In this document: one piece after another, positions 1-64,000 of the stretch
How the letters are laid out: every line of letters begins with the position of its first letter
Position numbering within the stretch: position 1 is the first letter of the stretch
IMG/VR virus record: IMGVR_UViG_3300017917_002374
Coordinates: 248,001 to 312,000 of that record
Strand: one strand, 5' to 3'
DNA length: 64,000 bases
Translations under genes and position numbers: made by a program
Notes under the pieces: model-generated
Told to the model about the DNA's origin: nothing
Databases searched by the model: none
The model's input: only the letters and a program-made list of their open reading frames with translations

Positions 1-1023
1 GGTACCAGCATTGGCGGCAACCTAAATGTAAGTCAAGGCGCACGTTTTAACGACCAACAGAATGCTAATCGTGACTTTTATGTACGTGGTGGCAATGATT
101 CAACCTTGATTTGGGCCAATACTAGAAGCGCATATAACCAGGTGTTGATTGGTAACAGCGCGATTGGTGCCAACTTGATCACAGGTGCTAAGTTACAAAT
201 CAACAGTACAGACAGTATTATTATACCTGTAGGTACCACAGCACAGCGTCCAGGAGCGTCGCAAGGTTATGGCACTGCCACAGCAGGTATGGTACGATTT
301 AATACTCTTACTGCTGACTTGGAATACTACACAGGTACACAATGGTTCAGTCCACAGACATCTGCGCTTACAGTAGTCACAGATGATCAGTTCTCTGGAA
401 ACGGAGTGCAAACGGAATTTGTTATCAGTCGTCCTGCTACTACCAACGGAACATTTATTACTCTAAACGGTGTGGTACAGCACCCAAGTGTTGCTTACAA
501 CACATTCTCTGCAAACAGCACAGTGGTGTTTACAGAAGCACCGGCAGTAGGCGATGCAATTGACATTCGTACAGTAACACTCACATCTGAAGTGGTTGGT
601 TTAAGTGCGCCATTGGGATATGTTACCATTGTGGCAGAGAACGAAAGTTTAAAAATAACCACAGGTGAAACTGCTGCAAATGTACGTTACGAATTTTTAA
701 ATGACGGTGCTTTACTGTACAGACCAGCTAATCTTGCTGTTGGACAAAGTCAGACTATTGTGGATAGCTTTGACAAAGCACAAATTCGCAGTGCCAAATA
801 TGTTATCAATGTTGAGCATTTTGGCGAGTACGAAACCAGCGAAGTTATGGTGTTGCACGACGGAACAACTGCATATCGTACTCAGTACAACAAGATATTC
901 ACAGGCAATGCAGGCCTGGGCAGTGTAACCGCAGCAGTGGTAGGAGCAAACGTGTATGTTTACTACACAGGCACTTATACTGGCAATTATGTGAAGTATA
1001 AAGCGGACTACGTGGGTGTATAA
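1..1023 (+). CDS. Tail fibre/virion structural protein, C-terminal part (5' truncated by window)
   Basis: Frame is open from base 1 to TAA at 1023. Carries GTTAQRP...GMVRFNT, FSGNGVQTEF...LNGVVQHP and C-terminal DSFDKAQIRSAKY...EVMVLHDG modules typical of T4-like fibre proteins. Confidence 0.75.
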   Translation, partial: GTSIGGNLNVSQGARFNDQQNANRDFYVRGGNDSTLIWANTRSAYNQVLIGNSAIGANLITGAKLQINSTDSIIIPVGTTAQRPGASQGYGTATAGMVRFNTLTADLEYYTGTQWFSPQTSALTVVTDDQFSGNGVQTEFVISRPATTNGTFITLNGVVQHPSVAYNTFSANSTVVFTEAPAVGDAIDIRTVTLTSEVVGLSAPLGYVTIVAENESLKITTGETAANVRYEFLNDGALLYRPANLAVGQSQTIVDSFDKAQIRSAKYVINVEHFGEYETSEVMVLHDGTTAYRTQYNKIFTGNAGLGSVTAAVVGANVYVYYTGTYTGNYVKYKADYVGV

Positions 1024-1048
1024 GGTAAATAAGGTATAGGAAACACAA

Positions 1049-1234
1049 ATGGCCAATTCATATTTTGAAGTTGATGTGGGAGTAAACGTTGGTGGCGTAA
1101 GCATCAACGGTACCACTGGCAATATAACCACTTCTGGAAACATAATTCTAAATACGACCACTGTGAATTACAGTGCTAACAGCGTGACTCCAAAAAGCTA
1201 TGTAGATAACATAGCAGTGGTTTTTGGAGTATAA
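1049..1234 (+). CDS. Small virion-associated protein (61 aa)
   Basis: TAAATA (1026-1031) and AGGA RBS upstream; C-terminus paralogous to 10500..10709. Confidence 0.7.
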   Translation: MANSYFEVDVGVNVGGVSINGTTGNITTSGNIILNTTTVNYSANSVTPKSYVDNIAVVFGV

Positions 1235-1237
1235 ATA
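1230..1237 (+). promoter_or_regulatory. T4-type late promoter TATAAATA
   Basis: Exact T4 late consensus directly upstream of the 2063-aa structural gene. Confidence 0.75.
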
Positions 1238-1263
1238 GTTAAATTACTACAAGGTAGACAAAG

Positions 1264-4200
1264 ATGGCAAGAAAATCAGTTAAAAATTATATTTTTACAC
1301 CAGGCGCAGCAAATTCTGGAACAGTAACAATCCCTGATCCGTACAAACTTGGTGACATTCTAATGATCACAAACGTCACACGTAACACTGTGATTTACAA
1401 TTTTGGTGATCCTACTAGAGGGGGCAGCGTTGCGTATACTAACAATACCAACGGCACTCTTACCAGTCCTGCAGGCACAGCTCTGAGTGCTGGTAAAAAC
1501 ATCTTTAGTAATCTAAACAATGGATTTACCACAATTACCTTGGCATTTGACACCAGCACACATAATGCTGCTGATGTATTGCAAATCTTTGTTGAAAGCG
1601 AAGAACTAAAAGTTCGTCCATATGATTTTGGTGTTGACGCTGTGGAGCGTATGAAAATTGCTGCACCACAATCCTTGATTGATGCAGACTTTGAATATGG
1701 TATGCAGCCAACCAAGTGGGTGAGTTTTGCATCCATGAATGACATGCCTTGTACTTACGAACTGCCTGGTAGTGATATATCACTAGGTGGAGGTCTTGGC
1801 AGCTATGCTACATTTATTACTGGAGGCATTAACACACCAAGTACTTTTATCTCCGGCACCGCCCAAACAAACACAATATTTGTAAACCAAGGCTATGATG
1901 GCCCTGGTGGTACTCTTACACAAAATGGTCCAAGAAGTATTCTCAACGGCTACTACATGATTGTGGCACAAGGGCAAGCTGGGCAACCAAACTGTGCAGC
2001 AGGCACTACTCATATCACACACGACTTACCGGTCACTGTTAAAAATGGTGGTATGTTCCAGCGCACCTTCACTGTGGCAAACACAGCTGGATGGAGCCCA
2101 GGTGACATCGCTTGCGTGGTTGAAATGCCAGGTGAAGGTGCTGATGCAGCCGGTATAGGAGCAAAAGTAGTTGGCACAGTGGCCACTACCGCAGTAACAG
2201 CCGGAATAACAACACTAGCAGCCAATGCAGGCGTGCTCACATCCAATGCAATTGTATTGGTTGAAACAACACAGTTTGGTGTATGGGAAGCTATGGCTGT
2301 TGTGGGCGGTACGACCTCCACTGCAACTGTAGTACGTAACATATGGGGCACCAATAGTGCCAATGCTGCTATTCCAGTTGGATCAAAGATTCGTATTATC
2401 GCTGGTACTAGCACTTATGCTAATGCCAACGTGGAAACCATGCGCATTGACAGTGTGGATTCCTACAATCAGTTCACAGTAACACGTTCATGGTTCAATG
2501 TCAACGCCAGCCCAACATTTGGTGCCAACAGTATTGTGTTTAAAGTTAATCACACAGCGAACTCTGCTGCTGTTATGGATGCAGGTAATATTGAAATTGT
2601 TCGTGGAACCACAGTGAACCCAGTTCAGTTAACTGGACAAGTAATTGAACGAGGCAGACTTGGTACAAGACCATTGAGCGCAGCAGGTCCTGGTAGTCTA
2701 GTGGTCCTGCTCACAGGTGCATTTGTGGCAGGAAATACTTCTTCACAATCGGTGGTTGCTTATGTACCTAACCATGAAATTGGCCTAGTTTCAAACTCCA
2801 ACATAGCAAACTGCTATGTAAGTACTTTGAACTTTAGTCAGGCTGTGACAGTGAGTAATATTGAAGGTGTTTATTTCAATACCATTAATGACAGAAACTA
2901 CGTAAGATATTATCCAAAAGTGCAGTTGAATCAGCTGCCTGGTCATCAGTTGAATCAAAACGATCAGCAGGCTGTGATTCGTCGTGGTGGTATCTATACT
3001 GGTGCTAATATTGTGGTAGCCAACGTTACATCCAACGTGGGTTCTCCAAGTTTGATCACAGTTAACACAGTTTATTCACATGGACTAACTCCTGGTCAGG
3101 CTGTGCAAGTGATTCTAGGAACTGGTCCGCAGAGCGCAGGACAGTTTGCTAACATCTATGAAGGTGGAACTGGTCAATTTGTTATTACCAGCACTCCTAC
3201 TCCTAAGAGTTTTACTTATGTAGGCAAACCAAACTTAATCATTCCTACGCTACAGACCATTAACTCAGGCACACCAGTTGTGGGCTCTGAAATATATGCT
3301 AACGTTACCATGTTCCCAACAGGTCTGGTAAAACATCGTGCATTTGATGGCGGTAACAACATTGGTACAAACACCCCAGCACACGGTTACGAGATGACTC
3401 GTCAAACCAAGAAATACTTCCGCTACCAGTCTGGCAAAGGCACAATGTTTACCTCTGGTACACAGTTCATGCCAACTTTCCAATTAGCAAATGTGATATC
3501 AACAGGTACCACTATTGGTAGCACAATCACGATCACAACAGAAAACGAACATGGTTTGCAAATTGGTGCAAACGTAGTGCTGTTTGGAATAAATTCCTCA
3601 GGCTACAATGCTTTCTATCGTGTGGCAACAATCACCAATGTTAACCAATTCACAGTACTGGCTACAAATGTGTTGGCTTCGGCAAATCCTAACTTCAGTA
3701 GAACAAGATCGCAGGCTACGGATTACCAAGGAGTTAATTATCCACGTTTGACCATTGTAAACTGGCATGGTAGCAAAGTGCGTTCTGGTATATTTGATGA
3801 CAGTAACGGTGTGTTCTATGAATATGATGGACAAACATTCTATGCAGTAAAACGCAGTAGCACCAATGATATTGCAGGCCGTGCTAGTATAGCAGTAGGT
3901 AGCAATCTCATGATTGGTGATAAAGACTGCCGCTGGATTGATCAACTGGCATCAGGTGATCAAATTATTATCAAAGGTATGACTCATACAGTTACTGACA
4001 TTATTACACAAAATCAACTGTATGTGACACCTGTGTATCGTGGAGTCTTCAATGCCTTTGACACACGTATCTGCAGAATCAGCGAAGAACGTACTCCGCA
4101 GCATGAATTCAATCTAGATCGCATGGACGGAACAGGTCCTAGTGGCTATGTAATGGATCTCAAGAAAATGCAGATGATTGGTATTCAGTACACCTGGTAT

Positions 4201-7200
4201 GGTGCTGGCTTTGTTGATTACATGATGAGAGCTATTGATGGTCGTATGATTATGGCGCATCGTAGCAAAGGTAACAACATCAATGACGAAGCCTACATGC
4301 GTACTGGTAATTTGCCAGCACGTTATCAAGCAGTCAATAAAGGCGCTCGTAGCTGGACCAGCAAGGCAGTCACACCAGATGCAACAGAAATTCAGTTGTA
4401 TGATGTAAGCGAATTCCCAACAGCAAATGCCACATATCCTGTGACTGTTCAAATTGACAACGAACTGATTAGTTATACAGGAGTATGGCAAGCGAACGGC
4501 AACATCACAGGTATCACTCGTGGTGCTACTCTAAACAGTTATATTCTAGGCGAACAACGCAGCCTATGGAAAGGCAGCAATGCTGGAGTGGCATGGAGTC
4601 CTCGTGGTATGCCAAGCAATGCACCTTGGGCAGCACAAGCATTTAACCCACGTACAGGTACCTGGGTAGCGGTTGCAGGATACAGCACAGGCAGTCAAGC
4701 CACTGCATACAGCAAGGACGGACATAACTGGATCGCTGGCGGCAACCTGCCAGTAAGCAGCAACTGGTTCAATGTTGCCTACGGTCAGTTGAATGGTGTA
4801 GACACATTTGTGGCTATTTCCAATACCAACAGCACAGTGAGTGCATATTCACAAGATGACGGCTTGACCTGGACTTCGTTAACACTGCCTACCACTGCAC
4901 AGTGGTCAGGTCTAGCACATGGATTTGATCAAAACAATGTACCAGTGTTTGTGGCTATTTCAGGATTTTCCGGGGTCACAGGAACCACAAGTCAAGCAAC
5001 TGCATGGCTAAAGTCAATTGGTGCAGGATGGCAATCAGGTGGTAGCTTATCAACTGCTTTACAGTGGACATCAGTGGCATTTGGTAAAACCACAGCTAAT
5101 TTGAACGTTACTACCAACAATGTGAGTGCTAGAACCAACTACTTCTGTGCCGTGGGAAGTACAGCTACATTTTCTACTGGTACCACCACATTTAACTATA
5201 GTACAGATGGCGGTGTAAGTTGGAATCCAGGTATATTGGCTTCAACTGCCGCCTGGACAGATATTGCTTTTGGTAACAATACCTGGATTGCAATCGCAGG
5301 TGGTCTGGGCGGCACAGCAGGCAGTGTGGCAAACTATGTTCACGGAAATCCTGCGTTAGCGACCTGGGCATCAACCACATTGCCGGCCACACAAGGATGG
5401 CGTAGTATCATCTGGGGCGAAATTTATGGTATGAACCAATCTGGTGTACCAAACGTTGGTCAGGCAGGTCAGTGGATGGTGGTAAGCGACACAGCTTCAA
5501 CCACAACATTTGCTTATATGACCAACCCGCATTTGCTTGGCCCAGGTGTTGCACCAACATGGTTGAGCGGCACTCTAAACACAGCAGGCAGTTATACCAG
5601 CATCTGCTGGGGTAAAGGCATGTTCACAGCACTAGCAAGTGCTCAGTGGCAAGTGCCAATCAGCACATTTGGTAATACATTTGCAACCAGCGAATTCACC
5701 AGTGCAGGTAACTGGAGAGGACTGGCACAAGGCGATGGTAACGTGGTAGCAGTTGGCTTTGGTCAAACTGTGGCACAGGCTAGCTACAATGGTGGTCGCA
5801 CCTGGCAAGCAGCAGGTACCATGGCCAGTAGCCAAAACTGGATAGCAGTTGCATACGCACCAGACATGGGCTTTGGACAAAGAGGTCGTTTTGTTGCAGT
5901 AAGCAACACCAGCGGTACTACTGTTCAGTGGCAAGATGCTGTACAGTTAGGGGCTAGCTGGAACACAACAACCACAGGTGTTGCAAGTTTATCATATTCA
6001 GATATTTGTGCAGTAAACAGAACCTTTATTGCAGTGGCTACAGGATCGCAAACCAGTATATTCTCTGCTAACGGTGCACTAGGCTTCAGTCAGATAAATC
6101 TGCCAAGCAGCAGTAACTGGAGCGGAGTTGCAGGCGGGTTGTTCCCAATCTTCCAAGGCAACACAGGCAACGTGTGGATGGTAGCAGCAGTAAGCAGCAC
6201 CAGCGGAACAATTGCTGCTTACAGTAATGTACGTTCTGCAATTCAAGGCCTAAGCACTTTACCAGACAGTGGTAACCAAGGACAGAATGTTGTAAGTTTG
6301 TGGGGTAGTGCAACACTACCAGCCACAGGCACATGGACCTGTATTGGATACGGGTACAACAGTTACAACAACACCGGAAGATTTATCGCTCTGGCTGCTA
6401 GCAGTACCAGCTCAGCAATCAGTGTTGATGGTGGACGCACTTGGACAGCAGGCGGCGCACTGCCAAGCAGCAGTTTGTGGCAGCGTGTGGCGTATGGTTC
6501 TAACGGTATTTGGGTAGCGATTGCCAACGATAGAAGCACAGTGGCAGCTTACAGTTTGAATGAGGGTGCAAGCTGGATAGCCAGCACATTACCAACTGCA
6601 TGTAACTGGACCAATGTGGTTTATCAAGATCGTCATCATCACTTTGTGGCAATTTCAGGTGATGCTACCAACGCTAGTGCAAACGTTTCTTTAAGTCGTC
6701 CAACAGCAGGTGTTGGTATGGAACACACAGCCAACACAGGTGTTAAGGTAGTAAGTGTAACAGCCAGCCCAGACTTGAATCACTGGGGTAGTGCAGTTAT
6801 CATGGACGGCGGCTTCACAGTTGACCGTACATACACATTCACCTACAACGTAACCAACTATCAAGTGGCTGCGGTAGCTGGTGTACCACAAACCATGTTT
6901 ATGATGAGACTGGCACCAACAATCAGTAACTCCTTAACAGGTGAACTGGGTGGTAAAGAACTGATCAACCGTGCGCAGGTTCTGTTACAGAGCATGTACA
7001 TCAACGTTGGTGCATCCGCTGCACGTTTCTTGGTACAGGGCGTTCTGAACCCAACCAACGTGATCAGTGCTAACTGGAGACCGTTGAATGCAACTTCAAC
7101 GTTCTTACAACCTAGCTTTACACAGTTTGTGGCTAACGCATTAGCAGCATTACCAACTGCTGGTGTACGTCAAATAATCTTTGGTGCAAACACCACTGCA

Positions 7201-7455
7201 ACTGGTATTCAAATTGGTGAAGGTGCACTATCGCATGCGGCAACTGGTGGCGAACAGTTGTTCTCCATACCAGTTACACAAACCAACTCTGGTTTCTTGG
7301 ATCTAAGTCAAATCAAGGAAATCACATCCATGGTATTGCCAGGTACTGGTATATATCCAAATGGTAACGAGATTCTTGCTATTAACATCGTTCCAGTAAC
7401 TGCTGTGGCATCAAACGTTGACATTCAGTTGACATTTATTGAATCACAAGCATAA
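1264..7455 (+). CDS. Very large virion structural protein (2063 aa) with FCCH-like beta domains and BNR/Asp-box propeller region
   Basis: N-terminal YIFTP...LMITNVT...IYNF motif, RQTKKYFRYQSGKG and QYTWYGAG motifs as in T4-like phage structural proteins; repeated SxDGGxTW / W..VAYG units. Confidence 0.8.
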   Translation: MARKSVKNYIFTPGAANSGTVTIPDPYKLGDILMITNVTRNTVIYNFGDPTRGGSVAYTNNTNGTLTSPAGTALSAGKNIFSNLNNGFTTITLAFDTSTHNAADVLQIFVESEELKVRPYDFGVDAVERMKIAAPQSLIDADFEYGMQPTKWVSFASMNDMPCTYELPGSDISLGGGLGSYATFITGGINTPSTFISGTAQTNTIFVNQGYDGPGGTLTQNGPRSILNGYYMIVAQGQAGQPNCAAGTTHITHDLPVTVKNGGMFQRTFTVANTAGWSPGDIACVVEMPGEGADAAGIGAKVVGTVATTAVTAGITTLAANAGVLTSNAIVLVETTQFGVWEAMAVVGGTTSTATVVRNIWGTNSANAAIPVGSKIRIIAGTSTYANANVETMRIDSVDSYNQFTVTRSWFNVNASPTFGANSIVFKVNHTANSAAVMDAGNIEIVRGTTVNPVQLTGQVIERGRLGTRPLSAAGPGSLVVLLTGAFVAGNTSSQSVVAYVPNHEIGLVSNSNIANCYVSTLNFSQAVTVSNIEGVYFNTINDRNYVRYYPKVQLNQLPGHQLNQNDQQAVIRRGGIYTGANIVVANVTSNVGSPSLITVNTVYSHGLTPGQAVQVILGTGPQSAGQFANIYEGGTGQFVITSTPTPKSFTYVGKPNLIIPTLQTINSGTPVVGSEIYANVTMFPTGLVKHRAFDGGNNIGTNTPAHGYEMTRQTKKYFRYQSGKGTMFTSGTQFMPTFQLANVISTGTTIGSTITITTENEHGLQIGANVVLFGINSSGYNAFYRVATITNVNQFTVLATNVLASANPNFSRTRSQATDYQGVNYPRLTIVNWHGSKVRSGIFDDSNGVFYEYDGQTFYAVKRSSTNDIAGRASIAVGSNLMIGDKDCRWIDQLASGDQIIIKGMTHTVTDIITQNQLYVTPVYRGVFNAFDTRICRISEERTPQHEFNLDRMDGTGPSGYVMDLKKMQMIGIQYTWYGAGFVDYMMRAIDGRMIMAHRSKGNNINDEAYMRTGNLPARYQAVNKGARSWTSKAVTPDATEIQLYDVSEFPTANATYPVTVQIDNELISYTGVWQANGNITGITRGATLNSYILGEQRSLWKGSNAGVAWSPRGMPSNAPWAAQAFNPRTGTWVAVAGYSTGSQATAYSKDGHNWIAGGNLPVSSNWFNVAYGQLNGVDTFVAISNTNSTVSAYSQDDGLTWTSLTLPTTAQWSGLAHGFDQNNVPVFVAISGFSGVTGTTSQATAWLKSIGAGWQSGGSLSTALQWTSVAFGKTTANLNVTTNNVSARTNYFCAVGSTATFSTGTTTFNYSTDGGVSWNPGILASTAAWTDIAFGNNTWIAIAGGLGGTAGSVANYVHGNPALATWASTTLPATQGWRSIIWGEIYGMNQSGVPNVGQAGQWMVVSDTASTTTFAYMTNPHLLGPGVAPTWLSGTLNTAGSYTSICWGKGMFTALASAQWQVPISTFGNTFATSEFTSAGNWRGLAQGDGNVVAVGFGQTVAQASYNGGRTWQAAGTMASSQNWIAVAYAPDMGFGQRGRFVAVSNTSGTTVQWQDAVQLGASWNTTTTGVASLSYSDICAVNRTFIAVATGSQTSIFSANGALGFSQINLPSSSNWSGVAGGLFPIFQGNTGNVWMVAAVSSTSGTIAAYSNVRSAIQGLSTLPDSGNQGQNVVSLWGSATLPATGTWTCIGYGYNSYNNTGRFIALAASSTSSAISVDGGRTWTAGGALPSSSLWQRVAYGSNGIWVAIANDRSTVAAYSLNEGASWIASTLPTACNWTNVVYQDRHHHFVAISGDATNASANVSLSRPTAGVGMEHTANTGVKVVSVTASPDLNHWGSAVIMDGGFTVDRTYTFTYNVTNYQVAAVAGVPQTMFMMRLAPTISNSLTGELGGKELINRAQVLLQSMYINVGASAARFLVQGVLNPTNVISANWRPLNATSTFLQPSFTQFVANALAALPTAGVRQIIFGANTTATGIQIGEGALSHAATGGEQLFSIPVTQTNSGFLDLSQIKEITSMVLPGTGIYPNGNEILAINIVPVTAVASNVDIQLTFIESQA
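4588..6700 (+). repeat. Tandem BNR/Asp-box-like beta-propeller repeats (protein level)
   Basis: Recurring ~50-aa units such as YSKDGHNW, YSQDDGLTW, YSTDGGVSW, SYNGGRTW, SVDGGRTW, SLNEGASW, each followed by LP.S..W..(V/I)A(Y/F)G. Boundaries approximate. Confidence 0.75.
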
Positions 7456-7470
7456 AGCATGTGCAAGATC

Positions 7471-7496
7471 AAAAAAGGGCCTTAGGGCCCTTTTTT
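7471..7496. terminator. Intrinsic terminator (bidirectional-type)
   Basis: AAAAAAGGGCC-TTAG-GGCCCTTTTTT immediately after the stop at 7455. Confidence 0.9.
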
Positions 7497-7514
7497 GTTA
7501 TCTAGCTCTACCCA

Positions 7515-7520
7515 TAAATA
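7515..7520 (+). promoter_or_regulatory. Late promoter core TAAATA
   Basis: CATAAATA just after the terminator and before the fibre gene at 7541. Confidence 0.65.
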
Positions 7521-7540
7521 CACTATAATCTGAGATTGTA

Positions 7541-10489
7541 ATGGCACTAACTAGACCACGTTATAGCAACATTGTTGATACAGACTACAAGGCCAGCTGT
7601 AGGGTAGTAACAACCACAAATATCACACTAGCCGGGGGTGCTCCAAACACCTATGATGGTGTTAGCCTACTGGTTGGGGATAGAATACTGGTAGCAGGAC
7701 AAAGCACCGGCAGTCAAAATGGTATCTACACTGTACAGTCCGTGGGCACAGGTAGTAATGGTACTTGGACTAGATCCATTGATGCTAACGACGGAGAGCG
7801 GCTCACAGCAGGTCTACAAACTAACATTTCAGAAGGTACCTATGCTGGAAAAAACTGGCGATTGACCACCCCGGATCCAATCACAGTAGGAGTTACCAGT
7901 TTAACCTTTGTAGAATCCTCAACCGTTGCAGCAGGTATTAATCGCAATATACAATTTAACAACTCTAACGAAATTGCCGGCGCCGCTGCACTAAATTATT
8001 TCTCTGGTAACACTTCATTGGTGGCAGCAGGCAATATCTTTGCTGGAACGATCTATACCAACCAGTTAAAATGGGAAGCAAACAGTCAGCCTGTGACCTT
8101 AACAGGCAATATTAATCCTACCATATATGTAAGCAATACCGCAGTTTCAACGGCCACAACCAAAGTTGACTCTTTGCCTGCTGTTGGAAATACCTATATA
8201 CGATGGAACATTGTAGCCAAAGATCAAGTGAACAATAGATACAGATTTGTTACTATTGAATCTGTAAACGACACAGTTGATGTATACTACAATGAATACG
8301 GCAGTGTTAAATCAAATACTTCATTTGAAGTAGCTGAATTCACCAGTAACATTACCAGCGGCAATATAAATCTTTGGGCTGTAGGCAACAGTGCCACAGT
8401 GTATGTGAATTTCCAACGTACCGTATTAGGATCATATGCTCCAACCGGATACATAAACAACTTTGGTCCCATTGGGCCTGCGGGCACTGTGGCAGAGACC
8501 AGCAGTAATATTGTGACCACTGCAACCAGTGCAGCTACTAGTACTACCACAGGTGCACTACAAGTGGCAGGTGGTGCAGGCATAGCAGGCAACGCTTATA
8601 TTGGCGGCAATGCTGTGGTTGGTACAGATCTTACTGTGCTAGGCAATTTGTATGTGCAAGGCGACTTAACAAGAATCAATGCAGCAATTATCACAGTTGA
8701 AGATTTGAATATTACCTTGGCCAACGGCGCAGCCACAGCCGGTGCAGCCAACGGTGCTGGTATTAGCGTGGATGGTCCTGCTGGTGCACAGATTGTTTAT
8801 CTTGCGTCTGGCGACAGATGGAGTTTAAACAAGGATACTAAAGTCACCAATCTGTATTCAGGTGGAATCTATTGGAGTGGCAACAATGCTGTGATGCGCA
8901 CTGGTATAAACTATTATAACAGCGACACTGCCCCTATTAATGCAAATTACGGTGACAAATGGTATGATACTACAACTGATATCTTATACGAATGGCAGAC
9001 CGGCGACGGTGCCACTGGATTCTGGGTTGATGTGGGCAGCTTGGCTATTATTGCCAACGCTAATTTATCAAATCAAGCATTTAACACAGTAAGCGCAAAC
9101 AATATCACATCCACCGGTAACATCACGGCTAGTAATGTAGTATTGGGTGGTATAGGCAGCGGATATGTGTATGCCAACAATTTTATATTCAGTCAAAACG
9201 GTGCCAGCATCTTTGACTCGTTTGGTGTTAACAGCTATGGCAACGTCAACGTTGGTCAGTATCTACCAAAGCACACTGGCAATCTGCAGGCAGCAAATGT
9301 GTATGTGGTTGGTAACGACAGCCTTACCAATACCTCAGGTGCGCTGCGGGTAATTGGCGGAGTAGGCATCACTGGTAACTTAAATTTGTATCAGCCAACC
9401 GCCAGCGGGTATTTTGCTAATATTTCTGGGTACGGACGCCCAGGCGCTGGTGTACAGGCGTGGCAATTTTACATCAATAGCAGCATAGGTGGTCCTAACA
9501 GTTGGATAAACTTTCCTGATGGGACTAACCAGTTTACAGCATATCCTGGTACATCAACCACACTGACCACTTTTGATGCTAACATTGGCACACTGTTCTT
9601 AGGTAACATCAGTACACAGGCGAACCTAGGTGCATTTCAAACCTATGCTAATTCTAATCTAAGTACTCTAACAACAAATATTACCAACTTGGTTACACAG
9701 GCCAATGCTAATACAGCAGCCTACTTAACAACCTACAGTGGCAATGTATCCGCTGGCAATTTAAATGTAGGAAACTATGCTAATATTTTTATTACCACTG
9801 GGTCTACTGCAAATAAAAGTGCTTTGACTATTGCAGGCAACATATATGGCCGCGGCGGGGTAGGCTACCTAGATGCACTTCAATTGACCAATAATTACAG
9901 TTTAGGAACCAATCCTAGCAAGTACATACGTGTGGGTCCAACTGGTACTTTTGAGATCATCAACAATGCCTACACACAAAACATATTCAGTTTGAGTGAT
10001 GCTGGGGCACTTACTATCCCAGGGCAACTTTTTATTGGCGGAGCGCAAACAACCAATGGTCCTGCTTTTGCTGCCTATGCAGCCGCGGTACTACAAACTA
10101 TCACCTCAGGTAGTCAACAGAAAGTACTGTTCCAGACCGAAGAGTATGATACCAACAGCAACTATGCTAATTCAAGATTCACACCTACAATTGCAGGATA
10201 CTATCAACTCAATGCTGAAGTTAGACTTGACGGAGCCAGCGGCACAGGTGAAATGATGATTATTCTTTACAAGAATGGTGGAGAATACAAACGCGGCACA
10301 AATCAAAGCGGAACACAAATTGCTTCTAACTTCTGGGCCATGCAAGTGAGCAGCGTAGTATATGCCAATGGTACAGGGGATTATTTTGAAATATATGTTC
10401 AACAAGGTTCAGGCGGAAACGTCACTGTGACCGCGGTTAACAACCCAGCTATCACCTGGTTTAATGGTTGCATGCTACGAGGAGCATAA
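7541..10489 (+). CDS. Tail fibre protein (982 aa) with C-terminal C1q/TNF-like domain
   Basis: N-terminal DYKASCRVVTT...GDRILV..Q....NGIY motif, STTTGALQVAGG repeat, FPDGT.Q.TA motif, C-terminal PAFAAY...EEYDTN...RFTPTIAGYYQ...WFNG. Confidence 0.8.
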   Translation: MALTRPRYSNIVDTDYKASCRVVTTTNITLAGGAPNTYDGVSLLVGDRILVAGQSTGSQNGIYTVQSVGTGSNGTWTRSIDANDGERLTAGLQTNISEGTYAGKNWRLTTPDPITVGVTSLTFVESSTVAAGINRNIQFNNSNEIAGAAALNYFSGNTSLVAAGNIFAGTIYTNQLKWEANSQPVTLTGNINPTIYVSNTAVSTATTKVDSLPAVGNTYIRWNIVAKDQVNNRYRFVTIESVNDTVDVYYNEYGSVKSNTSFEVAEFTSNITSGNINLWAVGNSATVYVNFQRTVLGSYAPTGYINNFGPIGPAGTVAETSSNIVTTATSAATSTTTGALQVAGGAGIAGNAYIGGNAVVGTDLTVLGNLYVQGDLTRINAAIITVEDLNITLANGAATAGAANGAGISVDGPAGAQIVYLASGDRWSLNKDTKVTNLYSGGIYWSGNNAVMRTGINYYNSDTAPINANYGDKWYDTTTDILYEWQTGDGATGFWVDVGSLAIIANANLSNQAFNTVSANNITSTGNITASNVVLGGIGSGYVYANNFIFSQNGASIFDSFGVNSYGNVNVGQYLPKHTGNLQAANVYVVGNDSLTNTSGALRVIGGVGITGNLNLYQPTASGYFANISGYGRPGAGVQAWQFYINSSIGGPNSWINFPDGTNQFTAYPGTSTTLTTFDANIGTLFLGNISTQANLGAFQTYANSNLSTLTTNITNLVTQANANTAAYLTTYSGNVSAGNLNVGNYANIFITTGSTANKSALTIAGNIYGRGGVGYLDALQLTNNYSLGTNPSKYIRVGPTGTFEIINNAYTQNIFSLSDAGALTIPGQLFIGGAQTTNGPAFAAYAAAVLQTITSGSQQKVLFQTEEYDTNSNYANSRFTPTIAGYYQLNAEVRLDGASGTGEMMIILYKNGGEYKRGTNQSGTQIASNFWAMQVSSVVYANGTGDYFEIYVQQGSGGNVTVTAVNNPAITWFNGCMLRGA

Positions 10490-10499
10490 GGATAACACA

Positions 10500-10709
10500 A
10501 TGTCATTTCCAACATCGCCAATAAACGGACAACAAGTCACAGTAAATGGAGTCACTTATGTGTATGTAAGTGCTAAAAACGCCTGGAATAGAATTACAGG
10601 ATCATTTTCAGTAATTGGTGATATTACATTGGCAAATGTAAGCTATCAAGCCAACAGTGCCATACCAAAAAGCTATGCTGATTCTATTTCAGTAGTGTTT
10701 GGATTTTAA
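10500..10709 (+). CDS. Small virion-associated protein (69 aa)
   Basis: AAGGA RBS before ATG 10500; N-terminal MSFPTSP..GQ motif (shared with 51299) and C-terminal PKSYAD...VVFGF (shared with 1049). Confidence 0.7.
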   Translation: MSFPTSPINGQQVTVNGVTYVYVSAKNAWNRITGSFSVIGDITLANVSYQANSAIPKSYADSISVVFGF

Positions 10710-10723
10710 CAAGGTAAAGCAAC

Positions 10724-11461
10724 ATGCAAAAACTTAAAAAACTTTATAGATCGGAATACGCAGGCGAAACCATGACCACTAGCAGTACATGGGCAGGCAG
10801 CCAATGGGAATACACACAAGAATACATTCCCAATGCTATTACCAATCAACACATATCAAGACGTGCAGTGATAATAGGCAATGGTGCCAGCAGAAAAGAT
10901 TATGAAATAAATCTGCTCAAAAATCACCGCGCTGGAATACTAGGTGCTTTGGCTGTGCAAACCTATGGTTGTAATGCATTGTATAGAGATTTTGCTCCTA
11001 CTTTTCTTGTTAGTACTGGTACTGATATTAGCAAAGAAATAGCCAACAGTGGTTTCTGCGAAGATAACATCGTATATGCAAACGCAGAAATCGTAGCAGC
11101 GCATCCTCAAAAGTTTTATCTTGTGCCACAAGACATACACTACGATGCTGGTGCATTAGCAGTGTACCTGGCCTGCTTTGATGGACATAAACAGATTTAT
11201 TTACTAGGTTTTGACAATTGGTCTGGTGACGGCGATAACAGCAACATGTATGTTGACACCAATGCTTATGGGCCGCATGATCAAGAACCAGCACACAATT
11301 TCTGGACAACCACCTTAAAACATATTATGGAAACCTACTCTGAAGTGCAGTTCACACGAGTCATGCCCACATCAGGATGGTGGTGCCCACCTGCCTGGAA
11401 GAACTGTTTGAATTTTAGACAAATCACTTACAAAGAATTCACACTAGAAATTGATTTATAA
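10724..11461 (+). CDS. DUF115/MptE/Maf-like Rossmann-fold protein, possible glycosyltransferase
   Basis: IIGNGASR, YGCNALYRDF and GALAVYLA..DGHKQIYLLGFD motifs. Confidence 0.6.
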   Translation: MQKLKKLYRSEYAGETMTTSSTWAGSQWEYTQEYIPNAITNQHISRRAVIIGNGASRKDYEINLLKNHRAGILGALAVQTYGCNALYRDFAPTFLVSTGTDISKEIANSGFCEDNIVYANAEIVAAHPQKFYLVPQDIHYDAGALAVYLACFDGHKQIYLLGFDNWSGDGDNSNMYVDTNAYGPHDQEPAHNFWTTTLKHIMETYSEVQFTRVMPTSGWWCPPAWKNCLNFRQITYKEFTLEIDL

Positions 11462-11884
11462 AATTTTTTCTAGTGTTTTGATTTTGTTCACCACTTGGCT
11501 GAACTTGAAAGTTCTCCAAACTCCTGGGTGCAACGGTTTGGGATAATGCTCCAACGGAACCCAACAGTATCCATTGTGTTCATTGTTTAGTACAGGAATA
11601 AATTCATCAGATACAGGAATTAAAAATGTGTGATAACAAAAGTTATTGTCATCACTGGTGAATTTTTCTAACGGGATAATCTTGTAGCCACTGGCATCAA
11701 TGGATATTTCTTCTTGTATCTCTCTTATCAGTGCCTGCGATACAGTTTCGTTTGTCTCAACTCCGCCGCCAACAAGACCCCAAGAATGTTTGTGTTTTTT
11801 CTGACTGCGTAGTAAAAATAGATAACGTTTGGTAGTAATACTGTATATCAGTGCTCCGCAGCCGACTAGAGTATTATGGTCCAT
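11456..11884 (-). CDS. NUDIX hydrolase
   Basis: Nudix box GGGVETNETVSQALIREIQEEI. Confidence 0.9.
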   Translation of the reverse strand: MDHNTLVGCGALIYSITTKRYLFLLRSQKKHKHSWGLVGGGVETNETVSQALIREIQEEISIDASGYKIIPLEKFTSDDNNFCYHTFLIPVSDEFIPVLNNEHNGYCWVPLEHYPKPLHPGVWRTFKFSQVVNKIKTLEKIL

Positions 11885-13317
11885 TTACCTTCTCTGTATA
11901 TGCCTTCATAGCTTCTAACCCAACTTTCACCGTCCCAGTAAAACTGCACGTTTGTATTTAAGTTGGTCACATAGGCACCGTCAATATTGTTTTGACTGTC
12001 AAAACTCACTCGCCAACGAGTGCCATCAAATTCAATGATGTCATTGGCATTGGCATAAAAAGGAATGTCGTTAGGACTCCATGCCTTGGCAAAGTCAGTG
12101 TTGTTTATGTTGTTAATTGGTTTCAAGATCAAAAATCTTGTGCCTGTGGCTACCTTGTAGTTTCCTGTATTACTGTCTATTAACAGTTGATCCACATTGA
12201 CCTTTTGTGGATCAATGATGGCATTTACTGGATTCAGTGTGTTGGCTGGTAAAGTGTCTACAAATGGTTCAAACAAAAGTAAAGAATCGTCTACCGGATG
12301 AAATGCCACAGTGCCCACAATTTCTGTACCGTCGGGTTGTTGTAGTCGTATTTCACTAGTGCCATTTTTTAGCACACCGTACAAACTTAGGAATCCGCTC
12401 CAGCTGTCTGGCTTGCCTGATCTAGTAAGATTGAGTTCAGAAGTGTTCAACTGCTCGTTATTATCAATAATAATATTGAAAGGATCTTGTACGGGTTCGT
12501 CATATTTTATTAATTGTAGAGTGTTTCCGGTATACATGATACCATATCGCATGGGCACCCACGCTCTACGAGTGAGTAATGTTTCGGGATCCCCAAGAGC
12601 TTCTTCAGGTGTACTGACATTACTGCTGTCAAAAATAGAACTAATAACCTTTTGTACCACACCAAGTTTTTTAAGTTTTGCCGGCGGACTTATCCAAATA
12701 GGAATGTCAAACGTCATGGTTGCCACACTGATAGGATCGTCTGCGCCAATGGGCACAGTTCTACTGTCCCAACTAACGTCTGTTAAGGTCACAATGCTTA
12801 AACTGGTCCAATCAATATAGTTGTCTGTGCTTTGTATTTCAAGACTGGGATTGAACAGTGTACATAGTTGTTCTATTAACTGTAATTTTTGTTCAGTGTT
12901 ACTGGTCCAAACGTCTAGTTTTAAAGTAAGACGATATGGTACCGGCATGTGTCGTTCCACAGTGTAACTATCGCCTTGTTCGCTGGTTGGCATACCGGTG
13001 TTTGGATCAATGCGTCTTTGTCTAATATGCAATTTGCTAATATGAAACGGTTCCTGCATGCGTTCACGATCGTATTGCAGTCCAGTAATATAAACTGCCA
13101 TAGCAGGCACAGTGTTCATGGCATTTTCGCTCATGCCTTTGAGTATGTGCTGCGCTTGTCTGCTGGCATCGCCATAGAACACTGGTACTGTTTGCAAAGC
13201 CAGTTTGCCAGTGCCCGCGTCAGTTGTTCCAAACTGCACTTGAAAATTGCTGACCATTCTTATAAACTGTAACAAGAATCGTCTAATCTGCTCGTCGTAG
13301 AAAAATTGAACTGCCAT
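11866..13317 (-). CDS. Tail terminator/sheath stabiliser, T4 gp15-like, with C-terminal extension
   Basis: N-terminal FFYDEQIRRFLLQF, VPVFYGD, MPVPY.L...L...EQ....FNP pattern; located next to neck genes. Confidence 0.7.
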   Translation of the reverse strand: MAVQFFYDEQIRRFLLQFIRMVSNFQVQFGTTDAGTGKLALQTVPVFYGDASRQAQHILKGMSENAMNTVPAMAVYITGLQYDRERMQEPFHISKLHIRQRRIDPNTGMPTSEQGDSYTVERHMPVPYRLTLKLDVWTSNTEQKLQLIEQLCTLFNPSLEIQSTDNYIDWTSLSIVTLTDVSWDSRTVPIGADDPISVATMTFDIPIWISPPAKLKKLGVVQKVISSIFDSSNVSTPEEALGDPETLLTRRAWVPMRYGIMYTGNTLQLIKYDEPVQDPFNIIIDNNEQLNTSELNLTRSGKPDSWSGFLSLYGVLKNGTSEIRLQQPDGTEIVGTVAFHPVDDSLLLFEPFVDTLPANTLNPVNAIIDPQKVNVDQLLIDSNTGNYKVATGTRFLILKPINNINNTDFAKAWSPNDIPFYANANDIIEFDGTRWRVSFDSQNNIDGAYVTNLNTNVQFYWDGESWVRSYEGIYREGKWTIIL

Positions 13318-14723
13318 TAGTTATCTGCCTTTGGTGTTAGTGCCTTGCTCAAGCTCACACGTTCGGTCACCACATTGCCATTGGCATTGGTCCATGTGGT
13401 TGCGTTGTTTACAAAACCGCTTCGTTGAGTCTTGTTATCTGCGGCACCTGGTGTAAGGTTGGTTCTCACGCTGTCTTCAATTTTAACCCACTTGCTGCCA
13501 TTGTATCTAAAAAGTCTATTAGGCACAAAGTCTAACCTTAAAAAATAATCGCCTGATTTTGCATTGGCAGGGAATGCGATCCCCATGCTGATGTCAATTC
13601 CATTTGGAGCAGTACCGTCACCGGTCATGTAACCTTGTACTTTAGAATCAGGTGCAGCATTTCCGCTTGAACTGTTAAGAACTATACTCTTGCGCAGAGT
13701 TATTATTTCGCCGCTGGCAATAGTGATGTTACTGCTGAGTATGATTCCAGAATTGCCAATGATTCCGGTGACAGTTATACCAGCATTGGCAAGAATATTT
13801 GCAGAGCTAACCGTAGCGCCAACAATAGCTGCGCGAGCATTACCAACCAAGATTCTATTAGAATTGATTCTCGTACTGGATGCGATTAAATTGATAATGC
13901 TTGCACCGGACGCATCAATGTTTCCGGTGGCAACATTCTGTCCACTAGGTGCAGTCAGTTGTCCAGTAACCCCTCTAGTGACCACATATAAATTGGCATT
14001 ATTATACCCACTCTTAGGCAATTCAATTTCTGCCTGCGCAAGGATATTTTCGTTAATATCAAGATATTTTTGATAGGTACTGACCACATCACCAATGCTG
14101 GTAGCGTTGGCATTGGCAGTAAATGGATCGCTGTCGGCGGCAATTTTGTCCAGTATGTCTTTGTATTCCTGGCTGTCTACCAACGGTTGTAGTTTAACAC
14201 GCCAAAGGTGTGGATACCAAGTTGGTGAGAACCCTTCTGCTGCCCACGATGCATCAGTTACCACATAGTAGCGTTTGATTGCAAATGGCACACTTTGATC
14301 CAGTGCATGATAATCTTTAAGATGCATGAGCTCTAGTACATCACCTGCAACGATCTTTCGCCCTACAGTTTCTACCATGTCATTCAAGTGGAAGGTCATA
14401 AACTGAGTGCCAGCAGCTAAGAATATACCAAACTGACTTAGATCAAAATCCTGATCCTGCTTTTGATAAATGCCTCGCAGATTGTAGATATCTGGATCGT
14501 ATTTGCGATCACGATTTTCTAAAAACAGTAGATCTTGAATGTTTAACTCGCTCTGATTAGCATATTCAGGTTTGGTAGCATCTGTACCAGCGCCGTTTGC
14601 TGGCCCAAGATACTTGTGCAAATGAATGCCGGTACCGCCCACAGTGAACATTTCGCTGATTCTGCGATCCAGGAACTGGTAATCGTTACCTTTATTTTCA
14701 CGCCATAGGCTCAAACGTGGCAT
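13317..14723 (-). CDS. Neck/head-closure protein, T4 gp14-like
   Basis: ATG at 14723 (MPRLSLWR) after late motif GCTAAATA; DLSQFGIFL...GDVLEL pattern; synteny with gp13/gp15. Confidence 0.65.
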   Translation of the reverse strand: MPRLSLWRENKGNDYQFLDRRISEMFTVGGTGIHLHKYLGPANGAGTDATKPEYANQSELNIQDLLFLENRDRKYDPDIYNLRGIYQKQDQDFDLSQFGIFLAAGTQFMTFHLNDMVETVGRKIVAGDVLELMHLKDYHALDQSVPFAIKRYYVVTDASWAAEGFSPTWYPHLWRVKLQPLVDSQEYKDILDKIAADSDPFTANANATSIGDVVSTYQKYLDINENILAQAEIELPKSGYNNANLYVVTRGVTGQLTAPSGQNVATGNIDASGASIINLIASSTRINSNRILVGNARAAIVGATVSSANILANAGITVTGIIGNSGIILSSNITIASGEIITLRKSIVLNSSSGNAAPDSKVQGYMTGDGTAPNGIDISMGIAFPANAKSGDYFLRLDFVPNRLFRYNGSKWVKIEDSVRTNLTPGAADNKTQRSGFVNNATTWTNANGNVVTERVSLSKALTPKADN

Positions 14724-14742
14724 TTTTAAACCCTTATTATTA

Positions 14743-14748
14743 TATTTA
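14743..14748 (-). promoter_or_regulatory. Late promoter core TAAATA (minus strand)
   Basis: TATTTA on the + strand upstream of the gp14-like start. Confidence 0.65.
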
Positions 14749-14763
14749 GCTAGGGCACCCAGG

Positions 14764-14792
14764 TTGACAACATAGCCCAATTGTTTTATAAT
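14764..14792 (+). promoter_or_regulatory. Perfect sigma70 promoter (early)
   Basis: TTGACA-17 bp-TATAAT, followed by AGGAG RBS and ATG 14822. Confidence 0.9.
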
Positions 14793-14821
14793 TAACTGTT
14801 ACAATAACTTAGGAGCAAAGC

Positions 14822-16036
14822 ATGGCTACCAAAGCTGTTGCAAAAAAAGCAAATGCACCTGTTGCAAAAAAAGCAAGTGTGCCCGCTGCAAAAAAGAGCA
14901 GCGTCCGCCGCAAGCATTTACCGGACGAAAAGTACACCGGCAGCGAGCCGCAGTGGGATACAGAACTAGCACTCAAAATGACAGATGAGGAGTTTGATCA
15001 TCATCTGCGACGCAGTTTTTATTTTTACAACTATCATTATGCAGTTAAAGATCTCAAGCCCGAATTTGTTAAATGGCTGCAAGAACAAAAACATTTTGAA
15101 ATCAGCAAAGCAGATCTCAGCAAGATCATAAAAAGTCGTTGGGTGCCCATGACAGCTTGTAGTCTGGTCATGGCCCATGGCATGGGCATGCCACTGCGCG
15201 GTCGCACTCTTGAATATCTCAAAAACAGTGTACAGGAAGTGTGCCTGAAGTACGATTACTATAAAGAAGGTGACGACGAGCAGCCTGAGGTTGTAGTGCC
15301 CACAGCACCGTCCAAAGTGCCTACTATTCAAGATCGTTTGAACGAACGCACTAGCGAACTGTTAGGCGAGCTTGAAGGACACTATGATGAAGTATGCGAG
15401 GGTAAAACCACGTTTGATCATTACAAGTTTTTGGTTTCCAACAATGTGGTACAAGGGCAGTTGATCAAATACGAAACCTTGTACATGACAAGAAAGGTTG
15501 AACTGGATGCTGCCTACAATGGAGCAGATGCTGATCTAGTGGAAGCCTACAAACACTATAAAGCAGCTGATTGGAAGCGAATTTTTGCCTGGATAGACGG
15601 TCTGCTTACTGCAATTGAACAGTACCGTGGAGTTAAAAAAGCCAGTAAAAAAGCCAGAGTTAAGAAAGCTCCTAGCAAAGAAAAGCTGGTGAGCAAACTC
15701 AAGTATTGTAAAGATTTTCCTCAACTGAAAGTGGTAAGTATCAACCCTGCAGAAATAGTTGGAGCACAAGAGCTTTGGGTGTACAACACCAAGACTCGCA
15801 AGCTGGGCAAATACATAGCCAGCAACAGCGATGGCTTTGCTGTTAAAGGTACCACAATTGAAAACTTTACAGACAAGAGTGTGAGCAAGACTCTGCGCAA
15901 GCCTGAGCAACAACTGTTGGAATTTACCAAAAGTACCAAGGTACAACTGCGTAAATTTTTAGAAAGCATCAAAGCCACAGAAACCTTGCTTAACGGACGT
16001 ATTAACACTGACACTGTGCTACTGCGAGTACTGTAA
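14822..16036 (+). CDS. Early hypothetical protein (404 aa) with Lys/Ala-rich N-terminal tail
   Basis: Long ORF with strong promoter and RBS; AKK repeats at the N-terminus; function not recognised. Confidence 0.8.
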   Translation: MATKAVAKKANAPVAKKASVPAAKKSSVRRKHLPDEKYTGSEPQWDTELALKMTDEEFDHHLRRSFYFYNYHYAVKDLKPEFVKWLQEQKHFEISKADLSKIIKSRWVPMTACSLVMAHGMGMPLRGRTLEYLKNSVQEVCLKYDYYKEGDDEQPEVVVPTAPSKVPTIQDRLNERTSELLGELEGHYDEVCEGKTTFDHYKFLVSNNVVQGQLIKYETLYMTRKVELDAAYNGADADLVEAYKHYKAADWKRIFAWIDGLLTAIEQYRGVKKASKKARVKKAPSKEKLVSKLKYCKDFPQLKVVSINPAEIVGAQELWVYNTKTRKLGKYIASNSDGFAVKGTTIENFTDKSVSKTLRKPEQQLLEFTKSTKVQLRKFLESIKATETLLNGRINTDTVLLRVL

Positions 16037-16040
16037 GTCC

Positions 16041-16076
16041 AAACCCCCGTTTGCATAAATACTGCAACGGGGGTTT
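16041..16076 (+). promoter_or_regulatory. Hairpin with late promoter in its loop and RBS in its 3' arm
   Basis: AAACCCCCGT(T)TGCA-TAAATAC-TGCAACGGGGGTTT, ATG at 16080. Confidence 0.8.
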
Positions 16077-16079
16077 CTT

Positions 16080-17213
16080 ATGGCCACATTAAAGCCAGGA
16101 CTGAATTCTAAACAACACTTGATCACTGACAGCTTGGGCACACCAGGTCCAATAGCCTACGATGAAACACAGTACGACAGCGTGGCCAAAAAACGCAAAG
16201 AAATAGAAGACTACGTGCGTTTTCGTTTGGGCGATGGCATGGTTGATGTTGAACTGGATCCAGATCATTATAGAGTAGCTATTGATAGAGCTCTGCTGCG
16301 CTATCGTCAACGTGCTGGAAATGGCGAAGAAGAAAGTTATGCGTTTCTAGAACTTTTACCAGAAACACAAGAATACATTCTGCCAGAAGAAGTCATGACT
16401 GTACGACAGATATTCCGTAGAGGCATTGGTAGTGTAACAGGAACCACAGCTAGCCAATTTGAACCGTTTGCGTCCGGGTACTTAAACACATACATGTTGG
16501 TGGCTGGACGTGTGGGTGGATTGCTCAGTTACGAACTGTTTAGCCAATACCAAGAACTGGCCATGCGCATGTTTGGCGGACACATGAATTTTACTTGGAA
16601 TCCAATGAGCAAAAAGCTCACACTGATTCGCAAGATTCCCGAAACAGGTCATGTGTACAAGCGAATAAGTACTCTTACTGCCAGTGGTACCACAGTTGGA
16701 AGCACAATCACTGTTACATTCTCTGATCCTTGGGAAGAAATTGTGGTTGGTGGAACTTTGGTTATTGCCAACTGTCCGGTTACCGGATACAACAATGCCT
16801 ATGAAGTTCTTACTGTGGACAATGACAGCAAGGTGTTTACTGTGGAGGCACTGAGCAATCTTGGTTCCACTGCGGTAACAGGCAGCAATCGTGATCGCAC
16901 CAGAGCCTACAGTCCACTTACTGATGATCCTGCCGAAACAGTTTTGTTGCATATCTATAATAAGAAACCAGACAGCATGCTGTTGAATGACAGTAGAATT
17001 TTTCCATGGCTACAAGACTACGCACTGGCAGTTGCTAAAGACATGTTGGGTCAGGCTCGCGAAAAGTTTGCTACCATAGCAGGCCCACAAGGTGGTACTC
17101 AGCTGAACGGCGGCGCATTAAAAACCGAGGCTAAAGCAGAAATGGAAGCTCTTGAAGAAGAACTCAAGCGTTTTTACGATGGCAGTATGCCTTACACTTG
17201 GGTAATTGGATAA
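16080..17213 (+). CDS. Neck protein, T4 gp13-like, with inserted beta domain
   Basis: LGDGMVDVELD..HY..AID and C-terminal W...YALA..K..LG..R.KF...GP.GG.QLNG..L..EA..E...LE motifs. Confidence 0.85.
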   Translation: MATLKPGLNSKQHLITDSLGTPGPIAYDETQYDSVAKKRKEIEDYVRFRLGDGMVDVELDPDHYRVAIDRALLRYRQRAGNGEEESYAFLELLPETQEYILPEEVMTVRQIFRRGIGSVTGTTASQFEPFASGYLNTYMLVAGRVGGLLSYELFSQYQELAMRMFGGHMNFTWNPMSKKLTLIRKIPETGHVYKRISTLTASGTTVGSTITVTFSDPWEEIVVGGTLVIANCPVTGYNNAYEVLTVDNDSKVFTVEALSNLGSTAVTGSNRDRTRAYSPLTDDPAETVLLHIYNKKPDSMLLNDSRIFPWLQDYALAVAKDMLGQAREKFATIAGPQGGTQLNGGALKTEAKAEMEALEEELKRFYDGSMPYTWVIG

Positions 17214-17593
17214 TGAAGATAAGAGAAATTATTACTGAAGTACGAGCTGGTGACATACCTGACAATTTTAAACAGTCAAGTGCTGGCTTGCATACATTTA
17301 GTGATGCAGAAAGAGCCAATACAGACTACACTCACTACAGATTGGGATTGGCTTTGGCATGTGCAGATGGTAAAGGGCAGCTGATTGACATGGATCCAAA
17401 AACCTTTTATGGTAAGAAACACACTGCACATCCTTATACCAAAGAAGAAGAAGACATGCTCAAACAAAGCTACAAACTGGTTGGAGCAAACTATAAAGAC
17501 CTTAACAAAGGTAATTTGAATAGTATGGAAATAAGCGATACTAATAAAGTAAGCCCAACAGCCAAACCTAAGAAAAACAAATACGGTGTTTGA
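17213..17593 (+). CDS. Hypothetical protein (126 aa), capsid-targeting-like N-terminus
   Basis: TAATG coupling to the gp13 stop; starts MKIREIITE. Confidence 0.7.
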   Translation: MKIREIITEVRAGDIPDNFKQSSAGLHTFSDAERANTDYTHYRLGLALACADGKGQLIDMDPKTFYGKKHTAHPYTKEEEDMLKQSYKLVGANYKDLNKGNLNSMEISDTNKVSPTAKPKKNKYGV

Positions 17594-17618
17594 CCACCGA
17601 AGCAGTTTAGTTTATAAT
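17590..17618 (+). promoter_or_regulatory. sigma70-type early promoter
   Basis: TTGACC-17 bp-TATAAT upstream of dNMP kinase. Confidence 0.8.
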
Positions 17619-17639
17619 GCCCCTAAGGGGGCATTTTTT
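17616..17639 (+). terminator. Intrinsic terminator overlapping the early promoter
   Basis: AATGCCCC-TAAG-GGGGCATT followed by a T run. Confidence 0.7.
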
Positions 17640-18332
17640 ATGATCATAGGCATATCAGGATTTATTGGATCAGGCAAAGACACCGCAGCAAACTACTTGG
17701 TGGGCTTTCATGGATTTAGACGCGACAGTTTTGCAGGTGCGCTCAAGGATGCAGTTGCTACTGTGTTTGGGTGGGACAGAGAACTACTAGAAGGGCTTAC
17801 ACCTGAGAGCCGGGCCTGGCGAGAGCAAGTGGACACATGGTGGAGCAAACGGTTGGACATGCCGCATTTAACTCCTCGTTGGGTGTTACAACATTGGGGT
17901 ACTGAAGTTTGTCGTCAAGGGTTTCATGATGATATTTGGATTGCTGCACTTGAAAATCGTCTACGGCAACGTACCGGAAACACTGTGATAACAGATGTAC
18001 GTTTTCCTAACGAAATTAAAGCTATTCGTCGTGCTGGGGGTACTCTTTGCTGGGTCAAACGCGGATCCTTGCCCGAGTGGTACGAAACTGCACTGCTAGA
18101 AAATACCACACCTCTGGACAAGCAGTGGCTTCTAGAAGATGCGCATCAACTGATGCCACAAAAGTATCCTCGGGTGCATGCCAGCGAGTGGGCTTGGGTG
18201 GGTACACAATTTGACTACGAAATTGACAATAATGGCTCAGTTGAACAACTGTATGATCAACTTAAAAGTTTGGTTAATCCTCAGCGGCCCGCCACGGTAA
18301 ACGCTCTAGATATAATACTTTCTGGCAGTTAA
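17640..18332 (+). CDS. Deoxynucleoside monophosphate kinase (T4 gp1-like)
   Basis: MIIGISGFIGSGKDT P-loop, SFAGALKD, TPRWVLQHWGTEVCR, ITDVRFPNE, HASE motifs. Confidence 0.92.
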   Translation: MIIGISGFIGSGKDTAANYLVGFHGFRRDSFAGALKDAVATVFGWDRELLEGLTPESRAWREQVDTWWSKRLDMPHLTPRWVLQHWGTEVCRQGFHDDIWIAALENRLRQRTGNTVITDVRFPNEIKAIRRAGGTLCWVKRGSLPEWYETALLENTTPLDKQWLLEDAHQLMPQKYPRVHASEWAWVGTQFDYEIDNNGSVEQLYDQLKSLVNPQRPATVNALDIILSGS

Positions 18333-18615
18333 GACACACTGTTCTTAGATTTACTCTATCTACATTTTTTAAATTACCGTCCACATGATAAACATGCAAC
18401 TGTTGATCAGGTAATTTAGCCACAAAGCCGCAATGATCGCATGCGGCTTTTTTTCTATATCCGGCACGATACCAAGCAGGTCGTTTTGCTGGTACTTTTT
18501 TACCCTTTCTAATACAAGTGTCACACCGACTTCGGAAATGTGTGATTCCTTCTGAAATATAGTTGATTGCAACAGGACGATCGTTGCAAGCAGGGCATAA
18601 ACTTCTAATAGACAT
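18274..18615 (-). CDS. Zn-finger/HNH-like small protein
   Basis: CxxC pairs plus HVDGNLKN....NLRTVCLNC; TATAAATA immediately upstream. Confidence 0.7.
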   Translation of the reverse strand: MSIRSLCPACNDRPVAINYISEGITHFRSRCDTCIRKGKKVPAKRPAWYRAGYRKKAACDHCGFVAKLPDQQLHVYHVDGNLKNVDRVNLRTVCLNCQKVLYLERLPWRAAED

Positions 18616-18718
18616 ACGGTATTTATATACTAAACCTTTGCAAAGGGCAGTCTAGCAGCCCAAAAATGTCAGTTCCAAATAAATATCTATAACATGATTT
18701 TTGTCAAAGGAAAATAAC

Positions 18719-21700
18719 ATGGCAACTTTAGTTTCTCCAGGTCTTAGTGTAACAGTAACCGATGAAAGCCAATATGTACCAGGCGGTCCAGGAACCGTTC
18801 CGTTGGTAATTTTAGCAACTGCACAAGACAAAACTTCACCAAGTGGTGGCACCGCTACTGGCACCACAGCAGCCAGAGCAAATACTCTACAAGCATTTGG
18901 CAGTCAGCGCGAGCTGATCACAGCCATGGGATATCCCGTATTTAAAACTGCGGCTGGCAGTCCTGTACATGGCGACGAACAAAACGAATATGGATTGCAA
19001 GCAGCTTACAGTGCAATGGGCCTTGGTAACAGATGTTTTGTACTAAGAGCTGATATTGACCTCGATCAACTTACACCTACTGGAGTAAGACCAAAAGGCA
19101 ACGTTGATGATGGTTTCTACTGGTTTGATCTTACCACATCTGACTTTGGTATATTCCAGTGGAATGCATCAACACAGACTTTTACAAAACAAACAGTAAC
19201 CGTTCTAACTTCAACCGCAGACGTAAATTCTCCTGGCGGCGCCGGAGAACCATTTACTCCAAAAGACAGTGTGGGAGAAATTGGCAGTTATGCAGTAATC
19301 GCAGTAGACGACGACAATCCTCTATTTTATAAAAATGCAGACAATGCCTGGGTAGCTGTTGGATCAAAAGATTGGCAGAAGGCCTGGCCTACTGTGCAAA
19401 GTTCATATGCAACTTATGCCGGAAATGAAGTAGCAGCAGGTACTCAAGTTACTATTAATACTGTTACTGTAACAATCACAGCAGCAGGTGCGACAGCAAC
19501 AGGAACAGAAGTAGTAACTGCAATTAATGCGGCGTTCGCTGCCAACTACGGCGACGGTATCCGTGCTGAAATTGATACCAACGGAAGACTGATCATTCGC
19601 GCTACATCAGACGCAGCAAGCGATGGTAGCACAGCTGACGGTAAAGTGGTTATTGTTGACGATGCTGGTGCTGCTGACTTAGGATTAGATGGCGGTATTG
19701 AAGCGTTTGCTCCAATTCTTGATTTTGGAAAATACACAGAGGTACCAACCTTTGCAGCGTCTGAAGCCACTCCAGCACCAACTGGTAGTATTTGGGTAAA
19801 AACTTCTGTAGTAGGCAGCGGTGCTAACTGGGTAGTAAAAAGATTCAACGCATCAACTGGTGCATTTGCTACCATGGCAGCTCCGATCTACGAAGACAAA
19901 GCATCGGCCATCTATGGACTAGATCCATTAGGCGGTGGATTTAATCTAGCGGTAGGCACACTGTATGTTGACTATTCAACACTAACTGATTTTCCTGGTA
20001 CATTTAAAATTTGGCGTCGTTACAAGAGTGGCGTAACCAAGGTTACTGGATCAGTACCTGCTAATGCAAATCCATTCACCATTGGGCATACTTTTAAACT
20101 GGCTGTGACACAGCCTGAGCAAAGTACCATTGATGAATACACATTTACTATTGCTGAAACCAGTGTAGACGGTTTTGTAAAACTAATACTTGGTAAAGCC
20201 ATTCCAAATGTGTTTGCATCAAAAGAAAGTTCAGGTGCAATCAGTATCACGCACAAAGCAGGCGGAGATATCTATCTAGTAGATACTACCGCAGGGGTTG
20301 GTAATCCATTGACCAACGCTGGTTTCACCAGCAGCACCAGTGGTATTCTTGTAGAAACAGTTGGAACATATTCAGGATCTTTACTGGCCACAAACTGGTC
20401 TGTACTAGACTACACTTACAGCACTGAAGAGCCTTATGTGGCCCCTGCTGATGGTACACTATGGTACTATGGTAGTGCTGTAGAAGCAGATGTGTTAATT
20501 TGCAGTACCACTGGCTGGAAGGGATATCGCACAGTGTCAAGTGACGCTCGCGGTTATAATCTAACTCTTACAGATCCAAATGGTCCAATTTTTTCTGCTT
20601 CAAGACCAACACTACAAAGCGACGAGACAGCTCTTGTGGCAGGCGACTTGTGGGTTGACACCAGCGATTTAGAAAACTATCCTGTGATCTACAGATACAA
20701 CGGCAGCAAGTGGGTAGCCATAGATAACACAGATACCATTACTCAAAACGGTATTCTATTCGCAGACGCACGTTGGGACGCAGATGTTGATGGCAGCGGT
20801 GACAGTATTGGTGGTATCGTTGATCCAATCAGTGGCGACCTGCCAGAGATAGCAACCATGCTGTTGAGCAACTACACTGACTTAGATTGCCCAGACTATC
20901 GTTTGTATCCACGTGGTACCATTCTATGGAACACACGTCGCAACGGATTCAACGTCAAACAATATGTAAGCCAAGCATTTACAGAAGACGCTTATCCAGA
21001 TGCAGATGCCAACAGCGGAAACAATCTGGTTGGAGAAATTCCTGACATCACAGCAACTTGGGTAACTGCTAGTGGCAACCAAGATGACGGAAGTCCTTAC
21101 ATGGGACACAAAGCTCAACGTCGTATGGTAGTCAAAGCACTACGTGCGGCAGTTGACAGCAACACACAGATACGTGAAGAACAGTTCACTTTCAATCTGA
21201 TTGCTTGCCCAGGATATCCAGAGCTGTTGTCAAACATGACAGCATTAAACAATGATCGTGCAAACACTGCATTTATCATTGGCGACACTCCATTGGATCT
21301 GGTTCCAGACACAATTGAGTTAACCAACTGGAGCAATAATGTTGCTACCACTGCTGACATCTATACAGGCCTGTTCTATCCGGCAGGGTTAACAAATGAC
21401 CTAGATGGCAACGAAGTTGTGGTACCTGCAAGTCACATGGCATTAAGAGCTTTGATTCGTAACGATCAAATTGCTTACCAGTGGTTTGCCCCAGCAGGCG
21501 CACGTCGTGGATTGATTGACAATGCCACAGCAGTAGGATATCTAGACTATACCACAGGATTGTTCACTAAGATTGGTGTACGTCAAAGTCTGCGTGACAC
21601 GCTGTACACTTTAAGAGTGAATCCTGTTGCAAACTTACCTGGTTTAGGACTGGCTATTTTTGGACAAAAGACTCGTAGTCCAATTGCACAAAGCACAGAC

Positions 21701-22021
21701 CGTATCAACGTTGCACGTCTGGTTAACTATATTAGAAGCATCCTAGGTGGCATCAGCAACAGTTATCTGTTTGAACCAAATGATAAGATCACAAGAGATC
21801 AAATCAAACAGGCAATTGAAGGTGCTATGAATGATCTAGTGGCCAAGAGAGGTGTGTACGATTACCTAGTGGTTTGTGACGAAAGCAACAACACCAGTGA
21901 TCGTATTGCAAGAAATGAATTGTATGTGGATATTGCTATTGAACCTGTAAAAGCAGCAGAGTTTATTTACATTCCAATTCGCTTGAAGAACCCAGGCACT
22001 ATCGCAGGAGCAGGCACTTAA
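18719..22021 (+). CDS. Tail sheath protein (gp18-like, ~1100 aa)
   Basis: MATLVSPGLSVTVTDES N-terminus; C-terminal WFAPAG.RRG, RDTLY..RVNP, FGQKT, DRINVARL, FEPND..TR, CDESNN...I.RNEL.VDIAIEPVKAAEFIYI. Confidence 0.95.
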   Translation: MATLVSPGLSVTVTDESQYVPGGPGTVPLVILATAQDKTSPSGGTATGTTAARANTLQAFGSQRELITAMGYPVFKTAAGSPVHGDEQNEYGLQAAYSAMGLGNRCFVLRADIDLDQLTPTGVRPKGNVDDGFYWFDLTTSDFGIFQWNASTQTFTKQTVTVLTSTADVNSPGGAGEPFTPKDSVGEIGSYAVIAVDDDNPLFYKNADNAWVAVGSKDWQKAWPTVQSSYATYAGNEVAAGTQVTINTVTVTITAAGATATGTEVVTAINAAFAANYGDGIRAEIDTNGRLIIRATSDAASDGSTADGKVVIVDDAGAADLGLDGGIEAFAPILDFGKYTEVPTFAASEATPAPTGSIWVKTSVVGSGANWVVKRFNASTGAFATMAAPIYEDKASAIYGLDPLGGGFNLAVGTLYVDYSTLTDFPGTFKIWRRYKSGVTKVTGSVPANANPFTIGHTFKLAVTQPEQSTIDEYTFTIAETSVDGFVKLILGKAIPNVFASKESSGAISITHKAGGDIYLVDTTAGVGNPLTNAGFTSSTSGILVETVGTYSGSLLATNWSVLDYTYSTEEPYVAPADGTLWYYGSAVEADVLICSTTGWKGYRTVSSDARGYNLTLTDPNGPIFSASRPTLQSDETALVAGDLWVDTSDLENYPVIYRYNGSKWVAIDNTDTITQNGILFADARWDADVDGSGDSIGGIVDPISGDLPEIATMLLSNYTDLDCPDYRLYPRGTILWNTRRNGFNVKQYVSQAFTEDAYPDADANSGNNLVGEIPDITATWVTASGNQDDGSPYMGHKAQRRMVVKALRAAVDSNTQIREEQFTFNLIACPGYPELLSNMTALNNDRANTAFIIGDTPLDLVPDTIELTNWSNNVATTADIYTGLFYPAGLTNDLDGNEVVVPASHMALRALIRNDQIAYQWFAPAGARRGLIDNATAVGYLDYTTGLFTKIGVRQSLRDTLYTLRVNPVANLPGLGLAIFGQKTRSPIAQSTDRINVARLVNYIRSILGGISNSYLFEPNDKITRDQIKQAIEGAMNDLVAKRGVYDYLVVCDESNNTSDRIARNELYVDIAIEPVKAAEFIYIPIRLKNPGTIAGAGT

Positions 22022-22030
22022 TAGGCATAT

Positions 22031-22059
22031 ATTATGAAGCGGCGGTGCCGCTTCATAAT
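22031..22059 (+). terminator. 13-bp stem hairpin between sheath and tube genes (terminator or mRNA stabiliser)
   Basis: ATTATGAAGCGGC-GGT-GCCGCTTCATAAT; weak U tail; followed by TAAATA at 22075-22080. Confidence 0.6.
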
Positions 22060-22101
22060 TTGCCAAAAATGAGCTAAATAAGAATATAGGAGACAACAAA
22101 C

Positions 22102-22722
22102 ATGTCCGTAGCATCATTAACAAGATTTACAGTGCCACTGGCTTCAAGTCAGAGTGCAAGCGCACAGGGCCTTTTAATGCCAAAACTGGCATATCGTTTT
22201 AGAGTATCATTTGAACAGTTTGGAGTTAGTCAGCCAACAACAGAATTAACCAAACAGGTAATGGACTTTACTCGTCCAACTGTACAGTTTGGCGATATTG
22301 TGGTTGATGTTTACAACAGCAAAATCAAACTTGCAGGCAAGCCAGAATGGCAGGATGTTACTGTTAACTTAAGAGACGACGCAGGCGGTAATGTCAGTCG
22401 TTTGGTAGGCGAACAGTTGCAAAAGCAATACGACTTTATGGAACAAGCTAGTGCAAGTTCTGGTATTGATTACAAGTTTATCACACGTTGTGAAATGCTT
22501 GATGGCGGCAACGGCGTACTACAGCCAAACGTGTTAGAGACTTGGGAACTGTATGGATGCTATCTCCAGCAAGTAAACTATGGAGAAGTTAACTACTCCA
22601 GCGGCACAGAAATGGTTAAAATTGCTCTTACCATTAAGTTTGATAACGCAGTACAAACACCACTTGGTTCTGGTGTTGGCGGCGATGTTGGCAGACTATT
22701 AGGTATTACAGCTACTGGTTAA
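22102..22722 (+). CDS. Tail tube protein (gp19-like)
   Basis: Follows sheath; PKLAYRFRV, KLAGKPEW, LETWELYGCY, I.FDNA pattern. Confidence 0.85.
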   Translation: MSVASLTRFTVPLASSQSASAQGLLMPKLAYRFRVSFEQFGVSQPTTELTKQVMDFTRPTVQFGDIVVDVYNSKIKLAGKPEWQDVTVNLRDDAGGNVSRLVGEQLQKQYDFMEQASASSGIDYKFITRCEMLDGGNGVLQPNVLETWELYGCYLQQVNYGEVNYSSGTEMVKIALTIKFDNAVQTPLGSGVGGDVGRLLGITATG

Positions 22723-22747
22723 TCCAGACGACACACTTTTAAATTAC

Positions 22748-22770
22748 ACCCGGCTTAGGCCGGGTTTTTT
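22748..22770 (+). terminator. Intrinsic terminator
   Basis: ACCCGGC-TTAG-GCCGGGT-TTTTT. Confidence 0.9.
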
Positions 22771-22798
22771 ATGAGATAAATATCTAAAAAGAGGCATT

Positions 22799-24271
22799 AT
22801 GAGTTTAAATCCTTACCTACAGCCAATTGGCACCAACAGTACTGTTCATGATTATGCTCATGCTGACCGTGTGTTTAGAACAGATGCGTTTAGATTGCAT
22901 CCTAAACTTGCGTTTCTTTACTATGTGAGAATAAATCTTGACCCTAGCTATACCATGTTCAAAGGTTTGAAGCAAAAAGAAATTGGTGCCTTGGTTAAAA
23001 CTGTTTCGTTACCAAAATTCACAGTTGATACAAAAACTCTTAATGCCTATAATCGTGCGAACCTAGTTCAGACAAAAATAAAATATGATCCGGTACAAAT
23101 AAAGTTTCACGACGACGCCGCCAATATCATACGAGAATTTTGGTACGACTACTACAGTTTCTATTATAGAGACAGTGACCATGCAACAAGTTTGTATCAA
23201 AGTGCTCACAAATACAGTGTAAGACAAACAGATCAGTGGGGATATACACTGCGCAACTCTCCTGATTCGGGAGACAAAGAACAATTTTCATCTGTAACAC
23301 AGTTGATAACTGACATTCAAATTTATAGTTTTCACGGAAAGAGATTCAGCGAAGTTACACTGCACAATCCTATAATAACTTCATTCAGACACGGAGAACA
23401 TGATTACTCTCAAGGCACAGGCATACTAGAGCACGAAATGCAAGTCAGCTTTGAAACTGTGACCTATGCAGATGGATTTTTAACTGAAGAAGAGTTTGGT
23501 GACGACATGTTGTTAAAATACGATCGCACACCAAGCGATCTTTCTCCGCAGAGTTTACAACAGGCAGGTGCAAACACAGTTTCCGGAAGAGGAACCGATC
23601 TAACGTATCAAAACGGACAAGTGGTGCGAGCTTCTCCGCAAACCAATTATTATCGCGGCGGCAGTATACAAAAACAAAATGGATTTTCTCTATTGCCTGG
23701 ATCAGGTGGTTCTCAAGTTAGAACAAACAACAGTGTGTTTGCCACTGCCGGCAAAGCAGTGCTTGGAGGCATGCTGCAATCTGCCATTCGCGGAAGAAAT
23801 CCTTTAAGTCAATTTAATGTTGCAAATGCGTCAAACTTGCTTTATCAAGCAGGCAGTGCAGTTGGTGGGCCTGCAGGGCAACGATTGATTGCATCTGGTG
23901 GGCTAGTAAAAGCAGGACAAAGTATCATGAGAAACGGAGTTGGTCCTGGAAACTTCGGCACAGTGGCGGTAGCAGTACAAGCACTTGGGCAATTAGGTAT
24001 ACGACCTGAAAACATTCTATCGTCTGGTAAAAATATTTTCACTGGTAGAGCCACTACCAATGGATCTCCTGTGGCAAAAACACAAGGAACCTTTCCAACA
24101 GCCCAGACACCAAACTTTCCTAGTGTGACAACTGCGCCAAACAATACTACTAGTAGCTATTTTTCTAATCCAAGTTATACAGACGGTAGACCTACTGTTA
24201 TAAATGACAGTAGAAATACCACACCACCAAGTAATCAAGCTAGACCTGGACAATACGGACGGTTCGTATGA
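22799..24271 (+). CDS. Tube-like baseplate protein (gp54/gp19 fold) with low-complexity C-terminus
   Basis: KTVSLPKFTV...NAYNR...KIKYDPVQIKFHDD...L.NP.ITS....DYS tube-fold pattern; TAAATA at 22777. Confidence 0.6.
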   Translation: MSLNPYLQPIGTNSTVHDYAHADRVFRTDAFRLHPKLAFLYYVRINLDPSYTMFKGLKQKEIGALVKTVSLPKFTVDTKTLNAYNRANLVQTKIKYDPVQIKFHDDAANIIREFWYDYYSFYYRDSDHATSLYQSAHKYSVRQTDQWGYTLRNSPDSGDKEQFSSVTQLITDIQIYSFHGKRFSEVTLHNPIITSFRHGEHDYSQGTGILEHEMQVSFETVTYADGFLTEEEFGDDMLLKYDRTPSDLSPQSLQQAGANTVSGRGTDLTYQNGQVVRASPQTNYYRGGSIQKQNGFSLLPGSGGSQVRTNNSVFATAGKAVLGGMLQSAIRGRNPLSQFNVANASNLLYQAGSAVGGPAGQRLIASGGLVKAGQSIMRNGVGPGNFGTVAVAVQALGQLGIRPENILSSGKNIFTGRATTNGSPVAKTQGTFPTAQTPNFPSVTTAPNNTTSSYFSNPSYTDGRPTVINDSRNTTPPSNQARPGQYGRFV

Positions 24272-24651
24272 GTAATAATATAAATCTTGAGCCAATTGAC
24301 ATTGGGATTAAAGGCACTGAATTTAATCCTAATCGTTATTTTAATAATCTAAGTTTGCCACCAATAGAAGTGGCTACAAATGTGAGCCATGCTGTACAAA
24401 GTTTTTTTGAGTCGTACACTCAAAACAAACGCAGTGCAGAAATTTTAGCCAGTGCAGTGATATTCACCAGCTCCAGTCAAGGTATTAATCCAATGGAAAC
24501 CCTTGATGAGTTCTTGCAATTGCCACCAGGACAATTAAACGACTTTTTGGTTGCATTTTTAAATTTTAATAGAATAGGAACCAGTCTATTGGGAACTATC
24601 AATAATTTTAAAACAAGTAACCAGTTTGTTAAAAGATCTATTCTAGTTTGA
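24268..24651 (+). CDS. Hypothetical protein (127 aa)
   Basis: ATGA-coupled ORF in the late operon. Confidence 0.7.
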   Translation: MSNNINLEPIDIGIKGTEFNPNRYFNNLSLPPIEVATNVSHAVQSFFESYTQNKRSAEILASAVIFTSSSQGINPMETLDEFLQLPPGQLNDFLVAFLNFNRIGTSLLGTINNFKTSNQFVKRSILV

Positions 24652-24652
24652 C

Positions 24653-25090
24653 ATGGCGAGAAATTACGCACAAGGAAAATTTCAAATGCGTAATCCTGCC
24701 AAGTATATTGGCAAAGGACAACCTACTTATCGTTCAGGATGGGAAATGGTGTTCATGCAGTTTTGTGATAACAATCCTGCTATATTAAACTGGGCCAGCG
24801 AAAGTATCAACATTCCATACCGTAATCCGTTTACAGGCAAGAGCACAATTTATGTTCCTGATTTTTTAATCATCTACGAAGATAAAAATGGGCAAAAGCA
24901 TGCAGAAGTAATTGAAATCAAGCCCAGTACAGAATCCACAATGGAAAGTGCTCGCAACACAAGAGATCGTGCTTATGTAGCACTCAATCATGCCAAATGG
25001 GCAGCAGCGCAGGCTTGGTGCAAACAACAAGGCTTGACCTTTAGAGTAATAACAGAGAATCAAATCTTTCATCGGGGTCAAAAGCGGTAA
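24653..25090 (+). CDS. Head completion protein, T4 gp4-like (TnsA-type nuclease fold)
   Basis: NPAKYIG...YRSGWE..FM.FCD.NP.IL.WASE...IPY...Y.PDF...IEIKP...N.AKW.AA..WC. Confidence 0.88.
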   Translation: MARNYAQGKFQMRNPAKYIGKGQPTYRSGWEMVFMQFCDNNPAILNWASESINIPYRNPFTGKSTIYVPDFLIIYEDKNGQKHAEVIEIKPSTESTMESARNTRDRAYVALNHAKWAAAQAWCKQQGLTFRVITENQIFHRGQKR

Positions 25091-25097
25091 ATACCGT

Positions 25098-25586
25098 ATG
25101 ACCAAAAAACTAGAACAATTGTTTGACTTACCTAGTGTTCCTGAAGCTATAGAAACCATAGAAGAACACCGATCCACTATACAAAACATAGATCTTGCGA
25201 TAGACAAGATAGATGCAGCACTGCCCACTGTACGAGATCTTGAAACAGCTGATCAAGAAATGGACGAGTTGGCAACTCTAGCAAGAGACAAATTTGACGA
25301 CTTAATGGATCTGGGCATGAATGTAGAACCCAGATATGCAGGTGTTATATTCCAAACAGCAGGGGTGTTGCTAGGACATGCAATCACTGCCAAGCAGGCC
25401 AAATTAGACAAGAAGCTGCGCATGGTTGATCTGCAACTGAAAAAAATGCGCTTGGATCAGACTGCAGAAAAGAATTCAGATACGACATCTGCGGTAGAAG
25501 GACAAGGCGTGGTACTGGACAGAAACGCCTTACTAGCAGAAATATTGGGCAAGCGACCAGATAATCAAAAAGATAACAAAGCATAA
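25098..25586 (+). CDS. Probable terminase small subunit (gp16-like)
   Basis: Size 162 aa; helical D.L.DLGMNVEPR.A...F..A..L...AK..K coiled pattern resembling gp16; late promoter directly upstream. Confidence 0.5.
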   Translation: MTKKLEQLFDLPSVPEAIETIEEHRSTIQNIDLAIDKIDAALPTVRDLETADQEMDELATLARDKFDDLMDLGMNVEPRYAGVIFQTAGVLLGHAITAKQAKLDKKLRMVDLQLKKMRLDQTAEKNSDTTSAVEGQGVVLDRNALLAEILGKRPDNQKDNKA

Positions 25587-25608
25587 ATAGATAGTATAGG
25601 ATCCTGCA

Positions 25609-26247
25609 ATGAAAACCTTTAAAACATACTTGCAAGAAAGTGTCAAAACCTACAGTTTCCGTGTGCGTTTGGCTGATTGTGATTGCACAGCTGAACTCAT
25701 GGACAAGATAGAACAAGCACTGTCTGCATTCAAACTGGTAGATATTACCAAACCCAAGAGCTTGCCAATAGCTCGTACCAATGAATTTTATAAACTAGGT
25801 CCAGTGGGGCGTAACAGTTTTGACATAACCACAGCATACCCTGCAAATCCTCCTCAGGTACAGCAGGCCATTCACAACTGTTGCGGAGTACCAGTTAGTC
25901 ATATCTATGTGACTTACGCGGGCGCAGACGATCAGGATGCAGCAGTAGAAGCAGCACCTGAGCACACAGATAGTGGCAAAGCTCTATTAGTGGATCCTGA
26001 ACTAAAACAAGACGACAACAACGCACAAGATCACGTGGGGCTGAAAAAAATTGATAGCCTGTTAAAAGAGCTTGAGAAGAACCGCGGCGTTCAATCTCAG
26101 TACAAAGGAATCAACGACGACATTCTCGCAAAGAGTGAGGCTAAAGAAAGCGAATCTAAAACAACCAATAGCCTGCCACAAAACAATCGCAGTCCGGTCA
26201 CAGACACTGGTAGCAAAGCAACTACTAAAAAAGTAAAGGCACTATAA
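25609..26247 (+). CDS. Hypothetical, probable internal head protein
   Basis: TAAATA at 25584; starts MKTFKTYLQES (T4 CTS-like). Confidence 0.7.
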   Translation: MKTFKTYLQESVKTYSFRVRLADCDCTAELMDKIEQALSAFKLVDITKPKSLPIARTNEFYKLGPVGRNSFDITTAYPANPPQVQQAIHNCCGVPVSHIYVTYAGADDQDAAVEAAPEHTDSGKALLVDPELKQDDNNAQDHVGLKKIDSLLKELEKNRGVQSQYKGINDDILAKSEAKESESKTTNSLPQNNRSPVTDTGSKATTKKVKAL

Positions 26248-26248
26248 C

Positions 26249-29200
26249 ATGAGCAAGCACAACGACATTTATAACATCTTGGGTAAATTGAATTCACTTA
26301 AACCTCAAGAAGAAACCAAACCCAGTATTCTAAAAGAGTTTGCTGAACCAAAGCCTGCTGATGTTGTGCAGAATCTAAATGCCAAATACCAAGAGCATAA
26401 ACAGTTGAATGAATATTTTCATTTTGACATGCCTAAAGGCAAGGATCGCGGCCCTCGCGACACAGGCACAGACGAACTAGAGCGTCGTAGCAAGCTAGGC
26501 AAAGATCCATTGGTCAAGCATGGCAAAGAATACAAAGAAAAAGATCGTTACGGTAATGGATACAAAATTGCTGGACCAAAAGGTAACTTACCCGAAGGCG
26601 ATATGGAAGAAGGACCAGCAGATCTATTGGCCGCGATTGAACAAGAAATCAATAACCCAGGTGGCAGTGTTGATAACTTGAGAGATGTCTTGAATGCTAC
26701 TTTTGGTAGCGATAGATCACCTGAATTTAAAAAAGCTCGTGCAGTCATTGGCAAGTATCTTGACTTGGTAGACAACGCTGCAATGGGTAGTGAACAAGAT
26801 GGTATTGCTCCAATGAGAGGTGGCAATATTGCTCGTCATATCCAACAATATGATCTAACTGATTATCTACAAAATGCTGCTGCTATGTTGGATAAAACAG
26901 TTAAAGGTCCAATGGACGAGAGCGGTTTGCAAGCATACCTAGGTAAAAAGAAGTACGGCGAACAAGGTATGAAGGCTCTGCAAAAGGCCGGTCGTGAAGG
27001 CGCCAGCAAAGAAAAGATGGCACAGATTCGTGCCAAGCATGACAAGCTGGACGAGATCAGTCAAGAACTTGCTGGCAATTACATGACAGCAGCAGAAAAA
27101 GACATCAAGTCAAGAAAAGAAAAAGACACATGGGATCCAAAGATCAGCAAGCGTAAAGAAGGTAAGTTCAATGCAGTACTACGCAAGACAGGTACAGTGC
27201 CTACCACAGACAATCCAACACATGGAAAGTTTATTACCAGCAAGATGGATGAAGCTGAAATGGATGAAGACATGCTGAGTCCTAAGCAGAAGAAGTTTGC
27301 AGCACTAGCTGAACCAAAAGATAAAATTACCTACGCAGACAAGATTGCAGGTGCAAAGAAAAAAGACGAAGGTAATGAATTCAGCGGCGAATTAGTAAAA
27401 GCTCGTGCGCAAGGCAAAGACAGCTTTAGTGTGGATGGTAAAGAGTATCCAGTAAAAGAAGGTTTTGAAGATCAACATGATGTTACCAACAAAGGCGAGT
27501 ACGATCAAGAAGGCGACATGGCCAAAGATGATCTCAGCACCATTGAAGATGCTGCTCGTGAGCTAGACAGTATTCTTAGTGCAGACGACAATCTGCCAGA
27601 ATGGGTACAAAGCAAGATCAACAAGGCCATGGACTATCTTGACACAGCAAGAGATTACATGAAAGCCAACACAGACGATGACAATCCTGAAATCAAAGAA
27701 GGCGAATACAAAGACTCTGTTAACAAGAGCAAGGTGCCTGCGTATCAACGCAAGGCCAAAGGTGGAGATTGGAAAGTGAGCACAAAAGATCTAGAGGACG
27801 AGGCTAGCAAGAGCCCAACTGGTCGCGCAGGATTAGAGAAACTGAAACAGCGCATGCGTGATGATGGTGTAATGGAAGGCTTCCCTACTGTAGCAGATGC
27901 CAAGGCTCGTGCAGAAAAAGAAAAAGGCACAGGCAAGTTTGATAAACAAACAACCAGTACAGGAACACGTTATACTCGCAAGCCAGAAACTTATAGCGAT
28001 GATGGCGAAGAGTCAGGTACCAGCGACGCACCTAAAAAGCGCGGCCGACCTAAGAAGCACACAGGCCCAGAGCGTGTGACCAGCAAAGCATGGAAGCACA
28101 AGGGCGGACGCAAGACCAATGAGTCTATTAAGTTGGATACATTTGTTGAAGACACAATTGGCGAACTAGATGCTCTATTATTGAGTGAAAAAGCAGTAAG
28201 CAAACAGCAGCAGAAATTCATGGGCATGGTACATGCCATGCAAAAAGGCGAGAAAGTCAAAGGCGCTAGCAAAGAATTAAAAGCAGCGGCTAAAGGCATG
28301 AGCAAGAAAGATGCCAAGGACTTTGCCAAAACCAAGCACAAAGGTTTACCGTCAAAAGTGACAGAAGGAATTAACTTTGTTGAAATGATGCGTGAGACAG
28401 ATCAGACAGTAGAAGAAATGTTAAACGAACTGCATGCTGAGCTTGATGAATACAAACGTTCAGGACAGATGGGCGACAAATTACGTGACGCTCTTGAACT
28501 GCATCGTCATAGCAAGAACAAGCTCATGGGCGAAACAAAAGAAAAAGAGAGAGACGATTTTTTCTACAATCCTGATGTGCCAGACGACCAGCAGTTGCCT
28601 GCATTACCAGACGAAGTAAAAGTTGATGTAGAGCTAGATGAACTGGCCAAGCTAGCAGGACTAGGTGAAGTCAGTCGCGGTGAATATATCAAACAACAGG
28701 ATGCACAAGCTGAACGTGCAGGCAAAGACAGTTTTAATGCATTTGGTCAAAACTTTGATACAGATCAAGTGCAAGAAGCTTCATGCAACATGACAGCGGA
28801 AGGTCAGTTCTGCCCAGAACACGGTCTAGCAGAATGTGGCAGCATGATGTATGAAAGCAAACAGTCACTAGACGAGTGCGGTGACATGGGGCCTATGGAG
28901 AAGCCAGAAAGCGGCATGAGCGTGAACACCAGTTTTGATACTAAGACCGGTCGTAAAACCATGAGCGTCACAGCCGACGGCGAAGCAGCAGAACAACTGG
29001 CACAGATGTTAAAAATGGCAGGACTGGGACATGATCATTCACACGACCACGGGCCTGAACGTAAGATTGTTATGGTACCAGAAGAAGAAGTAACTGAAGA
29101 GTTTGCAAATGAGCCAAATGAACAGTATGCAGACACACAAACAATAGTGGATGCTGGTCAAGATCTCAATCGTAAGAAAAAACAGTATGCTGACAAGCCC

Positions 29201-29293
29201 AAAGCAGGCGACAATCCAATGGCTACAGAAAATGTTCAACTAGAGGATCGTTTGGCAGCACTATATGATAGTATTAAGGTAAAATCAGAATGA
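26249..29293 (+). CDS. Highly charged multi-module protein (1014 aa), putative prohead core/internal polyprotein
   Basis: K/E/D-rich; AT-hook KKRGRPKK; DUF3008-like KAVSKQQQKFMG...KDFAKTKHKGLP; many [ILVM]xE junctions. Confidence 0.75.
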   Translation: MSKHNDIYNILGKLNSLKPQEETKPSILKEFAEPKPADVVQNLNAKYQEHKQLNEYFHFDMPKGKDRGPRDTGTDELERRSKLGKDPLVKHGKEYKEKDRYGNGYKIAGPKGNLPEGDMEEGPADLLAAIEQEINNPGGSVDNLRDVLNATFGSDRSPEFKKARAVIGKYLDLVDNAAMGSEQDGIAPMRGGNIARHIQQYDLTDYLQNAAAMLDKTVKGPMDESGLQAYLGKKKYGEQGMKALQKAGREGASKEKMAQIRAKHDKLDEISQELAGNYMTAAEKDIKSRKEKDTWDPKISKRKEGKFNAVLRKTGTVPTTDNPTHGKFITSKMDEAEMDEDMLSPKQKKFAALAEPKDKITYADKIAGAKKKDEGNEFSGELVKARAQGKDSFSVDGKEYPVKEGFEDQHDVTNKGEYDQEGDMAKDDLSTIEDAARELDSILSADDNLPEWVQSKINKAMDYLDTARDYMKANTDDDNPEIKEGEYKDSVNKSKVPAYQRKAKGGDWKVSTKDLEDEASKSPTGRAGLEKLKQRMRDDGVMEGFPTVADAKARAEKEKGTGKFDKQTTSTGTRYTRKPETYSDDGEESGTSDAPKKRGRPKKHTGPERVTSKAWKHKGGRKTNESIKLDTFVEDTIGELDALLLSEKAVSKQQQKFMGMVHAMQKGEKVKGASKELKAAAKGMSKKDAKDFAKTKHKGLPSKVTEGINFVEMMRETDQTVEEMLNELHAELDEYKRSGQMGDKLRDALELHRHSKNKLMGETKEKERDDFFYNPDVPDDQQLPALPDEVKVDVELDELAKLAGLGEVSRGEYIKQQDAQAERAGKDSFNAFGQNFDTDQVQEASCNMTAEGQFCPEHGLAECGSMMYESKQSLDECGDMGPMEKPESGMSVNTSFDTKTGRKTMSVTADGEAAEQLAQMLKMAGLGHDHSHDHGPERKIVMVPEEEVTEEFANEPNEQYADTQTIVDAGQDLNRKKKQYADKPKAGDNPMATENVQLEDRLAALYDSIKVKSE

Positions 29294-29910
29294 AAAGTCT
29301 AAAAGAATATATCGCCGAAAGCGAGTTCACTTTAGAAAATCCTGTACCAGGAGATGTGTTTGGTCTTGAACTTAGTACCGACGTGCTTATTGAAAGTGTA
29401 GTAGGAGAACTATTAGAGGATGGATCTCCTGTGGTTGAGTTAGATGCTCGTGCCATTGAGATTATGGAAAGCATGGGGTGGGTATTTGAAGATGTTGCAC
29501 CTGTGCCAACTGACAGCATAAGTCCAATACACGGTAATGCATTTGCTCCTTATCATCGTGAACATGACCCACGCGAATGGTTCCGTAAAGATGTACATGA
29601 AGAAGAGCAAGACGAAGAAGCAGAAGATGAAACTGTGACCGAAGCAGAATACAGAGGTCGCAAGGTGCCGTTAGGCAAACCAATGGCAGGCGATGTAAAA
29701 AAGAAAAAAGTTTATGTACGCAAGCCCAACGGCAGCATTGTAAAAGTAAATTTTGGCCATGGCGGAACCAGTGCCAAAAAAGCAGGTCAAAAGACCATGC
29801 GTATTAAAAAATCAAACCCTGCACGTCGCAAGAGTTTTAGAGCTAGACACAACTGTGACAATCCTGGACCACGCTGGAAAGCAAGGTACTGGAGTTGCAG
29901 AGCTTGGTAA
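29290..29910 (+). CDS. Probable internal head protein with basic C-terminal domain
   Basis: Starts MKSLKEYIAE; C-terminal EAEYRGRKV.L.KP...VKVNFG...ARRKSFRARHNC...ARYWSC..W. Confidence 0.7.
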   Translation: MKSLKEYIAESEFTLENPVPGDVFGLELSTDVLIESVVGELLEDGSPVVELDARAIEIMESMGWVFEDVAPVPTDSISPIHGNAFAPYHREHDPREWFRKDVHEEEQDEEAEDETVTEAEYRGRKVPLGKPMAGDVKKKKVYVRKPNGSIVKVNFGHGGTSAKKAGQKTMRIKKSNPARRKSFRARHNCDNPGPRWKARYWSCRAW

Positions 29911-29928
29911 TATAAACAAAGGTCAATT

Positions 29929-30762
29929 ATGAAAAAATGGTTTTCAATTCTGCTACTATCTCTAGTGGCAACTCCAGCAGCAGCATGGGATCAATGGGCA
30001 CCGCAGCCTATTAATGCTTGTAATGTTCAAGCACCATACGGTTTTCCTAAAGCATCGCGAGGCGATCTTATGGGCAACAGTCAGGCAATATGCCGTCATG
30101 CCTATGTTACATTACATGATAATGTGGCAAAGATTCCTGTGTGGGTCAGCTACACATTGCAACCACAAAATGCATTAGGCTGTGTCCCACGTTCAAACGG
30201 ATTCATGCCAGACAACAGTTTGCCAAAAGGTAAACGTGCAGAATTGTCTGATTATGCCAAGAGTGGATATGACATTGGACATGTGGCTCCTAATGGCGAC
30301 ATGAGTTTTGATAATCGTGCAGAGTTAGAAAGTTTTTTGTTAACCAACATGTATCCACAACTGCCTGGGTTGAATCGTGGCATCTGGAAGTTGTTGGAAA
30401 CTGCAACAAGAGGCTGGGCGGTTCAAAGAGGACATGCGATAGTAGTATACGCTGGGGCTATATATGGCACTGGTGACAAAACCATTGGTGCGAATCAAGT
30501 GGTAGTACCACGTGCGTTTTATAAGATTGTAACAGACACCACTACAGGTGAAGTTATGGCATTCTTGTTCAAGCACGAAGGCGGGCAAGGCAATGACCTG
30601 ACCAAGGTACGTGCAAGTTTAGACACAGTTGAAAAACTCAGCGGTGTGGCTTTTAGTTTTCCTGCTAATGCTAGAGAAGTGCCATTGAATCAAATATGGC
30701 CAGTAGACTATGGAGCACTAACAAATGCAAAAAGAGCCAAATGCAAGGGAACCGGAGAATAA
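29929..30762 (+). CDS. DNA/RNA non-specific endonuclease (NucA/EndoG family) with signal peptide
   Basis: GYDIGHVAP (DRGH-like), SFLLTNMYPQ...NRGIW..LE, VPRAFYKI; N-terminal MKKWFSILLLSLVATPAAA. Confidence 0.9.
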   Translation: MKKWFSILLLSLVATPAAAWDQWAPQPINACNVQAPYGFPKASRGDLMGNSQAICRHAYVTLHDNVAKIPVWVSYTLQPQNALGCVPRSNGFMPDNSLPKGKRAELSDYAKSGYDIGHVAPNGDMSFDNRAELESFLLTNMYPQLPGLNRGIWKLLETATRGWAVQRGHAIVVYAGAIYGTGDKTIGANQVVVPRAFYKIVTDTTTGEVMAFLFKHEGGQGNDLTKVRASLDTVEKLSGVAFSFPANAREVPLNQIWPVDYGALTNAKRAKCKGTGE

Positions 30763-30791
30763 TCCGGATGACGATCGTCCGGTGATACCTT

Positions 30792-31001
30792 ATGGACAAC
30801 ATTGAAGAACTACAAGTATTGGCCGGCATAAAAAACCGGCCTTTGTTCACAGAGTACAAAGGACACTCTGGTAGCAACATCAGTGTGACTGGAAATGAAA
30901 AAGGTCAATTGATGAAAAAATTAAACATCAAACCAGGAACTGAAGAATGGTTCAAACTGTGGTTTAGCAAACCATATCTCACAGGCGAAAAGCCAGTTTA
31001 A
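30792..31001 (+). CDS. Small hypothetical protein (69 aa)
   Basis: ORF with EELQVLAGI motif and IKPGTEEWFKLWF C-terminus. Confidence 0.7.
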   Translation: MDNIEELQVLAGIKNRPLFTEYKGHSGSNISVTGNEKGQLMKKLNIKPGTEEWFKLWFSKPYLTGEKPV

Positions 31002-31963
31002 TCTAAAAATTTAACTTTACGTTTTTCAAACTTGGTGTTGGTTTCGGCGCGAGCATTTTTGAATCCCACGTCCGGACGATCAAGCATGTATCTTAACACT
31101 AGATAAGGTTCGTAATCGCCGGATGGAGTATCGCCATTGGCAAAAACCTGTTGTGCTGTTAACTGATACCCTCTTCCGGATTTTGCAATTTTAGGATAGC
31201 CTGCAAGTACCACATCAACATTGCTAATGCCCGGTTGCCCGCTAAAAAAGTTTTTTCCAAACACAACAAGATTTTTAATGTCATTGCTTGGATGCAACCC
31301 AAATGCCTGTCCACTTTGAAATACACCGCCGGTTTCGGCTTTAATTTTAGATAGCCATTGTTGAATTTCAGGCAAATTTATAAGATGATTCCAACCGCCA
31401 TACTTGGCAAAATTGTCAGCTTTTAGACTTACCCAGGCAACTGCATGACCATTTTCGTCATACACTGTCATGTCGCTTTTTGGAGCACGGCCATTAATTA
31501 ATTCTGTGGTTTTACCAAATGTAGCCGCTTGTACAACACGTTTGCCAATCTTAAGTGGGATACTGGATTTACCGAGTTTTTGTTTGATAGCTTCAAGCTC
31601 GCCAGACAGCCCGTCAATTTGCAACTGTTCTATAGCCACACGTTTGCCTGACTCTTCGCCGCCAAATTCTGCAGTCTTGATGATACTACCTAGTGGAATT
31701 TCTCGTGGAGGTTCTTCTGCTGTTTTCAGCTTTAGATTTGGTCTAGGAGAAGTTTGGGTCCACGCAGAAAAACGATCCGCTTCGGCAGGATCAATAACTA
31801 CATCTTCAACACCCTGTGTGGTTTTGACTTTAAAAGGACTGCCTGATTGTATTTTTTGAATAACAATAGGCACCCGAGCCTTTGGTGTACCTTCGTACTT
31901 GAAAAGTCCGGGTGCTAATGGAGCTTCGTTAACTGGCTCTTGGGTAACTTCTGTTATACGCAT
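30998..31963 (-). CDS. Putative PD-(D/E)xK-like nuclease, late expressed
   Basis: PKSD.....VSLK motif; starts MRITEVTQE; TAAATA 5 nt upstream of the ATG. Confidence 0.5.
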   Translation of the reverse strand: MRITEVTQEPVNEAPLAPGLFKYEGTPKARVPIVIQKIQSGSPFKVKTTQGVEDVVIDPAEADRFSAWTQTSPRPNLKLKTAEEPPREIPLGSIIKTAEFGGEESGKRVAIEQLQIDGLSGELEAIKQKLGKSSIPLKIGKRVVQAATFGKTTELINGRAPKSDMTVYDENGHAVAWVSLKADNFAKYGGWNHLINLPEIQQWLSKIKAETGGVFQSGQAFGLHPSNDIKNLVVFGKNFFSGQPGISNVDVVLAGYPKIAKSGRGYQLTAQQVFANGDTPSGDYEPYLVLRYMLDRPDVGFKNARAETNTKFEKRKVKFLD

Positions 31964-31971
31964 AAGCGTAT

Positions 31972-32502
31972 TTAGCCCGTTGCTCGCTTATCCTCAATGC
32001 CAAGATATTGATACCAACTTGGATGCTCAATATGTATAGGACGACTTTTCCACTTGTTTACCAACTGGTAATAGTCTGGTTTGTAAGGCATGCGTATGGG
32101 CTTCCATAGCTTGCTACCTTTTCTATGATTGCAGGATTTGCATGCGGTAACACTGTTTTCCCAATTGGTTTTACCGCCAGTGCTGCGTGGAATCACATGA
32201 TCCAGTGTAAGTTCGTCTCGCGGAAAAGTTTCTCTGCAATATTGGCATTGATACAAATCGCGCAGATACAGATTGCTTCTGCTGAAACGAATGTTGCGAC
32301 GTTTGGTAAAGTAGCCTTTGGTTACTGCCACAGCCGGGTAGTGAATGGTCAAATTGGAACTGCGAGCCACTAGATGGTCGTACTCTTCTAGCACAGTTAT
32401 GCGATCTAGAAACATCAGTTTAATAGCATGTTGCCAATTGATTATGCTCAAAGGAAGCACACTTATTGGCTCATAATTGCTGTTGAGTAGCAGGCAGTTC
32501 AT
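31972..32502 (-). CDS. HNH endonuclease (McrA/HNH_5-like)
   Basis: LLLNSNYEP N-terminus; RDLYQCQYC...LTLDHVIPRS.GG...WEN.VTAC..CN..KG. Confidence 0.92.
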   Translation of the reverse strand: MNCLLLNSNYEPISVLPLSIINWQHAIKLMFLDRITVLEEYDHLVARSSNLTIHYPAVAVTKGYFTKRRNIRFSRSNLYLRDLYQCQYCRETFPRDELTLDHVIPRSTGGKTNWENSVTACKSCNHRKGSKLWKPIRMPYKPDYYQLVNKWKSRPIHIEHPSWYQYLGIEDKRATG

Positions 32503-32504
32503 GT

Positions 32505-32516
32505 TAAATATATTTA
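32505..32516. promoter_or_regulatory. Palindromic divergent late promoter TAAATATATTTA
   Basis: TAAATA on both strands in the 16-bp gap between the HNH and terminase ATGs, each 8 nt from its ATG. Confidence 0.7.
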
Positions 32517-32518
32517 CT

Positions 32519-34084
32519 ATGTCAAAAAGTTTAGAAGGTGTAATTGTAAAAAAAGCTCATCAAGTAGAAAGCTACACTGAGCATCAAATTCGTGAAATAG
32601 CCAAATGTGCTGATCCTGTGACAGGTCCTCAGTACTTCATGGACAACTATTTCTACATACAGCATCCTACACAGGGTAGCATACAATACCATCCATTTGA
32701 GTACCAGGAACGCTTGATAGATACCTATCACAATTATAGATTCTCTATCAGTTTAATGCCAAGACAAACGGGGAAATCAACATCAGCTGCTGGATATTTA
32801 TTATGGTATGCAATGTTCATTCCGGACAGCACTATTCTGGTAGCTGCTCACAAATACTTGGGCGCACAGGAAATCATGCAACGTGTTCGTTATGCGTATG
32901 AAAACTGCCCGGATCATATACGAGCAGGGGTAGTAAGCTATAACAAAGGATCAATTGATTTTGATAACGGTAGTCGTATAGTTGCACAAACCACAACAGA
33001 AAACACTGGTCGTGGTATGAGTATATCTCTGTTATACTGTGACGAGTTTGCATTCGTTCGTCCCACAATCGCCAAAGACTTTTGGACCTCCATTACTCCT
33101 ACACTGGCCACTGGTGGTAAGTGTATTATCACCAGCACACCAAACAGCGACGAAGATCAGTTCGCACTGATCTGGAAAGGGGCTAACAAATGTGTAGACG
33201 AGTTTGGCAATGAAACGGAAATAGGAATTAATGGATTCAAGGCTTTTCGTAGCAACTGGAAAGAACACCCAGAGCGTGACGATGCGTGGGCAGCAGAAAT
33301 GAAAGCACAATTAGGCGAAGAACGTTTCCGCCGTGAAATGGATTGCGAGTTCTTGATTTTTGATGAAACTTTGATCAATGCAGTTACACTGTTTGAAATG
33401 GGAGGAATTGATCCTCTGGATCGGCAAGGTCAAGTGCGTTGGTATAAAAAGCCAGAAAAAGACTACACGTATGTTGTGGCGCTTGATCCTAGTTTGGGCA
33501 CAGGTGGAGACCCAGCTGCTATTGAAGTGTTTGAGTTACCTACGTTACGACAGGTTGCAGAATGGCAGCACAACAAAACTCCAGTGCAACGACAGGTTGC
33601 GATTCTTAAAGAAATTACCAGCTATCTAGCGGACACAATTGGCAGCAGCACAGAGGTGTATTATTCAGTAGAAAATAATACCTTAGGAGAGGCAGCACTG
33701 GTTGCCATTGCAGAAATTGGCGAAGAAAACATTCCTGGAATTTTTCTAAGTGAGCCACATCGTGCAGGACACAGCAAATCCTATCGTAAAGGATTTACTA
33801 CTACAAACAAGAGCAAACTAGCAGTTTGCAGCAAATTCAAAAGTCTAGTGGAAACCAAGCGAATGACCATTGCTAGTAAAAATCTCATTAGCGAGCTCAA
33901 GAACTTTGTAGCAGTGGGCACTTCGTTCAAAGCCAAAATAGGCGAAACTGATGATCTAGTGCTAGCCACGCTGCTAGTGGTACGCATGATACAGGTGCTA
34001 AAAGAGTTTGATCAACGACTGGACAATGAAGTTAGAGACACGCTTGAAGACTTTATTGCACCCATGCCCTTTATAATGATTTAG
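32519..34084 (+). CDS. Terminase large subunit (gp17-like)
   Basis: PRQTGKS Walker A, LLYCDEFAF Walker B, IITSTPN, ALDPSLGTGGD and DDLV RNase H-like nuclease motifs. Confidence 0.97.
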   Translation: MSKSLEGVIVKKAHQVESYTEHQIREIAKCADPVTGPQYFMDNYFYIQHPTQGSIQYHPFEYQERLIDTYHNYRFSISLMPRQTGKSTSAAGYLLWYAMFIPDSTILVAAHKYLGAQEIMQRVRYAYENCPDHIRAGVVSYNKGSIDFDNGSRIVAQTTTENTGRGMSISLLYCDEFAFVRPTIAKDFWTSITPTLATGGKCIITSTPNSDEDQFALIWKGANKCVDEFGNETEIGINGFKAFRSNWKEHPERDDAWAAEMKAQLGEERFRREMDCEFLIFDETLINAVTLFEMGGIDPLDRQGQVRWYKKPEKDYTYVVALDPSLGTGGDPAAIEVFELPTLRQVAEWQHNKTPVQRQVAILKEITSYLADTIGSSTEVYYSVENNTLGEAALVAIAEIGEENIPGIFLSEPHRAGHSKSYRKGFTTTNKSKLAVCSKFKSLVETKRMTIASKNLISELKNFVAVGTSFKAKIGETDDLVLATLLVVRMIQVLKEFDQRLDNEVRDTLEDFIAPMPFIMI

Positions 34085-34114
34085 AGCTAAATACGCTATT
34101 AAAACGGAATTACT

Positions 34115-35896
34115 ATGTCACGCGAAATTGAAAAAATTGCCGAAGATTTATTTGAAAAAGTTAGATCTAGATTTGAAAATGTTAACTTAGGAGACGAAGC
34201 AGCCAAGGCTACCAACGATCCTGAGAAAGCAAGATTTTTCAACTTTGACTATGTGACAAACGAAGAAAATCATGGCAATGTTACAATCAGCATAATTGAC
34301 GAAAATAATCTAAAGATTTATTTCAGTAAAAATATCAGCGACAATCTAGAAGGGCAAGAGTTAGACAACTGGTACAGTTTTCTAAAAGAGTTACGCTATT
34401 TTGCCAAACGTAATCTACTCACATTTGACACTAGAGACATCAGTCGTAGCAATCTAAACATAAAGGATCTTAAACAAGTGAGCAAAGCAGACAGTACCTT
34501 GACCACTCAAGATGTGGCAATATCAGAAAGCAGACTTTATGGCACACACATGATCAGCTACGAAAATGTTGGACCGGCCCGTATCATGATCAAACACACA
34601 GAAAGTGTGAATCCTGAACAGCGTGGTAGTAGAGCAAGACACATCAATGCAATCTATGTTGAAAATGCACAGGGCGAACGTTTTAAAATGCAACACAACA
34701 AGTTGAGCGGAGCAAGGGCCATGGCACGTCATGTGGCAGAAGGCGGTATTCCTTACGATGATGTTGGTCAGCATATCAACAGCATGATACAAGAAATGGC
34801 AGATCTTGGTCGTTTTGTGCGTGTGATGAAGCATCGTACCTTTGAAGACAACACAGCAGTCAAAATGGTAGAAGCAGCAGCCAACTATTATCAAGGCATG
34901 AATAGACAATTAAACTATCTCAAAGGTTCAAGAGCCTATAGAAATTTTGTAGAGTCATTTGAACCAAACAAACAACAACTAGACGAAGTGGATGTAAATG
35001 AATTAAAAGAACGTTTTGTTAAAAAAGTTTTTGATGATCGTATGATGGCAGCACTGCCATTGGTGAACAAGGCCTATCAGTTACAAGAACAAGCCAAACA
35101 CAAACAATTAGAAAGTGTTAAAGACATTGTTGAACACCGTGCTGATTTGCAGTTGATTGAAAATGAAGGCATGGACGAATATTTCAAGGCTCTGAGTTTC
35201 GCTCGCCCTGCAGATCTGGTAGTTCGCATTCTTGAAGACATTGCCAAACGTGGCGCAGCTATTCCAGAAGTAGCAGAATTTGCCAAACACTGGGCAGCAA
35301 ACTTCAACATGGTAAACGAAGACAGCGATAAAGAATTAAAAGAAAATCAAGCTCTGGCAGTAAAATTGGCTACGCACTACATTAGAGACCTACGTAACCT
35401 ACATGAGGGGTTACGAGTGTCTCAAACAGACTATAATCTAGTGGATTTTGACAGCGGCGAAATACTAGAAGAAGGCACTTGGGCACTACCAGAATCACCA
35501 GAAGAAGTTCAGGCTTTACAGGCATTGATGGCGCAGCCATTAGAAGTGGGCGTGGATGCTGAAAATGCTACCAGCGCACTCTACGAACTGATTGGCGACG
35601 ATGAACTGTTTGATAGACTGAATGATCTAGCAGATGCAGAAGGACCACGTGCAGATGCCAGAGACACTATCAAATACTTTTTACAACAGGAAATGCCTGG
35701 CCTAGCAGCTAAATTGAATTTTGGTGATGCAGAAATGGATCAAGCTACAAATGTCGCATCGCCTGCGCAACCCGCACCGCCTGCACAACCAACAGCAGCT
35801 AACACACCACCTGGACAGAATTCTGGCGGAGTGGTAAGCGAAGAACTACGAGCAATCGCTCGTTTGGCTGGTTTACAGTCGTTTATGGTGAAATAA
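34115..35896 (+). CDS. Conserved-type late hypothetical protein (593 aa)
   Basis: Long ORF after TAAATA (34088); ends in EELRAIARLAGL motif. Confidence 0.8.
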   Translation: MSREIEKIAEDLFEKVRSRFENVNLGDEAAKATNDPEKARFFNFDYVTNEENHGNVTISIIDENNLKIYFSKNISDNLEGQELDNWYSFLKELRYFAKRNLLTFDTRDISRSNLNIKDLKQVSKADSTLTTQDVAISESRLYGTHMISYENVGPARIMIKHTESVNPEQRGSRARHINAIYVENAQGERFKMQHNKLSGARAMARHVAEGGIPYDDVGQHINSMIQEMADLGRFVRVMKHRTFEDNTAVKMVEAAANYYQGMNRQLNYLKGSRAYRNFVESFEPNKQQLDEVDVNELKERFVKKVFDDRMMAALPLVNKAYQLQEQAKHKQLESVKDIVEHRADLQLIENEGMDEYFKALSFARPADLVVRILEDIAKRGAAIPEVAEFAKHWAANFNMVNEDSDKELKENQALAVKLATHYIRDLRNLHEGLRVSQTDYNLVDFDSGEILEEGTWALPESPEEVQALQALMAQPLEVGVDAENATSALYELIGDDELFDRLNDLADAEGPRADARDTIKYFLQQEMPGLAAKLNFGDAEMDQATNVASPAQPAPPAQPTAANTPPGQNSGGVVSEELRAIARLAGLQSFMVK

Positions 35897-35910
35897 TCTC
35901 GTTTTAGTTC

Positions 35911-35940
35911 TTGCAATCATAAATACTACTGTTATATACT
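35911..35940 (+). promoter_or_regulatory. Nested early and late promoters for ssb
   Basis: TTGCAA-18 bp-TATACT with TAAATA (35920-35925) in the spacer. Confidence 0.55.
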
Positions 35941-36002
35941 TGCACGGTGCAAGAATATATCTAGGCACAACAAAGACCATCTTAACTTAAAGGAAAATTA
36001 TC

Positions 36003-37010
36003 ATGGCTACATCATTGGCAGAAATTCGTGCAAAACTACAAGCACAAGAAAACCGCACAGGCGGCAGTCAAACAGGTGGCGACAACGCTATCTATCCACA
36101 CTGGAACATTGCAGAAGGTTCCACAGCAAAAATCCGTTTCCTACCAGACGGTAATTCCAAAAACAGCTTCTTCTGGGTTGAACGACTCATGATTCGTTTG
36201 CCTTTTGCTGGCATCAAAGGACAAGCAGACAGCAAGCCTGTTGTTGTACAAGTGCCTTGTGTGGAAATGTATGGCGAAGCATGCCCTATTCTAGCAGAGG
36301 TTCGTACTTGGTTCAAGGACGCTAGCCTTGAGGAAATGGGTCGTAAGTATTGGAAGAAAAAATCCTACTTGTTCCAGGGTTTTGTTCGCGAGAATACACT
36401 TGGCGACGACAAGACTCCGGCCAATCCTATTCGTCGTTTTGTGATCAGCCCGCAGATTTTTAACTTGGTTAAGAACGCACTTATGGATCCAGACATGGAA
36501 TCCATGCCAACAGACTATGAAGCAGGACTTGATTTCACTATCAAAAAAACTTCCAAAGGTGGTTATGCTGACTACAGCACTTCCACTTGGGCACGTAAAG
36601 AAAGTGCGCTCACAGCTGATGAACGTGCAGCCGTGGATCAGTTTGGTCTGTTCAATCTTGCAGACTTCCTGCCCAAGCAGCCAACAGATGTTGAGCTCAA
36701 GGTGATCAAGGAAATGTTTGAAGCAAGTGTTGATGGTCAAGCATATGATCCTGATCGTTGGGGTTCTTACTACAAACCAGCTGGCTTTGCTGGCGGTAAC
36801 AACAGTAGCACCGACGACGATGCAGCACCTGCAAAAGCAGCACCTGCACCGGTAGCAAAAGCAGCACCTGCATCAGCAGTGGCAGCAGAAGATCCACCTT
36901 TTGATACAGAAGATGCACCCGCTGCAACAGCACCGGTGCAAGAAGCCAAGCCTAGCAATCAACGTGCTGAGGACATCCTGGCTATGATTCGCAATCGTCA
37001 GAAGCAATAA
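36003..37010 (+). CDS. Single-stranded DNA-binding protein (T4 gp32-like)
   Basis: IRFLPDG...FWVE, CPI, PTDYE.G.DF.I.KT.KGGYADYSTS.W; acidic/Ala-rich C-terminal tail; upstream of uvsX. Confidence 0.88.
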   Translation: MATSLAEIRAKLQAQENRTGGSQTGGDNAIYPHWNIAEGSTAKIRFLPDGNSKNSFFWVERLMIRLPFAGIKGQADSKPVVVQVPCVEMYGEACPILAEVRTWFKDASLEEMGRKYWKKKSYLFQGFVRENTLGDDKTPANPIRRFVISPQIFNLVKNALMDPDMESMPTDYEAGLDFTIKKTSKGGYADYSTSTWARKESALTADERAAVDQFGLFNLADFLPKQPTDVELKVIKEMFEASVDGQAYDPDRWGSYYKPAGFAGGNNSSTDDDAAPAKAAPAPVAKAAPASAVAAEDPPFDTEDAPAATAPVQEAKPSNQRAEDILAMIRNRQKQ

Positions 37011-37081
37011 CACGACTTGGGCCTCTACACGGTTGTGTACGCCCAAGTTCTCACTTATAATATCTACGAGAGGAATCTATC

Positions 37082-38149
37082 ATGGCAAAACCATTTGATC
37101 TAAGCAAATTTAGAAAAAGCATTACAAAAAGCATTGACGGTATTTCCGTTGGCTTTAACGATCCAGACACTTGGATCAGCACAGGCAACTACACACTAAA
37201 CTATCTTATCAGTGGAGACTTTAACAAAGGCATTCCAATGGGCAAGGTAACTGTGTTTGCAGGTGAATCAGGTGCAGGCAAATCATTTATCTGTTCAGGC
37301 AACTTGATTCGTCATGCACAACAGCAGGGCATTTATCCTATTCTTATTGACACAGAGAATGCGCTGGACGAAGCATGGCTGCATGCACTGGGGGTGGAAA
37401 CCACAGAAGACAAACTGCTAAAACTTAACATGGCCATGATTGATGATGTGGCCAAGGTAATTAGTGACTTTGTTAAAGAGTACAAGACACTACCAGAAGA
37501 TCAACGTCCCAAGGTATTGTTTGTGATTGACAGTTTGGGCATGTTGCTTACTCCAACTGACGTTAATCAGTTTGAAGCAGGAGAAATGAAAGGCGATCTT
37601 GGTCGTAAACCCAAAGCACTTACTGCTCTAGTAAGAAACTGTGTTAACATGTTTGGCAGCTTGAACATTGGCTTGGTTGCAACCAACCACACCTATGCTA
37701 GTCAGGACATGTTTGACCCAGATGACAAGATATCTGGTGGACAAGGTTTTATCTACGCCAGTTCAATTGTGGTTGCCATGCGCAAACTCAAACTCAAAGA
37801 GGACGACGAAGGCAACAAGATCTCAGAAGTTAAAGGTATTCGTGCTGCTTGCAAGGTTATGAAAACACGATATGCCAAACCATTTGAAAGTGTTCAGGTT
37901 AAAATTCCTTATGAAACAGGCATGAGCCCTTATTCAGGCTTAACTGATCTACTGGAAAGCAAAGGTTTGTTGCAGAAAGAAGGCAACAGTCTTAAATACA
38001 CCCTAGCTGATGGCACAGTTATCAAACAGTTCCGCAAGGCCTGGGAACGAAATGATGACGGTACGCTTGACAAGGTCATGGAAGACTTTGTTAAAAATCC
38101 ACATCATGTGGTATCAGCTCAATTACCTGAAGAGGAAATGGCAGAATGA
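37082..38149 (+). CDS. uvsX: RecA-like recombinase UvsX
   Basis: ISTGNY.LN..ISG, FAGESGAGKS Walker A, IDTENA, VIDSLG, ATNHTY, SGGQG..YASS. Confidence 0.95.
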   Translation: MAKPFDLSKFRKSITKSIDGISVGFNDPDTWISTGNYTLNYLISGDFNKGIPMGKVTVFAGESGAGKSFICSGNLIRHAQQQGIYPILIDTENALDEAWLHALGVETTEDKLLKLNMAMIDDVAKVISDFVKEYKTLPEDQRPKVLFVIDSLGMLLTPTDVNQFEAGEMKGDLGRKPKALTALVRNCVNMFGSLNIGLVATNHTYASQDMFDPDDKISGGQGFIYASSIVVAMRKLKLKEDDEGNKISEVKGIRAACKVMKTRYAKPFESVQVKIPYETGMSPYSGLTDLLESKGLLQKEGNSLKYTLADGTVIKQFRKAWERNDDGTLDKVMEDFVKNPHHVVSAQLPEEEMAE

Positions 38150-38391
38150 GCATTGATATAGATGCACTAGTAGACACTTACACTGTGATGAAAGAGTATA
38201 TTTCCAGCAAAGATCGGCAAGCAGCAGCTGATCATGTGTTTAGTATACTCAACGACAGCGGAGTAAGTGAACAAGATCTCAAAATACTTGCTGGTGTAGA
38301 TTCTTACATGAAACGAGCATCATCAGAATATCTTGATCCTGAAGAGGAAGAAGATAACGAGGACCTGGACTACGACTACGGTGACGACTGA
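38146..38391 (+). CDS. Small acidic hypothetical protein
   Basis: Translationally coupled between uvsX and uvsY; D/E-rich tail. Confidence 0.75.
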   Translation: MSIDIDALVDTYTVMKEYISSKDRQAAADHVFSILNDSGVSEQDLKILAGVDSYMKRASSEYLDPEEEEDNEDLDYDYGDD

Positions 38392-38843
38392 TGTGGTACA
38401 ATCGGATAGTACAAGATCTTGGTAATTTACCTGATTTTATATCCTATTACGAAGCGCAATTGCAAGAAGCTAAGTCTGATGTGCGTGTGGCCGGTCTGGT
38501 AGAACGAAATCTATCAGGCCTGCCAGGCGTTACAGAACATCGTTTCAACCAGCTACAAGAGATTGAAGCTGTGTTGGAATTTTTGAACATTCAGTTGCGC
38601 AAGATACGACGCAAGCATTTTCAAAAGTATTTAGAAGCATACGCCCGAGCACTAACCAGTAGAGATGCTGAAAAGTATGTGGACGGAGAAGATGAAGTGG
38701 TTGATTTTGAAACCATTATCAATGAAGTAGCACTGCTGCGTAACCGTTGGTTGGGTATCATGAAAGGTCTTGAAAGCAAGAATTTCATGCTAGGACATAT
38801 CACAAGACTGCGCACAGCAGGCATGGAGGATGTGACTGTATGA
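38391..38843 (+). CDS. uvsY: Recombination mediator UvsY-like
   Basis: Helical 150 aa; DAEKYVDGEDE...K.LESKNF.L..I..LR..G pattern; synteny with gp32/uvsX. Confidence 0.75.
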   Translation: MWYNRIVQDLGNLPDFISYYEAQLQEAKSDVRVAGLVERNLSGLPGVTEHRFNQLQEIEAVLEFLNIQLRKIRRKHFQKYLEAYARALTSRDAEKYVDGEDEVVDFETIINEVALLRNRWLGIMKGLESKNFMLGHITRLRTAGMEDVTV

Positions 38844-39094
38844 CAGATTGTCGTGCTCGTGCAGACAAACTGATAGAAGAATTTAATCTTTGCATGCGAT
38901 CTCGCCCACGAGGAAACGCAGTTGAAGTTCAATTGGAAAAAGACGCTGTGTCGCATTGGGCAGTGTATCTAAATAGACAGCTGGCATGGGGGTCTGAAGT
39001 TGAAATCGCAGAAGCCTGTAATCAACTGGAATCAAGACTAAAAAGTCTACAAGAGAAACTAATTATTGAAATATTGACCAATGGATCACTTTAA
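38840..39094 (+). CDS. Hypothetical protein (84 aa)
   Basis: Overlap-coupled ORF in the operon. Confidence 0.65.
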   Translation: MTDCRARADKLIEEFNLCMRSRPRGNAVEVQLEKDAVSHWAVYLNRQLAWGSEVEIAEACNQLESRLKSLQEKLIIEILTNGSL

Positions 39095-39863
39095 CAATGA
39101 GTATCAAAGTCACGAACACAGTCTTGAAGTACTGAATCTCATAAATCGCTACGAAGATTTCATGGACAGTATTAGCACAGTTGCGGACATGGGCTGCGGA
39201 ATAGGTTCAGACATCGCTTGGTGGGCAAATGCTGAGTATGTTGAAACCACGGAAGATGCACAAGGCAACATCTATGAAACTGTGCGAAAAAGAAACTACA
39301 AATGTTATGCTGTGGATAAAAACACACAACAGGTAGACAAAGAAAACCTACCACCAAATGTGAACTTGATCACGGCTGATTTTGAGCGTAGAAGTCTGCC
39401 CATACCTGTGGACATGATCTGGTGTCATAACAGTTTTCAATATGCAGTAAACCCAATGGCCACACTACGACTGTGGAATGAACAAATGAATGAAAATGGT
39501 ATGTTGTACATCTGCATACCATATCAAAGTACGTATCAAAACAACCGTTTGGTGCTGCGTAGTAACAGTTTTAATTATTACAATCACAACTTTCTCAGCA
39601 TGGTGTACATGTTGGCTGTGAATGGATTTGACTGTCGTGATGCGTATTTTCTCAAGCGCCGTGAAAATCCATGGTTACATCTTGCAGTGTACAAAAGTCA
39701 TCATGCTCCTATGGAACCAGCACAAACTTCATGGTATGATCTTGCTGAACGAAATCTAATCAACGACAGCATGAAAAACAGTTTACACAAGTACGGATAC
39801 ATTAGACAAGAAGACATATTGTATGCTTGGTTAGACAAAGATTTTCACTACGTTGAGGATTGA
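39081..39863 (+). CDS. Class I SAM-dependent methyltransferase
   Basis: VADMGCGIG motif I; DMIWCHNSFQY...NP...L..W...M..NG.L.I. Confidence 0.8.
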   Translation: MDHFNNEYQSHEHSLEVLNLINRYEDFMDSISTVADMGCGIGSDIAWWANAEYVETTEDAQGNIYETVRKRNYKCYAVDKNTQQVDKENLPPNVNLITADFERRSLPIPVDMIWCHNSFQYAVNPMATLRLWNEQMNENGMLYICIPYQSTYQNNRLVLRSNSFNYYNHNFLSMVYMLAVNGFDCRDAYFLKRRENPWLHLAVYKSHHAPMEPAQTSWYDLAERNLINDSMKNSLHKYGYIRQEDILYAWLDKDFHYVED

Positions 39864-39888
39864 CAGCTATTCTGTTTTCGCATACAAT
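39860..39888 (+). promoter_or_regulatory. sigma70 promoter for tRNA cluster 1
   Basis: TTGACA-17 bp-TACAAT, 12 nt before the tRNA. Confidence 0.85.
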
Positions 39889-39900
39889 ACACACTTAATA

Positions 39901-39978
<78 letters not shown>

Positions 39979-40023
39979 GATTTCTTAATAAGTTATTAAC
40001 TTATTAAATATGTAACAAGATTT

Positions 40024-40108
40024 GCGACTGTGGTGAAACAGGTATACACAGCAGACTTAAAATCTGCCGCTGCAAGGCGTGCCGGTTCGATTCCGGCCAG
40101 TCGCACCA
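40024..40108 (+). tRNA. tRNA-Leu(TAA)
   Basis: GCGACTG/CAGTCGC-A-CCA; GCAGA-CT TAA AA-TCTGC; long variable arm. Confidence 0.93.
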
Positions 40109-40114
40109 AGATTT

Positions 40115-40191
40115 CTGACCATAGCTCAGTTGGATAGAGCAACAGCCTTCTAAGCTGTGGGTCGGGGGTTCGAATCCCTCTGGTCAGGCCA
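40115..40191 (+). tRNA. tRNA-Arg(TCT)
   Basis: CTGACCA/TGGTCAG-G-CCA; ACAGC-CT TCT AA-GCTGT. Confidence 0.93.
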
Positions 40192-40267
40192 ACAGATAAA
40201 TAAACTTATGAACAAGCTCTACACTACTGCACGAATACGTAACTATCACACTCAGTGATGGCGTCTT

Positions 40268-40357
40268 CCCACGGTAGCTCAAGGAGAGCAGGAGGCCTTA
40301 TAAGCCTTTCGTCCAGATAAGACCCAGGATGCGGTTCGATTCCGCACCGTGGGACCA
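40268..40357 (+). tRNA. Atypical tRNA with TAT anticodon (nominal Ile) and long variable arm
   Basis: CCCACGG/CCGTGGG-A-CCA; D arm GCTC-AAGGA-GAGC; GAGGC-CT TAT AA-GCCTT; ~21-nt extra arm; T arm TGCGG-TTCGATT-CCGCA. Confidence 0.8.
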
Positions 40358-40363
40358 ATTCAT

Positions 40364-40390
40364 AAAAAAAGCCCCTTTCGGGGCTTTTTG
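40364..40390. terminator. Bidirectional intrinsic terminator
   Basis: AAAAAAAGCCCC-TTTC-GGGGCTTTTT between the convergent tRNA cluster and autotransporter gene. Confidence 0.9.
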
Positions 40391-40398
40391 TTTGGCGC

Positions 40399-42729
40399 TT
40401 AGAATCCTATTCTAAGCATCACACTGCCTGAGGTGCTTTGAATATCTTGACTGTGCAAATGCACAGCACCTAGAACAACAGACACCTTTTCAGAAAGTTG
40501 CTTGCCCACACCAACACGAGACACAGTGAAGTTGGTTGAAGTTTGTGCTACTTCTCCATAAACATTCATGGTACCAAATCTTCGGTCGTAACGTAAACCA
40601 TACTCGTGACTACGTGTGTTTTGATCCACTGCTGCATAGTTCATAGCAGTGATTGCACTACCAGATTCAGCAACTGCATCTCTGCGATTGTTCTCATGTC
40701 TAGCACCCACAAAAGGTCTAAAGCCCACTAGGTCTGGAGTGTACAGTCTAGCACTGAGCCAATAGTCGTTGCCGTTGGTTCTGCTGCTGTTTGAGTAGCC
40801 CAATGCTGGCAGGCTATGACCGGCTGTGAACACATTGTTGGCATAACCCAACTGTGAACTAACAATCCAGTTTCTAGCCACCCAGGTTGAGTTCAACGCA
40901 AAAATATCCTTGGTCAAACTGCCAGTGGCATCATTGCCGCCCATGTTACTATCAAAGCGACTCAAAGATAAACCTACCACTAGGTTTTCACGCACCAGTT
41001 TGTCTAATCCAAATCCATAACGTGAACTCATGATCAGATAGTTATCAAAACTGTAGTCTGCAGTTTTCTCACCAAACGCATAGAAAGAAACAGTTCTAGC
41101 TGAATCTAAATTGCCTTTGAAACTGAGATCTCCATTGATTATAGAATGTCTATTTAACAAGTTATCAGAACTGAGTAGATTGGCCAAACTGTTTGTTTGC
41201 GACAACACAGCATACTGATCAATTCTTGTGTAATAGCTTTGATCTTCACTGGTAGTAGAAACTGTGTTAAAAGTACTGGTAGTAGTGACCACTTGATTGC
41301 TGGTACTGGTAGTTGTTACCGGAGTACCATTGGTAGTGGTAGTTGTACCATCACTGTATGTGGTAACAGTTGTCGGAGTGGTTGTGGTTGTGGTTGTTAC
41401 AGGTGTGGTCTGAGTTATAACTCTGGTCACAGGAGTTGTGGTAACCACTGTGGTATTACGATTGATTTCAAGAGTTTTTTCAGTTTGTGCACCTCTACTG
41501 TCTGTGACAGTGGTCACACTGGTTGGTGTACCTGCTGTGTCTACAGTTGTACTGGTTGTGGTACCATAACTCACTGAAGTTGACACAATGTTTGCCCCGG
41601 GTGCAGTGCTGACCACAGTAGGAGTCATACTAGATACTGAACCTGGTGTACCAGGGTTGGCAATAGTGCCAGAGCCTGTTGCTACACTGGTTGTGGTGTT
41701 GTTACTGTCATAGTAGTAGGTAACTTCACCAATTTGCACACTGTCACAGGCCAGAGTGCCTAGTGCTGCTTGACAGGCTGCTACTGAACCATACTGATCA
41801 ATGGCCTTGATGCTTGGAAATGTGATAAAGTAATACACATAAGCGTTGGTATTGTTGATAGTGATCATGCTGGTTTGGGTATAACGACCACTAACGTTTT
41901 CCAATGTGGTACTTTGGTTGGCAGTGATTTCTGTCCAAGTCACACCGTCGTTTGATCCATACAGTGTAAACTTGGTAGGGTCACGTGGTACAAAGTCGTT
42001 GGCTGTGGTAAATTTAATACCGTCAATGACCTTGCCAGCATTTAGTGTGATAGTAAAACCAGCATTGGCACGATCAAAATTTAGATACTTGCTGCCACTG
42101 GTTCCATCCACTGCCTGCCCGGCACCTTCGCCTGCTGGACTGTTGTTGCTGGTTGGTGTGATATTGGCAATCATGCTTCCAGTAATTGCTGTGGGATTTG
42201 GTGTGCTGCTTCCTCCGCCGCCGCTGCTGGCTGTTTGTCCTGCTCCTAATGGAGTGGTGCTGGCCCAGGTGTATGAGCTGGCATCAGAACTGGACACACT
42301 GGTATCCATGTTGGTGAAACTGCCACTGGATCCGTAAGCATAGCCTGCACTGGTAGTGATCACTGTACCAAAGAATCCTGATCCAATGTAGAACAGAGCA
42401 TCTGGCCCAATTGCTTGTAGTGTTCCGGTGTTGTGAACCACTTGTGCAAGAGTACCATTTGCGTTGTACAATCCTAGACCGTATGTGCCTGGATTGGTGG
42501 TTGAGTTGAAAAATGCAAAATACTGTCCACTGCTGACCGTAGGATGTTGAAAATTCATATCGTATGGGGCAATGAAATTACTAGCATTCAGGGTGGTGCC
42601 AGACCAGTAATATTGAACGTCAAAAATTTGGTTAGTGCTGAAATGTCCGTCTGTGATATCTGCTTTAGCTGGAAGAATGGATAATAGAAAAACAGCAAGA
42701 GTCACAGCGACTCTGCTGAAGAATTTCAT
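40399..42729 (-). CDS. Autotransporter-like outer-membrane protein (signal peptide, discoidin/F5-8-like domain, Thr-rich stalk, beta-barrel)
   Basis: MKFFSRVAVTLAVFLLSILPAKA signal; AVDGTSGSKYLNF...FTTAND...RDP..F.LYGSNDG..WT domain; Thr-rich linker; ~250-aa amphipathic beta-strand C-terminus ending LRIGF; AGGAG RBS. Confidence 0.8.
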   Translation of the reverse strand: MKFFSRVAVTLAVFLLSILPAKADITDGHFSTNQIFDVQYYWSGTTLNASNFIAPYDMNFQHPTVSSGQYFAFFNSTTNPGTYGLGLYNANGTLAQVVHNTGTLQAIGPDALFYIGSGFFGTVITTSAGYAYGSSGSFTNMDTSVSSSDASSYTWASTTPLGAGQTASSGGGGSSTPNPTAITGSMIANITPTSNNSPAGEGAGQAVDGTSGSKYLNFDRANAGFTITLNAGKVIDGIKFTTANDFVPRDPTKFTLYGSNDGVTWTEITANQSTTLENVSGRYTQTSMITINNTNAYVYYFITFPSIKAIDQYGSVAACQAALGTLACDSVQIGEVTYYYDSNNTTTSVATGSGTIANPGTPGSVSSMTPTVVSTAPGANIVSTSVSYGTTTSTTVDTAGTPTSVTTVTDSRGAQTEKTLEINRNTTVVTTTPVTRVITQTTPVTTTTTTTPTTVTTYSDGTTTTTNGTPVTTTSTSNQVVTTTSTFNTVSTTSEDQSYYTRIDQYAVLSQTNSLANLLSSDNLLNRHSIINGDLSFKGNLDSARTVSFYAFGEKTADYSFDNYLIMSSRYGFGLDKLVRENLVVGLSLSRFDSNMGGNDATGSLTKDIFALNSTWVARNWIVSSQLGYANNVFTAGHSLPALGYSNSSRTNGNDYWLSARLYTPDLVGFRPFVGARHENNRRDAVAESGSAITAMNYAAVDQNTRSHEYGLRYDRRFGTMNVYGEVAQTSTNFTVSRVGVGKQLSEKVSVVLGAVHLHSQDIQSTSGSVMLRIGF
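41250..41700 (-). repeat. Thr/Ser/Pro-rich low-complexity stalk
   Basis: TTPVTTTTTTTPTTVTTYSDGTTTTTNGTPVTTT-type sequence; boundaries approximate. Confidence 0.8.
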
Positions 42730-42875
42730 TTTGTAGAGCTCCTTTAAAAAATTAAGAACGGTAGTTGAAAAAGCAGAAGTAGATTGAATTGTTGTTCTTT
42801 TATATCTACAAGGATATTTAACCCAATAAAGTGTGTTATAATCTAGTGTTACAATAGCCAGGATAAGTACACTTT

Positions 42876-43301
42876 ATGGAACTTTCTGAATACGATCCCA
42901 TGCGTCATCACAGCATTGCCTATCCTATGGAAGTGGGTGCGCCTAAATTTGACTTGGTTCCTGTGACCGAGCAAAAAGATCTCATGATAAATGCTGCTAG
43001 AATGCATGCACAGCAGGAGTACGATCGTATCATGGAAGTGGTGCGTGTGTTGCAAAAACAAGCAGAAGACATTAAAAAACGCTTGGATCTGACCGATCAA
43101 GTGCATGCTGCTGCGTATCAAATGCAACTGTATCCTGGGCAAAAATATTGGTTATTTCATGATTCAAAAAAAGGCGGTACAGGACTAACCATAACTGGGC
43201 CCAAGGATTGGAGTACAGGAGTACCCGATCACTATGAATACATAACACAGATACAATGGTTAGGTGATTATACTTGGAGAGAAGTTACAGAAAATGAGTA
43301 A
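42876..43301 (+). CDS. DUF2452-like protein
   Basis: Coiled segment followed by PGQKYWLF...LTITGP.DW pattern resembling DUF2452. Confidence 0.55.
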   Translation: MELSEYDPMRHHSIAYPMEVGAPKFDLVPVTEQKDLMINAARMHAQQEYDRIMEVVRVLQKQAEDIKKRLDLTDQVHAAAYQMQLYPGQKYWLFHDSKKGGTGLTITGPKDWSTGVPDHYEYITQIQWLGDYTWREVTENE

Positions 43302-43917
43302 TTGGTATAAACTGAAGCTACCACCAGTGCCAACAAAATCAAATGTGGATTTAAGAAAATTTAGTGGCACTGGTCTGTGGAACATTTATACTAATCCTTT
43401 ATCAATTCTAAATGATGAACTGGTTAAAAACTTACAAGAACTAGGCGCAGAACCAGATATAATAGTAGTATTTGAATCCATAGAACAGCAGCGTACAAAT
43501 TTTTTTGTACACAAAGATCTGACATGGAAACAAAATAGATGGAAAACTGTACCTTGTGCTATAAATTGGGAGTTACAACCAGTTTCCACAACCGTCAGTT
43601 GGTTTGACACAAGCAATTGCAAGGAATATTGGCCAGAAGCGGATTTTTTAAATACCGAATGGCCTAGAAATTTTTTGAACAGCGTATCATATTCTGATAA
43701 CATACTGAATTTTGGAATACCTAACGGAAGTGAGTTGATACAGCAGGCAGCAATAGATGAAACAACACCAATTTTATTTAGAACTGATATTGCACATGGT
43801 GTTGAATTTAAATCTCGGACACTGGATAGATTTATGTTGAGTTTACGTTTTAAAAACATTTCAAGTTGGGAACATGCAGTTGAAATTTTTCGTAAAGTTA
43901 TTGTTGACAGCAATTAA
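43294..43917 (+). CDS. Hypothetical protein (possible cupin/2OG-Fe(II)-like fold)
   Basis: ATG 43294 overlaps the upstream stop; H.D...AINW...LFRTDIAHGV...R..LS.RF pattern. Confidence 0.55.
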   Translation: MSNWYKLKLPPVPTKSNVDLRKFSGTGLWNIYTNPLSILNDELVKNLQELGAEPDIIVVFESIEQQRTNFFVHKDLTWKQNRWKTVPCAINWELQPVSTTVSWFDTSNCKEYWPEADFLNTEWPRNFLNSVSYSDNILNFGIPNGSELIQQAAIDETTPILFRTDIAHGVEFKSRTLDRFMLSLRFKNISSWEHAVEIFRKVIVDSN

Positions 43918-43932
43918 AAATATAAGTACAAT
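43904..43932 (+). promoter_or_regulatory. sigma70 promoter for tRNA cluster 2 and the heptose genes
   Basis: TTGACA-17 bp-TACAAT, 10 nt before tRNA-Ser. Confidence 0.85.
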
Positions 43933-43942
43933 AGAAGAATAC

Positions 43943-44035
43943 GGAAACGTGGCTGAGTGGCCGAAGGCAGCGGTTTGCTAAACCGTCGATCAGCTTAAAA
44001 CTGGTCCGTGGGTTCGAATCCCACCGTTTCCGCCA
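43943..44035 (+). tRNA. tRNA-Ser(GCT)
   Basis: GGAAACG/CGTTTCC-G-CCA; GCGGT-TT GCT AA-ACCGT; long variable arm. Confidence 0.93.
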
Positions 44036-44041
44036 AACAAT

Positions 44042-44115
44042 TCCGGAGTAGTATAATGGCAGTGCGACGGTCTCCAAAACCGTTAGTGGGGGTTCGATTC
44101 CCTCCTCCGGAGCCA
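44042..44115 (+). tRNA. tRNA-Trp(CCA)
   Basis: TCCGGAG/CTCCGGA-G-CCA; ACGGT-CT CCA AA-ACCGT. Confidence 0.9.
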
Positions 44116-44121
44116 GATCAA

Positions 44122-44523
44122 ATGAAAAAAATATTTGTAAACGGTACATTTGATATTGTACATCGCGGGCATGTTGAAATGCTTAACTATGCTCGTGGCC
44201 TAGGCGATTATCTATTGGTTGCAATTGACACAGACACTAGAGTACAGCAGCTCAAAGGCCCAACTCGTCCTGTTAACATGCTTGTAGATCGCATGTTTCT
44301 GTTAAACAATCTCAAGGCAGTGGATCGTGTGGTTAGTTTTGATTCTGACCAAGAGTTATCTAGCATAATTAAACAGTATGCACCGGACGTTATGGTCAAG
44401 GGCAGCGATTATATAGGACGAGACATCATAGGTGCAGAGCATTGTGCAGCTATTGAATTTTATCAACTGGTAAATGGATACTCAACAACTCAAAAAATAC
44501 AAGATATTGTTAATCGGCGATAA
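44122..44523 (+). CDS. Heptose-1-phosphate nucleotidyltransferase (RfaE/HldE domain II, HldC-like)
   Basis: NGTFDIVHRGH (HxGH), LKGPTRP, VKGSDY, GYSTT; true start at 44122, after tRNA-Trp. Confidence 0.88.
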   Translation: MKKIFVNGTFDIVHRGHVEMLNYARGLGDYLLVAIDTDTRVQQLKGPTRPVNMLVDRMFLLNNLKAVDRVVSFDSDQELSSIIKQYAPDVMVKGSDYIGRDIIGAEHCAAIEFYQLVNGYSTTQKIQDIVNRR

Positions 44524-45244
44524 TGGTGTTGATCAGTACCAATATGGTACTGTGAATCGTATCAGTCCCGAAGCGCCTGTGCCTGTGCTAGATCTTAGCC
44601 ACACAGTAACCAAGCCGGGCATGGCTGCAAATGTTAGAGAAAATCTCCTAGCTCTGGGTTGTGATGTAATCTTTGAACATGGTCTTAAAACCTGTATCAA
44701 AACTCGTGTGATTGATCTGCGCAGCAAACAACAGTTGATACGCATAGATCAAGATCAAGAATCCAAACCAGTAAAAATAAATCATGCAACTCTGGACCGT
44801 TATGACGCCATTGTGATCAGCGACTATGCCAAAGGATCAGTTGATTATGCTACAGTGCAGAACATACGCTATCATTACACAGGCCCTATTTTTGTGGATA
44901 CCAAGAAAACAGACATGGCCAAGTTCAGCGGTTGTATAATCAAGATCAATCAGTTAGAATACGATAGACTGGTTACTCGGCCGGACTCGCTTACAGACAT
45001 GATCGTCACGCAAGGCGATCGTGGTGCAGAATGGAATGGCCGTCTAATACCAGCAGTGCCGGTGGAAGTGGCAGATGTGTGCGGTGCAGGAGATACATTT
45101 TTAGCAGCTCTTGCATATGGATATCTTGAACACAAGGACATGGAGCTAGCCATCAAATTTGCCTTGCGGTCCAGTTCTGTAACTGTACAGCATGTGGGAG
45201 TGTATGCACCCACACTAGAAGAAATTAATCAGGAGAAATCATGA
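44474..45244 (+). CDS. Heptose-7-phosphate kinase (RfaE/HldE domain I, HldA-like, PfkB family)
   Basis: YGTVNRISPEAPVPV, GMAANV..NL.ALG, KTRV, ISDYAKG, DVCGAGDTF. Confidence 0.9.
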   Translation: MDTQQLKKYKILLIGDNGVDQYQYGTVNRISPEAPVPVLDLSHTVTKPGMAANVRENLLALGCDVIFEHGLKTCIKTRVIDLRSKQQLIRIDQDQESKPVKINHATLDRYDAIVISDYAKGSVDYATVQNIRYHYTGPIFVDTKKTDMAKFSGCIIKINQLEYDRLVTRPDSLTDMIVTQGDRGAEWNGRLIPAVPVEVADVCGAGDTFLAALAYGYLEHKDMELAIKFALRSSSVTVQHVGVYAPTLEEINQEKS

Positions 45245-45402
45245 GTGTGAAAAAAGACAGTAAGCGTGATCCGATGAAACACAAGAGTGGCAAACCACGT
45301 TTAGGCCCACTGAATCTAGAGCAGTTAAACAAACTGATGGAAACAGCCCGTCCTAAAGAACGTGCTAAAATTCAGAATCGTATCCGGGCAATTTCACAAT
45401 GA
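45241..45402 (+). CDS. Small basic protein (53 aa, below the ORF-track cutoff)
   Basis: AGGAG RBS; ATGA overlaps at both ends; MSVKKDSKRDPMKHKSGKPRLGPLNLEQLNKLMETARPKERAKIQNRIRAISQ. Confidence 0.7.
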   Translation: MSVKKDSKRDPMKHKSGKPRLGPLNLEQLNKLMETARPKERAKIQNRIRAISQ

Positions 45403-45761
45403 CCAGACTATCAGGCAGAGTAGAGAAAGGCTGGGGCTCTGAAGAAATTTGGGCCACTAACGACAAATACTGTGGCAAGCTCATGCACTTTAATCAAGGT
45501 GCAAAATTCAGCATGCACTTTCATGCTGTGAAAGAAGAAACTTGGTATGTGCTAAGTGGAAAGTTTGTTGTTCGCTGGATTACCACACAAGATGCTTCTG
45601 TAAAAGAAAGAGAACTAGATGCTGGTGACACCTGGCATAATCAACCATTAGTACCACATCAGCTGATTTGCATAGAAGCAGGCACAATCATAGAAGTCAG
45701 CACTCCGGACAGTGTGGAAGACAACTACAGAGTATTACCAGGCGACAGTCAGATCAGCTAG
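45399..45761 (+). CDS. Cupin sugar isomerase (mannose-6-phosphate isomerase C-terminal/lyxose isomerase-like)
   Basis: VEKGWG.E.IW, SMHFHAVKEETWYVLSG, PH.L, EVSTP. Confidence 0.8.
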   Translation: MTRLSGRVEKGWGSEEIWATNDKYCGKLMHFNQGAKFSMHFHAVKEETWYVLSGKFVVRWITTQDASVKERELDAGDTWHNQPLVPHQLICIEAGTIIEVSTPDSVEDNYRVLPGDSQIS

Positions 45762-46416
45762 CACTATAACGAACATTGCGGTCATCAAGATAACGTTTTT
45801 TTACTTGCTCGTATTCTGGATTTGACGGCAACAGTTCGTTTTCATAAAAAACGTCCTTGGCCCAGTGCGATTTGATATACTCAATTGTATCGGGATTCTG
45901 ACATAGAACACCCAACCCGCCAGAATGCAGAAATCTAATTTTTGGTTGAGGTATGCTAAAAAACACCTGTTCAACTTCAGGAAAGCTCGTAACATCGTGC
46001 ATGAGTAGCACGGTGTTTTCGTGAAAAAATCTACTCCAATTCACAATATCGTGTGTGACTGCTTGTGCTGTGTGTAATCCGTCTAGATGCAAAAGATCAA
46101 TCGGAGAAAACCATAAGGCACATGCAGCGTCAAAGGTGTTTTTCACTAGTTGTACATTATCAAACTTATGCTTGATTTTAAAATCAAGTACTCTTTGATA
46201 TAAGCCTTGATCACGTGCGCCTGCATGAATATCACCTTCAAAAGTATCAATTCCAAACACTTGCCCAGGATTGTTTTCGGCTAGACAGAAACAACTGTAC
46301 CCATTGTCTACTCCTAGTTCAACAGTGATTTTTGGCTGTAAATATTGCACAAGCCATTGTGCAAATCCGCGGTGCCCTTTCCAGGCGCTGTCTAATTCAT
46401 CTATGTTGTGGTTCAT
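45754..46416 (-). CDS. Class I SAM methyltransferase (Methyltransf_24-like)
   Basis: VELGVDNGYS, GIDTFEGD, IDLLHLDGLHT, LMHD. Confidence 0.85.
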   Translation of the reverse strand: MNHNIDELDSAWKGHRGFAQWLVQYLQPKITVELGVDNGYSCFCLAENNPGQVFGIDTFEGDIHAGARDQGLYQRVLDFKIKHKFDNVQLVKNTFDAACALWFSPIDLLHLDGLHTAQAVTHDIVNWSRFFHENTVLLMHDVTSFPEVEQVFFSIPQPKIRFLHSGGLGVLCQNPDTIEYIKSHWAKDVFYENELLPSNPEYEQVKKRYLDDRNVRYSAS

Positions 46417-46495
46417 GATCTATTTATAAGCTGTTTTTGGGACAAGATGAATACTATGTTTTCCATAAATATAGAATAATACGGACAGCAGATCT

Positions 46496-46993
46496 ATGCA
46501 AACAATTGAAGTTTTTTGGTATAAAAATATTCTGGAAGTGCAGATTATAGATCCTGCTATTTTTACCACAAGGAACAGGATCGTGTACAGTAGAACCATC
46601 AAAGTCTATCAGGGTATAGACAATCCCATACATGTTGTGACTAAAAATCAAGATCAAAAGCAGGTGGATTTAACTGGATATGATTTACAAGTGGACATAC
46701 AGGATCCAGAAAATGAAATAACTGTGGAAACTTTCACAGTGAATTTTGTGGTACAAAACAAAGGGCTAGGCACTTTTACTATACCTGCAGGCATAGTTAA
46801 CGGACTAGATCAAAGACACTATGAACTGACAGTTAAGCTGATCAACATTAGCTCAGCAGATGAAACTCCATTGTATATAGACGATAACTACGGACTTAGA
46901 GTACCACTACAAGTGCTCAGCGGATTTTATTCAAATACTCCGGTTGGCTCCACCAACATTGAAGGTGTTATTGATGCAGGATTGCTAGGATGA
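46496..46993 (+). CDS. Virion structural protein (BppU-like adaptor?)
   Basis: TAAATA at 46466; IKVYQGIDNPI...KNQDQK.VDLTG pattern; heads the fibre operon. Confidence 0.55.
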   Translation: MQTIEVFWYKNILEVQIIDPAIFTTRNRIVYSRTIKVYQGIDNPIHVVTKNQDQKQVDLTGYDLQVDIQDPENEITVETFTVNFVVQNKGLGTFTIPAGIVNGLDQRHYELTVKLINISSADETPLYIDDNYGLRVPLQVLSGFYSNTPVGSTNIEGVIDAGLLG

Positions 46994-49900
46994 CCACAGC
47001 TAATATAAAAATAACCAAGGTATTGTTGGGCAGAGGTAACACAGCAATCAGTGCCAACTATACTGGAGTAATGGGCGAAGTGACCATGGACACTACGCTT
47101 AAAACTCTGCGAGTGCATGATGGTGTGATTGTGGGCGGAACCAGACTGGCCACCTATGCTGAATTGTCTAATGTGGCTCTTGGCAATGTTGATCTTTCAG
47201 GGTATGCCACTACATCGCAGATCACAGCAGCCAATGCTGCAATCTCAGCACTACAAAGCAATGCCGCTGCACAAGCAGTCACACTGAACACACTGTTGGG
47301 TAATGCAGTTAGTCAACAGACTACCTTGATTGATCTCATTGCCAACGCCACAACACAAGCACAACAACTGGCAAACACTGGTAGCACCTATAGCAATGCA
47401 AATGTAAAAAGTTATCTTGCAGCGTTTGATGGCAATATCTTGCCCTCGGCCAATGTCGTATACAGTTTAGGTAGTGCAACACAGCAATGGAAAGATCTAT
47501 GGGTCAGTAATGCCACAATATATTTAAACTCAGTACCATTAGGACTGGACGCCACAGGCAATTTGACCTTTGATGGCAATCCATTGGTCAGTTATATCAA
47601 TGGCAATTTGAGCGTTGGCGGCAACAATGTAAACATCAACGGTATAAGTGCTGGTCAAGTGGTTGCCGGCAATTTGATTCTGACACTTACAGATACCACA
47701 ACAATTGATGTTGGCACTGTGGTTGGACCCGCAGGTGCTACTGGAGCACCTGGTGCAGCCGGTGCCACTGGACCACAAGGACCACAAGGCAATGCCGGTG
47801 CCACTGGACCACAAGGCATACAGGGCAACACAGGTGCCGCTGGACCAACTGGACCACAAGGTATACAGGGCAACACAGGACCTACTGGGCCTCAAGGCAT
47901 ACAGGGCAACACAGGCGCACAAGGACCACAAGGCATACAAGGTCCGGCTGGTGCCACGGGCGCACAGGGTATCAGTGTTACACTGGTTGGCAATGTGGCT
48001 ACCAGTGGCAACCTACCGCTAACAGGTAATGCAGGCGAAGCATACATTGTTACTAGCAGTGGTAATCTATTTTTCTGGAACAGCAATTTAAGTGTTTGGG
48101 CAGATATTGGTCCTATCGTAGGGCCACAAGGCGAAGCTGGTCCACAAGGACCCACTGGTGCCACAGGGCCACAAGGTGAAACTGGACCTGCAGGGCCAAC
48201 TGGCCCACAGGGCATACAGGGCAATGTTGGGCCACAAGGCCCACAGGGTATTCAAGGCAATACCGGACCCACTGGTGCCACAGGACCGCAAGGCGCACAA
48301 GGACCTGCAGGCAATACCATTGTGGGATGGAGTGTGGATGTAAACAACCACCTGGTTCCTAACACAGACAACCTACAAGACCTAGGCACACCTACCAGCA
48401 GAGTTAGACACATTTATGTAGGCCCAGGCTCTATCACAGTGGGCAGTTCAGTGATCACGGAATCGGCCACAGGCAAACTGGTGTTGCCTGGGGTGACCAG
48501 AGGCGTAAGCTACACCATTGATGAAGTGGAAGAAAAAGGCGATCAGAATCATGTGTTCAACGCACCGCCTGTGATTGTTGATGGCGGGCACTTTGCTGTG
48601 CTACAGGGAGTGATTGCACCACCTGGCGGATACCAGGCACCTGAATACAGTGTGGATCAACTGAATGATGACGGTGAGATTGATGGTATTACCATAGACA
48701 GTGCTGGTGCTGGTATTGACCAAGCTGTGGCTGCCAAGATGCGTGAATTCATGCGAGCCTATGTGGGCAATGATCCGGATCCTATCACAAACTTTAATGC
48801 TTCGGACTGGATACAGATTCCGTTCACAGTGAGTACAGAAGCTGCGGATGTCGAGTACGAAAACGCAGGTGCAGACCTAGGTGACTTCTCCATAGATGGC
48901 AGTGTACTGGAAGCAGACGAAGCCACAATCAGAACCAACGATGGCGACCTGACACTGGAATCAGACAGTGATGTGTTTGTAAAATCTTCTGGTGGCACTC
49001 ACATGTGGGAATTTAGCACCAATGGCCGGCTGTATCTTCCTGCCACTGGCACAATAGAATTTCCAGACGGGTCCATACAAATCACTGCCAACGCAGGCGG
49101 GGGTGGTGGCGGCAACATAGCCGGGCTTACCAGCTCTGTGGGCAATCAAGAAGCATCTCACGGATCAACTGTTTACAGCTTGACTCTTAACAGTGGCAAC
49201 GATGACAATGCTATAATCCAGCTATATAAAGGCACCGGAAACGACAATCCAGCCATATCAATTGGACAGGAAATTGGCGGGTTCCACCAGGCCAATGTTG
49301 TGGCAATTGGTAACTACGATGTTGGGTACAACTCTCTACCAGGAGGCGTGTACATTGGCTATGGAGCAGGCTACAACAATGTAGAAAGCCCGCAAGGTTT
49401 ACATGCCATTGCTATTGGATCCAAGGCAGCTTATACCTTTGCCACAAACAACAGTATCACACTCAATGCAACTGGTAACGATTTAACCCCAGATGAATCA
49501 GGTTTGTTTATCAAACCAATTCGCGAAGAACAGTATGATGATGCTATCTTATATTATAATGTACAGAGCGGAGAAGTAACCTATGCAGCTAATCCTGGCA
49601 GCGGAGCCTCAATAGGTAGCACTGCACCAACCGCAATAAATGGTCGTTTGTGGTACAACACTGAAGATGGCCGTACCTATGTGTATGCCTTGGACACCTG
49701 GATTGATGCCAATCCCCCAGTGGTTCCGGGCAACATGGTTGGCTATGGTCAGGATGGTAACATCACACTCAACGAAGATGCCAGAATCAACTATGCCAAT
49801 GGTGCAAGCATAATAAACAGCGTTTACGGTGATGAACAAGTAGCAGAATTCTTGAGTGCGTACACTGGTAACATTGGTAAAATAGGTTCTGATCCGCTGG

Positions 49901-51267
49901 CTATCACAGCCGCTAACATTAGATTGACCAGCGACAATGAAACCTGGGCCTTTAGCTCAACAGGCAATATCGTATTCCCTGACGGAACCCAACAGGCCAC
50001 TGCCTACACAGGCGGAGATGGCGGCAGCAGCTATGGCAATGTAGAACTAGCAGCCTTTATGAGCGACTATCAAGGTAATATCTATATCAACAGCGAAGGC
50101 AGTGGCTTGATTATAGATGCCGCAGGTGATCGTCGTGTAGGCTTTATGAAATACTTTGGCATTGAAGCCGGCTTTGTTCATGCCAATGGCCCAACAAAAT
50201 CCATTCCATTCCGTATTGGGCGAGTGGCTGCGGATGATATCACACAGGCAAACAGTTCAGTATTCACAACAGAAATCTTTATCAGCAATGTTGGCAAGAT
50301 TGGTATTCACAATACCACCCCTGCATACGATTTAGATCTAACTGGAAACGCTAGAGTAAGTGGTAGCCTCCTAATAGGCACCAACTCAACAATCAGCAAC
50401 GATGGTGAGTTCAGACTCTGGGCAACAGACACAGACATCACGGTGTATCGCAATGGTCAAGATGGCTACGGCGTCAAAGCCGGAAACATTGAAACCTATA
50501 CTGACAATGTTCTAAGAACCGTAACCAATAGCCAGGGCTTTGAACTCAAGACTGGTAACATAACTATCCCCAACGACAAAGGAGTGGTGTTTGCTAACGG
50601 TGTGAACATACTCAGCACCATTGTTGGAATAACCAGCATCAACACATCAGTTACAACCAGCTCCATCAACGATGAAAGTGGAGATTTCAGCTATGGCTCA
50701 TTGTCATACGACTACGCGGTAAACGGTGTCACATCTGGTGGGTTCACCATAGACTACTCTGCTCCGCTGGTACATGGCAATGTGGATGTGAATGTTGGCA
50801 ATGTGATTGCCACCAATATCAGTGTCAGTGGCAACCTAACTGTTGATAACACATTGGTAAACAGAGTGTATTTGCTTGAAGCCTATGCCAGTGTGACCTA
50901 CACCTTGCCAGGTAGTTTCACTGAAGATGTGTGTAGATACAGCGTTGTGAGTAATGCCGTCAATGTACCAAGTGCGTGGTTCAACACCTCAACTTATACA
51001 TTCACACCTCTAAAGGCTGGCTACTGGGAAATTACCGCCGCTTATGATGTTTATAGAAATGCTGAAGCAAGTATGGTGATTAAGAAAAATACCACGATTG
51101 TGGCTTCAGCTGGCAGTTTCAATGCAGTGGCCCAACAGGTAACAAAAATCATCTATCTAAATGGTTCAACTGATTATGTACAAATTTACAATTTTGGTGG
51201 GGCCGCACTAGAAAGATCACAATATGATGGCAGGTCTTGGTTCCAGGCACGATGGGTAGGCGCATGA
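46990..51267 (+). CDS. Collagen-containing tail fibre (1425 aa) with C-terminal C1q-like domain
   Basis: N-terminal GRG...[16 protein letters not shown]; two G-X-Y blocks; FPDG.Q.TA motifs; C-terminal [11 protein letters not shown]...YLNGSTDYV. Confidence 0.85.
47725..48312 (+). repeat. Collagen-like Gly-X-Y repeats (two blocks)
   Basis: [16 protein letters not shown] units; DNA repeats such as GGACCACAAGG and CAGGGCAACACAGG. Confidence 0.95.
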
Positions 51268-51298
51268 TCACGGTAAATATGAAAATAGGATACAACAA

Positions 51299-51499
51299 AT
51301 GATATATTTTCCAACAGCACCCACACTAGGACAACGATATGTAGGCATTAACGGCGTTACATATACCTGGATGGGCACACATTGGAATGGTGCTCTGGCA
51401 CTACAACAAGGCACAGCAGAACACTATGTGGACGGCGGTGACGCTGATTTTGAATACGATCCACTGCGTGACGGATTATTAGATGGCGGAACAGCCTAA
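51299..51499 (+). CDS. Small virion-associated protein (66 aa)
   Basis: TAAATA at 51274; FPTAPTLGQ...NGVTY N-terminus; C-terminal LDGGTA. Confidence 0.7.
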   Translation: MIYFPTAPTLGQRYVGINGVTYTWMGTHWNGALALQQGTAEHYVDGGDADFEYDPLRDGLLDGGTA

Positions 51500-51508
51500 G
51501 GAAAAACC

Positions 51509-54500
51509 ATGACAACAAGAATCAAATTTAGAAGAGACACAGCGGCAAACTGGACAGCAGAAAATCCTGTGTTGGCCTTGGGCGAGCCAGGTTTTGAACA
51601 GGACACTAATAAATTAAAAATTGGCGATGGCGAAACTGCCTGGTCTGGTTTAGACTATGCCAGTGGCGGCAGTGACAGTCTCACAAGTGATCACAACATA
51701 GCCATCACAGTGGGCAACACAGAATACTTTGCCATTGTGAATCGTACCAATCCAGACGGTGACAATGGTGTGGATGCTTCAGCAGTGGCCTATGACAGCG
51801 AAGGCAATTTAATTACGCTGCATGTGAGTGAAACATACAACACTGTGACTGATGACAACATTGATCAGCTGATCATCAGCAAGTTCAGCAGTACAGGTGC
51901 AACACTGTGGCAAAAAGAAATTGACCAAGATATAGATCCAGACACTGTGCATGATGTGGCCATAGACGCAGATGACAATATCATTGTGGCTGCTAGTGTG
52001 GACAATGGCGAAGATTCTGACAGCATTGTGTTGATAAAAATGAACAGCAGCGGCACAGTGCTGTGGCAGAAAAACTATCAAGGCGGTGCTGATACCTTTT
52101 TAGAAGTGGGCGCGATTGCAATCAATGGTGACCATGTGTTTGTATCAGGCTACTACAACGATGACACCATAGCAGGAGACGACAGTGGATATCTAATGAA
52201 AGTGTTGGTGTCAAACGGCTCAATGATCTGGGCCAAGAGCTTTGACACTGGTGCCAGCTTTACTAAAATGTTTGGCATGGATGTGGGTGCAGATGGACAT
52301 CCTGTGATGGTGGGCACTGGCGGAACTGTGGGACCTAATGGTGCTGCGGTGATCAAACTCAGCGGTACCAATGGTGATGTGCTCTGGGGAGCTACACTGT
52401 TTGACAGCGAGAATCTTGACATAGAATACAACGGCGGCGATGTGGTAGTGGACAGTCAGAACAATGTGTATGTGAGTGTGAACACTTATCAAGACATTGT
52501 GCATGATGATGGTAATAACACAGGCGTGACTATTGCTTATGTGAGCAAGATCAACAGCTCAGGCACAAGACAGTGGACACGCAGAATTGGCCCAGGGCCC
52601 TGTGCCAGTGTGGCCACAGGCATAGACTGCGACGACTCGGGCAATGTGTATCTCAGTGCGTTGACTGTGGCTCAAAAGAACCCAAATCGTGAAGCGAATA
52701 ACTATTATGACACCGCTATCAATGTGCTGGCCATGGCCAAGTATTCCACAGCAGGCGCAGTGCTATGGCAGCGTTACATTGAATGCGACGGTTACTGGTT
52801 CGATGCATCTTCAGACGAAACTGGCGCTCCTCCGGGTTTTTATAACAATGGCCTCAACAGAGGTCGTAATCTCAGCCTAGGACCCAATGGCAAATTGGCA
52901 GTACAGGTGAGTGTGCGTAAGAAAGACGCAGACGACAATGTTTGGGACAGTAACTACAACGAAAGTGTGACATTCCAGATTGATCAGGATGGTCGCGAAA
53001 TGACCGTGGGGTCGGGCAGTGAAAAGTTCGCTGTAAAGGCCAGCCGTATCCCTGGCAAGTTTATCGCCCCAGACTACACATTGGCCGACCTAGAAGCAAA
53101 TCCGTTGCCTATCAGTTCTGTTACCAATGACATCACAGTAACCACTTCTGCGGTGACATTTTCAGATGGCATACTTGCACAGCAGGTGGCCAAGAGTGCG
53201 CCCTATGAGTATGTGTTTGGCAACGATGGCACACTGACCATTCCCAACGACGGTGATCTAAAACTGGTTCAAACACAGTTGGGCTGGATCTCTATATTTG
53301 GTCCAATCAAGAACAATGATGACAACATAGACATTCGTGCCAGCGTAGTAGATCCTGCAGATGGTTCAGTGTATGCTGTAGGCGAAAGCGATGACTACAG
53401 TACTGGATTTCTCACTCGTTACAACAGTGCAGGACAACTGCTGTGGAGCATTCGCTTCTCAGACAATACTGATGGCTACAACAACAGAGCCAATGCTGTG
53501 CGCATACATCCAGTATCAGGCAATGTGATGGTGCTGTTGGAATACTACGGCAGCTATGATTATACGCTGATTGTGGAAGTGGATCCAGACACTGCCAAGG
53601 TTGTGAACAGTTTTGGCATACGCGATCTAGGAGACAGCGGCGATGCTCTGGCCTATGACTTTGCGTTTACTTCTTCTGCCAATGTGGCCATTGTGGGTCG
53701 CAAGTGGGATGAGTGGAGACAGCAGTCTGTAACGCCATTGGTGAGCAGCACCACAGACTTCTTGGTGTTTAACGCATCAGACATTCAAGGCGATGCCATA
53801 ACCAACAGTTTTTATGTGAGCGGCACAGGCATTGAGGGTAGATACAATGTGGCGCAGGTGAACCGTCATGAAGGGCTCACCGGCAATACTTCAGGCTCAG
53901 GCAGCAGCTTTGTGTTTGGCATCTACAAGAACAGCAGCGACTCAACCAACTACAATCAAAGCAGTTATTTCATAACCACCGCAGGCAACAACTATCAAAT
54001 CAACGACACTATCACGGTGTTGGGCACTGAGTTATATGGCAACACTCCTGCTAACGATTTGACCGTGACTGTGACCAATGTGGACGGCAGCGGTGGTGTT
54101 ACTGCCATTGATCTAGCAGGCACACAGCAGAACAGCACAATCAATGTATGGACCAATGGCCTGGGTGTGAACTTTGGTGGTGTGGGTTCCTGGACCATAG
54201 ACAACAATCTCAGTGGCGAAGCCTATGTGCTGTCAGCCAACACCGCGGCCAATGCCACAGTGAGCTGGAGCAAACTGTTGAGTGCGGGTAGTAACAATGA
54301 CACAGAACGCTATTTCAGTGTGGTAGTAGGCGCAGACAACAGCATCTATGCCGCGGGCGAAATGATTTCAAGACATGATGCAGCTGGCGGCGATCTAAAC
54401 AGCTATTGGTGTGCAGTGATCAGCAAGTTTGACAGCGCAGGCAACCATCAATGGACCAAGGCTCTCAACGACAATCTCAACGACTGCTATGCCAAGTGCG

Positions 54501-55498
54501 TGAGCATACAGGGCAATGTGCTGGCAGTGTCACACCACAACAGCGGTAATGGTGTCACAGTGATCAGCAAGCTGGACACCAGTGGCAATGTAAAATGGCA
54601 GCGCAGAACCTACAGCATTGACGACAGTTCAGTGGTGGTAGATACCAATGGCGATATCTATGCCGTGGTTGAAGCCAACTTTGAAAATAAATTTAACGAT
54701 GTGGCCAAGGTTATTCGTTTCAACAGTGTGGGCGAAGTGATCTGGCGCAAGTTCATTGGACATCTGTCATATGAATACGGCGCAGCCAGCCTGAGATTCA
54801 AGAACGGTCGCAACCTAACTCTGGATGCAGATCACCTGTACATTTCAGGCTACACCTATGCTCAGGCAGACAACTATCGTAACGGTGTCGTGATAAAGAT
54901 TCCCAAGAGCGGAGATTTTGACGGCTACTACGGCAACTGGGCCTTGCAGCAGGAAAATTATGATGTGGACCGTGTGTACTCCACAGAAGCTACCACATTC
55001 ACTCCAGTGATTGGTACAGGTAACTTTGAAAACTGGTCACCAGATTTTGAAACACAATGGTGGGATCCTAGCAACGACGACTACTATCATACACTGTGGG
55101 AAATTGCAGATCGTGATGGCGGTGCTATTGAATTTGCCGACGGCACACGACAGACTCGTAGTGCTCAGATGATTCCGCAGAAGCGTATTGACAATGGCCT
55201 GGATCACAGACTCACACTAGAAGACATGGGCGGCCACATCTACTTTACCAATGTCAGCGGCAGTGTTGTGCATGTGCCCTATAACAATGACAATCCCTTG
55301 CCCATTGGTTTTACCGTGGTAATCGTAAACAACAGCGGCGGTACAGTAAACATTGATGCAGATGGCGGCGGGATTGACATCATTGTGCCAGGTCAAAGCA
55401 CAGCACAGTATTGGGACCTTGAGAATTATGGCATGGCCACACTGTTAAAAGTAGCCAACGATATCTGGTTTCTAACTGGCAATGTAACGGAAGATTAA
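51509..55498 (+). CDS. Tail fibre/spike (1329 aa): Mtd/hyaluronidase-like N-terminus plus beta-propeller repeats
   Basis: IKFRRDTAANW...NPVLALGEPGFE.DT.KLKIGDG; repeated KF.S.G..LWQK / VVVD..NN.Y units. Confidence 0.8.
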   Translation: MTTRIKFRRDTAANWTAENPVLALGEPGFEQDTNKLKIGDGETAWSGLDYASGGSDSLTSDHNIAITVGNTEYFAIVNRTNPDGDNGVDASAVAYDSEGNLITLHVSETYNTVTDDNIDQLIISKFSSTGATLWQKEIDQDIDPDTVHDVAIDADDNIIVAASVDNGEDSDSIVLIKMNSSGTVLWQKNYQGGADTFLEVGAIAINGDHVFVSGYYNDDTIAGDDSGYLMKVLVSNGSMIWAKSFDTGASFTKMFGMDVGADGHPVMVGTGGTVGPNGAAVIKLSGTNGDVLWGATLFDSENLDIEYNGGDVVVDSQNNVYVSVNTYQDIVHDDGNNTGVTIAYVSKINSSGTRQWTRRIGPGPCASVATGIDCDDSGNVYLSALTVAQKNPNREANNYYDTAINVLAMAKYSTAGAVLWQRYIECDGYWFDASSDETGAPPGFYNNGLNRGRNLSLGPNGKLAVQVSVRKKDADDNVWDSNYNESVTFQIDQDGREMTVGSGSEKFAVKASRIPGKFIAPDYTLADLEANPLPISSVTNDITVTTSAVTFSDGILAQQVAKSAPYEYVFGNDGTLTIPNDGDLKLVQTQLGWISIFGPIKNNDDNIDIRASVVDPADGSVYAVGESDDYSTGFLTRYNSAGQLLWSIRFSDNTDGYNNRANAVRIHPVSGNVMVLLEYYGSYDYTLIVEVDPDTAKVVNSFGIRDLGDSGDALAYDFAFTSSANVAIVGRKWDEWRQQSVTPLVSSTTDFLVFNASDIQGDAITNSFYVSGTGIEGRYNVAQVNRHEGLTGNTSGSGSSFVFGIYKNSSDSTNYNQSSYFITTAGNNYQINDTITVLGTELYGNTPANDLTVTVTNVDGSGGVTAIDLAGTQQNSTINVWTNGLGVNFGGVGSWTIDNNLSGEAYVLSANTAANATVSWSKLLSAGSNNDTERYFSVVVGADNSIYAAGEMISRHDAAGGDLNSYWCAVISKFDSAGNHQWTKALNDNLNDCYAKCVSIQGNVLAVSHHNSGNGVTVISKLDTSGNVKWQRRTYSIDDSSVVVDTNGDIYAVVEANFENKFNDVAKVIRFNSVGEVIWRKFIGHLSYEYGAASLRFKNGRNLTLDADHLYISGYTYAQADNYRNGVVIKIPKSGDFDGYYGNWALQQENYDVDRVYSTEATTFTPVIGTGNFENWSPDFETQWWDPSNDDYYHTLWEIADRDGGAIEFADGTRQTRSAQMIPQKRIDNGLDHRLTLEDMGGHIYFTNVSGSVVHVPYNNDNPLPIGFTVVIVNNSGGTVNIDADGGGIDIIVPGQSTAQYWDLENYGMATLLKVANDIWFLTGNVTED

Positions 55499-55501
55499 AC
55501 C

Positions 55502-57961
55502 ATGCCAATCACACAGGTCCTACTAACTTCAACTGTCACAGCGGCTCCACCTCCACCTCCTCCGCCCACACCTGATGGGCAGTACTACAGTGATGAAACA
55601 CTGTTGACCTGGGGCAGTGTGGGAGTGGGACAAAACAAGCCCTCATACAATTCCAGTTACAGCTATCCAGACAATACAACTGTTGCACCAATTTGGGATT
55701 TCAATGGCACCAACCAGTATATGACCACTCAGGTGACCAATGGATACACACAGATATACATGAACCTGTGGTTCTATCCCACTGCTGCTGGTCGTGTTAT
55801 TATGACCATACAAGGGTCATTGGTAGAAGACTCAGGATATACTCACTCAGCACTGGAGATAGCTGCCAACCAAACTGTGATTGGTGCTTTCTGGGCCGGC
55901 ATGAATCTAGTGAGTGTTAACACAGCCAACTCAGTCACACTCAATGCCTGGAATCATATCTATTTTAGACAGAATGCCAATGAGATACTGTTACAGTTAA
56001 ACGGCGGCACAGCGGTCACGGCCAACAACACTTGGTCGTTGCCCACGCCTGCAATGGTAATAGGTATTGGAACTACCTCATCAATGAACAGTGGATACAG
56101 TGCGAGATTTGAAGGCAGCCTGGCAGAGTTCCGCATGAACTCAACCAACACGCCCAGCAACTACACTTTCACTAGAACCAAGTATGAAGCACCGCAGCAG
56201 GTTATCTATGATGACTTTACCATTGAGTGGTGGCAGAAAGCAGAATCCATTGGTGTGAATACTCGTCCCTGGGCCATTGGCTTGTTGGGATCCGCATCTG
56301 GTCAGGTAGTATCAATCAGTTATGAAGGCAACGGTCGTGACTATTTCTGGATCAACGACAGCTTCCCTGCTCAACTGGCAGACAGACCTGTGAAGAATCA
56401 CTATGGCATTGGTTGGGAACACATGGCCATAGTGCGCAAAGACAATGTGATTAAACTGTACAGCAATGGTACCAGTTATCTGACCTGGGCAGGCGGCGGA
56501 CAAGCCATAACAGCAACCAACGCAGACCTAGTGGTAGGCACAGGTGAGATACCCAACGGCAACTTCCAAGGTTGGATCAAAGACCTGCACATCATCAAAG
56601 GCTACGCAAAATATAATGCCAACTTCTCAGTGCCAGTATTGCCCGTACAACCACAGACTGGTACTGTGTTCCTCCTGCCAGCCATGAGTTCTGGCACAGC
56701 ATTTGATGATGTTGTAAGTTACAAGGCGGCTATACTGAGCAATACACCAACTTACAGTGAAGATGATCCATTTACATATCCAGGTGCTACATTCACTGCT
56801 ATAGGATATGGTAATAATCTCATAACACCGGCGTCAACGCCACCTAATTTACGAGTTGGTCTCCTAGTCAGCGATGGAGCAGGGTGGAGCGACTATATCA
56901 TTGATCCAAATTATTTTGGTAACCTACAGTTTTCAAGCCTACCAGCAAGCACACCGCCTGAACTTGTATACACTGTGTCTGAAGACTTAACCAGTGTCAC
57001 ACAAGGTACCAATACCTACGGTGGCAGTGGTCCTAATTGGAATGTAGACTACAGCAGTACCAACTTCAATGTGGAACTGTTAAAAGTAAGAGTGGGCTGG
57101 ACAGTGGCCTATGGTGAAGATATACTAGGCACAGTGACTGGCAATGCATATCTTATTACACCAGAAGTTATCAGAATAGGTGTAGATTTTGATCCTGGTA
57201 CAGCAGGCGGTTTGACATTTACATATCTGCCTCCTACATATGGTGGTAGCATACGCTTTGACGCAGGTGACCGTATCAACTATGGCAGCAGTGTGGACTG
57301 GGCCTTTGACATAGACGCCATTACCACAGGCAACATCACACTGAATCTAGATGCCAATGACATCAGCAGCTATACCGGCAGTGGTAGCACCTGGACTGAT
57401 CTGTCAGGCAACAACAATGCCACCTTGATTGGCACTCCCTACTGGGACAACGGACCTCCGGCCTACTTTGAATTCAACGGTATCAATCAGTATGCCACTG
57501 TGCCTGGCACCAATATTGTGCCTGCTGCGGCCTATACCAAAATGGTATGGTTCCGTATCAACACATTCTCAGCAGACAACAACCTGATCAGCAGCGACAA
57601 TGGTGGACACTTCATGTATTTCAATCAGACCACCACACTGTATGCTGGTCACAGCAATGTGTTCCCCTACAATGCGTTTGGTTCGGCCACAACCTTTAGC
57701 ACCAACACCTGGTACTGTGCCACAGTCACATTCAGTGTGGCCAATGGTATCAAACTGTATGTGAATGGTGTGTTAGACGCCAGCGACCCCAGCTACCAAA
57801 CTCCACACAATCAAAACGGCAATACCAACATTGCCTGCTTTGGTATAGGTGGAAATCTGTTGAATGGTCGTATTGGACGCCTGATGTGCTATGGTAAAGA
57901 ACTCACTGCACAGGAAGTGTTGAACAACTTCAACGCCACAAGAAATCGCTATGGTGTTTGA
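55502..57961 (+). CDS. LamG/concanavalin-like multi-domain virion protein
   Basis: Three LamG-like units (WFYPT...WNHI; DFTIEWW...WEHMAIVR; LDANDISSY.GSG.TW.DLSG...NFNATR.RYGV). Confidence 0.8.
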   Translation: MPITQVLLTSTVTAAPPPPPPPTPDGQYYSDETLLTWGSVGVGQNKPSYNSSYSYPDNTTVAPIWDFNGTNQYMTTQVTNGYTQIYMNLWFYPTAAGRVIMTIQGSLVEDSGYTHSALEIAANQTVIGAFWAGMNLVSVNTANSVTLNAWNHIYFRQNANEILLQLNGGTAVTANNTWSLPTPAMVIGIGTTSSMNSGYSARFEGSLAEFRMNSTNTPSNYTFTRTKYEAPQQVIYDDFTIEWWQKAESIGVNTRPWAIGLLGSASGQVVSISYEGNGRDYFWINDSFPAQLADRPVKNHYGIGWEHMAIVRKDNVIKLYSNGTSYLTWAGGGQAITATNADLVVGTGEIPNGNFQGWIKDLHIIKGYAKYNANFSVPVLPVQPQTGTVFLLPAMSSGTAFDDVVSYKAAILSNTPTYSEDDPFTYPGATFTAIGYGNNLITPASTPPNLRVGLLVSDGAGWSDYIIDPNYFGNLQFSSLPASTPPELVYTVSEDLTSVTQGTNTYGGSGPNWNVDYSSTNFNVELLKVRVGWTVAYGEDILGTVTGNAYLITPEVIRIGVDFDPGTAGGLTFTYLPPTYGGSIRFDAGDRINYGSSVDWAFDIDAITTGNITLNLDANDISSYTGSGSTWTDLSGNNNATLIGTPYWDNGPPAYFEFNGINQYATVPGTNIVPAAAYTKMVWFRINTFSADNNLISSDNGGHFMYFNQTTTLYAGHSNVFPYNAFGSATTFSTNTWYCATVTFSVANGIKLYVNGVLDASDPSYQTPHNQNGNTNIACFGIGGNLLNGRIGRLMCYGKELTAQEVLNNFNATRNRYGV

Positions 57962-58422
57962 TGTTTACACTCAGTCAAGTTGAAGTAGACCCTGGAGTGG
58001 CAGCGCAGGTTGTTGCTCTGTTTCAACAGCTGGATCGTGGACGCGGTGGTCCAATGGGCACCTGGCACGGCCAGCGACTGCGTGACAATCCTTACCCATG
58101 GTTTCAATCCACCTTTGATCGTGTTACAGCGGCTCTGAGCCATCTGCGCATAGATGAATGGTGGTTCAACTGTGGCCAGGCAGGCGACGAATATCGTTGG
58201 CACGAGCATGTGCCCTATCCTTGGGCTGCTGTGCTGTATGTTCAAACGCCAGAAAACTCTGGAGGCATAGAATTTCGCCGCCAGGAGGAGTATGCTGCAT
58301 TTCAACCAGTAGCAGGTGATTTTCTGTTGTTTTCGGGTAATCTTGCTCACAGGGTTTTGCCCAATAAAAGTGCAGATTATAGAATAAGTGTGGCGTTCAA
58401 CTTAACCTCCAGATCTAAATAA
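57961..58422 (+). CDS. 2OG-Fe(II) oxygenase superfamily protein
   Basis: W.N...HEH...AVLYVQ.P..SG.I.F...GD..LF...L.H.V.PN.S...RISVAFN. Confidence 0.8.
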   Translation: MFTLSQVEVDPGVAAQVVALFQQLDRGRGGPMGTWHGQRLRDNPYPWFQSTFDRVTAALSHLRIDEWWFNCGQAGDEYRWHEHVPYPWAAVLYVQTPENSGGIEFRRQEEYAAFQPVAGDFLLFSGNLAHRVLPNKSADYRISVAFNLTSRSK

Positions 58423-58446
58423 ATAACATAATAATAGGTTAAAAAT

Positions 58447-61400
58447 ATGGCCAAGCAGATACAATTACGTAGAGGAACCACACTAGAGCATAGCACATTT
58501 GTTGGTGCTGTAGGAGAAGTCACTGTAGATACCACAAAAGATGTAGTGGTAGTGCATGATGGAATTACCAGTGGAGGCGTTCCTGGAGCAAGAGAGCAAG
58601 ACATTTCAGCAGCAAATGCTGCTATTGCCACACTTACAGCAAACGTTGGGCTACTACGGGTTGACGTTAATGCTCTAGATCCGGGCGGCGCAGCAGCAGC
58701 CCAGGCACAGCTTAGAGCCAACATCACAGCAGCTAATGTAAAAATTTCCAATCTAGAAAGTAATGCTGTTGTACAAGCTGTACAAATTGCTGGATTGACA
58801 ACGGACTTGGCCGGCGCCAATTCGTCTATAACCAGTTTGCAGATCTCGTTGGGCATTACCAATAGTACTCTGGTACAATTACAAAATTCTGATACTGCGG
58901 TCAATGCAGCTATTGTGAGTCTAGAAACATTTGCATATTCAAATGCAGCCACACAGAATTCTTTGATTAATGACCTAAGAGCCAACATCACAGCAGCCAA
59001 TGCAGCCATACTGGTGAATACCGATCGTGTGACAGCAGCCAATATAGAAATTGCTGCGCTGAGAGCCAACATCACAGCAGCTAATGCTGAAATCACAAAT
59101 CTTTACAGTAATGCATCTACACAATCCACACAGATTTCTAGCATCAACTCAAATGTGGCCGCAGCTAATGTTGGCATTGCACTAGGAGTCAGTAGAAGTA
59201 TTGCAGCCAATGTTGAAATTGAAGCATTAAGAGGCAACATCACTGCGGCCAATGTACAGATCGCTATTAATACCAATAGATCCATGGCAGCAAATATTGA
59301 AATTGGAAATTTAAGAGCCAATATAACTGCGGCCAATGCAGCCATAACCTCAGCTAACACCTACAACATCAATTTAACCAACAGTACCTACACCACCTTG
59401 TTGGGTGGAGCAGATAGTAATTTTAACACCTTGAACAAACTGGCCAATGCGGTGGCTGGCGATCCTGCATACAGCAGCACAGTAAATGCTACCTTTGACA
59501 GTATTAGAGCAAACATCACTGCGGCCAATGCAGCCATACTGGTGAATACTAATCGGGTAATAGCGGCCAACGCAGCAATTGTTCTAACGCAACAAGGTGT
59601 GGACGGTGCTAATACTCGTGTGGCAGCAGCCAATGTGCTGAACGCAGTAACCAATGCTAATTTAACTGCGGCCAACGCACAGATAACCAATATCAGAAAC
59701 GTGGTATCCAGTAATGGAAATGTCTACACCAGTAATGCAGTGATTGGTAATTTGTATCTAGACGATCACTTTTTTGCCAACGGCGCACAGTTTATTGCTA
59801 ACTCAACCAATTGGCTGTATGTGGTTGAATCTCCTGATGATAGTGTAGCATACAACATACCTTATATTGGTTCAGATCTTAACAGTACAGCAGTATCAGA
59901 TTCATACAAACAGTTTTACAGTGATACAAACACACTAACATTTAACCCAGGACTGAATCTTTTATTATCTCCTAACATTAGCACTACCTCAAATGCGCAG
60001 GCCACATCAACTACCACTGGTGCTCTGAGAATCACCGGTGGAGCAAGCATTGCAATTGGTAATCTTTATATTGGTGGTAGTGCAGGAAGAAGTATCACAG
60101 CCACAGGTAATATTGTAGTAACTGGTGATGCCTCAACTGCGGCCAACACTGGTGCACTGGTAGTTGCTGGCGGTGTTGGGGTATCCGGTAATGTGAATAT
60201 TGGTACATCGCTAGGATTGATCGGTGCAGGCGACCAAGCGTTCCGTATGGGACTAAACAGCCAAGGACAGTTGGAATTTGTTCCAAATCAAGTGGCCAGT
60301 GTGTCCGGCGGTGTTCCGGTACTGATCATTGATGACGATGGTGGTGCAATTTGGGCAAACATTGCATTTGTAAGCAATTCAAATCTTTCAGTTACAGCCA
60401 GTACCGTGAGCTCTTCAAGTTCAACTGGTGCATTGCGAGTAACAGGCGGTGCTGGTATTGGCGGTTCATTGCATGCCGCAGGAAACATTGTGAGCGAAGC
60501 AACCACAGCAAGCACAGACGTTAGTACAGGTGCACTGATTGTTGCTGGTGGTGCTGGCATTGGCGGAGCAATCAACATAGGCGGTATAGGAAAAATTACA
60601 GGCAATTTGGTAGCTGCTTCAACTACCAATAGCACCTCTACAACCACAGGTGCTCTAGTAGTAGCAGGCGGAGTAGGCATAGCCAACAGTGTGATTACCG
60701 GCGGCAATATAGTAGCCGCATCTGGAACAGAAAGCACAAACACAACCACAGGCGCCGTGGTAGTCACAGGCGGTGTGGGAATAGCAAACAGATTGAATGT
60801 TGGCGGAAACATTGTGGCATTGGCCACAACCACAAGCACAAACACAACCACAGGCGCCCTGGTAGTTGCAGGAGGTGTGGGTATTGGCGGAACAGTGGTT
60901 GCAGGCGGAAATATTGTGGCATCGGCTGCCACAGCCAGTGTGAATACTACTACAGGCGCATTGGTAGTCACTGGGGGTGCGGGTATTGGTGGAGCCTTGC
61001 AAGTTGGTGGCAACGCAGTATTAGGCAGTGGCACTGCAACTTCTAGCACAACCACAGGAGCACTAGTAGTCACTGGTGGTATAGGACTCAGTGGTAACAT
61101 TGTTGCTGGAGGCGGCATTGAAATTGCTGGAAACATTCTGTCAACTGCAGGACAAATTAGAGTTAGCACCGGAACAGAAAGTACCAGTACTAGTACAGGT
61201 GCACTGGTAGTTACGGGTGGTGCTGGTATTAGCGATAGATTAAATGTTGGCGGCAATGTGGTTATCACCAGTAGTGCAACCAGTACAGATACAACCACAG
61301 GAGCATTAGTAGTTGCTGGAGGAGTGGGTATTGGTGGCAATCTAGTGGTTGCTGGCAATCTCAGTGTAGGTGGAGGCAGTTTGTCCAGCTTTGTTGCTGG

Positions 61401-62592
61401 CATGGACATGGTCAACTCTGCAGACAGTACCAGCGGTCATTATGTAAAACTGGCTACTATTCCAGTTATGCAAGCAGCAGATGTTGCTGAAGTGGTAATC
61501 AGCTGTTTGGTTACTGGTAGATATCTACCAGCAATAGAAGCATATCGTGTGCTGGTACGAGCAGTTGGATCCAGTGCAACAGGTGCAGTTCCACAACTGT
61601 ATGTGGAATCTTTATTAAACAATCAAACAAAGACAACTTTTAATGCTAGCGATTTTGTTTTAAGTTATAACGCCAGTACTTACGCAGCCTACGATTTATA
61701 CTATCAGTTCAATGATGCAAATCAAAGATTATTTGCCAAATTTGATCTAGTCACCAGCGAGGACACAACCTATACTGGCAATTATTGGCAACTGTTAAGT
61801 GGTCAGACTACTTCTGCTTCGTTTACCAGTCTTGGAACCACATTGTCCGGTATTGAAATGGGCAAGAGTGTAAGTAACCTCATTGTAAGTTACAGTGCCA
61901 GTGTTACTTCGGCCAACACATCAACATCTACCAGCACAGGTGCACTGGTAGTCACAGGTGGTGTAGGCATTGGTGATCGGTTGAATGTTGGCGGCAATGT
62001 GGTATTAACCAGCGGAACATCTAGTGCTAGTACTGTTACTGGTGCGCTAGTGGTGTCTGGCGGAATTGGAGCGTCTGGTAATATCATTGTTGCAGGCAAT
62101 ATTATCAGTCAAAGCACTTTTACCACACAGATAGCCGCAGGAGCCACTGCCACTCGTCCTGGCGCTCCAGCGGTTGGTATGATACGATACAATACCACAT
62201 TGCAAAGTTACGAAGGGTATGGTGCCGGGGCAGCTTGGTCCAGTCTTGGAGGAGTTAAGTCAGTTTCTGGAAACGCTTATATCAGTGCAGAATTGTCAGC
62301 TGCCAGCGGCGACGATGTGTTAAGATTCTATTCAGGCAGTGCTGGCCCTAGTCAGCAGGTTGCTTATATGAGCGCCAGCAACGTTGGTATTATTATTAAC
62401 ACAGCAGCAACTAGTACCAGTACTGGAGCACTACAGGTTTCAGGTGGTATTGGTTTAGCAGGAAACTTATTTTCAGGTGGTAATGTGTATGTTCGTTCTA
62501 GAATTGGATTTACTTTTGGTGCAAACGCAACTAGTGCAGTTTATCAACAGTATAATCAGGCCACAAACAGTCTTGACACAATCTTTGGATAA
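58447..62592 (+). CDS. Long tail fibre (1381 aa) with coiled-coil and beta-repeat regions
   Basis: QLRRGTT...GEVTVDT.K...VHDG N-terminus; LRANITAANA repeats; STTTGALVV.GG.GI repeats; TRP...GMIRYN module. Confidence 0.85.
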   Translation: MAKQIQLRRGTTLEHSTFVGAVGEVTVDTTKDVVVVHDGITSGGVPGAREQDISAANAAIATLTANVGLLRVDVNALDPGGAAAAQAQLRANITAANVKISNLESNAVVQAVQIAGLTTDLAGANSSITSLQISLGITNSTLVQLQNSDTAVNAAIVSLETFAYSNAATQNSLINDLRANITAANAAILVNTDRVTAANIEIAALRANITAANAEITNLYSNASTQSTQISSINSNVAAANVGIALGVSRSIAANVEIEALRGNITAANVQIAINTNRSMAANIEIGNLRANITAANAAITSANTYNINLTNSTYTTLLGGADSNFNTLNKLANAVAGDPAYSSTVNATFDSIRANITAANAAILVNTNRVIAANAAIVLTQQGVDGANTRVAAANVLNAVTNANLTAANAQITNIRNVVSSNGNVYTSNAVIGNLYLDDHFFANGAQFIANSTNWLYVVESPDDSVAYNIPYIGSDLNSTAVSDSYKQFYSDTNTLTFNPGLNLLLSPNISTTSNAQATSTTTGALRITGGASIAIGNLYIGGSAGRSITATGNIVVTGDASTAANTGALVVAGGVGVSGNVNIGTSLGLIGAGDQAFRMGLNSQGQLEFVPNQVASVSGGVPVLIIDDDGGAIWANIAFVSNSNLSVTASTVSSSSSTGALRVTGGAGIGGSLHAAGNIVSEATTASTDVSTGALIVAGGAGIGGAINIGGIGKITGNLVAASTTNSTSTTTGALVVAGGVGIANSVITGGNIVAASGTESTNTTTGAVVVTGGVGIANRLNVGGNIVALATTTSTNTTTGALVVAGGVGIGGTVVAGGNIVASAATASVNTTTGALVVTGGAGIGGALQVGGNAVLGSGTATSSTTTGALVVTGGIGLSGNIVAGGGIEIAGNILSTAGQIRVSTGTESTSTSTGALVVTGGAGISDRLNVGGNVVITSSATSTDTTTGALVVAGGVGIGGNLVVAGNLSVGGGSLSSFVAGMDMVNSADSTSGHYVKLATIPVMQAADVAEVVISCLVTGRYLPAIEAYRVLVRAVGSSATGAVPQLYVESLLNNQTKTTFNASDFVLSYNASTYAAYDLYYQFNDANQRLFAKFDLVTSEDTTYTGNYWQLLSGQTTSASFTSLGTTLSGIEMGKSVSNLIVSYSASVTSANTSTSTSTGALVVTGGVGIGDRLNVGGNVVLTSGTSSASTVTGALVVSGGIGASGNIIVAGNIISQSTFTTQIAAGATATRPGAPAVGMIRYNTTLQSYEGYGAGAAWSSLGGVKSVSGNAYISAELSAASGDDVLRFYSGSAGPSQQVAYMSASNVGIIINTAATSTSTGALQVSGGIGLAGNLFSGGNVYVRSRIGFTFGANATSAVYQQYNQATNSLDTIFG
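58713..59690 (+). repeat. LRANITAAN coiled-coil repeats
   Basis: Repeated AGAGCCAACATCACAGCAGC-like DNA units; boundaries approximate. Confidence 0.8.
60000..62090 (+). repeat. ~30-aa STTTGALVVxGGxGI repeats
   Basis: More than ten copies of T.TGALVV.GG.GI.G..(N/V)VGGN, interrupted by a non-repetitive domain (~61400-61880). Confidence 0.85.
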
Positions 62593-62595
62593 TGC

Positions 62596-64000
62596 ATGAG
62601 TTACCTAGTCCATAGATTAACATCCACTGGTGATCTGATTCTTTATGAAGGAAGTTTAGACGAAATTTCTTCTTCTAACATAAAGATCAGTGACACAGCT
62701 ACTACATCGGCTGAATTTGACGAAGTTAGTCTAAACGGCGCATTAAATGGTGTTGTTAAAAAAGAATATTCTAATGGTAATTTGTCCATAGCAGGTACAT
62801 TTAACGAACTTGAATACGAAAACGAGGAGGTTTACACTGTACCAGGCGTTTATTCTTGGACATGCCCTTCTGGAATTTCGTCAGTAAGTGTGGTATGTAT
62901 TGGTGCAGGTGGTGCAGGCGCAGCTCCTGGGCCTGGTGGTGCTGGTGGCGGACTACGATACATAAATGATCTTACAGTTACGCCAGGAACCACATATACC
63001 GTGATTGTTGGTGCCGGCGGGCTCGCTGGTAACGGTAATTCGCCTGGTGGGTACAGTGCATTTGGATCTAATATTGTGTTTGCCACTGGAGGGGAATCTC
63101 TAACAGCAGGATCATTGCAAACTCCACTTGGCGGCACTGGAAGCACTATAGGTGGTAATATAGGTGGCGCCGACGGTGGTGCTGGTGGTGCTTATCGTGG
63201 TGCTCAAGGCGGCGGCGGTGGCGGAGGTGGTGCTGGTGGGTATTCCAGCAACGGAGGTGCTGGTGGTGCTGGTGGAACATTTTCCCCACTAACTAACGGA
63301 GTTTCAGGACAGAACAGCACAAACGGTGGTGCTGGCGGCTCTGGTGGTAGCGGAGAATATGCTGGTAATCCAAATGGACGAGGCGGCGGAGCAGGTGGTG
63401 GTGTAGGCGTATTTGGATTGTCAGGTACCACAGCCACGGGTGGAAATGCAGATGCCTTTGGTAACGGTGTTGGGGGGCTTGGAGGATCAGCTGGTACTAG
63501 CGGAGCAAACTATACTGGATCACAAACTGCTGCGGGTGGATTATACGGTGGTGGCGGTGGTGGCGGTGCTATAGCAGGACATGGTGGGCCTGGAGCAAAT
63601 GGTGCAGTGAGAATCATGTGGAGTTTGAGACAATTAAACAGACAATTTCCAAGCCTCAATACCAAGCGTATTTTGACTAATGAAATAATGAATACAGCTT
63701 TAGTCTCAGGGGTGACAGGTAGTTATAGTTTAGATTGGAAAACATCACTAAGACATCGGGTGGCGGTGGAGTTTAATAGTGTTGAAGATATTAGAAATTT
63801 TTTCAAGCTAGGCGGCAGTATTCGTATTGATGCCGGAGCATCGGGCGGGGGAATTATTGGATCTAAAACCAGCGATTGGCTTACTTTTCTTTCTGCTGTG
63901 CAGCCAGTCAGTTACACTGCAAGCAGTTTTCGTAGAGGCGGAAATCTAGTTGTAAGATCCAAAACTTTTGTAGGAGGCTATTATAGTGCCAACTATATTC
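62596..64000 (+). CDS. Glycine-rich tail-associated protein (3' truncated; missing from the ORF track)
   Basis: ATG 62596 opens a frame without a stop to the window end: MSYLVHRLTSTG...YTVPGVYSWTCPSGISSVSVVCIGAGG...GANGAVRIMW. Confidence 0.8.
   Translation, partial: MSYLVHRLTSTGDLILYEGSLDEISSSNIKISDTATTSAEFDEVSLNGALNGVVKKEYSNGNLSIAGTFNELEYENEEVYTVPGVYSWTCPSGISSVSVVCIGAGGAGAAPGPGGAGGGLRYINDLTVTPGTTYTVIVGAGGLAGNGNSPGGYSAFGSNIVFATGGESLTAGSLQTPLGGTGSTIGGNIGGADGGAGGAYRGAQGGGGGGGGAGGYSSNGGAGGAGGTFSPLTNGVSGQNSTNGGAGGSGGSGEYAGNPNGRGGGAGGGVGVFGLSGTTATGGNADAFGNGVGGLGGSAGTSGANYTGSQTAAGGLYGGGGGGGAIAGHGGPGANGAVRIMWSLRQLNRQFPSLNTKRILTNEIMNTALVSGVTGSYSLDWKTSLRHRVAVEFNSVEDIRNFFKLGGSIRIDAGASGGGIIGSKTSDWLTFLSAVQPVSYTASSFRRGGNLVVRSKTFVGGYYSANYI

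What the first reader, a model, noticed from the sequence alone, without database searches (positions are those of the whole stretch)
16041..16082. Late promoter inside a hairpin loop that sequesters the gp13 ribosome-binding site
Seen: a 14-bp inverted repeat whose loop is TAAATAC and whose 3' arm contains the only SD-like run (GGGGG, 16069-16073) before ATG 16080; the upstream gene is driven by a perfect sigma70 promoter. Established: T4 genes e, soc, 49 and I-TevI are silenced on early read-through transcripts by a stem that late-initiated transcripts lack. Inference: the same temporal switch (terminator plus translational block) is applied here to a neck gene.
Basis: partly seen in the sequence, partly recalled or inferred. 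Interest (0 to 1): 0.6.

Follow-up and report, generated by a model that had tools for sequence, protein, structure and literature searches.

The report
Late promoter nested in RBS-hiding hairpin
In a 355-kb uncultured jumbo phage, the 43-base gap before the neck gene folds into a conserved hairpin that holds a late promoter and hides the gene's ribosome-binding site. This is the T4 way of keeping a late gene silent on early transcripts, here found across a whole group of jumbo phages but not yet tested by experiment.

Summary
A 14-bp stem with one bulge (16041-16055 / 16063-16076) has the loop TAAATAC, and GGGGG (16069-16073) lies in the 3' arm. It is followed by UUUCUU and ATG 16080. A perfect TTGACA-17-TATAAT stands before the upstream gene.

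The interpretation passes every sequence-level test I could run:
- TAAATA is this phage's late-promoter core. Of 187 copies, 34% lie 10-40 nt before a gene start, and the genome encodes a gp55-like sigma factor.
- All 15 metagenomic relatives keep a hairpin of -17 to -26 kcal/mol with differing, compensating stems. They also keep an invariant TAAATA, an 18-21 nt gap to the ATG and a purine-rich SD in the 3' arm.
- Nine cultured Rak2-like phages (including GAP32, CBB, XaC1 and EJP2) show the same design, with TAAATA in the 5' arm.
- Opening the ribosome-binding region is predicted to cost 12-21 kcal/mol on read-through RNA and 1-8 kcal/mol on the predicted late RNA.

The U-tract is missing in some lineages, so hiding the ribosome-binding site, not termination, is the constant feature. 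No RNA data exist, so the function remains inferred. This is a new member of the T4 e/soc/49/I-TevI kind, of moderate interest.

The parts
14764..14792 (+). Consensus sigma70-type (early-type) promoter TTGACA-17-TATAAT of the upstream gene
   Evidence: scores it 12 of 12. The same consensus (11-12 of 12) stands before the homologous gene in 12 of 13 relatives where the region is held. PA5oct has a similar TTGACA promoter before its homologue.
14822..16036 (+). Upstream 404-aa gene of unknown function (PHROG 11903) with a Lys/Ala-rich N-terminus; source of possible read-through transcripts
   Evidence: The PA5oct homologue gp292 sits directly before the gp13 homologue. It carries no virion mass-spectrometry note, whereas the next three genes do.
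16031..16037 (+). 5' side of an optional lower helix (CUGUAAG, includes the upstream stop codon) that pairs with 16077-16083
   Evidence: MFE structure. It is only weakly conserved in relatives.
16041..16055 (+). 5' arm of the hairpin (C-rich, complementary to the SD-like run); absent from any transcript started at the internal promoter
   Evidence: Its sequence differs in every relative, while pairing is kept.
16054..16061 (+). Late-promoter element CATAAATA (core TAAATA 16056-16061) in the hairpin loop
   Evidence: TAAATA occurs 187 times in the genome, and 63 copies lie 10-40 nt upstream of a same-strand gene start, with a peak at 17-21 nt. Control hexamers give 1-8% (14% for ATAAAT, which overlaps the motif). 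TAAATA is invariant in all 13 distinct relatives. A gp55-like sigma factor is encoded. CBB's published Table S7 lists CTAAATA as the late promoter of its neck gene.
16063..16076 (+). 3' arm of the hairpin, carrying the SD-like run
16067..16067 (+). Predicted late transcription start (inferred, not measured): 6 nt after the last A of TAAATA, giving a 13-nt leader
   Evidence: Inferred from T4 late-promoter geometry (my own knowledge). The genome-wide peak of 17-21 nt between TAAATA and the ATG implies 12-16 nt leaders as the norm. The promoter element lies in the loop, so any start is 3' of the 5' arm.
16069..16073 (+). SD-like GGGGG, 6 nt before the ATG
   Evidence: The predicted duplex with the anti-SD is -9.3 kcal/mol. 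Every relative has a GGGG, GGGA, GAGG or AGGA core at the same place in the 3' arm.
16074..16079 (+). U-rich tract UUUCUU after the G+C-rich stem (terminator-like tail)
   Evidence: T-rich tails are present in 13 of 15 metagenomic relatives and most cultured ones, but absent in L013, L014, EJP2 and Hallingskeid.
16080..17213 (+). gp13-like neck / head-tail adaptor Ad2 gene (377 aa)
17590..17642 (+). Sister element at the next change of promoter type: TTGACC-17-TATAAT overlaps the 5' arm of the hairpin AATGCCCC/GGGGCATT (17616-17635), followed by U6 and the ATG (17640) of the dNMP kinase gene
   Evidence: It is conserved, with a changed but still pairing stem, in L002-L006. L007 and L013 keep a weaker stem.

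Best explanation
The 43-nt spacer between an early-type gene and the neck gene gp13 is a compact module with three overlapping functions that gates gp13 expression to late infection.

On transcripts that start at the sigma70-type promoter (14764-14792) and run through the 404-aa gene, the spacer folds into a G+C-rich hairpin. This has two effects. Together with the UUUCUU tail it stops part of the polymerases. On RNAs that read through, it pairs the SD-like GGGGG, and in the extended form the AUG, with the C-rich 5' arm, so ribosomes cannot start on gp13.

Late in infection, RNA polymerase carrying the phage's gp55-like sigma factor recognises CATAAATA in what would be the loop. It starts about 16067, inside the 3' arm. 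This 13-nt-leader mRNA lacks the 5' arm, so it is neither terminated nor folded shut, and gp13 is translated.

Shown here: the hairpin, its conservation by compensating changes, the genome-wide behaviour of the TAAATA motif, the sigma factor gene and the predicted accessibilities.
Inferred: promoter timing, the exact start site, termination efficiency and the translational block.
For: Hairpin:
- Stability is far beyond chance.
- All 15 metagenomic relatives (63-96% gp13 identity) fold to -17 to -26.5 kcal/mol.
- The stems are unrelated in L013, L014 and L016.
- The covariation score exceeds all 500 shuffles, and 8 of 15 pairs show changes on both sides.
- Nine cultured Rak2-like phages at about 40% gp13 identity keep an equivalent hairpin (-20.6 to -25.8 kcal/mol, z -4.5 to -7.9). 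In these, TAAATA lies in the 5' arm and GGGG or GAGG in the 3' arm.

Promoter:
- TAAATA is enriched 4- to 30-fold before gene starts at a fixed distance. NATAAATA precedes most large structural genes.
- The motif is invariant at 18-21 nt from the ATG in relatives.
- A gp55-like sigma factor is encoded (PHROG 12791, E = 6.6e-73; T4 gp55, E = 1.8e-6).
- The literature predicts the same motif for CBB and GAP32, including at the CBB neck gene.
- Control: the tail-sheath gene keeps AATAAATA in all relatives but has no hairpin.

Read-through source: the sigma70 consensus is conserved before the upstream gene.

Gating: opening positions -13 to +3 costs 12.3-20.7 kcal/mol in read-through RNA and 1.2-8.0 in the predicted late RNA, in all 13 distinct sequences.

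Constant feature: the U-tract is lost in four lineages, while the hairpin, the promoter and the SD in the arm persist.

A second site in the same genome has the same design, before a gene flanked by a sigma70-driven ClpP gene.

The T4 precedent is documented in PMC3014915.
Against: - No RNA evidence exists. All 20 public runs that hold the stretch are DNA metagenomes, and the laid contigs are uninformative.
- The timing of the sigma70-type promoter, the late start site and the termination are inferred from T4 rules.
- GGGGG is not the phage's usual SD (AGGAG/AAGGA).
- The upstream stop codon lies only 4 nt before the hairpin. A ribosome terminating there could melt the lower stem and permit some coupled initiation, or weaken termination (my inference).
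- If termination is efficient, hiding the ribosome-binding site adds little.
- The design is rare. Only 2 of 61 late promoters sit in a strong hairpin, so it is not how this phage generally runs late genes.
- PA5oct, Atu_ph07 and a Vibrio relative have the promoter motif but no hairpin.
Confidence: 0.62

Rival explanations
1. The element is simply a composite terminator plus promoter packed into a short spacer, like the PeSL cassettes of T4-like phages. The hairpin exists to terminate upstream transcription and protect the 3' end of the upstream mRNA. The promoter sits inside it only so that its own transcripts escape termination. Pairing of the SD would then be a by-product of crowding, with no regulatory role.
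For: - A G+C-rich stem followed by a T-rich tail is found in the window and in most relatives.
- PeSL stem-loops that overlap promoters are proven terminators, and were proposed to stop spill-over of early transcription into late virion genes (PMC2839356).
- Other late genes in this genome use a separate terminator followed by a late promoter, for example before window 7541 and 22799.
- The sister element at 17590-17642 follows the same logic with a sigma70 promoter.
Against: - L013, L014, EJP2 and Hallingskeid lack a U-tract yet keep the hairpin, the internal TAAATA and the SD in the arm.
- In all 22 sequences the G-rich, SD-like strand is the 3' arm, with a GGGG, GAGG or AGGA core 6-10 nt before the ATG. 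A plain terminator should not be constrained in this way.
- The simple terminator scan did not list the site, and ARNold did not call the CBB equivalent (Table S8).
Confidence: 0.25
2. The hairpin is an RNA element with another job. It could be a binding site for a phage translational repressor or nuclease, a processing site, or a stabiliser. In that case the loop sequence would be conserved for protein recognition and not as a promoter.
For: - The loop TAAATA(C) is invariant.
- T4 uses RNA operators at ribosome-binding sites (RegA, gp32, gp43; PMC3014915).
Against: - TAAATA behaves as a promoter element at about 60 other gene starts that have no hairpin.
- In cultured relatives the motif is paired inside the 5' arm and is not displayed in a loop, which argues against loop recognition.
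- No Rfam family matches.
Confidence: 0.06
3. The inverted repeat acts in DNA. Extruded as a cruciform or hairpin, it presents the late-promoter element single-stranded and so activates late transcription, in a phage group reported to lack gp33 and gp45 homologues.
For: - The promoter element sits in the loop in the window's clade.
- The CBB paper found no gp33 or gp45 homologues.
- Hairpin-form promoters are known for the phage N4 virion polymerase (my own knowledge).
Against: - Only 2 of 61 late promoters have such a repeat.
- In cultured relatives TAAATA is in the stem, which would hide it in a cruciform.
- G-U pairs are tolerated in several stems (L007-L010), which fits RNA and not DNA.
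Confidence: 0.04

Closest known systems
T4 genes e (lysozyme), soc, 49 and I-TevI: inhibitory hairpin over the ribosome-binding site on early and middle read-through transcripts, bypassed by late promoters inside the hairpin (review PMC3014915)
   Same: - A late gene lies downstream of an earlier-class transcription unit on the same strand.
- The SD and/or AUG is paired in a stem.
- A gp55-type late promoter is placed so that late transcripts lack the 5' strand.
- The structure is conserved among relatives. In the cultured Rak2-like phages the promoter lies in the 5' strand, as in T4 gene e.
   Different: - The phage lineage differs (a Rak2-like/PA5oct-related jumbo phage, about 355 kb).
- The gene is a core structural one (neck, gp13).
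- The promoter core is (A/C/G)TAAATA, looser than TATAAATA, and in the window's clade it sits in the loop.
- The stem usually carries a U-tract, so it probably also terminates.
- Nothing has been tested experimentally.
PeSL / PmSL composite promoter-terminator cassettes of T4-like phages (PMC2839356, PMC4122927)
   Same: - A stem-loop overlaps or abuts a promoter in a short spacer directly before an SD and ATG.
- The proposed role is to insulate downstream genes from upstream transcription.
- The sister element at 17590-17642 (a sigma70 promoter overlapping a hairpin) fits this description well.
   Different: - PeSLs use sigma70 or MotA-type promoters, not late ones.
- Their stem-loop lies at or upstream of the start site, and the SD is a separate downstream block, not part of the stem.
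- They are numerous, similar repeats that flank ORFans and drive recombination. Here there are two dissimilar copies (26 of 47 identical) at a conserved core-gene junction.
Predicted late promoters of Rak2-like phages (ATAAATA/CTAAATA/GTAAATA; CBB Table S7, GAP32)
   Same: It is the same motif class. CBB's Porf_201 (CTAAATATGATATA) is the element inside the CBB neck-gene hairpin.
   Different: That paper lists it only as a promoter. The table of 74 terminators has no entry after ORF 200, and the text passages I searched say nothing of a hairpin around it or of SD pairing.

Membership tests
T4-type RBS-sequestering hairpin with internal late promoter (e, soc, 49, I-TevI) | The gene lies co-oriented downstream of an earlier-class promoter whose transcripts can enter it | tested here: met
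   The consensus sigma70 promoter at 14764-14792 is conserved in 12 of 13 relatives. No other terminator-like site lies between it and 16041 on the + strand, apart from a weak one at 14495 upstream of the promoter. Actual timing was not measured.
T4-type RBS-sequestering hairpin with internal late promoter (e, soc, 49, I-TevI) | A stem pairs the Shine-Dalgarno sequence and/or the start codon | tested here: met
   All 17 positions from -14 to +3 are paired in the MFE. The predicted opening cost is 19.8 kcal/mol in the window and 12-21 in relatives.
T4-type RBS-sequestering hairpin with internal late promoter (e, soc, 49, I-TevI) | A late-promoter element is placed so that late transcripts lack the 5' strand | tested here: met
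   CATAAATA lies in the loop. The motif is validated genome-wide and is invariant in relatives. This is motif-level evidence only.
T4-type RBS-sequestering hairpin with internal late promoter (e, soc, 49, I-TevI) | A late 5' end is mapped inside the hairpin, and long transcripts are not translated while short ones are | not testable with these tools
   No RNA run holds the sequence. The phage is uncultured.
T4-type late promoter (gp55-dependent) | A TATAAATA-like -10 element without a -35, and a phage gp55-type sigma factor | tested here: met
   The motif matches 7 of 8 positions, and the core TAAATA is enriched before gene starts. A gp55-like ORF lies at G000:C1:224261-225109. The co-activators gp33 and gp45 were not searched for.
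Intrinsic (Rho-independent) terminator | A G+C-rich stem immediately followed by a U-tract | tested here: inconclusive
   The stem has 8 G-C pairs and the tail is UUUCUU. It was not listed by the consensus scan because of the bulge. The U-tract is strong in most relatives but absent in L013, L014, EJP2 and Hallingskeid. 3' ends were not measurable.
PeSL promoter-early stem-loop cassette | The promoter part is a sigma70-type early promoter | tested here: not met
   The scan found no sigma70-like site on the + strand in 16000-16080. The element is late-type.
PeSL promoter-early stem-loop cassette | Many similar copies flank variable ORFans and serve as recombination sites | tested here: not met
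   The covariance model R1 finds only one further match (L017:4092-4137, 23.6 bits) in the 91 kb searched. That copy is 26 of 47 identical. The site is a conserved core-gene junction.

The most novel reading that the evidence does not exclude
The gp13 junction hairpin may be an ancient regulatory module specific to this clade. It has been kept since before the split of the enterobacterial Rak2-like phages from this freshwater/soil lineage. That would imply that premature neck-protein synthesis is specifically harmful in these jumbo phages. Alternatively, the inverted repeat may also act in DNA, presenting the late promoter to a gp55-type polymerase that lacks the T4 co-activators.
Probability: 0.12. 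Interest if true: 0.6.

Novelty: new member of a known kind. Interest (0 to 1): 0.4.

Why it matters
It extends a classic T4 control device to a distant and poorly studied family-level group of jumbo phages. The device lets one sequence terminate or silence early transcripts and launch translatable late ones. The finding shows that the device has been kept by selection at one particular junction, before the neck gene.

It gives annotators of Rak2-like genomes a concrete rule: an (A/C/G)TAAATA late promoter 17-37 nt before the ATG, sometimes nested in a hairpin. It also names cultured phages (GAP32, CBB, XaC1, EJP2 on E. coli) where the mechanism can be tested directly.

As a 40-nt part that insulates adjacent genes of different timing, it is also of some use for phage engineering.

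Tried and rejected
- blastn of the region against cultured phages found nothing. Relatives were reachable only through protein searches.
- MAFFT plus RNAalifold gave no consensus structure, because bulges put the arms out of register. I re-aligned with a covariance model instead. That alignment includes two spurious minus-strand rows and is fitted to the model, so its counts lean towards the structure.
- Hypothesis rejected: nesting in a hairpin is the general late-promoter design. Only 2 of 61 are strong cases, and weaker ones exceed shuffles only modestly.
- Hypothesis rejected: sigma70 promoters are generally nested in hairpins that cover the ribosome-binding site. Only 2 of 34 are.
- The second in-genome instance (before the SprT-like gene) could not be compared. 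Neither it nor its upstream neighbour has relatives in the viral contig collection.
- The Pfam Sigma70_r2 search found no sigma factor. The gp55-like gene was found with T4 gp55 and PHROG 12791.
- The search for RNA evidence found only DNA metagenomes. Laying four of them (2,401 letters, within the operators' limit) showed no listed variants in 16041-16079 apart from one low-depth 1-nt deletion, and no compensatory microdiversity.
- An Atlas search for the function of the upstream 404-aa protein gave nothing. The PA5oct supplementary tables are not held.
- No transcriptome paper on Rak2-like phages turned up in the library.
- Complex prediction, structure prediction and the large protein searches were not used, because the claim does not rest on them.

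Full report
**Where we are.** The window is bases 248001-312000 of a 354,959-bp virus record with direct terminal repeats and 42.7% G+C. The gene after the finding (16080-17213, 377 aa) matches the head-tail adaptor Ad2 / T4 gp13 family (PHROG 211, E = 1e-32). By tblastn its nearest cultured relatives, at 38-49% identity, are the Rak2-like jumbo phages and their kin: XaC1, EJP2, GAP32, CBB, Serratia BF, PA5oct and Atu_ph07. Neighbouring genes are a gp15-like tail-sheath stabiliser, a dNMP kinase and an 1100-aa tail sheath. Public runs that hold near-identical DNA are pond, freshwater, lake and soil metagenomes. None is RNA.

**The observation.** It is exactly as described.
- The upstream ORF stops at 16034-16036.
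- The 5' arm is 16041-16055, the loop TAAATAC is 16056-16062, and the 3' arm is 16063-16076. The stem has 14 pairs and one bulged T.
- GGGGG lies at 16069-16073, followed by the tail UUUCUU and ATG 16080.
- The RNA fold is -25.7 kcal/mol against -13.2 +/- 2.7 for shuffles (z = -4.6, 0 of 200 as stable). It adds a lower helix that pairs the upstream stop-codon region (16031-16037) with CUUAUGG, which includes the gp13 AUG.
- Among my 413 crude gene calls this is the third most stable upstream region. Of the 45 most stable, it is the only one with every position from -14 to +3 paired.
- The perfect TTGACA-17-TATAAT is at 14764-14792.

**Is the loop motif a promoter?** Yes, as far as sequence can tell.
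- The hexamer TAAATA occurs 187 times on both strands. Of these, 63 (34%) lie 10-40 nt upstream of a gene start on the same strand, with a sharp peak at 17-21 nt. Control A+T hexamers give 1-8% (the overlapping ATAAAT gives 14%). The preceding base is A (47%), C (27%) or G (19%), rarely T.
- NATAAATA precedes most very large structural genes, including those of 2299, 2063, 1381, 1100 and 982 aa.
- The gap here is 18 nt, in the middle of that peak.
- The genome encodes a gp55-like late sigma factor (PHROG 12791, E = 6.6e-73; T4 gp55 itself matches at E = 1.8e-6).
- The CBB paper predicted ATAAATA as the late motif of CBB and GAP32 and noted a gp55-like gene (PMC5259590). Its Table S7 lists A-, C- and G-TAAATA variants, and names CTAAATATGATATA as the promoter of the CBB neck gene.

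**Is the hairpin selected?** Yes.
- The IMG/VR collection holds fifteen relatives with 63-96% gp13 identity. Every one has a hairpin of -16.9 to -26.5 kcal/mol at the same place, and TAAATA lies 18-21 nt before the ATG in all.
- TAAATA forms six of the seven invariant columns of the spacer alignment.
- The stems differ. The window has CCCCCG/CGGGGG, L003 and L006 have CCCCTG/CAGGGG, and L007-L010 have TCCCTGTGTGCA/TGCATACAGGGA. L013, L014 and L016 have unrelated stems: TCCGTATCAAG/CTTGGTACGGA, GTATCCTGTTTG/CAAACAGGATAC and GTCCTCAG/CTGAGGAC.
- On an alignment fitted by a covariance model, 8 of 15 pairs show changes on both sides. The covariation score (0.232) exceeds all 500 shuffles and all slid controls. 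The fitted alignment leans towards the structure and contains two spurious minus-strand rows.
- The strongest result came from cultured phages. XaC1, EJP2, GAP32, PHA46, Hallingskeid, XbC2, Serratia BF, CBB and fHe-Yen9-03 all have a hairpin of -20.6 to -25.8 kcal/mol (z -4.5 to -7.9) directly before their neck gene.
- In those phages TAAATA is part of the 5' arm (for example CCCCTAAATA pairing with TGTTTAGGGG) and the loop is 13-20 nt. This is the arrangement described for T4 gene e.
- In total, 22 distinct sequences have 22 different 5' arms and keep 11-17 pairs.
- PA5oct, Atu_ph07 and a Vibrio phage have TAAATA 24-41 nt upstream but no significant structure.

**What is constant and what is not.**
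- In all 22 sequences the 3' arm is the G-rich strand. It carries an SD-like core (GGGGG, GGGG, GGGA, GAGG or AGGA) about 6-10 nt before the ATG.
- The T-rich tail is present in most but missing in L013, L014, EJP2 and Hallingskeid. Termination is therefore a frequent but dispensable property, whereas pairing of the ribosome-binding site is universal.
- As a control, the tail-sheath gene keeps AATAAATA about 33 nt upstream in all relatives, with a normal AAGGAAA SD and no hairpin (-3 to -8 kcal/mol). The hairpin is thus not a general attribute of the promoter.
- Only two of the 61 late-promoter genes in the genome have a strong nested hairpin. About five have a separate terminator upstream.

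**Context that gives the logic.**
- The upstream 404-aa gene has the consensus sigma70 promoter in 12 of 13 relatives, and never a TAAATA. Its PA5oct homologue also has a TTGACA promoter, sits directly before the gp13 homologue and, unlike the next three genes, is not marked as found in virions. Early-type and late-type genes therefore abut on one strand.
- The next boundary, after gp13 and a 126-aa ORF and before the dNMP kinase gene, carries the mirror element. TTGACC-17-TATAAT has its -10 overlapping the 5' arm of a GC hairpin, followed by U6 and the ATG. It is conserved with a changed but pairing stem in L006, and more weakly in L007 and L013.
- The only other strong nested late promoter lies before a 161-aa SprT-like gene (G000:C1:26094-26134). 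That gene is followed by a perfect sigma70 promoter for a ClpP gene.
- The design thus appears where the promoter type changes between co-directional genes.

**Mechanism.**
- Because the promoter element lies in the loop (or in the 5' arm in cultured relatives), any transcript it starts lacks the 5' arm.
- By T4 geometry (my knowledge: the motif is centred near -10), the start is about 16067, giving a 13-nt leader. The genome-wide gap distribution implies 12-16 nt leaders as the rule.
- The predicted cost of opening positions -13 to +3 is 19.8 kcal/mol on a read-through RNA and 8.0 on the late RNA in the window. Across relatives the figures are 12.3-20.7 against 1.2-8.0.
- This is the behaviour documented for T4 genes e, soc, 49 and I-TevI, where the structure lowers lysozyme synthesis about 100-fold (PMC3014915).
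- The overlap of a terminator-like stem with a promoter resembles the PeSL cassettes. Those were also proposed to stop early transcription spilling into late virion genes (PMC2839356; PMC4122927). PeSLs, however, use sigma70 promoters, keep the SD outside the stem, and are abundant repeats.

**Weak points.**
- There is no RNA evidence of any kind.
- Promoter timing, the start site and termination are inferred.
- GGGGG is unusual beside the phage's common AGGAG/AAGGA, although its predicted anti-SD duplex is -9.3 kcal/mol.
- The stop codon is only 4 nt from the stem in the window, against 16-17 nt in L006-L010. A terminating ribosome could therefore open the lower stem (my inference).
- No Rfam family matches.

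**Verdict.** The element is a new member of the T4 class of late promoters nested in a hairpin that hides the ribosome-binding site. It usually doubles as a terminator, and it is conserved before the neck gene across Rak2-like jumbo phages. I found no description of it in the searched literature. Interest is moderate: the principle is classic, but its depth of conservation and its presence in cultured phages make it directly testable.

Noticed in passing
window 17590-17642: A sigma70-type promoter (TTGACC-17-TATAAT) has its -10 overlapping the 5' arm of a GC hairpin (AATGCCCC/GGGGCATT). U6 and the ATG of the dNMP kinase gene follow. A transcript from this promoter would start in the loop, so it would escape its own terminator. 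The element is conserved in relatives, with a different pairing stem in L006.
   Followed up: partly
G000:C1:26094-26137 (locus L017:4094-4137), outside the window: A second strong nested element: AAAGCCCTCCTCGGTG-TAAATA-CCAAGGGGGGCTTT, then CTTATG, before a 161-aa SprT-like gene (PF10263). The pattern GGGGG(N)TTTCTTATG occurs only at these two sites in the genome. The next gene (ClpP) has a perfect sigma70 promoter and its own hairpin covering the SD. No relatives were found for comparison.
   Followed up: partly
window 14822-16036: The 404-aa protein is of unknown function (PHROG 11903) and has a Lys/Ala-rich repeated N-terminus (AKKA-type). It has a conserved consensus sigma70 promoter. Homologues occur in PA5oct, Sinorhizobium phiM12-like, Stenotrophomonas and Caulobacter phages. 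The gene order with gp13 is conserved in PA5oct, where the protein was not detected in virions.
   Followed up: partly
G000:C1:224261-225109, outside the window: A gp55-like late sigma factor gene in a 297-aa ORF (PHROG 12791, E = 6.6e-73). The Pfam Sigma70_r2 model does not detect it.
   Followed up: yes
G000:C1:194894-213760 (minus strand), outside the window: A single open reading frame of about 6288 aa, preceded by a TAAATA 29 nt upstream. It is by far the largest ORF in the genome. It was not characterised.
   Followed up: no
window 18685-18721 and relatives: The tail-sheath gene is unusually long (1100 aa). Only residues 555-1099 match sheath families. It has a conserved AATAAATA about 33 nt upstream and a canonical AAGGAAA SD.
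   Followed up: partly
window 16041-16079 in four metagenomes (pond, freshwater, soil, lake): Near-identical strains occur in freshwater and soil samples from several studies. The spacer shows no listed substitutions, while the flanking coding sequence carries many, mostly spaced three bases apart.
   Followed up: partly
G000:C1 about 150000-152500, outside the window: Several of my crude ORF calls here overlap sequences with tRNA-like T-arm motifs (GGTTCGAATCC). This suggests a tRNA gene cluster. I did not scan it with ARAGORN.
   Followed up: no

What the first reader, a model, noticed from the sequence alone, without database searches (positions are those of the whole stretch)
17213..31963. 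Family of late genes with T4 capsid-targeting-sequence-like N-termini, including a putative nuclease
Seen: MKIREIITE (17213), MKTFKTYLQES (25609), MKSLKEYIAE (29290) and MRITEVTQE (31963, minus strand). Established: T4 internal proteins use a ~10-aa CTS (MKTYQEFIAE) removed by gp21. Inference: these four unrelated proteins are packaged and injected. The 30998..31963 product has a PKSD...SLK PD-(D/E)xK-like motif, making it a candidate injected nuclease.
Basis: partly seen in the sequence, partly recalled or inferred. Interest (0 to 1): 0.6.

Follow-up and report, generated by a model that had tools for sequence, protein, structure and literature searches.

The report
T4-style capsid address tags, jumbo phage
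Four unrelated late genes of an uncultured 355-kb T4-related jumbo phage start with a short tag like the one phage T4 uses to load proteins into its head, and one of them has the fold of a restriction-type nuclease, so the phage probably carries protein cargo with its DNA, though no experiment has shown this yet.

Summary
All four ORFs exist with the stated N-termini. Two of them (MKSLKEYIAE, MKTFKTYLQE) match the T4 IPII/IPIII tag MKTYQEFIAE at every position that T4 genetics found to matter.

The window lies in a 354,959-bp IMG/VR phage. That phage encodes a gp21-type prohead protease, a scaffold, an MCP and a gp55-like late sigma factor. Its closest cultured relative is Pseudomonas phage PA5oct.

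- **Not paralogs:** the four proteins share nothing beyond the tag.
- **Conserved tag:** each family keeps the tag, ending in (I/L/V)xE, across homologs down to about 30% identity.
- **Late expression:** three of the four sit in operons headed by T4-type late-promoter boxes.
- **Wider set:** about a dozen more genes in this genome carry the same tag.
- **Indirect virion evidence:** four tagged proteins of this genome have PA5oct homologs, and all four homologs are flagged as found in virions by mass spectrometry (p≈0.002).
- **Nuclease fold:** the 321-aa protein folds confidently into an SH3-like barrel plus a restriction-endonuclease-like domain. The nearest structures are MspI, HhaI and HinP1I. 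It has an invariant SD…SxK motif and an invariant Glu on the first helix.

Packaging, cleavage, injection and nuclease activity are all still inferred. This is a new member of a known kind.

The parts
17213..17593 (+). 126-aa ORF with a 9-residue tag, MKIREIITE (17213-17239). It is translationally coupled to the neck/adaptor gene at 16080-17213.
   Evidence: Searches give the ORF and the TAATG overlap. More than 170 IMG/VR relatives were found, and nearly all small homologs start M[KR][IAV]x[ED][IF][IL]xE. There is no Pfam or PHROG hit.
16055..16061 (+). ATAAATA box (T4 late-promoter core) 19 nt upstream of the neck gene. It heads the operon that contains the 126-aa ORF.
   Evidence: 31 of 58 ATAAATA copies in the genome lie within 40 nt upstream of a called start, against 1.2 expected. 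A gp55-like late sigma factor is encoded at genome 224264-225154.
25583..25589 (+). ATAAATA box 20 nt upstream of the 212-aa ORF. It heads the tightly packed gene run 25609-29910.
   Evidence: The same box and spacing are kept in relatives L092-L098.
25609..26247 (+). 212-aa ORF with a 10-residue tag, MKTFKTYLQE (25609-25638). Its first five residues are identical to those of T4 IPI.
   Evidence: Homologs start MKTFKTYLQE, MKKFKDYLTE or MKNFKEYLFE. It is a weak full-length homolog of PA5oct gp282, at the same map position, E 5e-5; gp282 is a virion protein by ESI-MS/MS.
26249..29293 (+). 1014-aa highly charged protein lying between two tagged genes. It has no T4-type tag of its own. It is the positional counterpart of PA5oct gp281, a virion protein by MS.
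   Evidence: DUF3008-like stretch at residues 644-724. Searches show the positional match and the N-termini MSKHNDIY.. against MFNINDIL... The sequence similarity to gp281 is not significant.
29290..29910 (+). 206-aa ORF: 10-residue tag MKSLKEYIAE (29290-29319), a small N-domain (GDxFxxEL), an acidic variable linker, and a very conserved basic C-terminal domain (residues ~113-206, phrog_7595).
   Evidence: alignment A3. The AF2 model has pLDDT 62; only the N-domain (residues 20-62) is confident. The C-domain also occurs alone, without a tag (L063, 89 aa), and in pelagiphages, roseophages and Nitrosopumilaceae viruses.
30998..31963 (-). 321-aa ORF with a predicted 13-residue tag MRITEVTQEPVNE (31925-31963), then APL...
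   Evidence: E13 is invariant across 51 homologs and is preceded by L/I/V/F at P3. Residues 1-10 are disordered in the model (pLDDT 47). PHROG phrog_13937, function unknown.
31664..31918 (-). N-terminal SH3/Tudor/Hfq-like beta-barrel of the 321-aa protein (residues ~16-100).
   Evidence: model. Z 3.0-3.6 to SAWADEE, BAH, chromo, Hfq, Tudor and PAZ domains, which is weak.
31028..31654 (-). Restriction-endonuclease-like (PD-(D/E)xK) domain of the 321-aa protein (residues ~104-312). Candidate active-site residues are E112 (31628-31630), D164 (31472-31474), S179 (31427-31429) and K181 (31421-31423).
   Evidence: AF2 pLDDT is 91. VIA-align gives MspI Z 7.4, HhaI Z 7.1 and HinP1I Z 5.8, followed by many other PD-(D/E)xK nucleases. 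Foldseek's best hit is HinP1I at E 0.015. E112, K162, D164, S179 and K181 are invariant in 51 sequences. D164 opens a strand and K181 closes the next one, as in HhaI's SD-X11-EAK motif (PMC7026639).
29929..30762 (+). Neighbouring gene, not tagged: a DNA/RNA non-specific endonuclease (Endonuclease_NS) with a hydrophobic, signal-peptide-like N-terminus.
   Evidence: (E 8e-41), and (N-terminus MKKWFSILLLSLVATPAAAW).
24653..25090 (+). T4 gp4-like head completion protein. Context: head and packaging module.
   Evidence: Tn7_TnsA-like_N; phrog_218, head closure.
32519..34084 (+). Large terminase subunit. Context: 54% identical to PA5oct TerL.
   Evidence: The probable ATG at 32519 was read.

Best explanation
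The four ORFs are unrelated late proteins. Each carries a short N-terminal address tag of the T4 capsid-targeting-sequence type. The tag reads M, K/R, two hydrophobic residues three apart, and then (I/L/V)-x-E.

The likely sequence of events is as follows.
1. The genes are transcribed from T4-type late promoters together with the neck, tail and packaging genes.
2. The tag binds the scaffolding core while the prohead assembles, so the protein is enclosed in the head.
3. The phage's gp21-type serine protease then cuts after the Glu. The predicted cuts are ITE|V, LQE|S, IAE|S and VNE|A. This frees the mature protein inside the head.
4. The protein leaves with the DNA at infection.

The cargo of the 321-aa gene is a two-domain protein: an SH3-like barrel plus a restriction-endonuclease-like domain related in fold to the monomeric enzymes MspI, HhaI and HinP1I. 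It most likely binds or cuts DNA early in infection.

**Shown here:** the tags, their conservation, the unrelatedness of the proteins, the protease gene, the promoter boxes, the fold, and the virion status of homologs in PA5oct.

**Inferred:** scaffold binding, cleavage, packaging of these particular proteins, injection and catalysis.
For: 1. **Match to T4.** IPII and IPIII start MKTYQEFIAE, and IPI starts MKTFKEF...ITE. T4 genetics assign residues 4 and 7 to targeting and residues 8 and 10 to processing (PMC9026906). MKSLKEYIAE and MKTFKTYLQE fit at all four positions. MKIREIITE fits with one residue less spacing.
2. **Protease.** A Peptidase_S77 protease lies at genome 236195-236833 (E 4e-28), next to scaffold-like and MCP genes. 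T4 gp21 cuts after Glu in I/LxE motifs (PMC12991175).
3. **No paralogy.** All-against-all blastp of 21 tagged proteins found only one match, 25 N-terminal residues shared by two of them.
4. **Tag kept while the rest diverges.**
   - In the 321-aa family the tags read MR[FA]xEF...(L/I/V)xE|APL. Spacer length varies, and E13 is invariant in 51 sequences, down to 27-30% identity.
   - The 126-aa, 206-aa and 212-aa families behave the same way.
   - In a pattern-selected subset of the 126-aa family, the kept residues use several synonymous codons. P2 varies freely both there and in the unfiltered homolog list. This points to selection on the peptide.
5. **Enrichment.** 7 hits against 1.6 expected (p=0.001).
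6. **Late-promoter boxes.** ATAAATA boxes head the operons that contain three of the four genes. A gp55-like sigma factor is present.
7. **PA5oct evidence.** PA5oct is the closest cultured relative (TerL 54% identical). Four tagged proteins of this genome have PA5oct homologs: gp282, gp279, gp247 and gp223. All four are flagged ESI-MS/MS in virions, against a background of 93 of 461 (p=0.0017). PA5oct's own tagged proteins gp333, gp279 and gp104 are also MS-positive.
8. **Disordered tag.** The tag is disordered in the high-confidence model of the 321-aa protein.
Against: - There is no direct evidence for packaging, cleavage or injection of any of the four proteins.
- Only one of the four (the 212-aa protein) has a PA5oct homolog. 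That homolog's N-terminus (MKSFRDYYDA) lacks the (I/L)xE site.
- The PA5oct virion list also contains obvious cytoplasmic enzymes such as RNR, thymidylate synthase and ligase. An MS flag is therefore not proof of specific packaging.
- Three of the six PA5oct genes that fit the tag rule are MS-negative.
- The 321-aa tag has Val or Thr where T4 has Ile/Leu. Its gene is on the opposite strand, with only a TAAATA 5 nt before the ATG. Its phiM12 homolog has no tag.
- Several other tagged proteins in the genome look like metabolic enzymes (a nucleotidase, a cytidylyltransferase), which is unusual head cargo.
- The genome-wide enrichment is modest and rests on a crude gene call.
Confidence: 0.6

Rival explanations
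1. The conserved N-terminal peptide is functional but is not a packaging tag. It could be a short amphipathic helix used for another purpose, such as recognition by a protease or unfoldase, oligomerisation or membrane association. The proteins would then act in the cytoplasm.
For: - Some tagged proteins carry metabolic-type domains: NT5C nucleotidase and cytidylyltransferase-like.
- Three PA5oct genes with the tag are not MS-detected.
- PA5oct encodes ClpX/ClpA/ClpS-like proteins, so N-terminal recognition by other machines is conceivable. That link is my inference.
Against: - The tag matches the T4 capsid-targeting sequence at the experimentally defined positions (PMC9026906).
- It always ends in the gp21-type (I/L/V)xE site.
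- Tagged genes cluster in the late and structural modules.
- All four tagged proteins with PA5oct homologs correspond to virion-detected proteins.
Confidence: 0.2
2. The resemblance is chance, or a by-product of translation-start preferences such as A-rich codons after the ATG. It would then have no meaning at the protein level.
For: - Many phage proteins start MK.
- The genome-wide excess is only 7 against 1.6, or 11 against 3.4.
- Shine-Dalgarno sites are weak in this genome.
Against: - Amino-acid classes are kept while the codons differ: AAA/AGA/CGA at position 2, ATT/ATA/ATC at the Ile positions, and GAA/GAG at the final Glu (a pattern-selected subset).
- In the unfiltered homolog list the x position also varies while the kept positions hold.
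- The tag persists in homologs at 30% identity, with spacers of variable length.
Confidence: 0.06
3. This rival concerns the 321-aa protein only. It may not be head cargo. It could be a cytoplasmic DNA-binding or DNA-cutting protein, for example part of a mobile HNH-linked cassette inserted beside the terminase gene. It could also be an inactive restriction-fold domain.
For: - It lies on the minus strand together with an HNH gene, inside an otherwise plus-strand module.
- The second acidic residue of the motif is Ser.
- The phiM12 homolog lacks the tag, and the cyanophage matches cover only the nuclease domain.
- The fold Z-scores are middling, 5.8-7.4.
Against: - All 51 close and distant homologs from metagenomes keep a tag ending in an invariant Glu.
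- D164, S179, K181 and E112 are invariant, which argues for a working site.
- The tag is disordered and separate from the fold.
Confidence: 0.35

Closest known systems
T4 internal proteins IPI, IPII, IPIII (and Alt) with their capsid targeting sequence
   Same: - A short N-terminal propeptide of the same composition.
- Hydrophobic residues at the targeting positions.
- An (I/L)xE processing site.
- A tag shared by otherwise unrelated proteins.
- A gp21-type protease and a scaffold in the same genome.
- Late expression.

(PMC9026906, PMC3012670.)
   Different: - The host phage is a 355-kb jumbo phage only distantly related to T4.
- A 9-residue variant of the tag (M-K/R-h-x-E/D-h-h-x-E) is commoner than the 10-residue T4 form.
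- Tag length varies from 9 to 16 residues within one family.
- The cargoes are larger (126-780 aa) and are not all basic.
- None is a sequence homolog of IPI, IPII, IPIII or Alt.
Virion proteins of Pseudomonas jumbo phage PA5oct (gp282, gp279, gp247, gp223, gp333, gp104)
   Same: - The gene order from the neck gene to the terminase gene is the same.
- gp282, gp279, gp247 and gp223 are homologs of tagged proteins of this genome.
- Most begin with a tag of the same kind.
- All six are flagged ESI-MS/MS in virions.

(PMC7318152.)
   Different: - The PA5oct paper, as far as the held text shows, does not discuss such tags or N-terminal processing.
- gp282 lacks the xE end of the tag.
- Three of the window's four proteins have no PA5oct homolog.
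Ejection proteins of phiKZ-like giant phages (SPN3US, phiKZ) with protease-removed propeptides
   Same: Many head-internal proteins are processed by a gp21-related prohead protease after Glu and are delivered to the host (PMC5694885, PMC10052503; abstracts seen).
   Different: From my own knowledge, those propeptides are long, are cut at (S/A/G)xE, and show no T4-like 10-residue tag. This phage instead has T4-type head and late-transcription genes.
Monomeric type IIP restriction endonucleases MspI, HhaI, HinP1I
   Same: - They are the best structural matches to residues ~104-312.
- An 'SD' precedes strand beta2 and an 'xK' ends beta3, as in HhaI's SD-X11-EAK motif.
- A first helix carries a conserved Glu.

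(PMC7026639.)
   Different: - There is no sequence similarity.
- Ser replaces the second acidic residue.
- An extra N-terminal SH3-like barrel and the tag are present.
- No adjacent methyltransferase exists, so this is not a restriction-modification system.
- Z is only 5.8-7.4.

Membership tests
T4-type capsid-targeting-sequence (CTS) proteins | N-terminal propeptide of about 10-19 residues resembling MKTYQEFIAE, with hydrophobic residues at the targeting positions (4 and 7 in IPIII) | tested here: met
   PMC9026906. The 206-aa and 212-aa ORFs fit position by position. The 126-aa and 321-aa ORFs fit with one residue less spacing.
T4-type capsid-targeting-sequence (CTS) proteins | Tag ends in a gp21 cleavage site, (I/L)-x-E | tested here: met
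   The sites are ITE, LQE and IAE. The 321-aa protein has VNE at residues 11-13, with E13 invariant and L/I/V/F at P3 in 51 homologs. Specificity: PMC12991175.
T4-type capsid-targeting-sequence (CTS) proteins | Same genome encodes a gp21-family prohead protease and a scaffolding core | tested here: met
   Peptidase_S77 at genome 236195-236833, over the Pfam cut-off. Portal, small core-like ORF, scaffold-like ORF, protease and MCP stand in PA5oct order.
T4-type capsid-targeting-sequence (CTS) proteins | Tag shared by proteins that are otherwise unrelated | tested here: met
   All-against-all blastp of 21 tagged proteins found no similarity beyond the N-terminus.
T4-type capsid-targeting-sequence (CTS) proteins | Late expression together with head genes | tested here: inconclusive
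   ATAAATA boxes head the operons of three of the four genes, and a gp55-like sigma factor is present. No transcript data exist. The 321-aa gene has only a TAAATA 5 nt before its ATG.
T4-type capsid-targeting-sequence (CTS) proteins | Protein present in the mature head with the tag removed | not testable with these tools
   Only indirect evidence exists: four PA5oct homologs of tagged proteins are MS-detected in virions. No N-terminal peptide data are available.
T4-type capsid-targeting-sequence (CTS) proteins | Protein ejected into the host with the DNA | not testable with these tools
   No data.
PD-(D/E)xK restriction-endonuclease-like nucleases | Core alpha-beta-beta-beta-alpha-beta fold | tested here: met
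   The model has pLDDT 91. The top three of 48,161 chains are MspI, HhaI and HinP1I (Z 7.4, 7.1, 5.8). Most further hits are PD-(D/E)xK nucleases. Foldseek's best hit is HinP1I. The Z-scores are moderate.
PD-(D/E)xK restriction-endonuclease-like nucleases | Catalytic D ... (D/E)-x-K on strands beta2 and beta3 | tested here: inconclusive
   D164 and K181 are invariant and sit at the expected strand ends. The middle residue is an invariant Ser179, not an acid. An invariant E112 on the first helix could supply the missing carboxylate, as described for residue migration in Cfr10I (PMC2441816). The geometry was not checked because no coordinates were available.
PD-(D/E)xK restriction-endonuclease-like nucleases | Metal-dependent nuclease activity | not testable with these tools
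   Needs an enzyme assay.
Type II restriction-modification system | Cognate DNA methyltransferase encoded next to the nuclease | tested here: not met
   The neighbours are an HNH gene, a 69-aa ORF and an Endonuclease_NS gene. The nearest methyltransferase-like ORF (39081-39863) is 7 kb away.

The most novel reading that the evidence does not exclude
A whole clade of uncultured aquatic jumbo phages, relatives of PA5oct, may use a readable N-terminal address tag to load 15-20 different proteins per genome into the head. The cargo would include large enzymes and a restriction-type nuclease. The phage would then inject an 'offensive' nuclease with its DNA to cut host or competitor DNA, while its own DNA is spared, perhaps through base modification. 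If so, the injected proteome of such phages could be predicted from sequence alone.
Probability: 0.25. Interest if true: 0.7.

Novelty: new member of a known kind. Interest (0 to 1): 0.5.

Why it matters
If the tag works as in T4, it gives a simple sequence rule for listing the proteins that a large, mostly uncultured group of jumbo phages carries into the cell. That list is normally obtainable only by virion proteomics.

It also points to unusual cargo: a restriction-fold nuclease, a widespread small basic domain, and several 400-800-aa proteins of unknown function. These are likely to act in the first minutes of infection, in host takeover or counter-defence.

PA5oct is cultured and already has virion MS data, so the prediction can be tested directly.

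Tried and rejected
- **Paralogy.** Rejected. blastp found no similarity among 21 tagged proteins apart from one 25-residue N-terminal match.
- **Near-identical phage records.** None found.
- **Pfam.** Nothing for any of the four proteins, even at E≤1 on the mature parts. PHROGs gave only families of unknown function.
- **Profile search of the 321-aa family against PDB sequences.** Only chance hits, E>0.3. The nuclease assignment therefore rests on fold alone.
- **ESM Atlas for the 206-aa protein.** Only unnamed viral clusters.
- **AF2 of the 206-aa protein.** Poor outside the small N-domain (pLDDT 62), so I ran no fold search on it.
- **Complex prediction (protease with the first 40 residues of the 206-aa protein).** No verdict.
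- **PA5oct supplementary MS table.** Not held. I used the ESI-MS/MS flags in the RefSeq record instead.
- **Tag against MS flag within PA5oct.** Only 3 of 6 hits at or near annotated starts are MS-positive. That is suggestive but not significant.
- **Own-DNA modification as protection from a packaged nuclease.** QueC- and QueD-like genes are present and a QueE-like N-terminus was seen, but there is no TGT/DpdA hit. The idea is left open.
- **HinP1I papers.** PMC1074309 and PMC1363774 are not held. That MspI and HinP1I have Asn/Gln at the middle motif position is from my memory only.

Full report
**What the window is.** The window is bases 248001-312000 of a 354,959-bp IMG/VR virus record with direct terminal repeats. 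It is a jumbo myovirus of the wider T4 superfamily.
- Within the window it encodes a neck/adaptor protein, a dNMP kinase, a tail sheath, tube proteins, a gp4-like head completion protein, a large terminase, and gp32-, UvsX- and UvsY-like proteins.
- About 10 kb upstream of the window lie a portal, a small ORF, a scaffold-like ORF, a Peptidase_S77 (T4 gp21-type) prohead protease and the major capsid protein.
- A gp55-like late sigma factor is also present.
- No near-identical phage record exists.
- By terminase, the closest cultured relative is Pseudomonas phage PA5oct at 54% identity. The gene order from the neck gene to the terminase gene is the same in both phages.

All four ORFs are present with the stated N-termini. 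Their start codons are supported by overlap with, or closeness to, the stop of the preceding gene. I read the T4 reference directly from the T4 record: IPII and IPIII begin MKTYQEFIAE, and IPI begins MKTFKEF... with ITE at residues 17-19. A review of the T4 work states that residues 4 and 7 of the IPIII tag carry targeting and residues 8 and 10 carry processing (PMC9026906).
- MKSLKEYIAE and MKTFKTYLQE have a hydrophobic residue at positions 4 and 7, I/L at position 8 and E at position 10.
- MKIREIITE shows the same pattern with one residue less spacing.
- MRITEVTQEPVNE also shows the shorter targeting-part spacing, with its conserved (V)xE site at residues 11-13.

**More than chance.** I wrote a rule from the T4 determinants and applied it to a crude 369-gene call of the genome. 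It finds 7 proteins where 1.6 are expected, and the four ORFs are among them. A looser rule gave 11 against 3.4. These numbers are modest. The comparative data are much stronger.
- The four proteins, and some 17 further tagged proteins elsewhere in the genome, show no pairwise similarity beyond the N-terminus.
- Each family keeps the tag in its homologs. In the 321-aa family, 51 sequences down to 27-30% identity begin MR(F/A)xEF. A spacer of variable length follows, then (L/I/V/F)-x-E, then usually APL. The Glu that aligns with E13 of the window protein is invariant.
- Nearly all small homologs of the 126-aa family begin M(K/R)(I/A)x(E/D)(I/F)(I/L)xE.
- Among those that fit that pattern, the kept residues use several synonymous codons and the x before the Glu varies freely.
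- The 206-aa and 212-aa families behave the same way.
- In the confident AF2 model of the 321-aa protein the first ten residues are disordered.

This is the signature of a peptide signal that is selected for its own sake. It is neither a shared domain nor a nucleotide-level effect.

**Late expression.** The core of the T4 late promoter, ATAAATA, occurs 58 times in the genome, and 31 copies lie within 40 nt upstream of a called start (1.2 expected). These include the neck, sheath, tube and large structural genes. One box heads the neck gene, to which the 126-aa ORF is coupled. Another heads the 212-aa ORF, which is followed without gaps by the 1014-aa and 206-aa ORFs. The 321-aa gene is the exception. 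It lies on the minus strand behind an HNH gene and has only a TAAATA 5 nt before its ATG.

**Indirect experimental support from PA5oct.** The PA5oct RefSeq record flags the proteins found in virions by ESI-MS/MS. The paper reports 93 of 461 (PMC7318152). Four tagged proteins of this genome have PA5oct homologs:

| This genome | PA5oct homolog |
|---|---|
| window 212-aa ORF | gp282 |
| genome 28988 | gp279 |
| genome 348384 | gp247 |
| genome 75442 | gp223 |

- All four homologs are MS-positive (binomial p=0.0017).
- Three of the four begin with tags of the same kind: MKLFEVFTLYE, MFLKDVKITE and MNDSIKKYISIAE. So do the MS-positive gp333 (MKINDIITE, just after the portal gene) and gp104 (MKILEFNLTE).
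- Caveats: gp282 lacks the xE end. Three PA5oct genes that fit the rule are MS-negative. The PA5oct list also holds clear cytoplasmic enzymes. No N-terminal peptide data could be read.

**The 321-aa protein.** AF2 with 51 homologs gives a mean pLDDT of 91.
- Residues ~16-100 form an SH3/Tudor-like barrel, with weak matches at Z 3.0-3.6.
- Residues ~104-312 match the monomeric restriction enzymes best among 48,161 chains: MspI (Z 7.4), HhaI (7.1) and HinP1I (5.8). A long list of other PD-(D/E)xK nucleases follows. Foldseek independently ranks HinP1I and HhaI first, though weakly.
D164, in an invariant K-S-D, opens one strand. S179-x-K181 closes the next. An invariant E112 lies on the first helix. 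HhaI has SD-X11-EAK in the same places (PMC7026639).
- The middle residue is Ser, so the canonical motif is not fully met. Relocation of that carboxylate is known from Cfr10I (PMC2441816).
- There is no sequence-level match to any solved structure, and no adjacent methyltransferase. It is therefore a restriction-fold protein but not a restriction-modification system. Activity remains to be shown.
- Homologs exist in Stenotrophomonas phage DLP6, Sinorhizobium phiM12-type phages and some cyanophages. The phiM12 homolog starts at the barrel and has no tag.

**The other three proteins.**
- *206-aa protein.* It is modular: the tag, a small confident N-domain (GDxFxxEL), a variable acidic linker and a very conserved basic C-terminal domain. 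The C-domain is found in more than 590 IMG/VR stretches, in pelagiphages, in roseophages and in Nitrosopumilaceae viruses. In some of these it stands alone without a tag. This looks like a widespread DNA-associated module that this clade has fitted with a head address; that reading is my inference.
- *126-aa and 212-aa proteins.* Neither has a recognisable domain.
- *1014-aa protein.* It lies between the tagged genes and carries no T4-type tag. It is the positional counterpart of the MS-positive PA5oct gp281.

**Verdict.** These are T4-type address tags on unrelated late proteins of a distant, jumbo member of the T4 superfamily. They are probably cut by the gp21-type protease after (I/L/V)xE. 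The set is genome-wide, about 15-20 genes, and includes a run of seven to eight large ORFs at genome 27-41 kb. The mechanism is known from T4, and T-even relatives are already known to carry diverse CTS-bearing proteins (PMC9026906, PMC3012670). I found no mention of such tags for PA5oct-type phages in the held literature. I therefore rate it a new member of a known kind, of moderate interest, and directly testable in PA5oct.

Noticed in passing
genome 27408-41349 (outside the window; locus L180): Seven to eight consecutive, tightly packed ORFs of 241-782 aa begin with tags of the same kind (MRYQDFLAE, MRYSELIEN, MRYNEIIES, MKSKDFLNE, MRYNELIEN, MRYHEIVAK, MKITEITKG). They are not similar to each other. 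One (genome 28988) is a homolog of the virion protein PA5oct gp279. One carries a 5'-nucleotidase domain and one a Pfam GP88 domain.
   Followed up: partly
genome 343763-349452 and 116136-119912 (outside the window; loci L182, L181): There are further tagged ORFs: MRVREVILE (365 aa), MRLQELGGK (228 aa, homolog of the MS-positive PA5oct gp247), MLIRELHES (126 aa), MYIFEMFE (640 aa, cytidylyltransferase-like, with an ATAAATA box upstream) and MNVFDLFEY (419 aa).
   Followed up: partly
window 29929-30762 (+): A Serratia-type DNA/RNA non-specific endonuclease has a hydrophobic, signal-peptide-like N-terminus. It sits between the tagged 206-aa gene and the restriction-fold gene. A secreted or periplasmic nuclease is unusual inside a phage packaging module.
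   Followed up: no
window 32503-32518 and 31969-31974: The HNH gene (minus strand, ATG at 32502) and the terminase gene (plus strand, probable ATG at 32519) are divergent and only 16 nt apart. The spacer reads TAAATA on both strands, 8 nt before each ATG. The 321-aa gene has TAAATA 5 nt before its ATG, and its homologs in other contigs keep TAAATA 5-7 nt upstream. If these boxes are promoters, the mRNAs would be leaderless or nearly so.
   Followed up: partly
whole genome: ATAAATA, the core of the T4 late promoter, is strongly concentrated 17-31 nt upstream of gene starts: 31 of 58 copies against 1.2 expected. Most of those genes are structural.
   Followed up: yes
window 29626-29907 (+) and loci L011-L090: The basic C-terminal domain of the 206-aa protein (phrog_7595) stays 70-80% identical across very different viral contigs, with more than 590 hits. 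It also occurs in pelagiphage podoviruses, roseophages and Nitrosopumilaceae spindle-shaped viruses, sometimes as a stand-alone 89-aa protein. Its function is unknown.
   Followed up: partly
loci L114, L116, L118, L119, L125, L132, L134, L148, L150, L156, L166: In other viral contigs the C-terminal part of the 126-aa family is fused behind a cytidylyltransferase-like domain (GRFNPPHxGH), giving proteins of 324-579 aa. These begin with their own tag, MKLRQLFENIYE or MRLRELFENIYE.
   Followed up: no
genome 194894-213760 (-), outside the window: A single open reading frame of 6288 aa.
   Followed up: no
genome 139771-140205, 141934-142830, 174308-174478: QueD-, QueE- and QueC-like genes of the preQ0 pathway are present, as in PA5oct, but no TGT/DpdA-family gene was found. 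Whether the DNA carries 7-deazaguanine is open.
   Followed up: partly
PA5oct record NC_071039.1, 179881-180267 (-), gp213: The annotated start lies five codons upstream of an ATG that would give a textbook tag, MKIKEIILE. The annotated start may be wrong.
   Followed up: no
window 32477-32518: the ORF listing starts the terminase ORF at TTG 32477, which would overlap the HNH gene. The ATG at 32519 (MSKSLEGV...) is the more likely start.
   Followed up: partly

What the first reader, a model, noticed from the sequence alone, without database searches (positions are those of the whole stretch)
26249..29293. 1014-aa head protein looks like a protease-cleavable polyprotein of short modules
Seen: about 20 junctions, mostly [ILVM]-x-E followed by a small residue (LKE, LNE, LPE-G, MEE-G, MDE-S, LDE, MDE-A, VKE-G, IKE-G, VME-G, LSE, VTE-G, LGE, VQE-A, MYE-S, LDE-C). 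These separate 30-70-aa units, including an AT-hook (PKKRGRPKK, 28031-28057), a DUF3008-like unit (~28190-28360), a helical LPEWVQSKI unit and a CxxxxxxxxCPEHGxxxC metal-binding-like unit. Established: T4 prohead protease gp21 cleaves after (L/I)-x-E. Inference: this is a cassette of peptides packaged into the head, released by maturation cleavage and possibly ejected with the DNA (DNA condensation or anti-defence). It would be a modular, shufflable effector array.
Basis: partly seen in the sequence, partly recalled or inferred. Interest (0 to 1): 0.7.

Follow-up and report, generated by a model that had tools for sequence, protein, structure and literature searches.

The report
Protease-cut polyprotein of phage head modules
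A 1014-residue protein of an uncultured 355-kb T4-like jumbo phage reads as about a dozen small internal-head-protein modules joined by cleavage sites for the phage's own T4-type prohead protease; I found no description of this arrangement, and all the evidence is computational.

Summary
The ORF, the listed motifs and the named units are all at the stated coordinates. [ILVM]xE followed by a small residue occurs 12 times against 3.8 expected (z 4.0-4.6). Among 362 ORFs of the genome only the scaffold protein is more enriched. The genome encodes a T4 gp21-type prohead protease. Its scaffold and major capsid protein carry the same motif at the expected places.

Across 120 homologues the motif is 3.3-fold enriched in every member. 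The junction Glu residues are 70-100% conserved. Eleven of 12 sites lie in low-confidence linkers of an AlphaFold beads-on-a-string model. Homology breakpoints pile up at the sites.

Two modules (DUF3008, LPEWVQSKI) also exist as stand-alone small phage genes. Some of these carry a T4-type capsid targeting leader that ends in xxE exactly where the polyprotein junction lies. Both flanking genes start with T4-like targeting leaders.

Mass spectrometry found the gene at the same position in Pseudomonas phage PA5oct, and the cyanophage S-SCSM1 relatives, in purified virions.

Best reading: a prohead-targeted polyprotein of internal-protein modules cut by the maturation protease. Cleavage, head location, ejection and any anti-defence role are untested. 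It is a new variant of a known kind.

The parts
26249..29293 (+). 1014-aa modular polyprotein ORF. Its start overlaps the upstream stop, and its stop overlaps the downstream start (ATGA).
   Evidence: 1676 metagenomic homologues
26249..26413 (+). Conserved N-terminal leader, residues 1-55 (M1, I7, Y8, I10, L11, K13, L14, L17, P19 at least 90% conserved). It ends at LNE55. It is not a T4-type targeting sequence and may be a different targeting helix.
   Evidence: 76% of homologues align to it
26588..26611 (+). Junctions LPE|G (residues 114-116) and MEE|G (119-121)
   Evidence: E conserved 84% and 96%; in a pLDDT<50 linker; alignment breakpoints at residue 121
26612..26920 (+). Helical-bundle module, residues 122-224, ending in junction MDE|S (222-224). 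A variable module, aligned in 13% of homologues. Weak Ntox14-like Pfam match.
27047..27055 (+). LDE|I (residues 267-269). It is a recurrent homology breakpoint, but AlphaFold places it inside a helix, so cleavage is uncertain.
27245..27253 (+). Junction MDE|A (residues 333-335)
27254..27460 (+). Module, residues 336-404: a degenerate KIAGA helix plus a GKDSF beta-hairpin. It is an internal paralogue of residues 786-843 and ends in junction VKE|G (402-404).
   Evidence: z 4.8
27461..27700 (+). Acidic helical-hairpin module with LPEWVQSKI, residues 405-484, net charge -16. It ends in junction IKE|G (482-484). It also occurs as a stand-alone gene behind a targeting leader.
27869..27877 (+). Junction VME|G (residues 541-543). 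The only strict site that does not lie in a pLDDT<50 segment.
28031..28057 (+). AT-hook PKKRGRPKK, residues 595-603 (K596, G599, R600, P601 at least 90% conserved)
28181..28366 (+). Junction LSE|K (residues 645-647), the DUF3008 module (648-706, net charge +11, three helices), and junction VTE|G (704-706)
28604..28777 (+). Best-conserved module, residues 786-843: an LDELAKLAGLG helix, a second helix and a GKDSF hairpin (pLDDT above 90). It ends in junction VQE|A (841-843). The LAG motif matches the scaffold C-terminal tail.
28784..28879 (+). Cys/His cluster C846, C855, H858, C863, C877, interleaved with junctions LAE|C (860-862), MYE|S (867-869) and LDE|C (874-876). E869 and E876 are invariant.
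   Evidence: the same C..CP.HG motif is in PA5oct gp281 and the DSL-LC02 protein
28916..29029 (+). Beta-hairpin plus helix unit, residues 890-927, carrying the second LAG motif (LKMAGLG)
29207..29290 (+). Conserved C-terminal GDNP motif (N989 and P990 invariant) and terminal helix, residues 997-1010. A similar motif occurs at the C-terminus of PA5oct gp281.
25609..26247 (+). Upstream 212-aa gene with a T4-type capsid targeting leader, MKTFKTYLQE|S. Its PA5oct homologue gp282 was detected in virions by MS.
29290..29910 (+). Downstream 206-aa gene with a T4-type leader, MKSLKEYIAE|S, and 4 strict sites in all. It is an acidic part followed by a basic C-terminal module after VTE|A, that is, a mini-polyprotein. 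It ranks third in the genome for motif enrichment.

Best explanation
The gene encodes a polyprotein of T4-type internal head proteins.

Shown: it is a string of at least 10 small folded modules (about 20-140 aa) joined by flexible linkers. Each linker carries a conserved hydrophobic-x-Glu|small motif. This is the specificity known for T4 gp21, and the same motif is seen in this phage's own scaffold and capsid propeptide.

Inferred mechanism:
1. The precursor is made late, together with the neighbouring virion genes.
2. It is built into the prohead core. Candidate anchors are its conserved N-terminal leader and its repeated (K/R)LAG(L/I) helices, which copy the extreme C-terminal tail of the scaffold protein.
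3. During maturation the gp21-like protease cuts it at about 12-15 junctions.
4. Basic fragments (AT-hook segment; DUF3008, +11) probably stay with the packaged DNA. Strongly acidic fragments (-11 to -17) either leave, as scaffold peptides do, or remain as counter-ions.

In smaller T4-like phages the same modules are encoded as separate small genes, each with its own N-terminal targeting leader cut at xxE. The polyprotein is the fused form of such a gene array, and the module set turns over quickly between relatives. What the released modules do afterwards is not known.
For: 1. Motif statistics. There are 12 strict sites against 3.8 expected, z 4.0-4.6. This ranks second of 362 ORFs, behind the scaffold. 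T4 controls behave the same way: gp22 has 10 against 2.5 expected, and the pattern marks the LTE|A motif at residue 65 of gp23, which from my own knowledge of T4 is the known gp23 maturation site.

2. Enzyme. A Peptidase_S77 gene lies at genome 236195-236833 (PF03420 match E 3.8e-28). It is 37% identical to T4 gp21 and keeps the HP and GVSSRG motifs. The scaffold has 12 sites. The capsid protein N-terminus has LLE|S, LLE|G and LAE|S.

3. Conservation. All 120 family members show an excess (10.5 against 3.1 per protein). Junction Glu residues are 67-97% conserved, against 40-65% identity in the flanks. E869 and E876 are invariant.

4. Accessibility. Eleven of 12 strict sites lie in pLDDT<50 linkers, which make up 36% of residues (P = 5e-4). 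Motif copies inside helices are the unconserved ones.

5. Modularity.
- Homology breakpoints within 3 aa of a site: 29% against 8.4% for the query, and 22% against 8.4% family-wide. Control motifs give 1-9%.
- Modules are present in only 13-83% of homologues.
- There is an internal duplication.
- Zn-ribbon modules sit at different positions in different members.
- 429 of 5089 protein pairs have non-collinear alignments.

6. Stand-alone modules.
- Of 68 small DUF3008 proteins, 11 have a leader ending [ILVM]xE directly before the module, for example MKINEVIAE|KAVSK and MRYAEFITE|KAKSK. The polyprotein has LLLSE|KAVSK at the same point.
- Of 27 LPEWVQSKI proteins, 16 have such a leader, for example MKNFREFVELIQE|KDKGEYD.
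- T4 IPII and IPIII start MKTYQEFIAE|A. The first 10 residues of IPIII suffice for head targeting (PMC9026906).

7. Context.
- The only two ORFs in the genome that fit a strict targeting-leader pattern are the two flanking genes.
- Synteny and leaders are kept in two related contigs of 351 and 374 kb.
- PA5oct has the same gene order, and the protein in this slot (gp281) is marked as detected by ESI-MS/MS in virions.
- S-SCSM1 gp92 and gp93 (DUF3008) are annotated as virion proteins, from MS of CsCl-purified particles.
Against: - There is no protein-level evidence for this phage: no proof of expression, head location or cleavage.
- The polyprotein itself lacks a T4-type N-terminal targeting sequence.
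- Similarity to the cultured-phage counterpart PA5oct gp281 is only at motif level (hhalign E 0.0015, probability 17%). Motif enrichment in cultured relatives is weak: 5 against 1.9 expected, and 4 against 1.7.
- The gene lies about 36 kb from the head-gene cluster, among tail, neck and packaging genes.
- The coincidence of breakpoints and sites could partly arise because both fall in poorly conserved linkers.
- Three sites lie inside a conserved Cys/His cluster. If that cluster binds metal, they could be protected from the protease.
- The complex prediction of the LAG module with the capsid protein gave no answer.
- The protein's net charge is negative (-28), so it is not a simple DNA-neutralising protein.
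Confidence: 0.65

Rival explanations
1. It is a scaffold-like prohead-core assembly protein, functionally like T4 gp22, gp67 and gp68. It helps build or size the very large head, is then shredded by the protease, and its fragments are expelled. On this reading the modules have no role after assembly.
For: - Site density and enrichment resemble the scaffold.
- It has long acidic segments.
- It shares the LAG tail motif with the scaffold, and that motif is conserved in PA5oct-like and RaK2 scaffolds.
- It is a conserved, single-copy, syntenic gene with conserved termini.
- T4 core proteins are cut into multiple fragments that mostly leave the head (PMC9026906).
Against: - The modules are not coiled coil. 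They are small independent folds.
- The modules also exist as separate leader-bearing genes, which is the T4 internal-protein pattern.
- The DUF3008 protein of S-SCSM1 and PA5oct gp281 were found in mature purified virions.
- Rapid gain and loss of middle modules (lengths 562-1166 aa) fits poorly with a size-determining role.
Confidence: 0.17
2. It is an uncleaved, largely disordered virion or DNA-associated protein. The xxE motifs are a by-product of linker composition and are not protease sites.
For: - There is no direct cleavage evidence.
- 36% of the model is low-confidence.
- PA5oct gp281 is listed simply as a structural protein.
- Enrichment in cultured relatives is weak.
Against: - Controls with non-hydrophobic P3, Asp at P1, or the reversed motif are neither enriched nor associated with breakpoints.
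- The enrichment survives local-composition shuffles.
- The junction Glu and the small P1' residue are more conserved than their surroundings.
- The same junction is the end of a targeting leader in stand-alone genes.
Confidence: 0.1
3. It is a tail tape measure or another internal tail protein, as its position after the tail tube genes might suggest.
For: - It lies downstream of the sheath and tube genes.
- Weak Foldseek matches to tape measure proteins, E 0.007-0.07, probability at most 0.14.
Against: - It has 32% K, D and E and no hydrophobic or Gly-rich segments.
- The model is beads on a string, not a long helix.
- Family length varies from 562 to 1166 aa, while the sheath length in relatives stays at 1101-1108 aa. 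That is incompatible with a length ruler.
- A better tape measure candidate lies just upstream of the portal: 1049 aa, with Gly- and Ala-rich hydrophobic segments.
- The flanking genes carry head-targeting leaders.
Confidence: 0.02

Closest known systems
T4 internal proteins IPI, IPII, IPIII and Alt, with the capsid targeting sequence
   Same: - Small proteins are delivered into the prohead behind a leader removed by gp21 after (L/I)xE.
- The flanking genes and the stand-alone versions of two modules have leaders very like MKTYQEFIAE|A.
- Module content is diverse and turns over quickly.
   Different: - Here about a dozen modules are fused in one chain and separated by internal sites, rather than one leader per protein.
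- The polyprotein's own N-terminus is not a T4-type leader.
- There is no sequence similarity to any T4 internal protein.
T4 prohead core proteins gp22, gp67 and gp68
   Same: They are cut by gp21 into many fragments, they are motif-dense, and they are partly very acidic.
   Different: - This protein is not coiled coil and not encoded next to the protease.
- Its modules are independent folds that also exist as separate genes.
- It is 1014 aa, against 80-269 aa.
Inner-body and ejection proteins of phiKZ, 201phi2-1 and SPN3US
   Same: They are jumbo-phage head-internal proteins processed by a gp21-related protease after xxE. Their propeptides contain several sites (PMC9026906; PMC10052503).
   Different: - Those proteins lose one long propeptide at S/A-x-E and keep one mature chain.
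- They are not arrays of independently occurring modules.
- They belong to a different phage lineage and show no homology.
Polyvalent proteins (Iyer, Burroughs, Anand, de Souza, Aravind 2017, PMC5512222)
   Same: They combine many unrelated domains in one phage polypeptide, are predicted to be packaged in the head, and are processed into units, with extensive domain mosaicism.
   Different: - Polyvalent proteins are built from enzymatic and effector domains and LPD domains, and are thought to be cut by an embedded Zn-metallopeptidase (MPTase).
- Here the modules are tiny and non-enzymatic.
- No MPTase is present.
- Cutting is predicted to be done in trans by the prohead protease.
Pseudomonas phage PA5oct gp281 (locus tag PQE65_gp281) and Synechococcus phage S-SCSM1 gp92/gp93
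   Same: - PA5oct gp281 sits in the same slot between the leader-bearing 200-aa gene and the large terminase gene. It shares the LAG helix, the C..CP.HG knuckle and the GDN C-terminal motif, and was detected in virions by MS.
- S-SCSM1 gp92 shares the N-terminal M.HLNDI motif and the KPDFLD.DKDG module. gp93 is a stand-alone DUF3008 protein. Both are annotated as virion proteins.
   Different: - They are much shorter (498, 520 and 69 aa).
- They show only motif-level similarity.
- Their site enrichment is weak.
- Neither has been described as a polyprotein or as cleaved.

Membership tests
Substrate of a T4 gp21-type (Peptidase S77) prohead protease | A gp21-type protease is encoded by the same phage | tested here: met
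   PF03420 match E 3.8e-28, over the curated cut-off. It is 37% identical to T4 gp21 and keeps the HP and GVSSRG motifs.
Substrate of a T4 gp21-type (Peptidase S77) prohead protease | Cleavage motif (L/I)-x-E present, accessible and conserved | tested here: met
   12 strict sites against 3.8 expected. Eleven of 12 lie in predicted linkers. Junction E is 67-100% conserved. The same motif is in the phage's scaffold and capsid propeptide.
Substrate of a T4 gp21-type (Peptidase S77) prohead protease | Actual cleavage during head maturation | not testable with these tools
   Needs virion MS or an in vitro protease assay.
T4-type internal head protein (IP) | N-terminal 10-residue capsid targeting sequence of the MKTYQEFIAE type | tested here: not met
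   The polyprotein starts MSKHNDIYNILGKL. The feature is met by both flanking genes and by stand-alone versions of two of its modules.
T4-type internal head protein (IP) | Located inside the capsid and ejected with the DNA | not testable with these tools
   Only indirect evidence: the PA5oct and S-SCSM1 relatives are annotated as detected in whole virions by MS.
Polyvalent proteins (Iyer et al. 2017) | Several (2-15) distinct domains in one phage-encoded polypeptide, in a late or structural gene context | tested here: met
   At least 10 modules, set among virion genes.
Polyvalent proteins (Iyer et al. 2017) | Characteristic enzymatic, effector or LPD domains and an embedded MPTase peptidase | tested here: not met
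   Pfam finds only DUF3008 and a sub-threshold Ntox14 match in the query. Relatives add Zn-ribbon, DUF5661 and DUF6321 matches. No peptidase was found.
Prohead scaffold or core protein (gp22, gp67, gp68) | Homology to gp22-type scaffolds, a coiled-coil build, and a gene next to the protease and capsid genes | tested here: not met
   A separate scaffold gene (366 aa, phrog_10922) lies between the protease and the capsid gene. The query has no scaffold PHROG or Pfam match. The model is not coiled coil.
Tail tape measure protein | Length tied to tail length; a long helical protein with hydrophobic or Gly-rich segments | tested here: not met
   Family length is 562-1166 aa with a constant sheath length. 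Composition and model differ from a tape measure. Another candidate exists.
DUF3008 (PF11450), module level only | Full-length match to the 57-position profile | tested here: inconclusive
   The query matches profile positions 1-57 at residues 649-704, but with 18.8 bits against a cut-off of 24. Homologue P0045 reaches 29 bits. PHROG families match at 5e-16. It is 56-88% identical to named DUF3008 proteins. In substance this is a member.
AT-hook, motif level only | R-G-R-P core flanked by basic residues; binding to the minor groove of AT-rich DNA | tested here: inconclusive
   The sequence motif is present and conserved. DNA binding is not testable here.

The most novel reading that the evidence does not exclude
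Jumbo and marine T4-like phages keep a shared pool of head-packaged mini-proteins. They exchange them freely between two formats: single genes with a targeting leader, and long polyproteins in which the protease site doubles as the module boundary. On this reading the polyprotein is a cleavage-released, combinatorially evolving cargo array. It is anchored in the prohead by helices that mimic the scaffold tail, and at least some modules are injected with the DNA to act on host DNA or defences.
Probability: 0.3. Interest if true: 0.8.

Novelty: new variant of a known kind. Interest (0 to 1): 0.62.

Why it matters
- It would extend the T4 internal-protein and capsid-targeting paradigm to a very large, uncultured group of jumbo and aquatic phages: more than 1600 homologues, on contigs up to 374 kb.
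- It would show that a prohead protease can act as a polyprotein-processing enzyme for cargo, as proteases do in RNA viruses.
- It gives simple sequence rules (leader, xxE junction, LAG helix) for finding head-packaged proteins in metagenomes.
- It names concrete small modules (DUF3008, LPEWVQSKI, the KLAGL/GKDSF unit, the AT-hook piece) whose roles in DNA packing or early infection can now be tested.
- It suggests natural junctions and anchors for loading foreign proteins into large capsids.

Tried and rejected
- Megablast of the gene against 50,697 phage records found no match.
- A sequence search of the PDB found nothing.
- Foldseek of the whole model against BFVD and PDB found only unnamed family members or insignificant helical matches.
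- The DUF3008 module was modelled alone (pLDDT 75). In PDB it gave only insignificant cytochrome-c-like matches, and in AlphaFold DB only DUF3008 proteins, so no function could be read from the fold.
- The ESM Atlas search with the LAG module gave unnamed viral clusters.
- The complex prediction of the capsid protein with residues 786-843 returned 'no answer'. I do not use it either way.
- The T4 late-promoter consensus TATAAATA is not enriched in the window: 3 against 2.2 expected.
- Cutting all homologues at the motif and clustering the fragments by single linkage collapsed into one cluster and was abandoned.
- A BLAST self-comparison found nothing. A Smith-Waterman comparison of modules with shuffles found one internal duplication.
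- No paralogue of any module exists elsewhere in the genome.
- The PA5oct paper and preprint hold no per-protein peptide data in the library.
- No paper mentions DUF3008.
- No paper was found that describes such a polyprotein.
- I tried to check for a protease gene in the contigs carrying stand-alone modules, but those records are not held.
- The tape measure reading was considered and rejected (see rivals).


Full report
**What is there**

Window 26249-29293 (+) is an intact ATG-started ORF of 1014 aa. Its start overlaps the stop of the upstream ORF, and its stop overlaps the start of the downstream ORF. The protein has 32% K, E and D and only four Cys.

The window lies at 248001-312000 of a 354,959-bp virus record with direct terminal repeats. 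The surrounding genes are those of a T4-like myovirus: neck proteins, a 1106-aa sheath, a tube and a 490-aa tube paralogue, a gp4-like head completion protein, the large terminase, gp32, UvsX and UvsY.

By the large terminase, the nearest cultured phages are the Pseudomonas jumbo phage PA5oct group (54% identity), Sinorhizobium phage Phosso and the RaK2-like Erwinia phages.

- [ILVM]xE occurs 29 times against 17.0 in composition-matched shuffles (z 3.35).
- The stricter [ILVM]xE followed by G, A, S or C occurs 12 times against 3.8 (z 4.3).
- [ILVM]xD, Ex[ILVM], [ILVM]E and [SAG]xE are at expectation.
- Shuffling only within 30-, 50- or 100-residue windows leaves z at 4.0-4.6.

The AT-hook, the DUF3008 match (the full 57-position profile at residues 649-704), the LPEWVQSKI helix and the Cys/His cluster are at the stated places.

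**The phage has the enzyme, and its known substrates carry the same motif**

About 36 kb upstream lies a T4-order head module: a tape-measure-like 1049-aa gene, the portal, a very acidic 303-aa protein, a 212-aa Peptidase_S77 protease, a 366-aa scaffold, and the major capsid protein.

The protease matches PF03420 at E 3.8e-28 and is 37% identical to T4 gp21.
- The scaffold carries 12 strict sites against 2.2 expected.
- The capsid protein N-terminus carries LLE|S, LLE|G and LAE|S.
- The protease itself carries three strict sites.

The same pattern applied to T4 gives 10 sites against 2.5 expected in gp22. It also marks the LTE|A motif at residue 65 of gp23, which from my own knowledge of T4 is the known maturation site.

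T4 gp21 cuts after L/I-x-E and shreds gp22, gp67 and gp68 into several fragments (PMC9026906).

Ranked over 362 ORFs of this genome, the scaffold is first for motif excess (p 3.7e-6). The 1014-aa protein is second (5.5e-4). The ORF immediately downstream of it is third.

**The family**

The protein has 1676 relatives at E of at most 0.001 in metagenomes. The relatives sit on contigs up to 374 kb.

In the 120 best relatives:
- Every protein has a motif excess (mean 10.5 against 3.1).
- Query-anchored alignments show the junction Glu conserved at 67-97% and the small P1' residue at 54-97%, while the flanks are 40-65% identical.
- In a 92-sequence alignment E869 and E876 are invariant, and E706, E843 and E862 are at least 90% conserved.
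- Motif copies that are poorly conserved (LKE28, LAE355, MRE716, VEE723, LNE727, MGE762, LGE807) are mostly inside predicted helices.

**Structure**

An AlphaFold2 model built with that alignment (mean pLDDT 60) is a chain of small confident units separated by low-confidence linkers. The confident units are:
- a helical bundle, residues 122-220;
- a helical hairpin, 224-292;
- a helix plus beta-hairpin, 377-401;
- a helical hairpin, 423-475;
- three helices, 652-693;
- a helical unit, 710-759;
- a helix-helix-hairpin, 794-837, with pLDDT above 90;
- a hairpin plus helix, 890-923.

Eleven of the 12 strict sites fall in segments with pLDDT below 50, which make up 36% of the chain (P = 5e-4 by random placement).

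**Modules come and go at the junctions**

Pairwise alignments to homologues end again and again at residues 55, 121, 220-228, 269, 332-337, 404, 484, 541 and 870. These are the positions of LNE, MEE, MDE, LDE, MDE, VKE, IKE, VME and MYE.
- 29% of 558 internal alignment ends lie within 3 residues of a strict site, against 8.4% for random site placement (the maximum of 5000 trials was 25%). Control motifs give 1-9%.
- Over all pairs of the 120 proteins the figures are 22% against 8.4%.
- Individual modules are present in 13% to 83% of relatives.
- Family length ranges from 562 to 1166 aa.
- Residues 336-404 and 786-843 are internal paralogues (z 4.8).
- Zn-ribbon modules sit near residue 240 in some members and near 640-870 in others.
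- 429 of 5089 protein pairs have non-collinear alignments.

One caveat applies. Alignment ends and cleavage motifs both favour weakly conserved linkers, so part of the coincidence is expected from a modular build alone.

**The strongest evidence: the same modules as separate genes behind a targeting leader**

Searching with residues 644-708 alone returned 68 small proteins of 48-113 aa.
- 48 begin directly at the module (MP[AS]x-SKAQQ...).
- 11 have a leader that ends in [ILVM]xE immediately before it, for example MKINEVIAE|KAVSK, MRYAEFITE|KAKSK and MIKLKDILLSE|KAVSK.
- The polyprotein has LLLSE|KAVSK at the same point.

Searching with residues 405-484 returned 27 small proteins.
- 16 have such a leader just before the conserved GEYD start of the module, for example MKNFREFVELIQE|KDKGEYD and MKSFGAYLNE|KDKGEYD.
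- The polyprotein has PVKE|GFEDQHDVTNKGEYD.

These leaders closely resemble the T4 IPII/IPIII leader MKTYQEFIAE|A. The first ten residues of IPIII suffice for packaging into the T4 head. Positions 4 and 7 matter for targeting, and positions 8 and 10 for cleavage (PMC9026906).

In a 164-kb phage contig, several adjacent small genes each begin with such a leader. In a 112-kb contig a leader-bearing DUF3008 gene carries a second module after VDE|K.

A freshwater cyanophage, DSL-LC02, has a 665-aa protein directly after its small terminase gene. It combines the Cys knuckle, DUF5661, the LPAWVQSKI module and DUF6321, separated by VKE|G, VVE|G and VSE|A.

**Context**

Only two ORFs of the genome fit a strict T4-type leader pattern, and they are the two genes flanking the polyprotein: MKTFKTYLQE|S at 25609 and MKSLKEYIAE|S at 29290.
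- Gene order and leaders are the same in two related contigs of 351 and 374 kb.
- PA5oct has the same order: sheath, tube, tube paralogue, 151-aa protein, head completion, 168-aa protein, 200-aa gp282, 498-aa gp281, large terminase.
- gp282 and gp281 are annotated as structural proteins found by ESI-MS/MS (paper PMC7318152).
- gp282 is a detectable homologue of the upstream ORF (E 8e-7).
- gp281 shares only motifs with the query: an N-terminal INDILRLAGV, LDEISKLAGI, C..CPVHG, and a C-terminal GDN...L..L. The profile comparison is weak (E 0.0015, probability 17%). I therefore call it a positional counterpart, not a proven orthologue.
- In cyanophage S-SCSM1, gp93 is a stand-alone DUF3008 protein. 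gp92 shares the family's N-terminal motif and a 24-residue KPDFLD.DKDG module (E 6e-7). Both are annotated as virion proteins, from MS of CsCl-purified particles (PMC9602691).

**A second recurring signal**

The motif (K/R)LAG(L/I) preceded by an amphipathic helix occurs:
- at the extreme C-terminus of this phage's scaffold (...IKRLAGLN);
- at the C-terminus of the 593-aa virion protein ORF at 34115-35896;
- twice in the polyprotein.

It is present in 117 of 120 family members. It closes the scaffold of the PA5oct-like phage Ettore (...LRRLAGIK) and, in degenerate form, the scaffold of RaK2. Five stand-alone LPEWVQSKI proteins end in ...DE|LxRIKQLGG.

I infer that this is a prohead-anchoring helix shared by scaffold and cargo. 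The one test available, a complex prediction with the capsid protein, gave no answer, so this remains a hypothesis.

**What the fragments might do**

Cutting at the 15 best-supported sites gives two classes of fragment.
- Basic pieces: +3 to +5 for most, and +11 for DUF3008. The 544-647 piece holds the conserved AT-hook.
- Strongly acidic pieces: -6, -16, -17 and -11.

By analogy with T4, basic pieces would stay with the DNA, and acidic ones would leave or act as counter-ions. This is inference only. No module has a recognisable enzymatic or inhibitor fold. Ejection, DNA condensation and anti-defence roles are untested.

**Comparison with what is known**

The mechanism is that of T4 head maturation: gp21, the targeting leader, the internal proteins and the shredded core proteins. 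There are parallels in the phiKZ and SPN3US inner-body proteins.

The idea of many functions fused in one packaged, processed phage protein is that of polyvalent proteins (PMC5512222). Those are enzymatic, and their own metallopeptidase domain is thought to cut them; no such domain is found here.

I found no description of a phage polyprotein whose module boundaries are prohead-protease sites, nor of this family. I therefore rate it a new variant of a known kind. Confidence is about 0.65 for the polyprotein-substrate model and about 0.3 for the wider cargo-array reading.

Noticed in passing
window 29290-29910 (+): A 206-aa ORF with a T4-like leader (MKSLKEYIAE|S) and four strict sites in all. 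It has an acidic first half, then a basic C-terminal module after VTE|A. That module matches phrog_7595, recurs at the end of a stand-alone LPEWVQSKI protein (P0214) and resembles the C-terminus of the cyanophage DSL-LC02 protein. It looks like a two-part mini-polyprotein.
   Followed up: partly
window 25609-26247 (+): A 212-aa ORF with the leader MKTFKTYLQE|S. It is a homologue of PA5oct gp282 (E 8e-7), which was detected in virions. The leader is conserved in relatives (MKTFKKYLTE, MKAFKAYLTE).
   Followed up: partly
L005:8745-9845 (genome 236844-237944); window 34115-35896: The scaffold and a 593-aa virion-protein ORF both end in an (R)LAGL motif that also occurs inside the polyprotein. The scaffold tail motif is conserved in PA5oct-like phages and, in degenerate form, in RaK2. 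It may be a shared prohead-anchoring signal.
   Followed up: partly
window 26612-26920 (residues 122-224): The helical module has a weak Pfam match to Ntox14 ('novel toxin 14'): 15.8 bits in the query and 25.5 bits in homologue P0005, against a cut-off of 25. It is probably just a helical bundle, and nothing else points to a toxin.
   Followed up: no
window 29929-30762 (+): A DNA/RNA non-specific endonuclease (PF01223, E 8e-41) with a clear N-terminal signal peptide. A phage-encoded secreted or periplasmic nuclease sits right after the internal-protein cluster, and the arrangement is conserved in related contigs.
   Followed up: no
window 31972-32502 (-) and 32477-34084 (+): An HNH endonuclease gene abuts and overlaps the TTG start of the large terminase gene. 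In related contig L007 the terminase is called as several pieces (305, 208 and 357 aa), which suggests homing-endonuclease or intron traffic at this locus.
   Followed up: no
L011:5711-8029 (164-kb metagenomic phage contig): A run of adjacent small genes each begins with a T4-like targeting leader (..YIAE|G, MKNFREFVELIQE|K, MKSFKQF.., MKTFIKHNLHE|G, MKTFKSHMTE|H). This is the unfused counterpart of the polyprotein.
   Followed up: partly
L005:1927-5076 (genome 230026-233175): A 1049-aa ORF just upstream of the portal has Gly- and Ala-rich hydrophobic stretches and an early MNE|S site, but no PHROG match. It is the likely tape measure protein.
   Followed up: no
window 18701-22021 and 22799-24271: The tail sheath is unusually long (1106 aa, TTG start, weak flagellin-IN-like insert). 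There is a second, 490-aa tube-like paralogue, as in PA5oct.
   Followed up: no
genome 28988-30292, 167856-168200, 343763-344860, 349072-349452 (outside the window): Further ORFs have looser leader-like starts (MRYQDFLAE|G, MSELDQLLAE|A, MRVREVILE|G, MLIRELHE|S). They may be additional head-targeted proteins.
   Followed up: no
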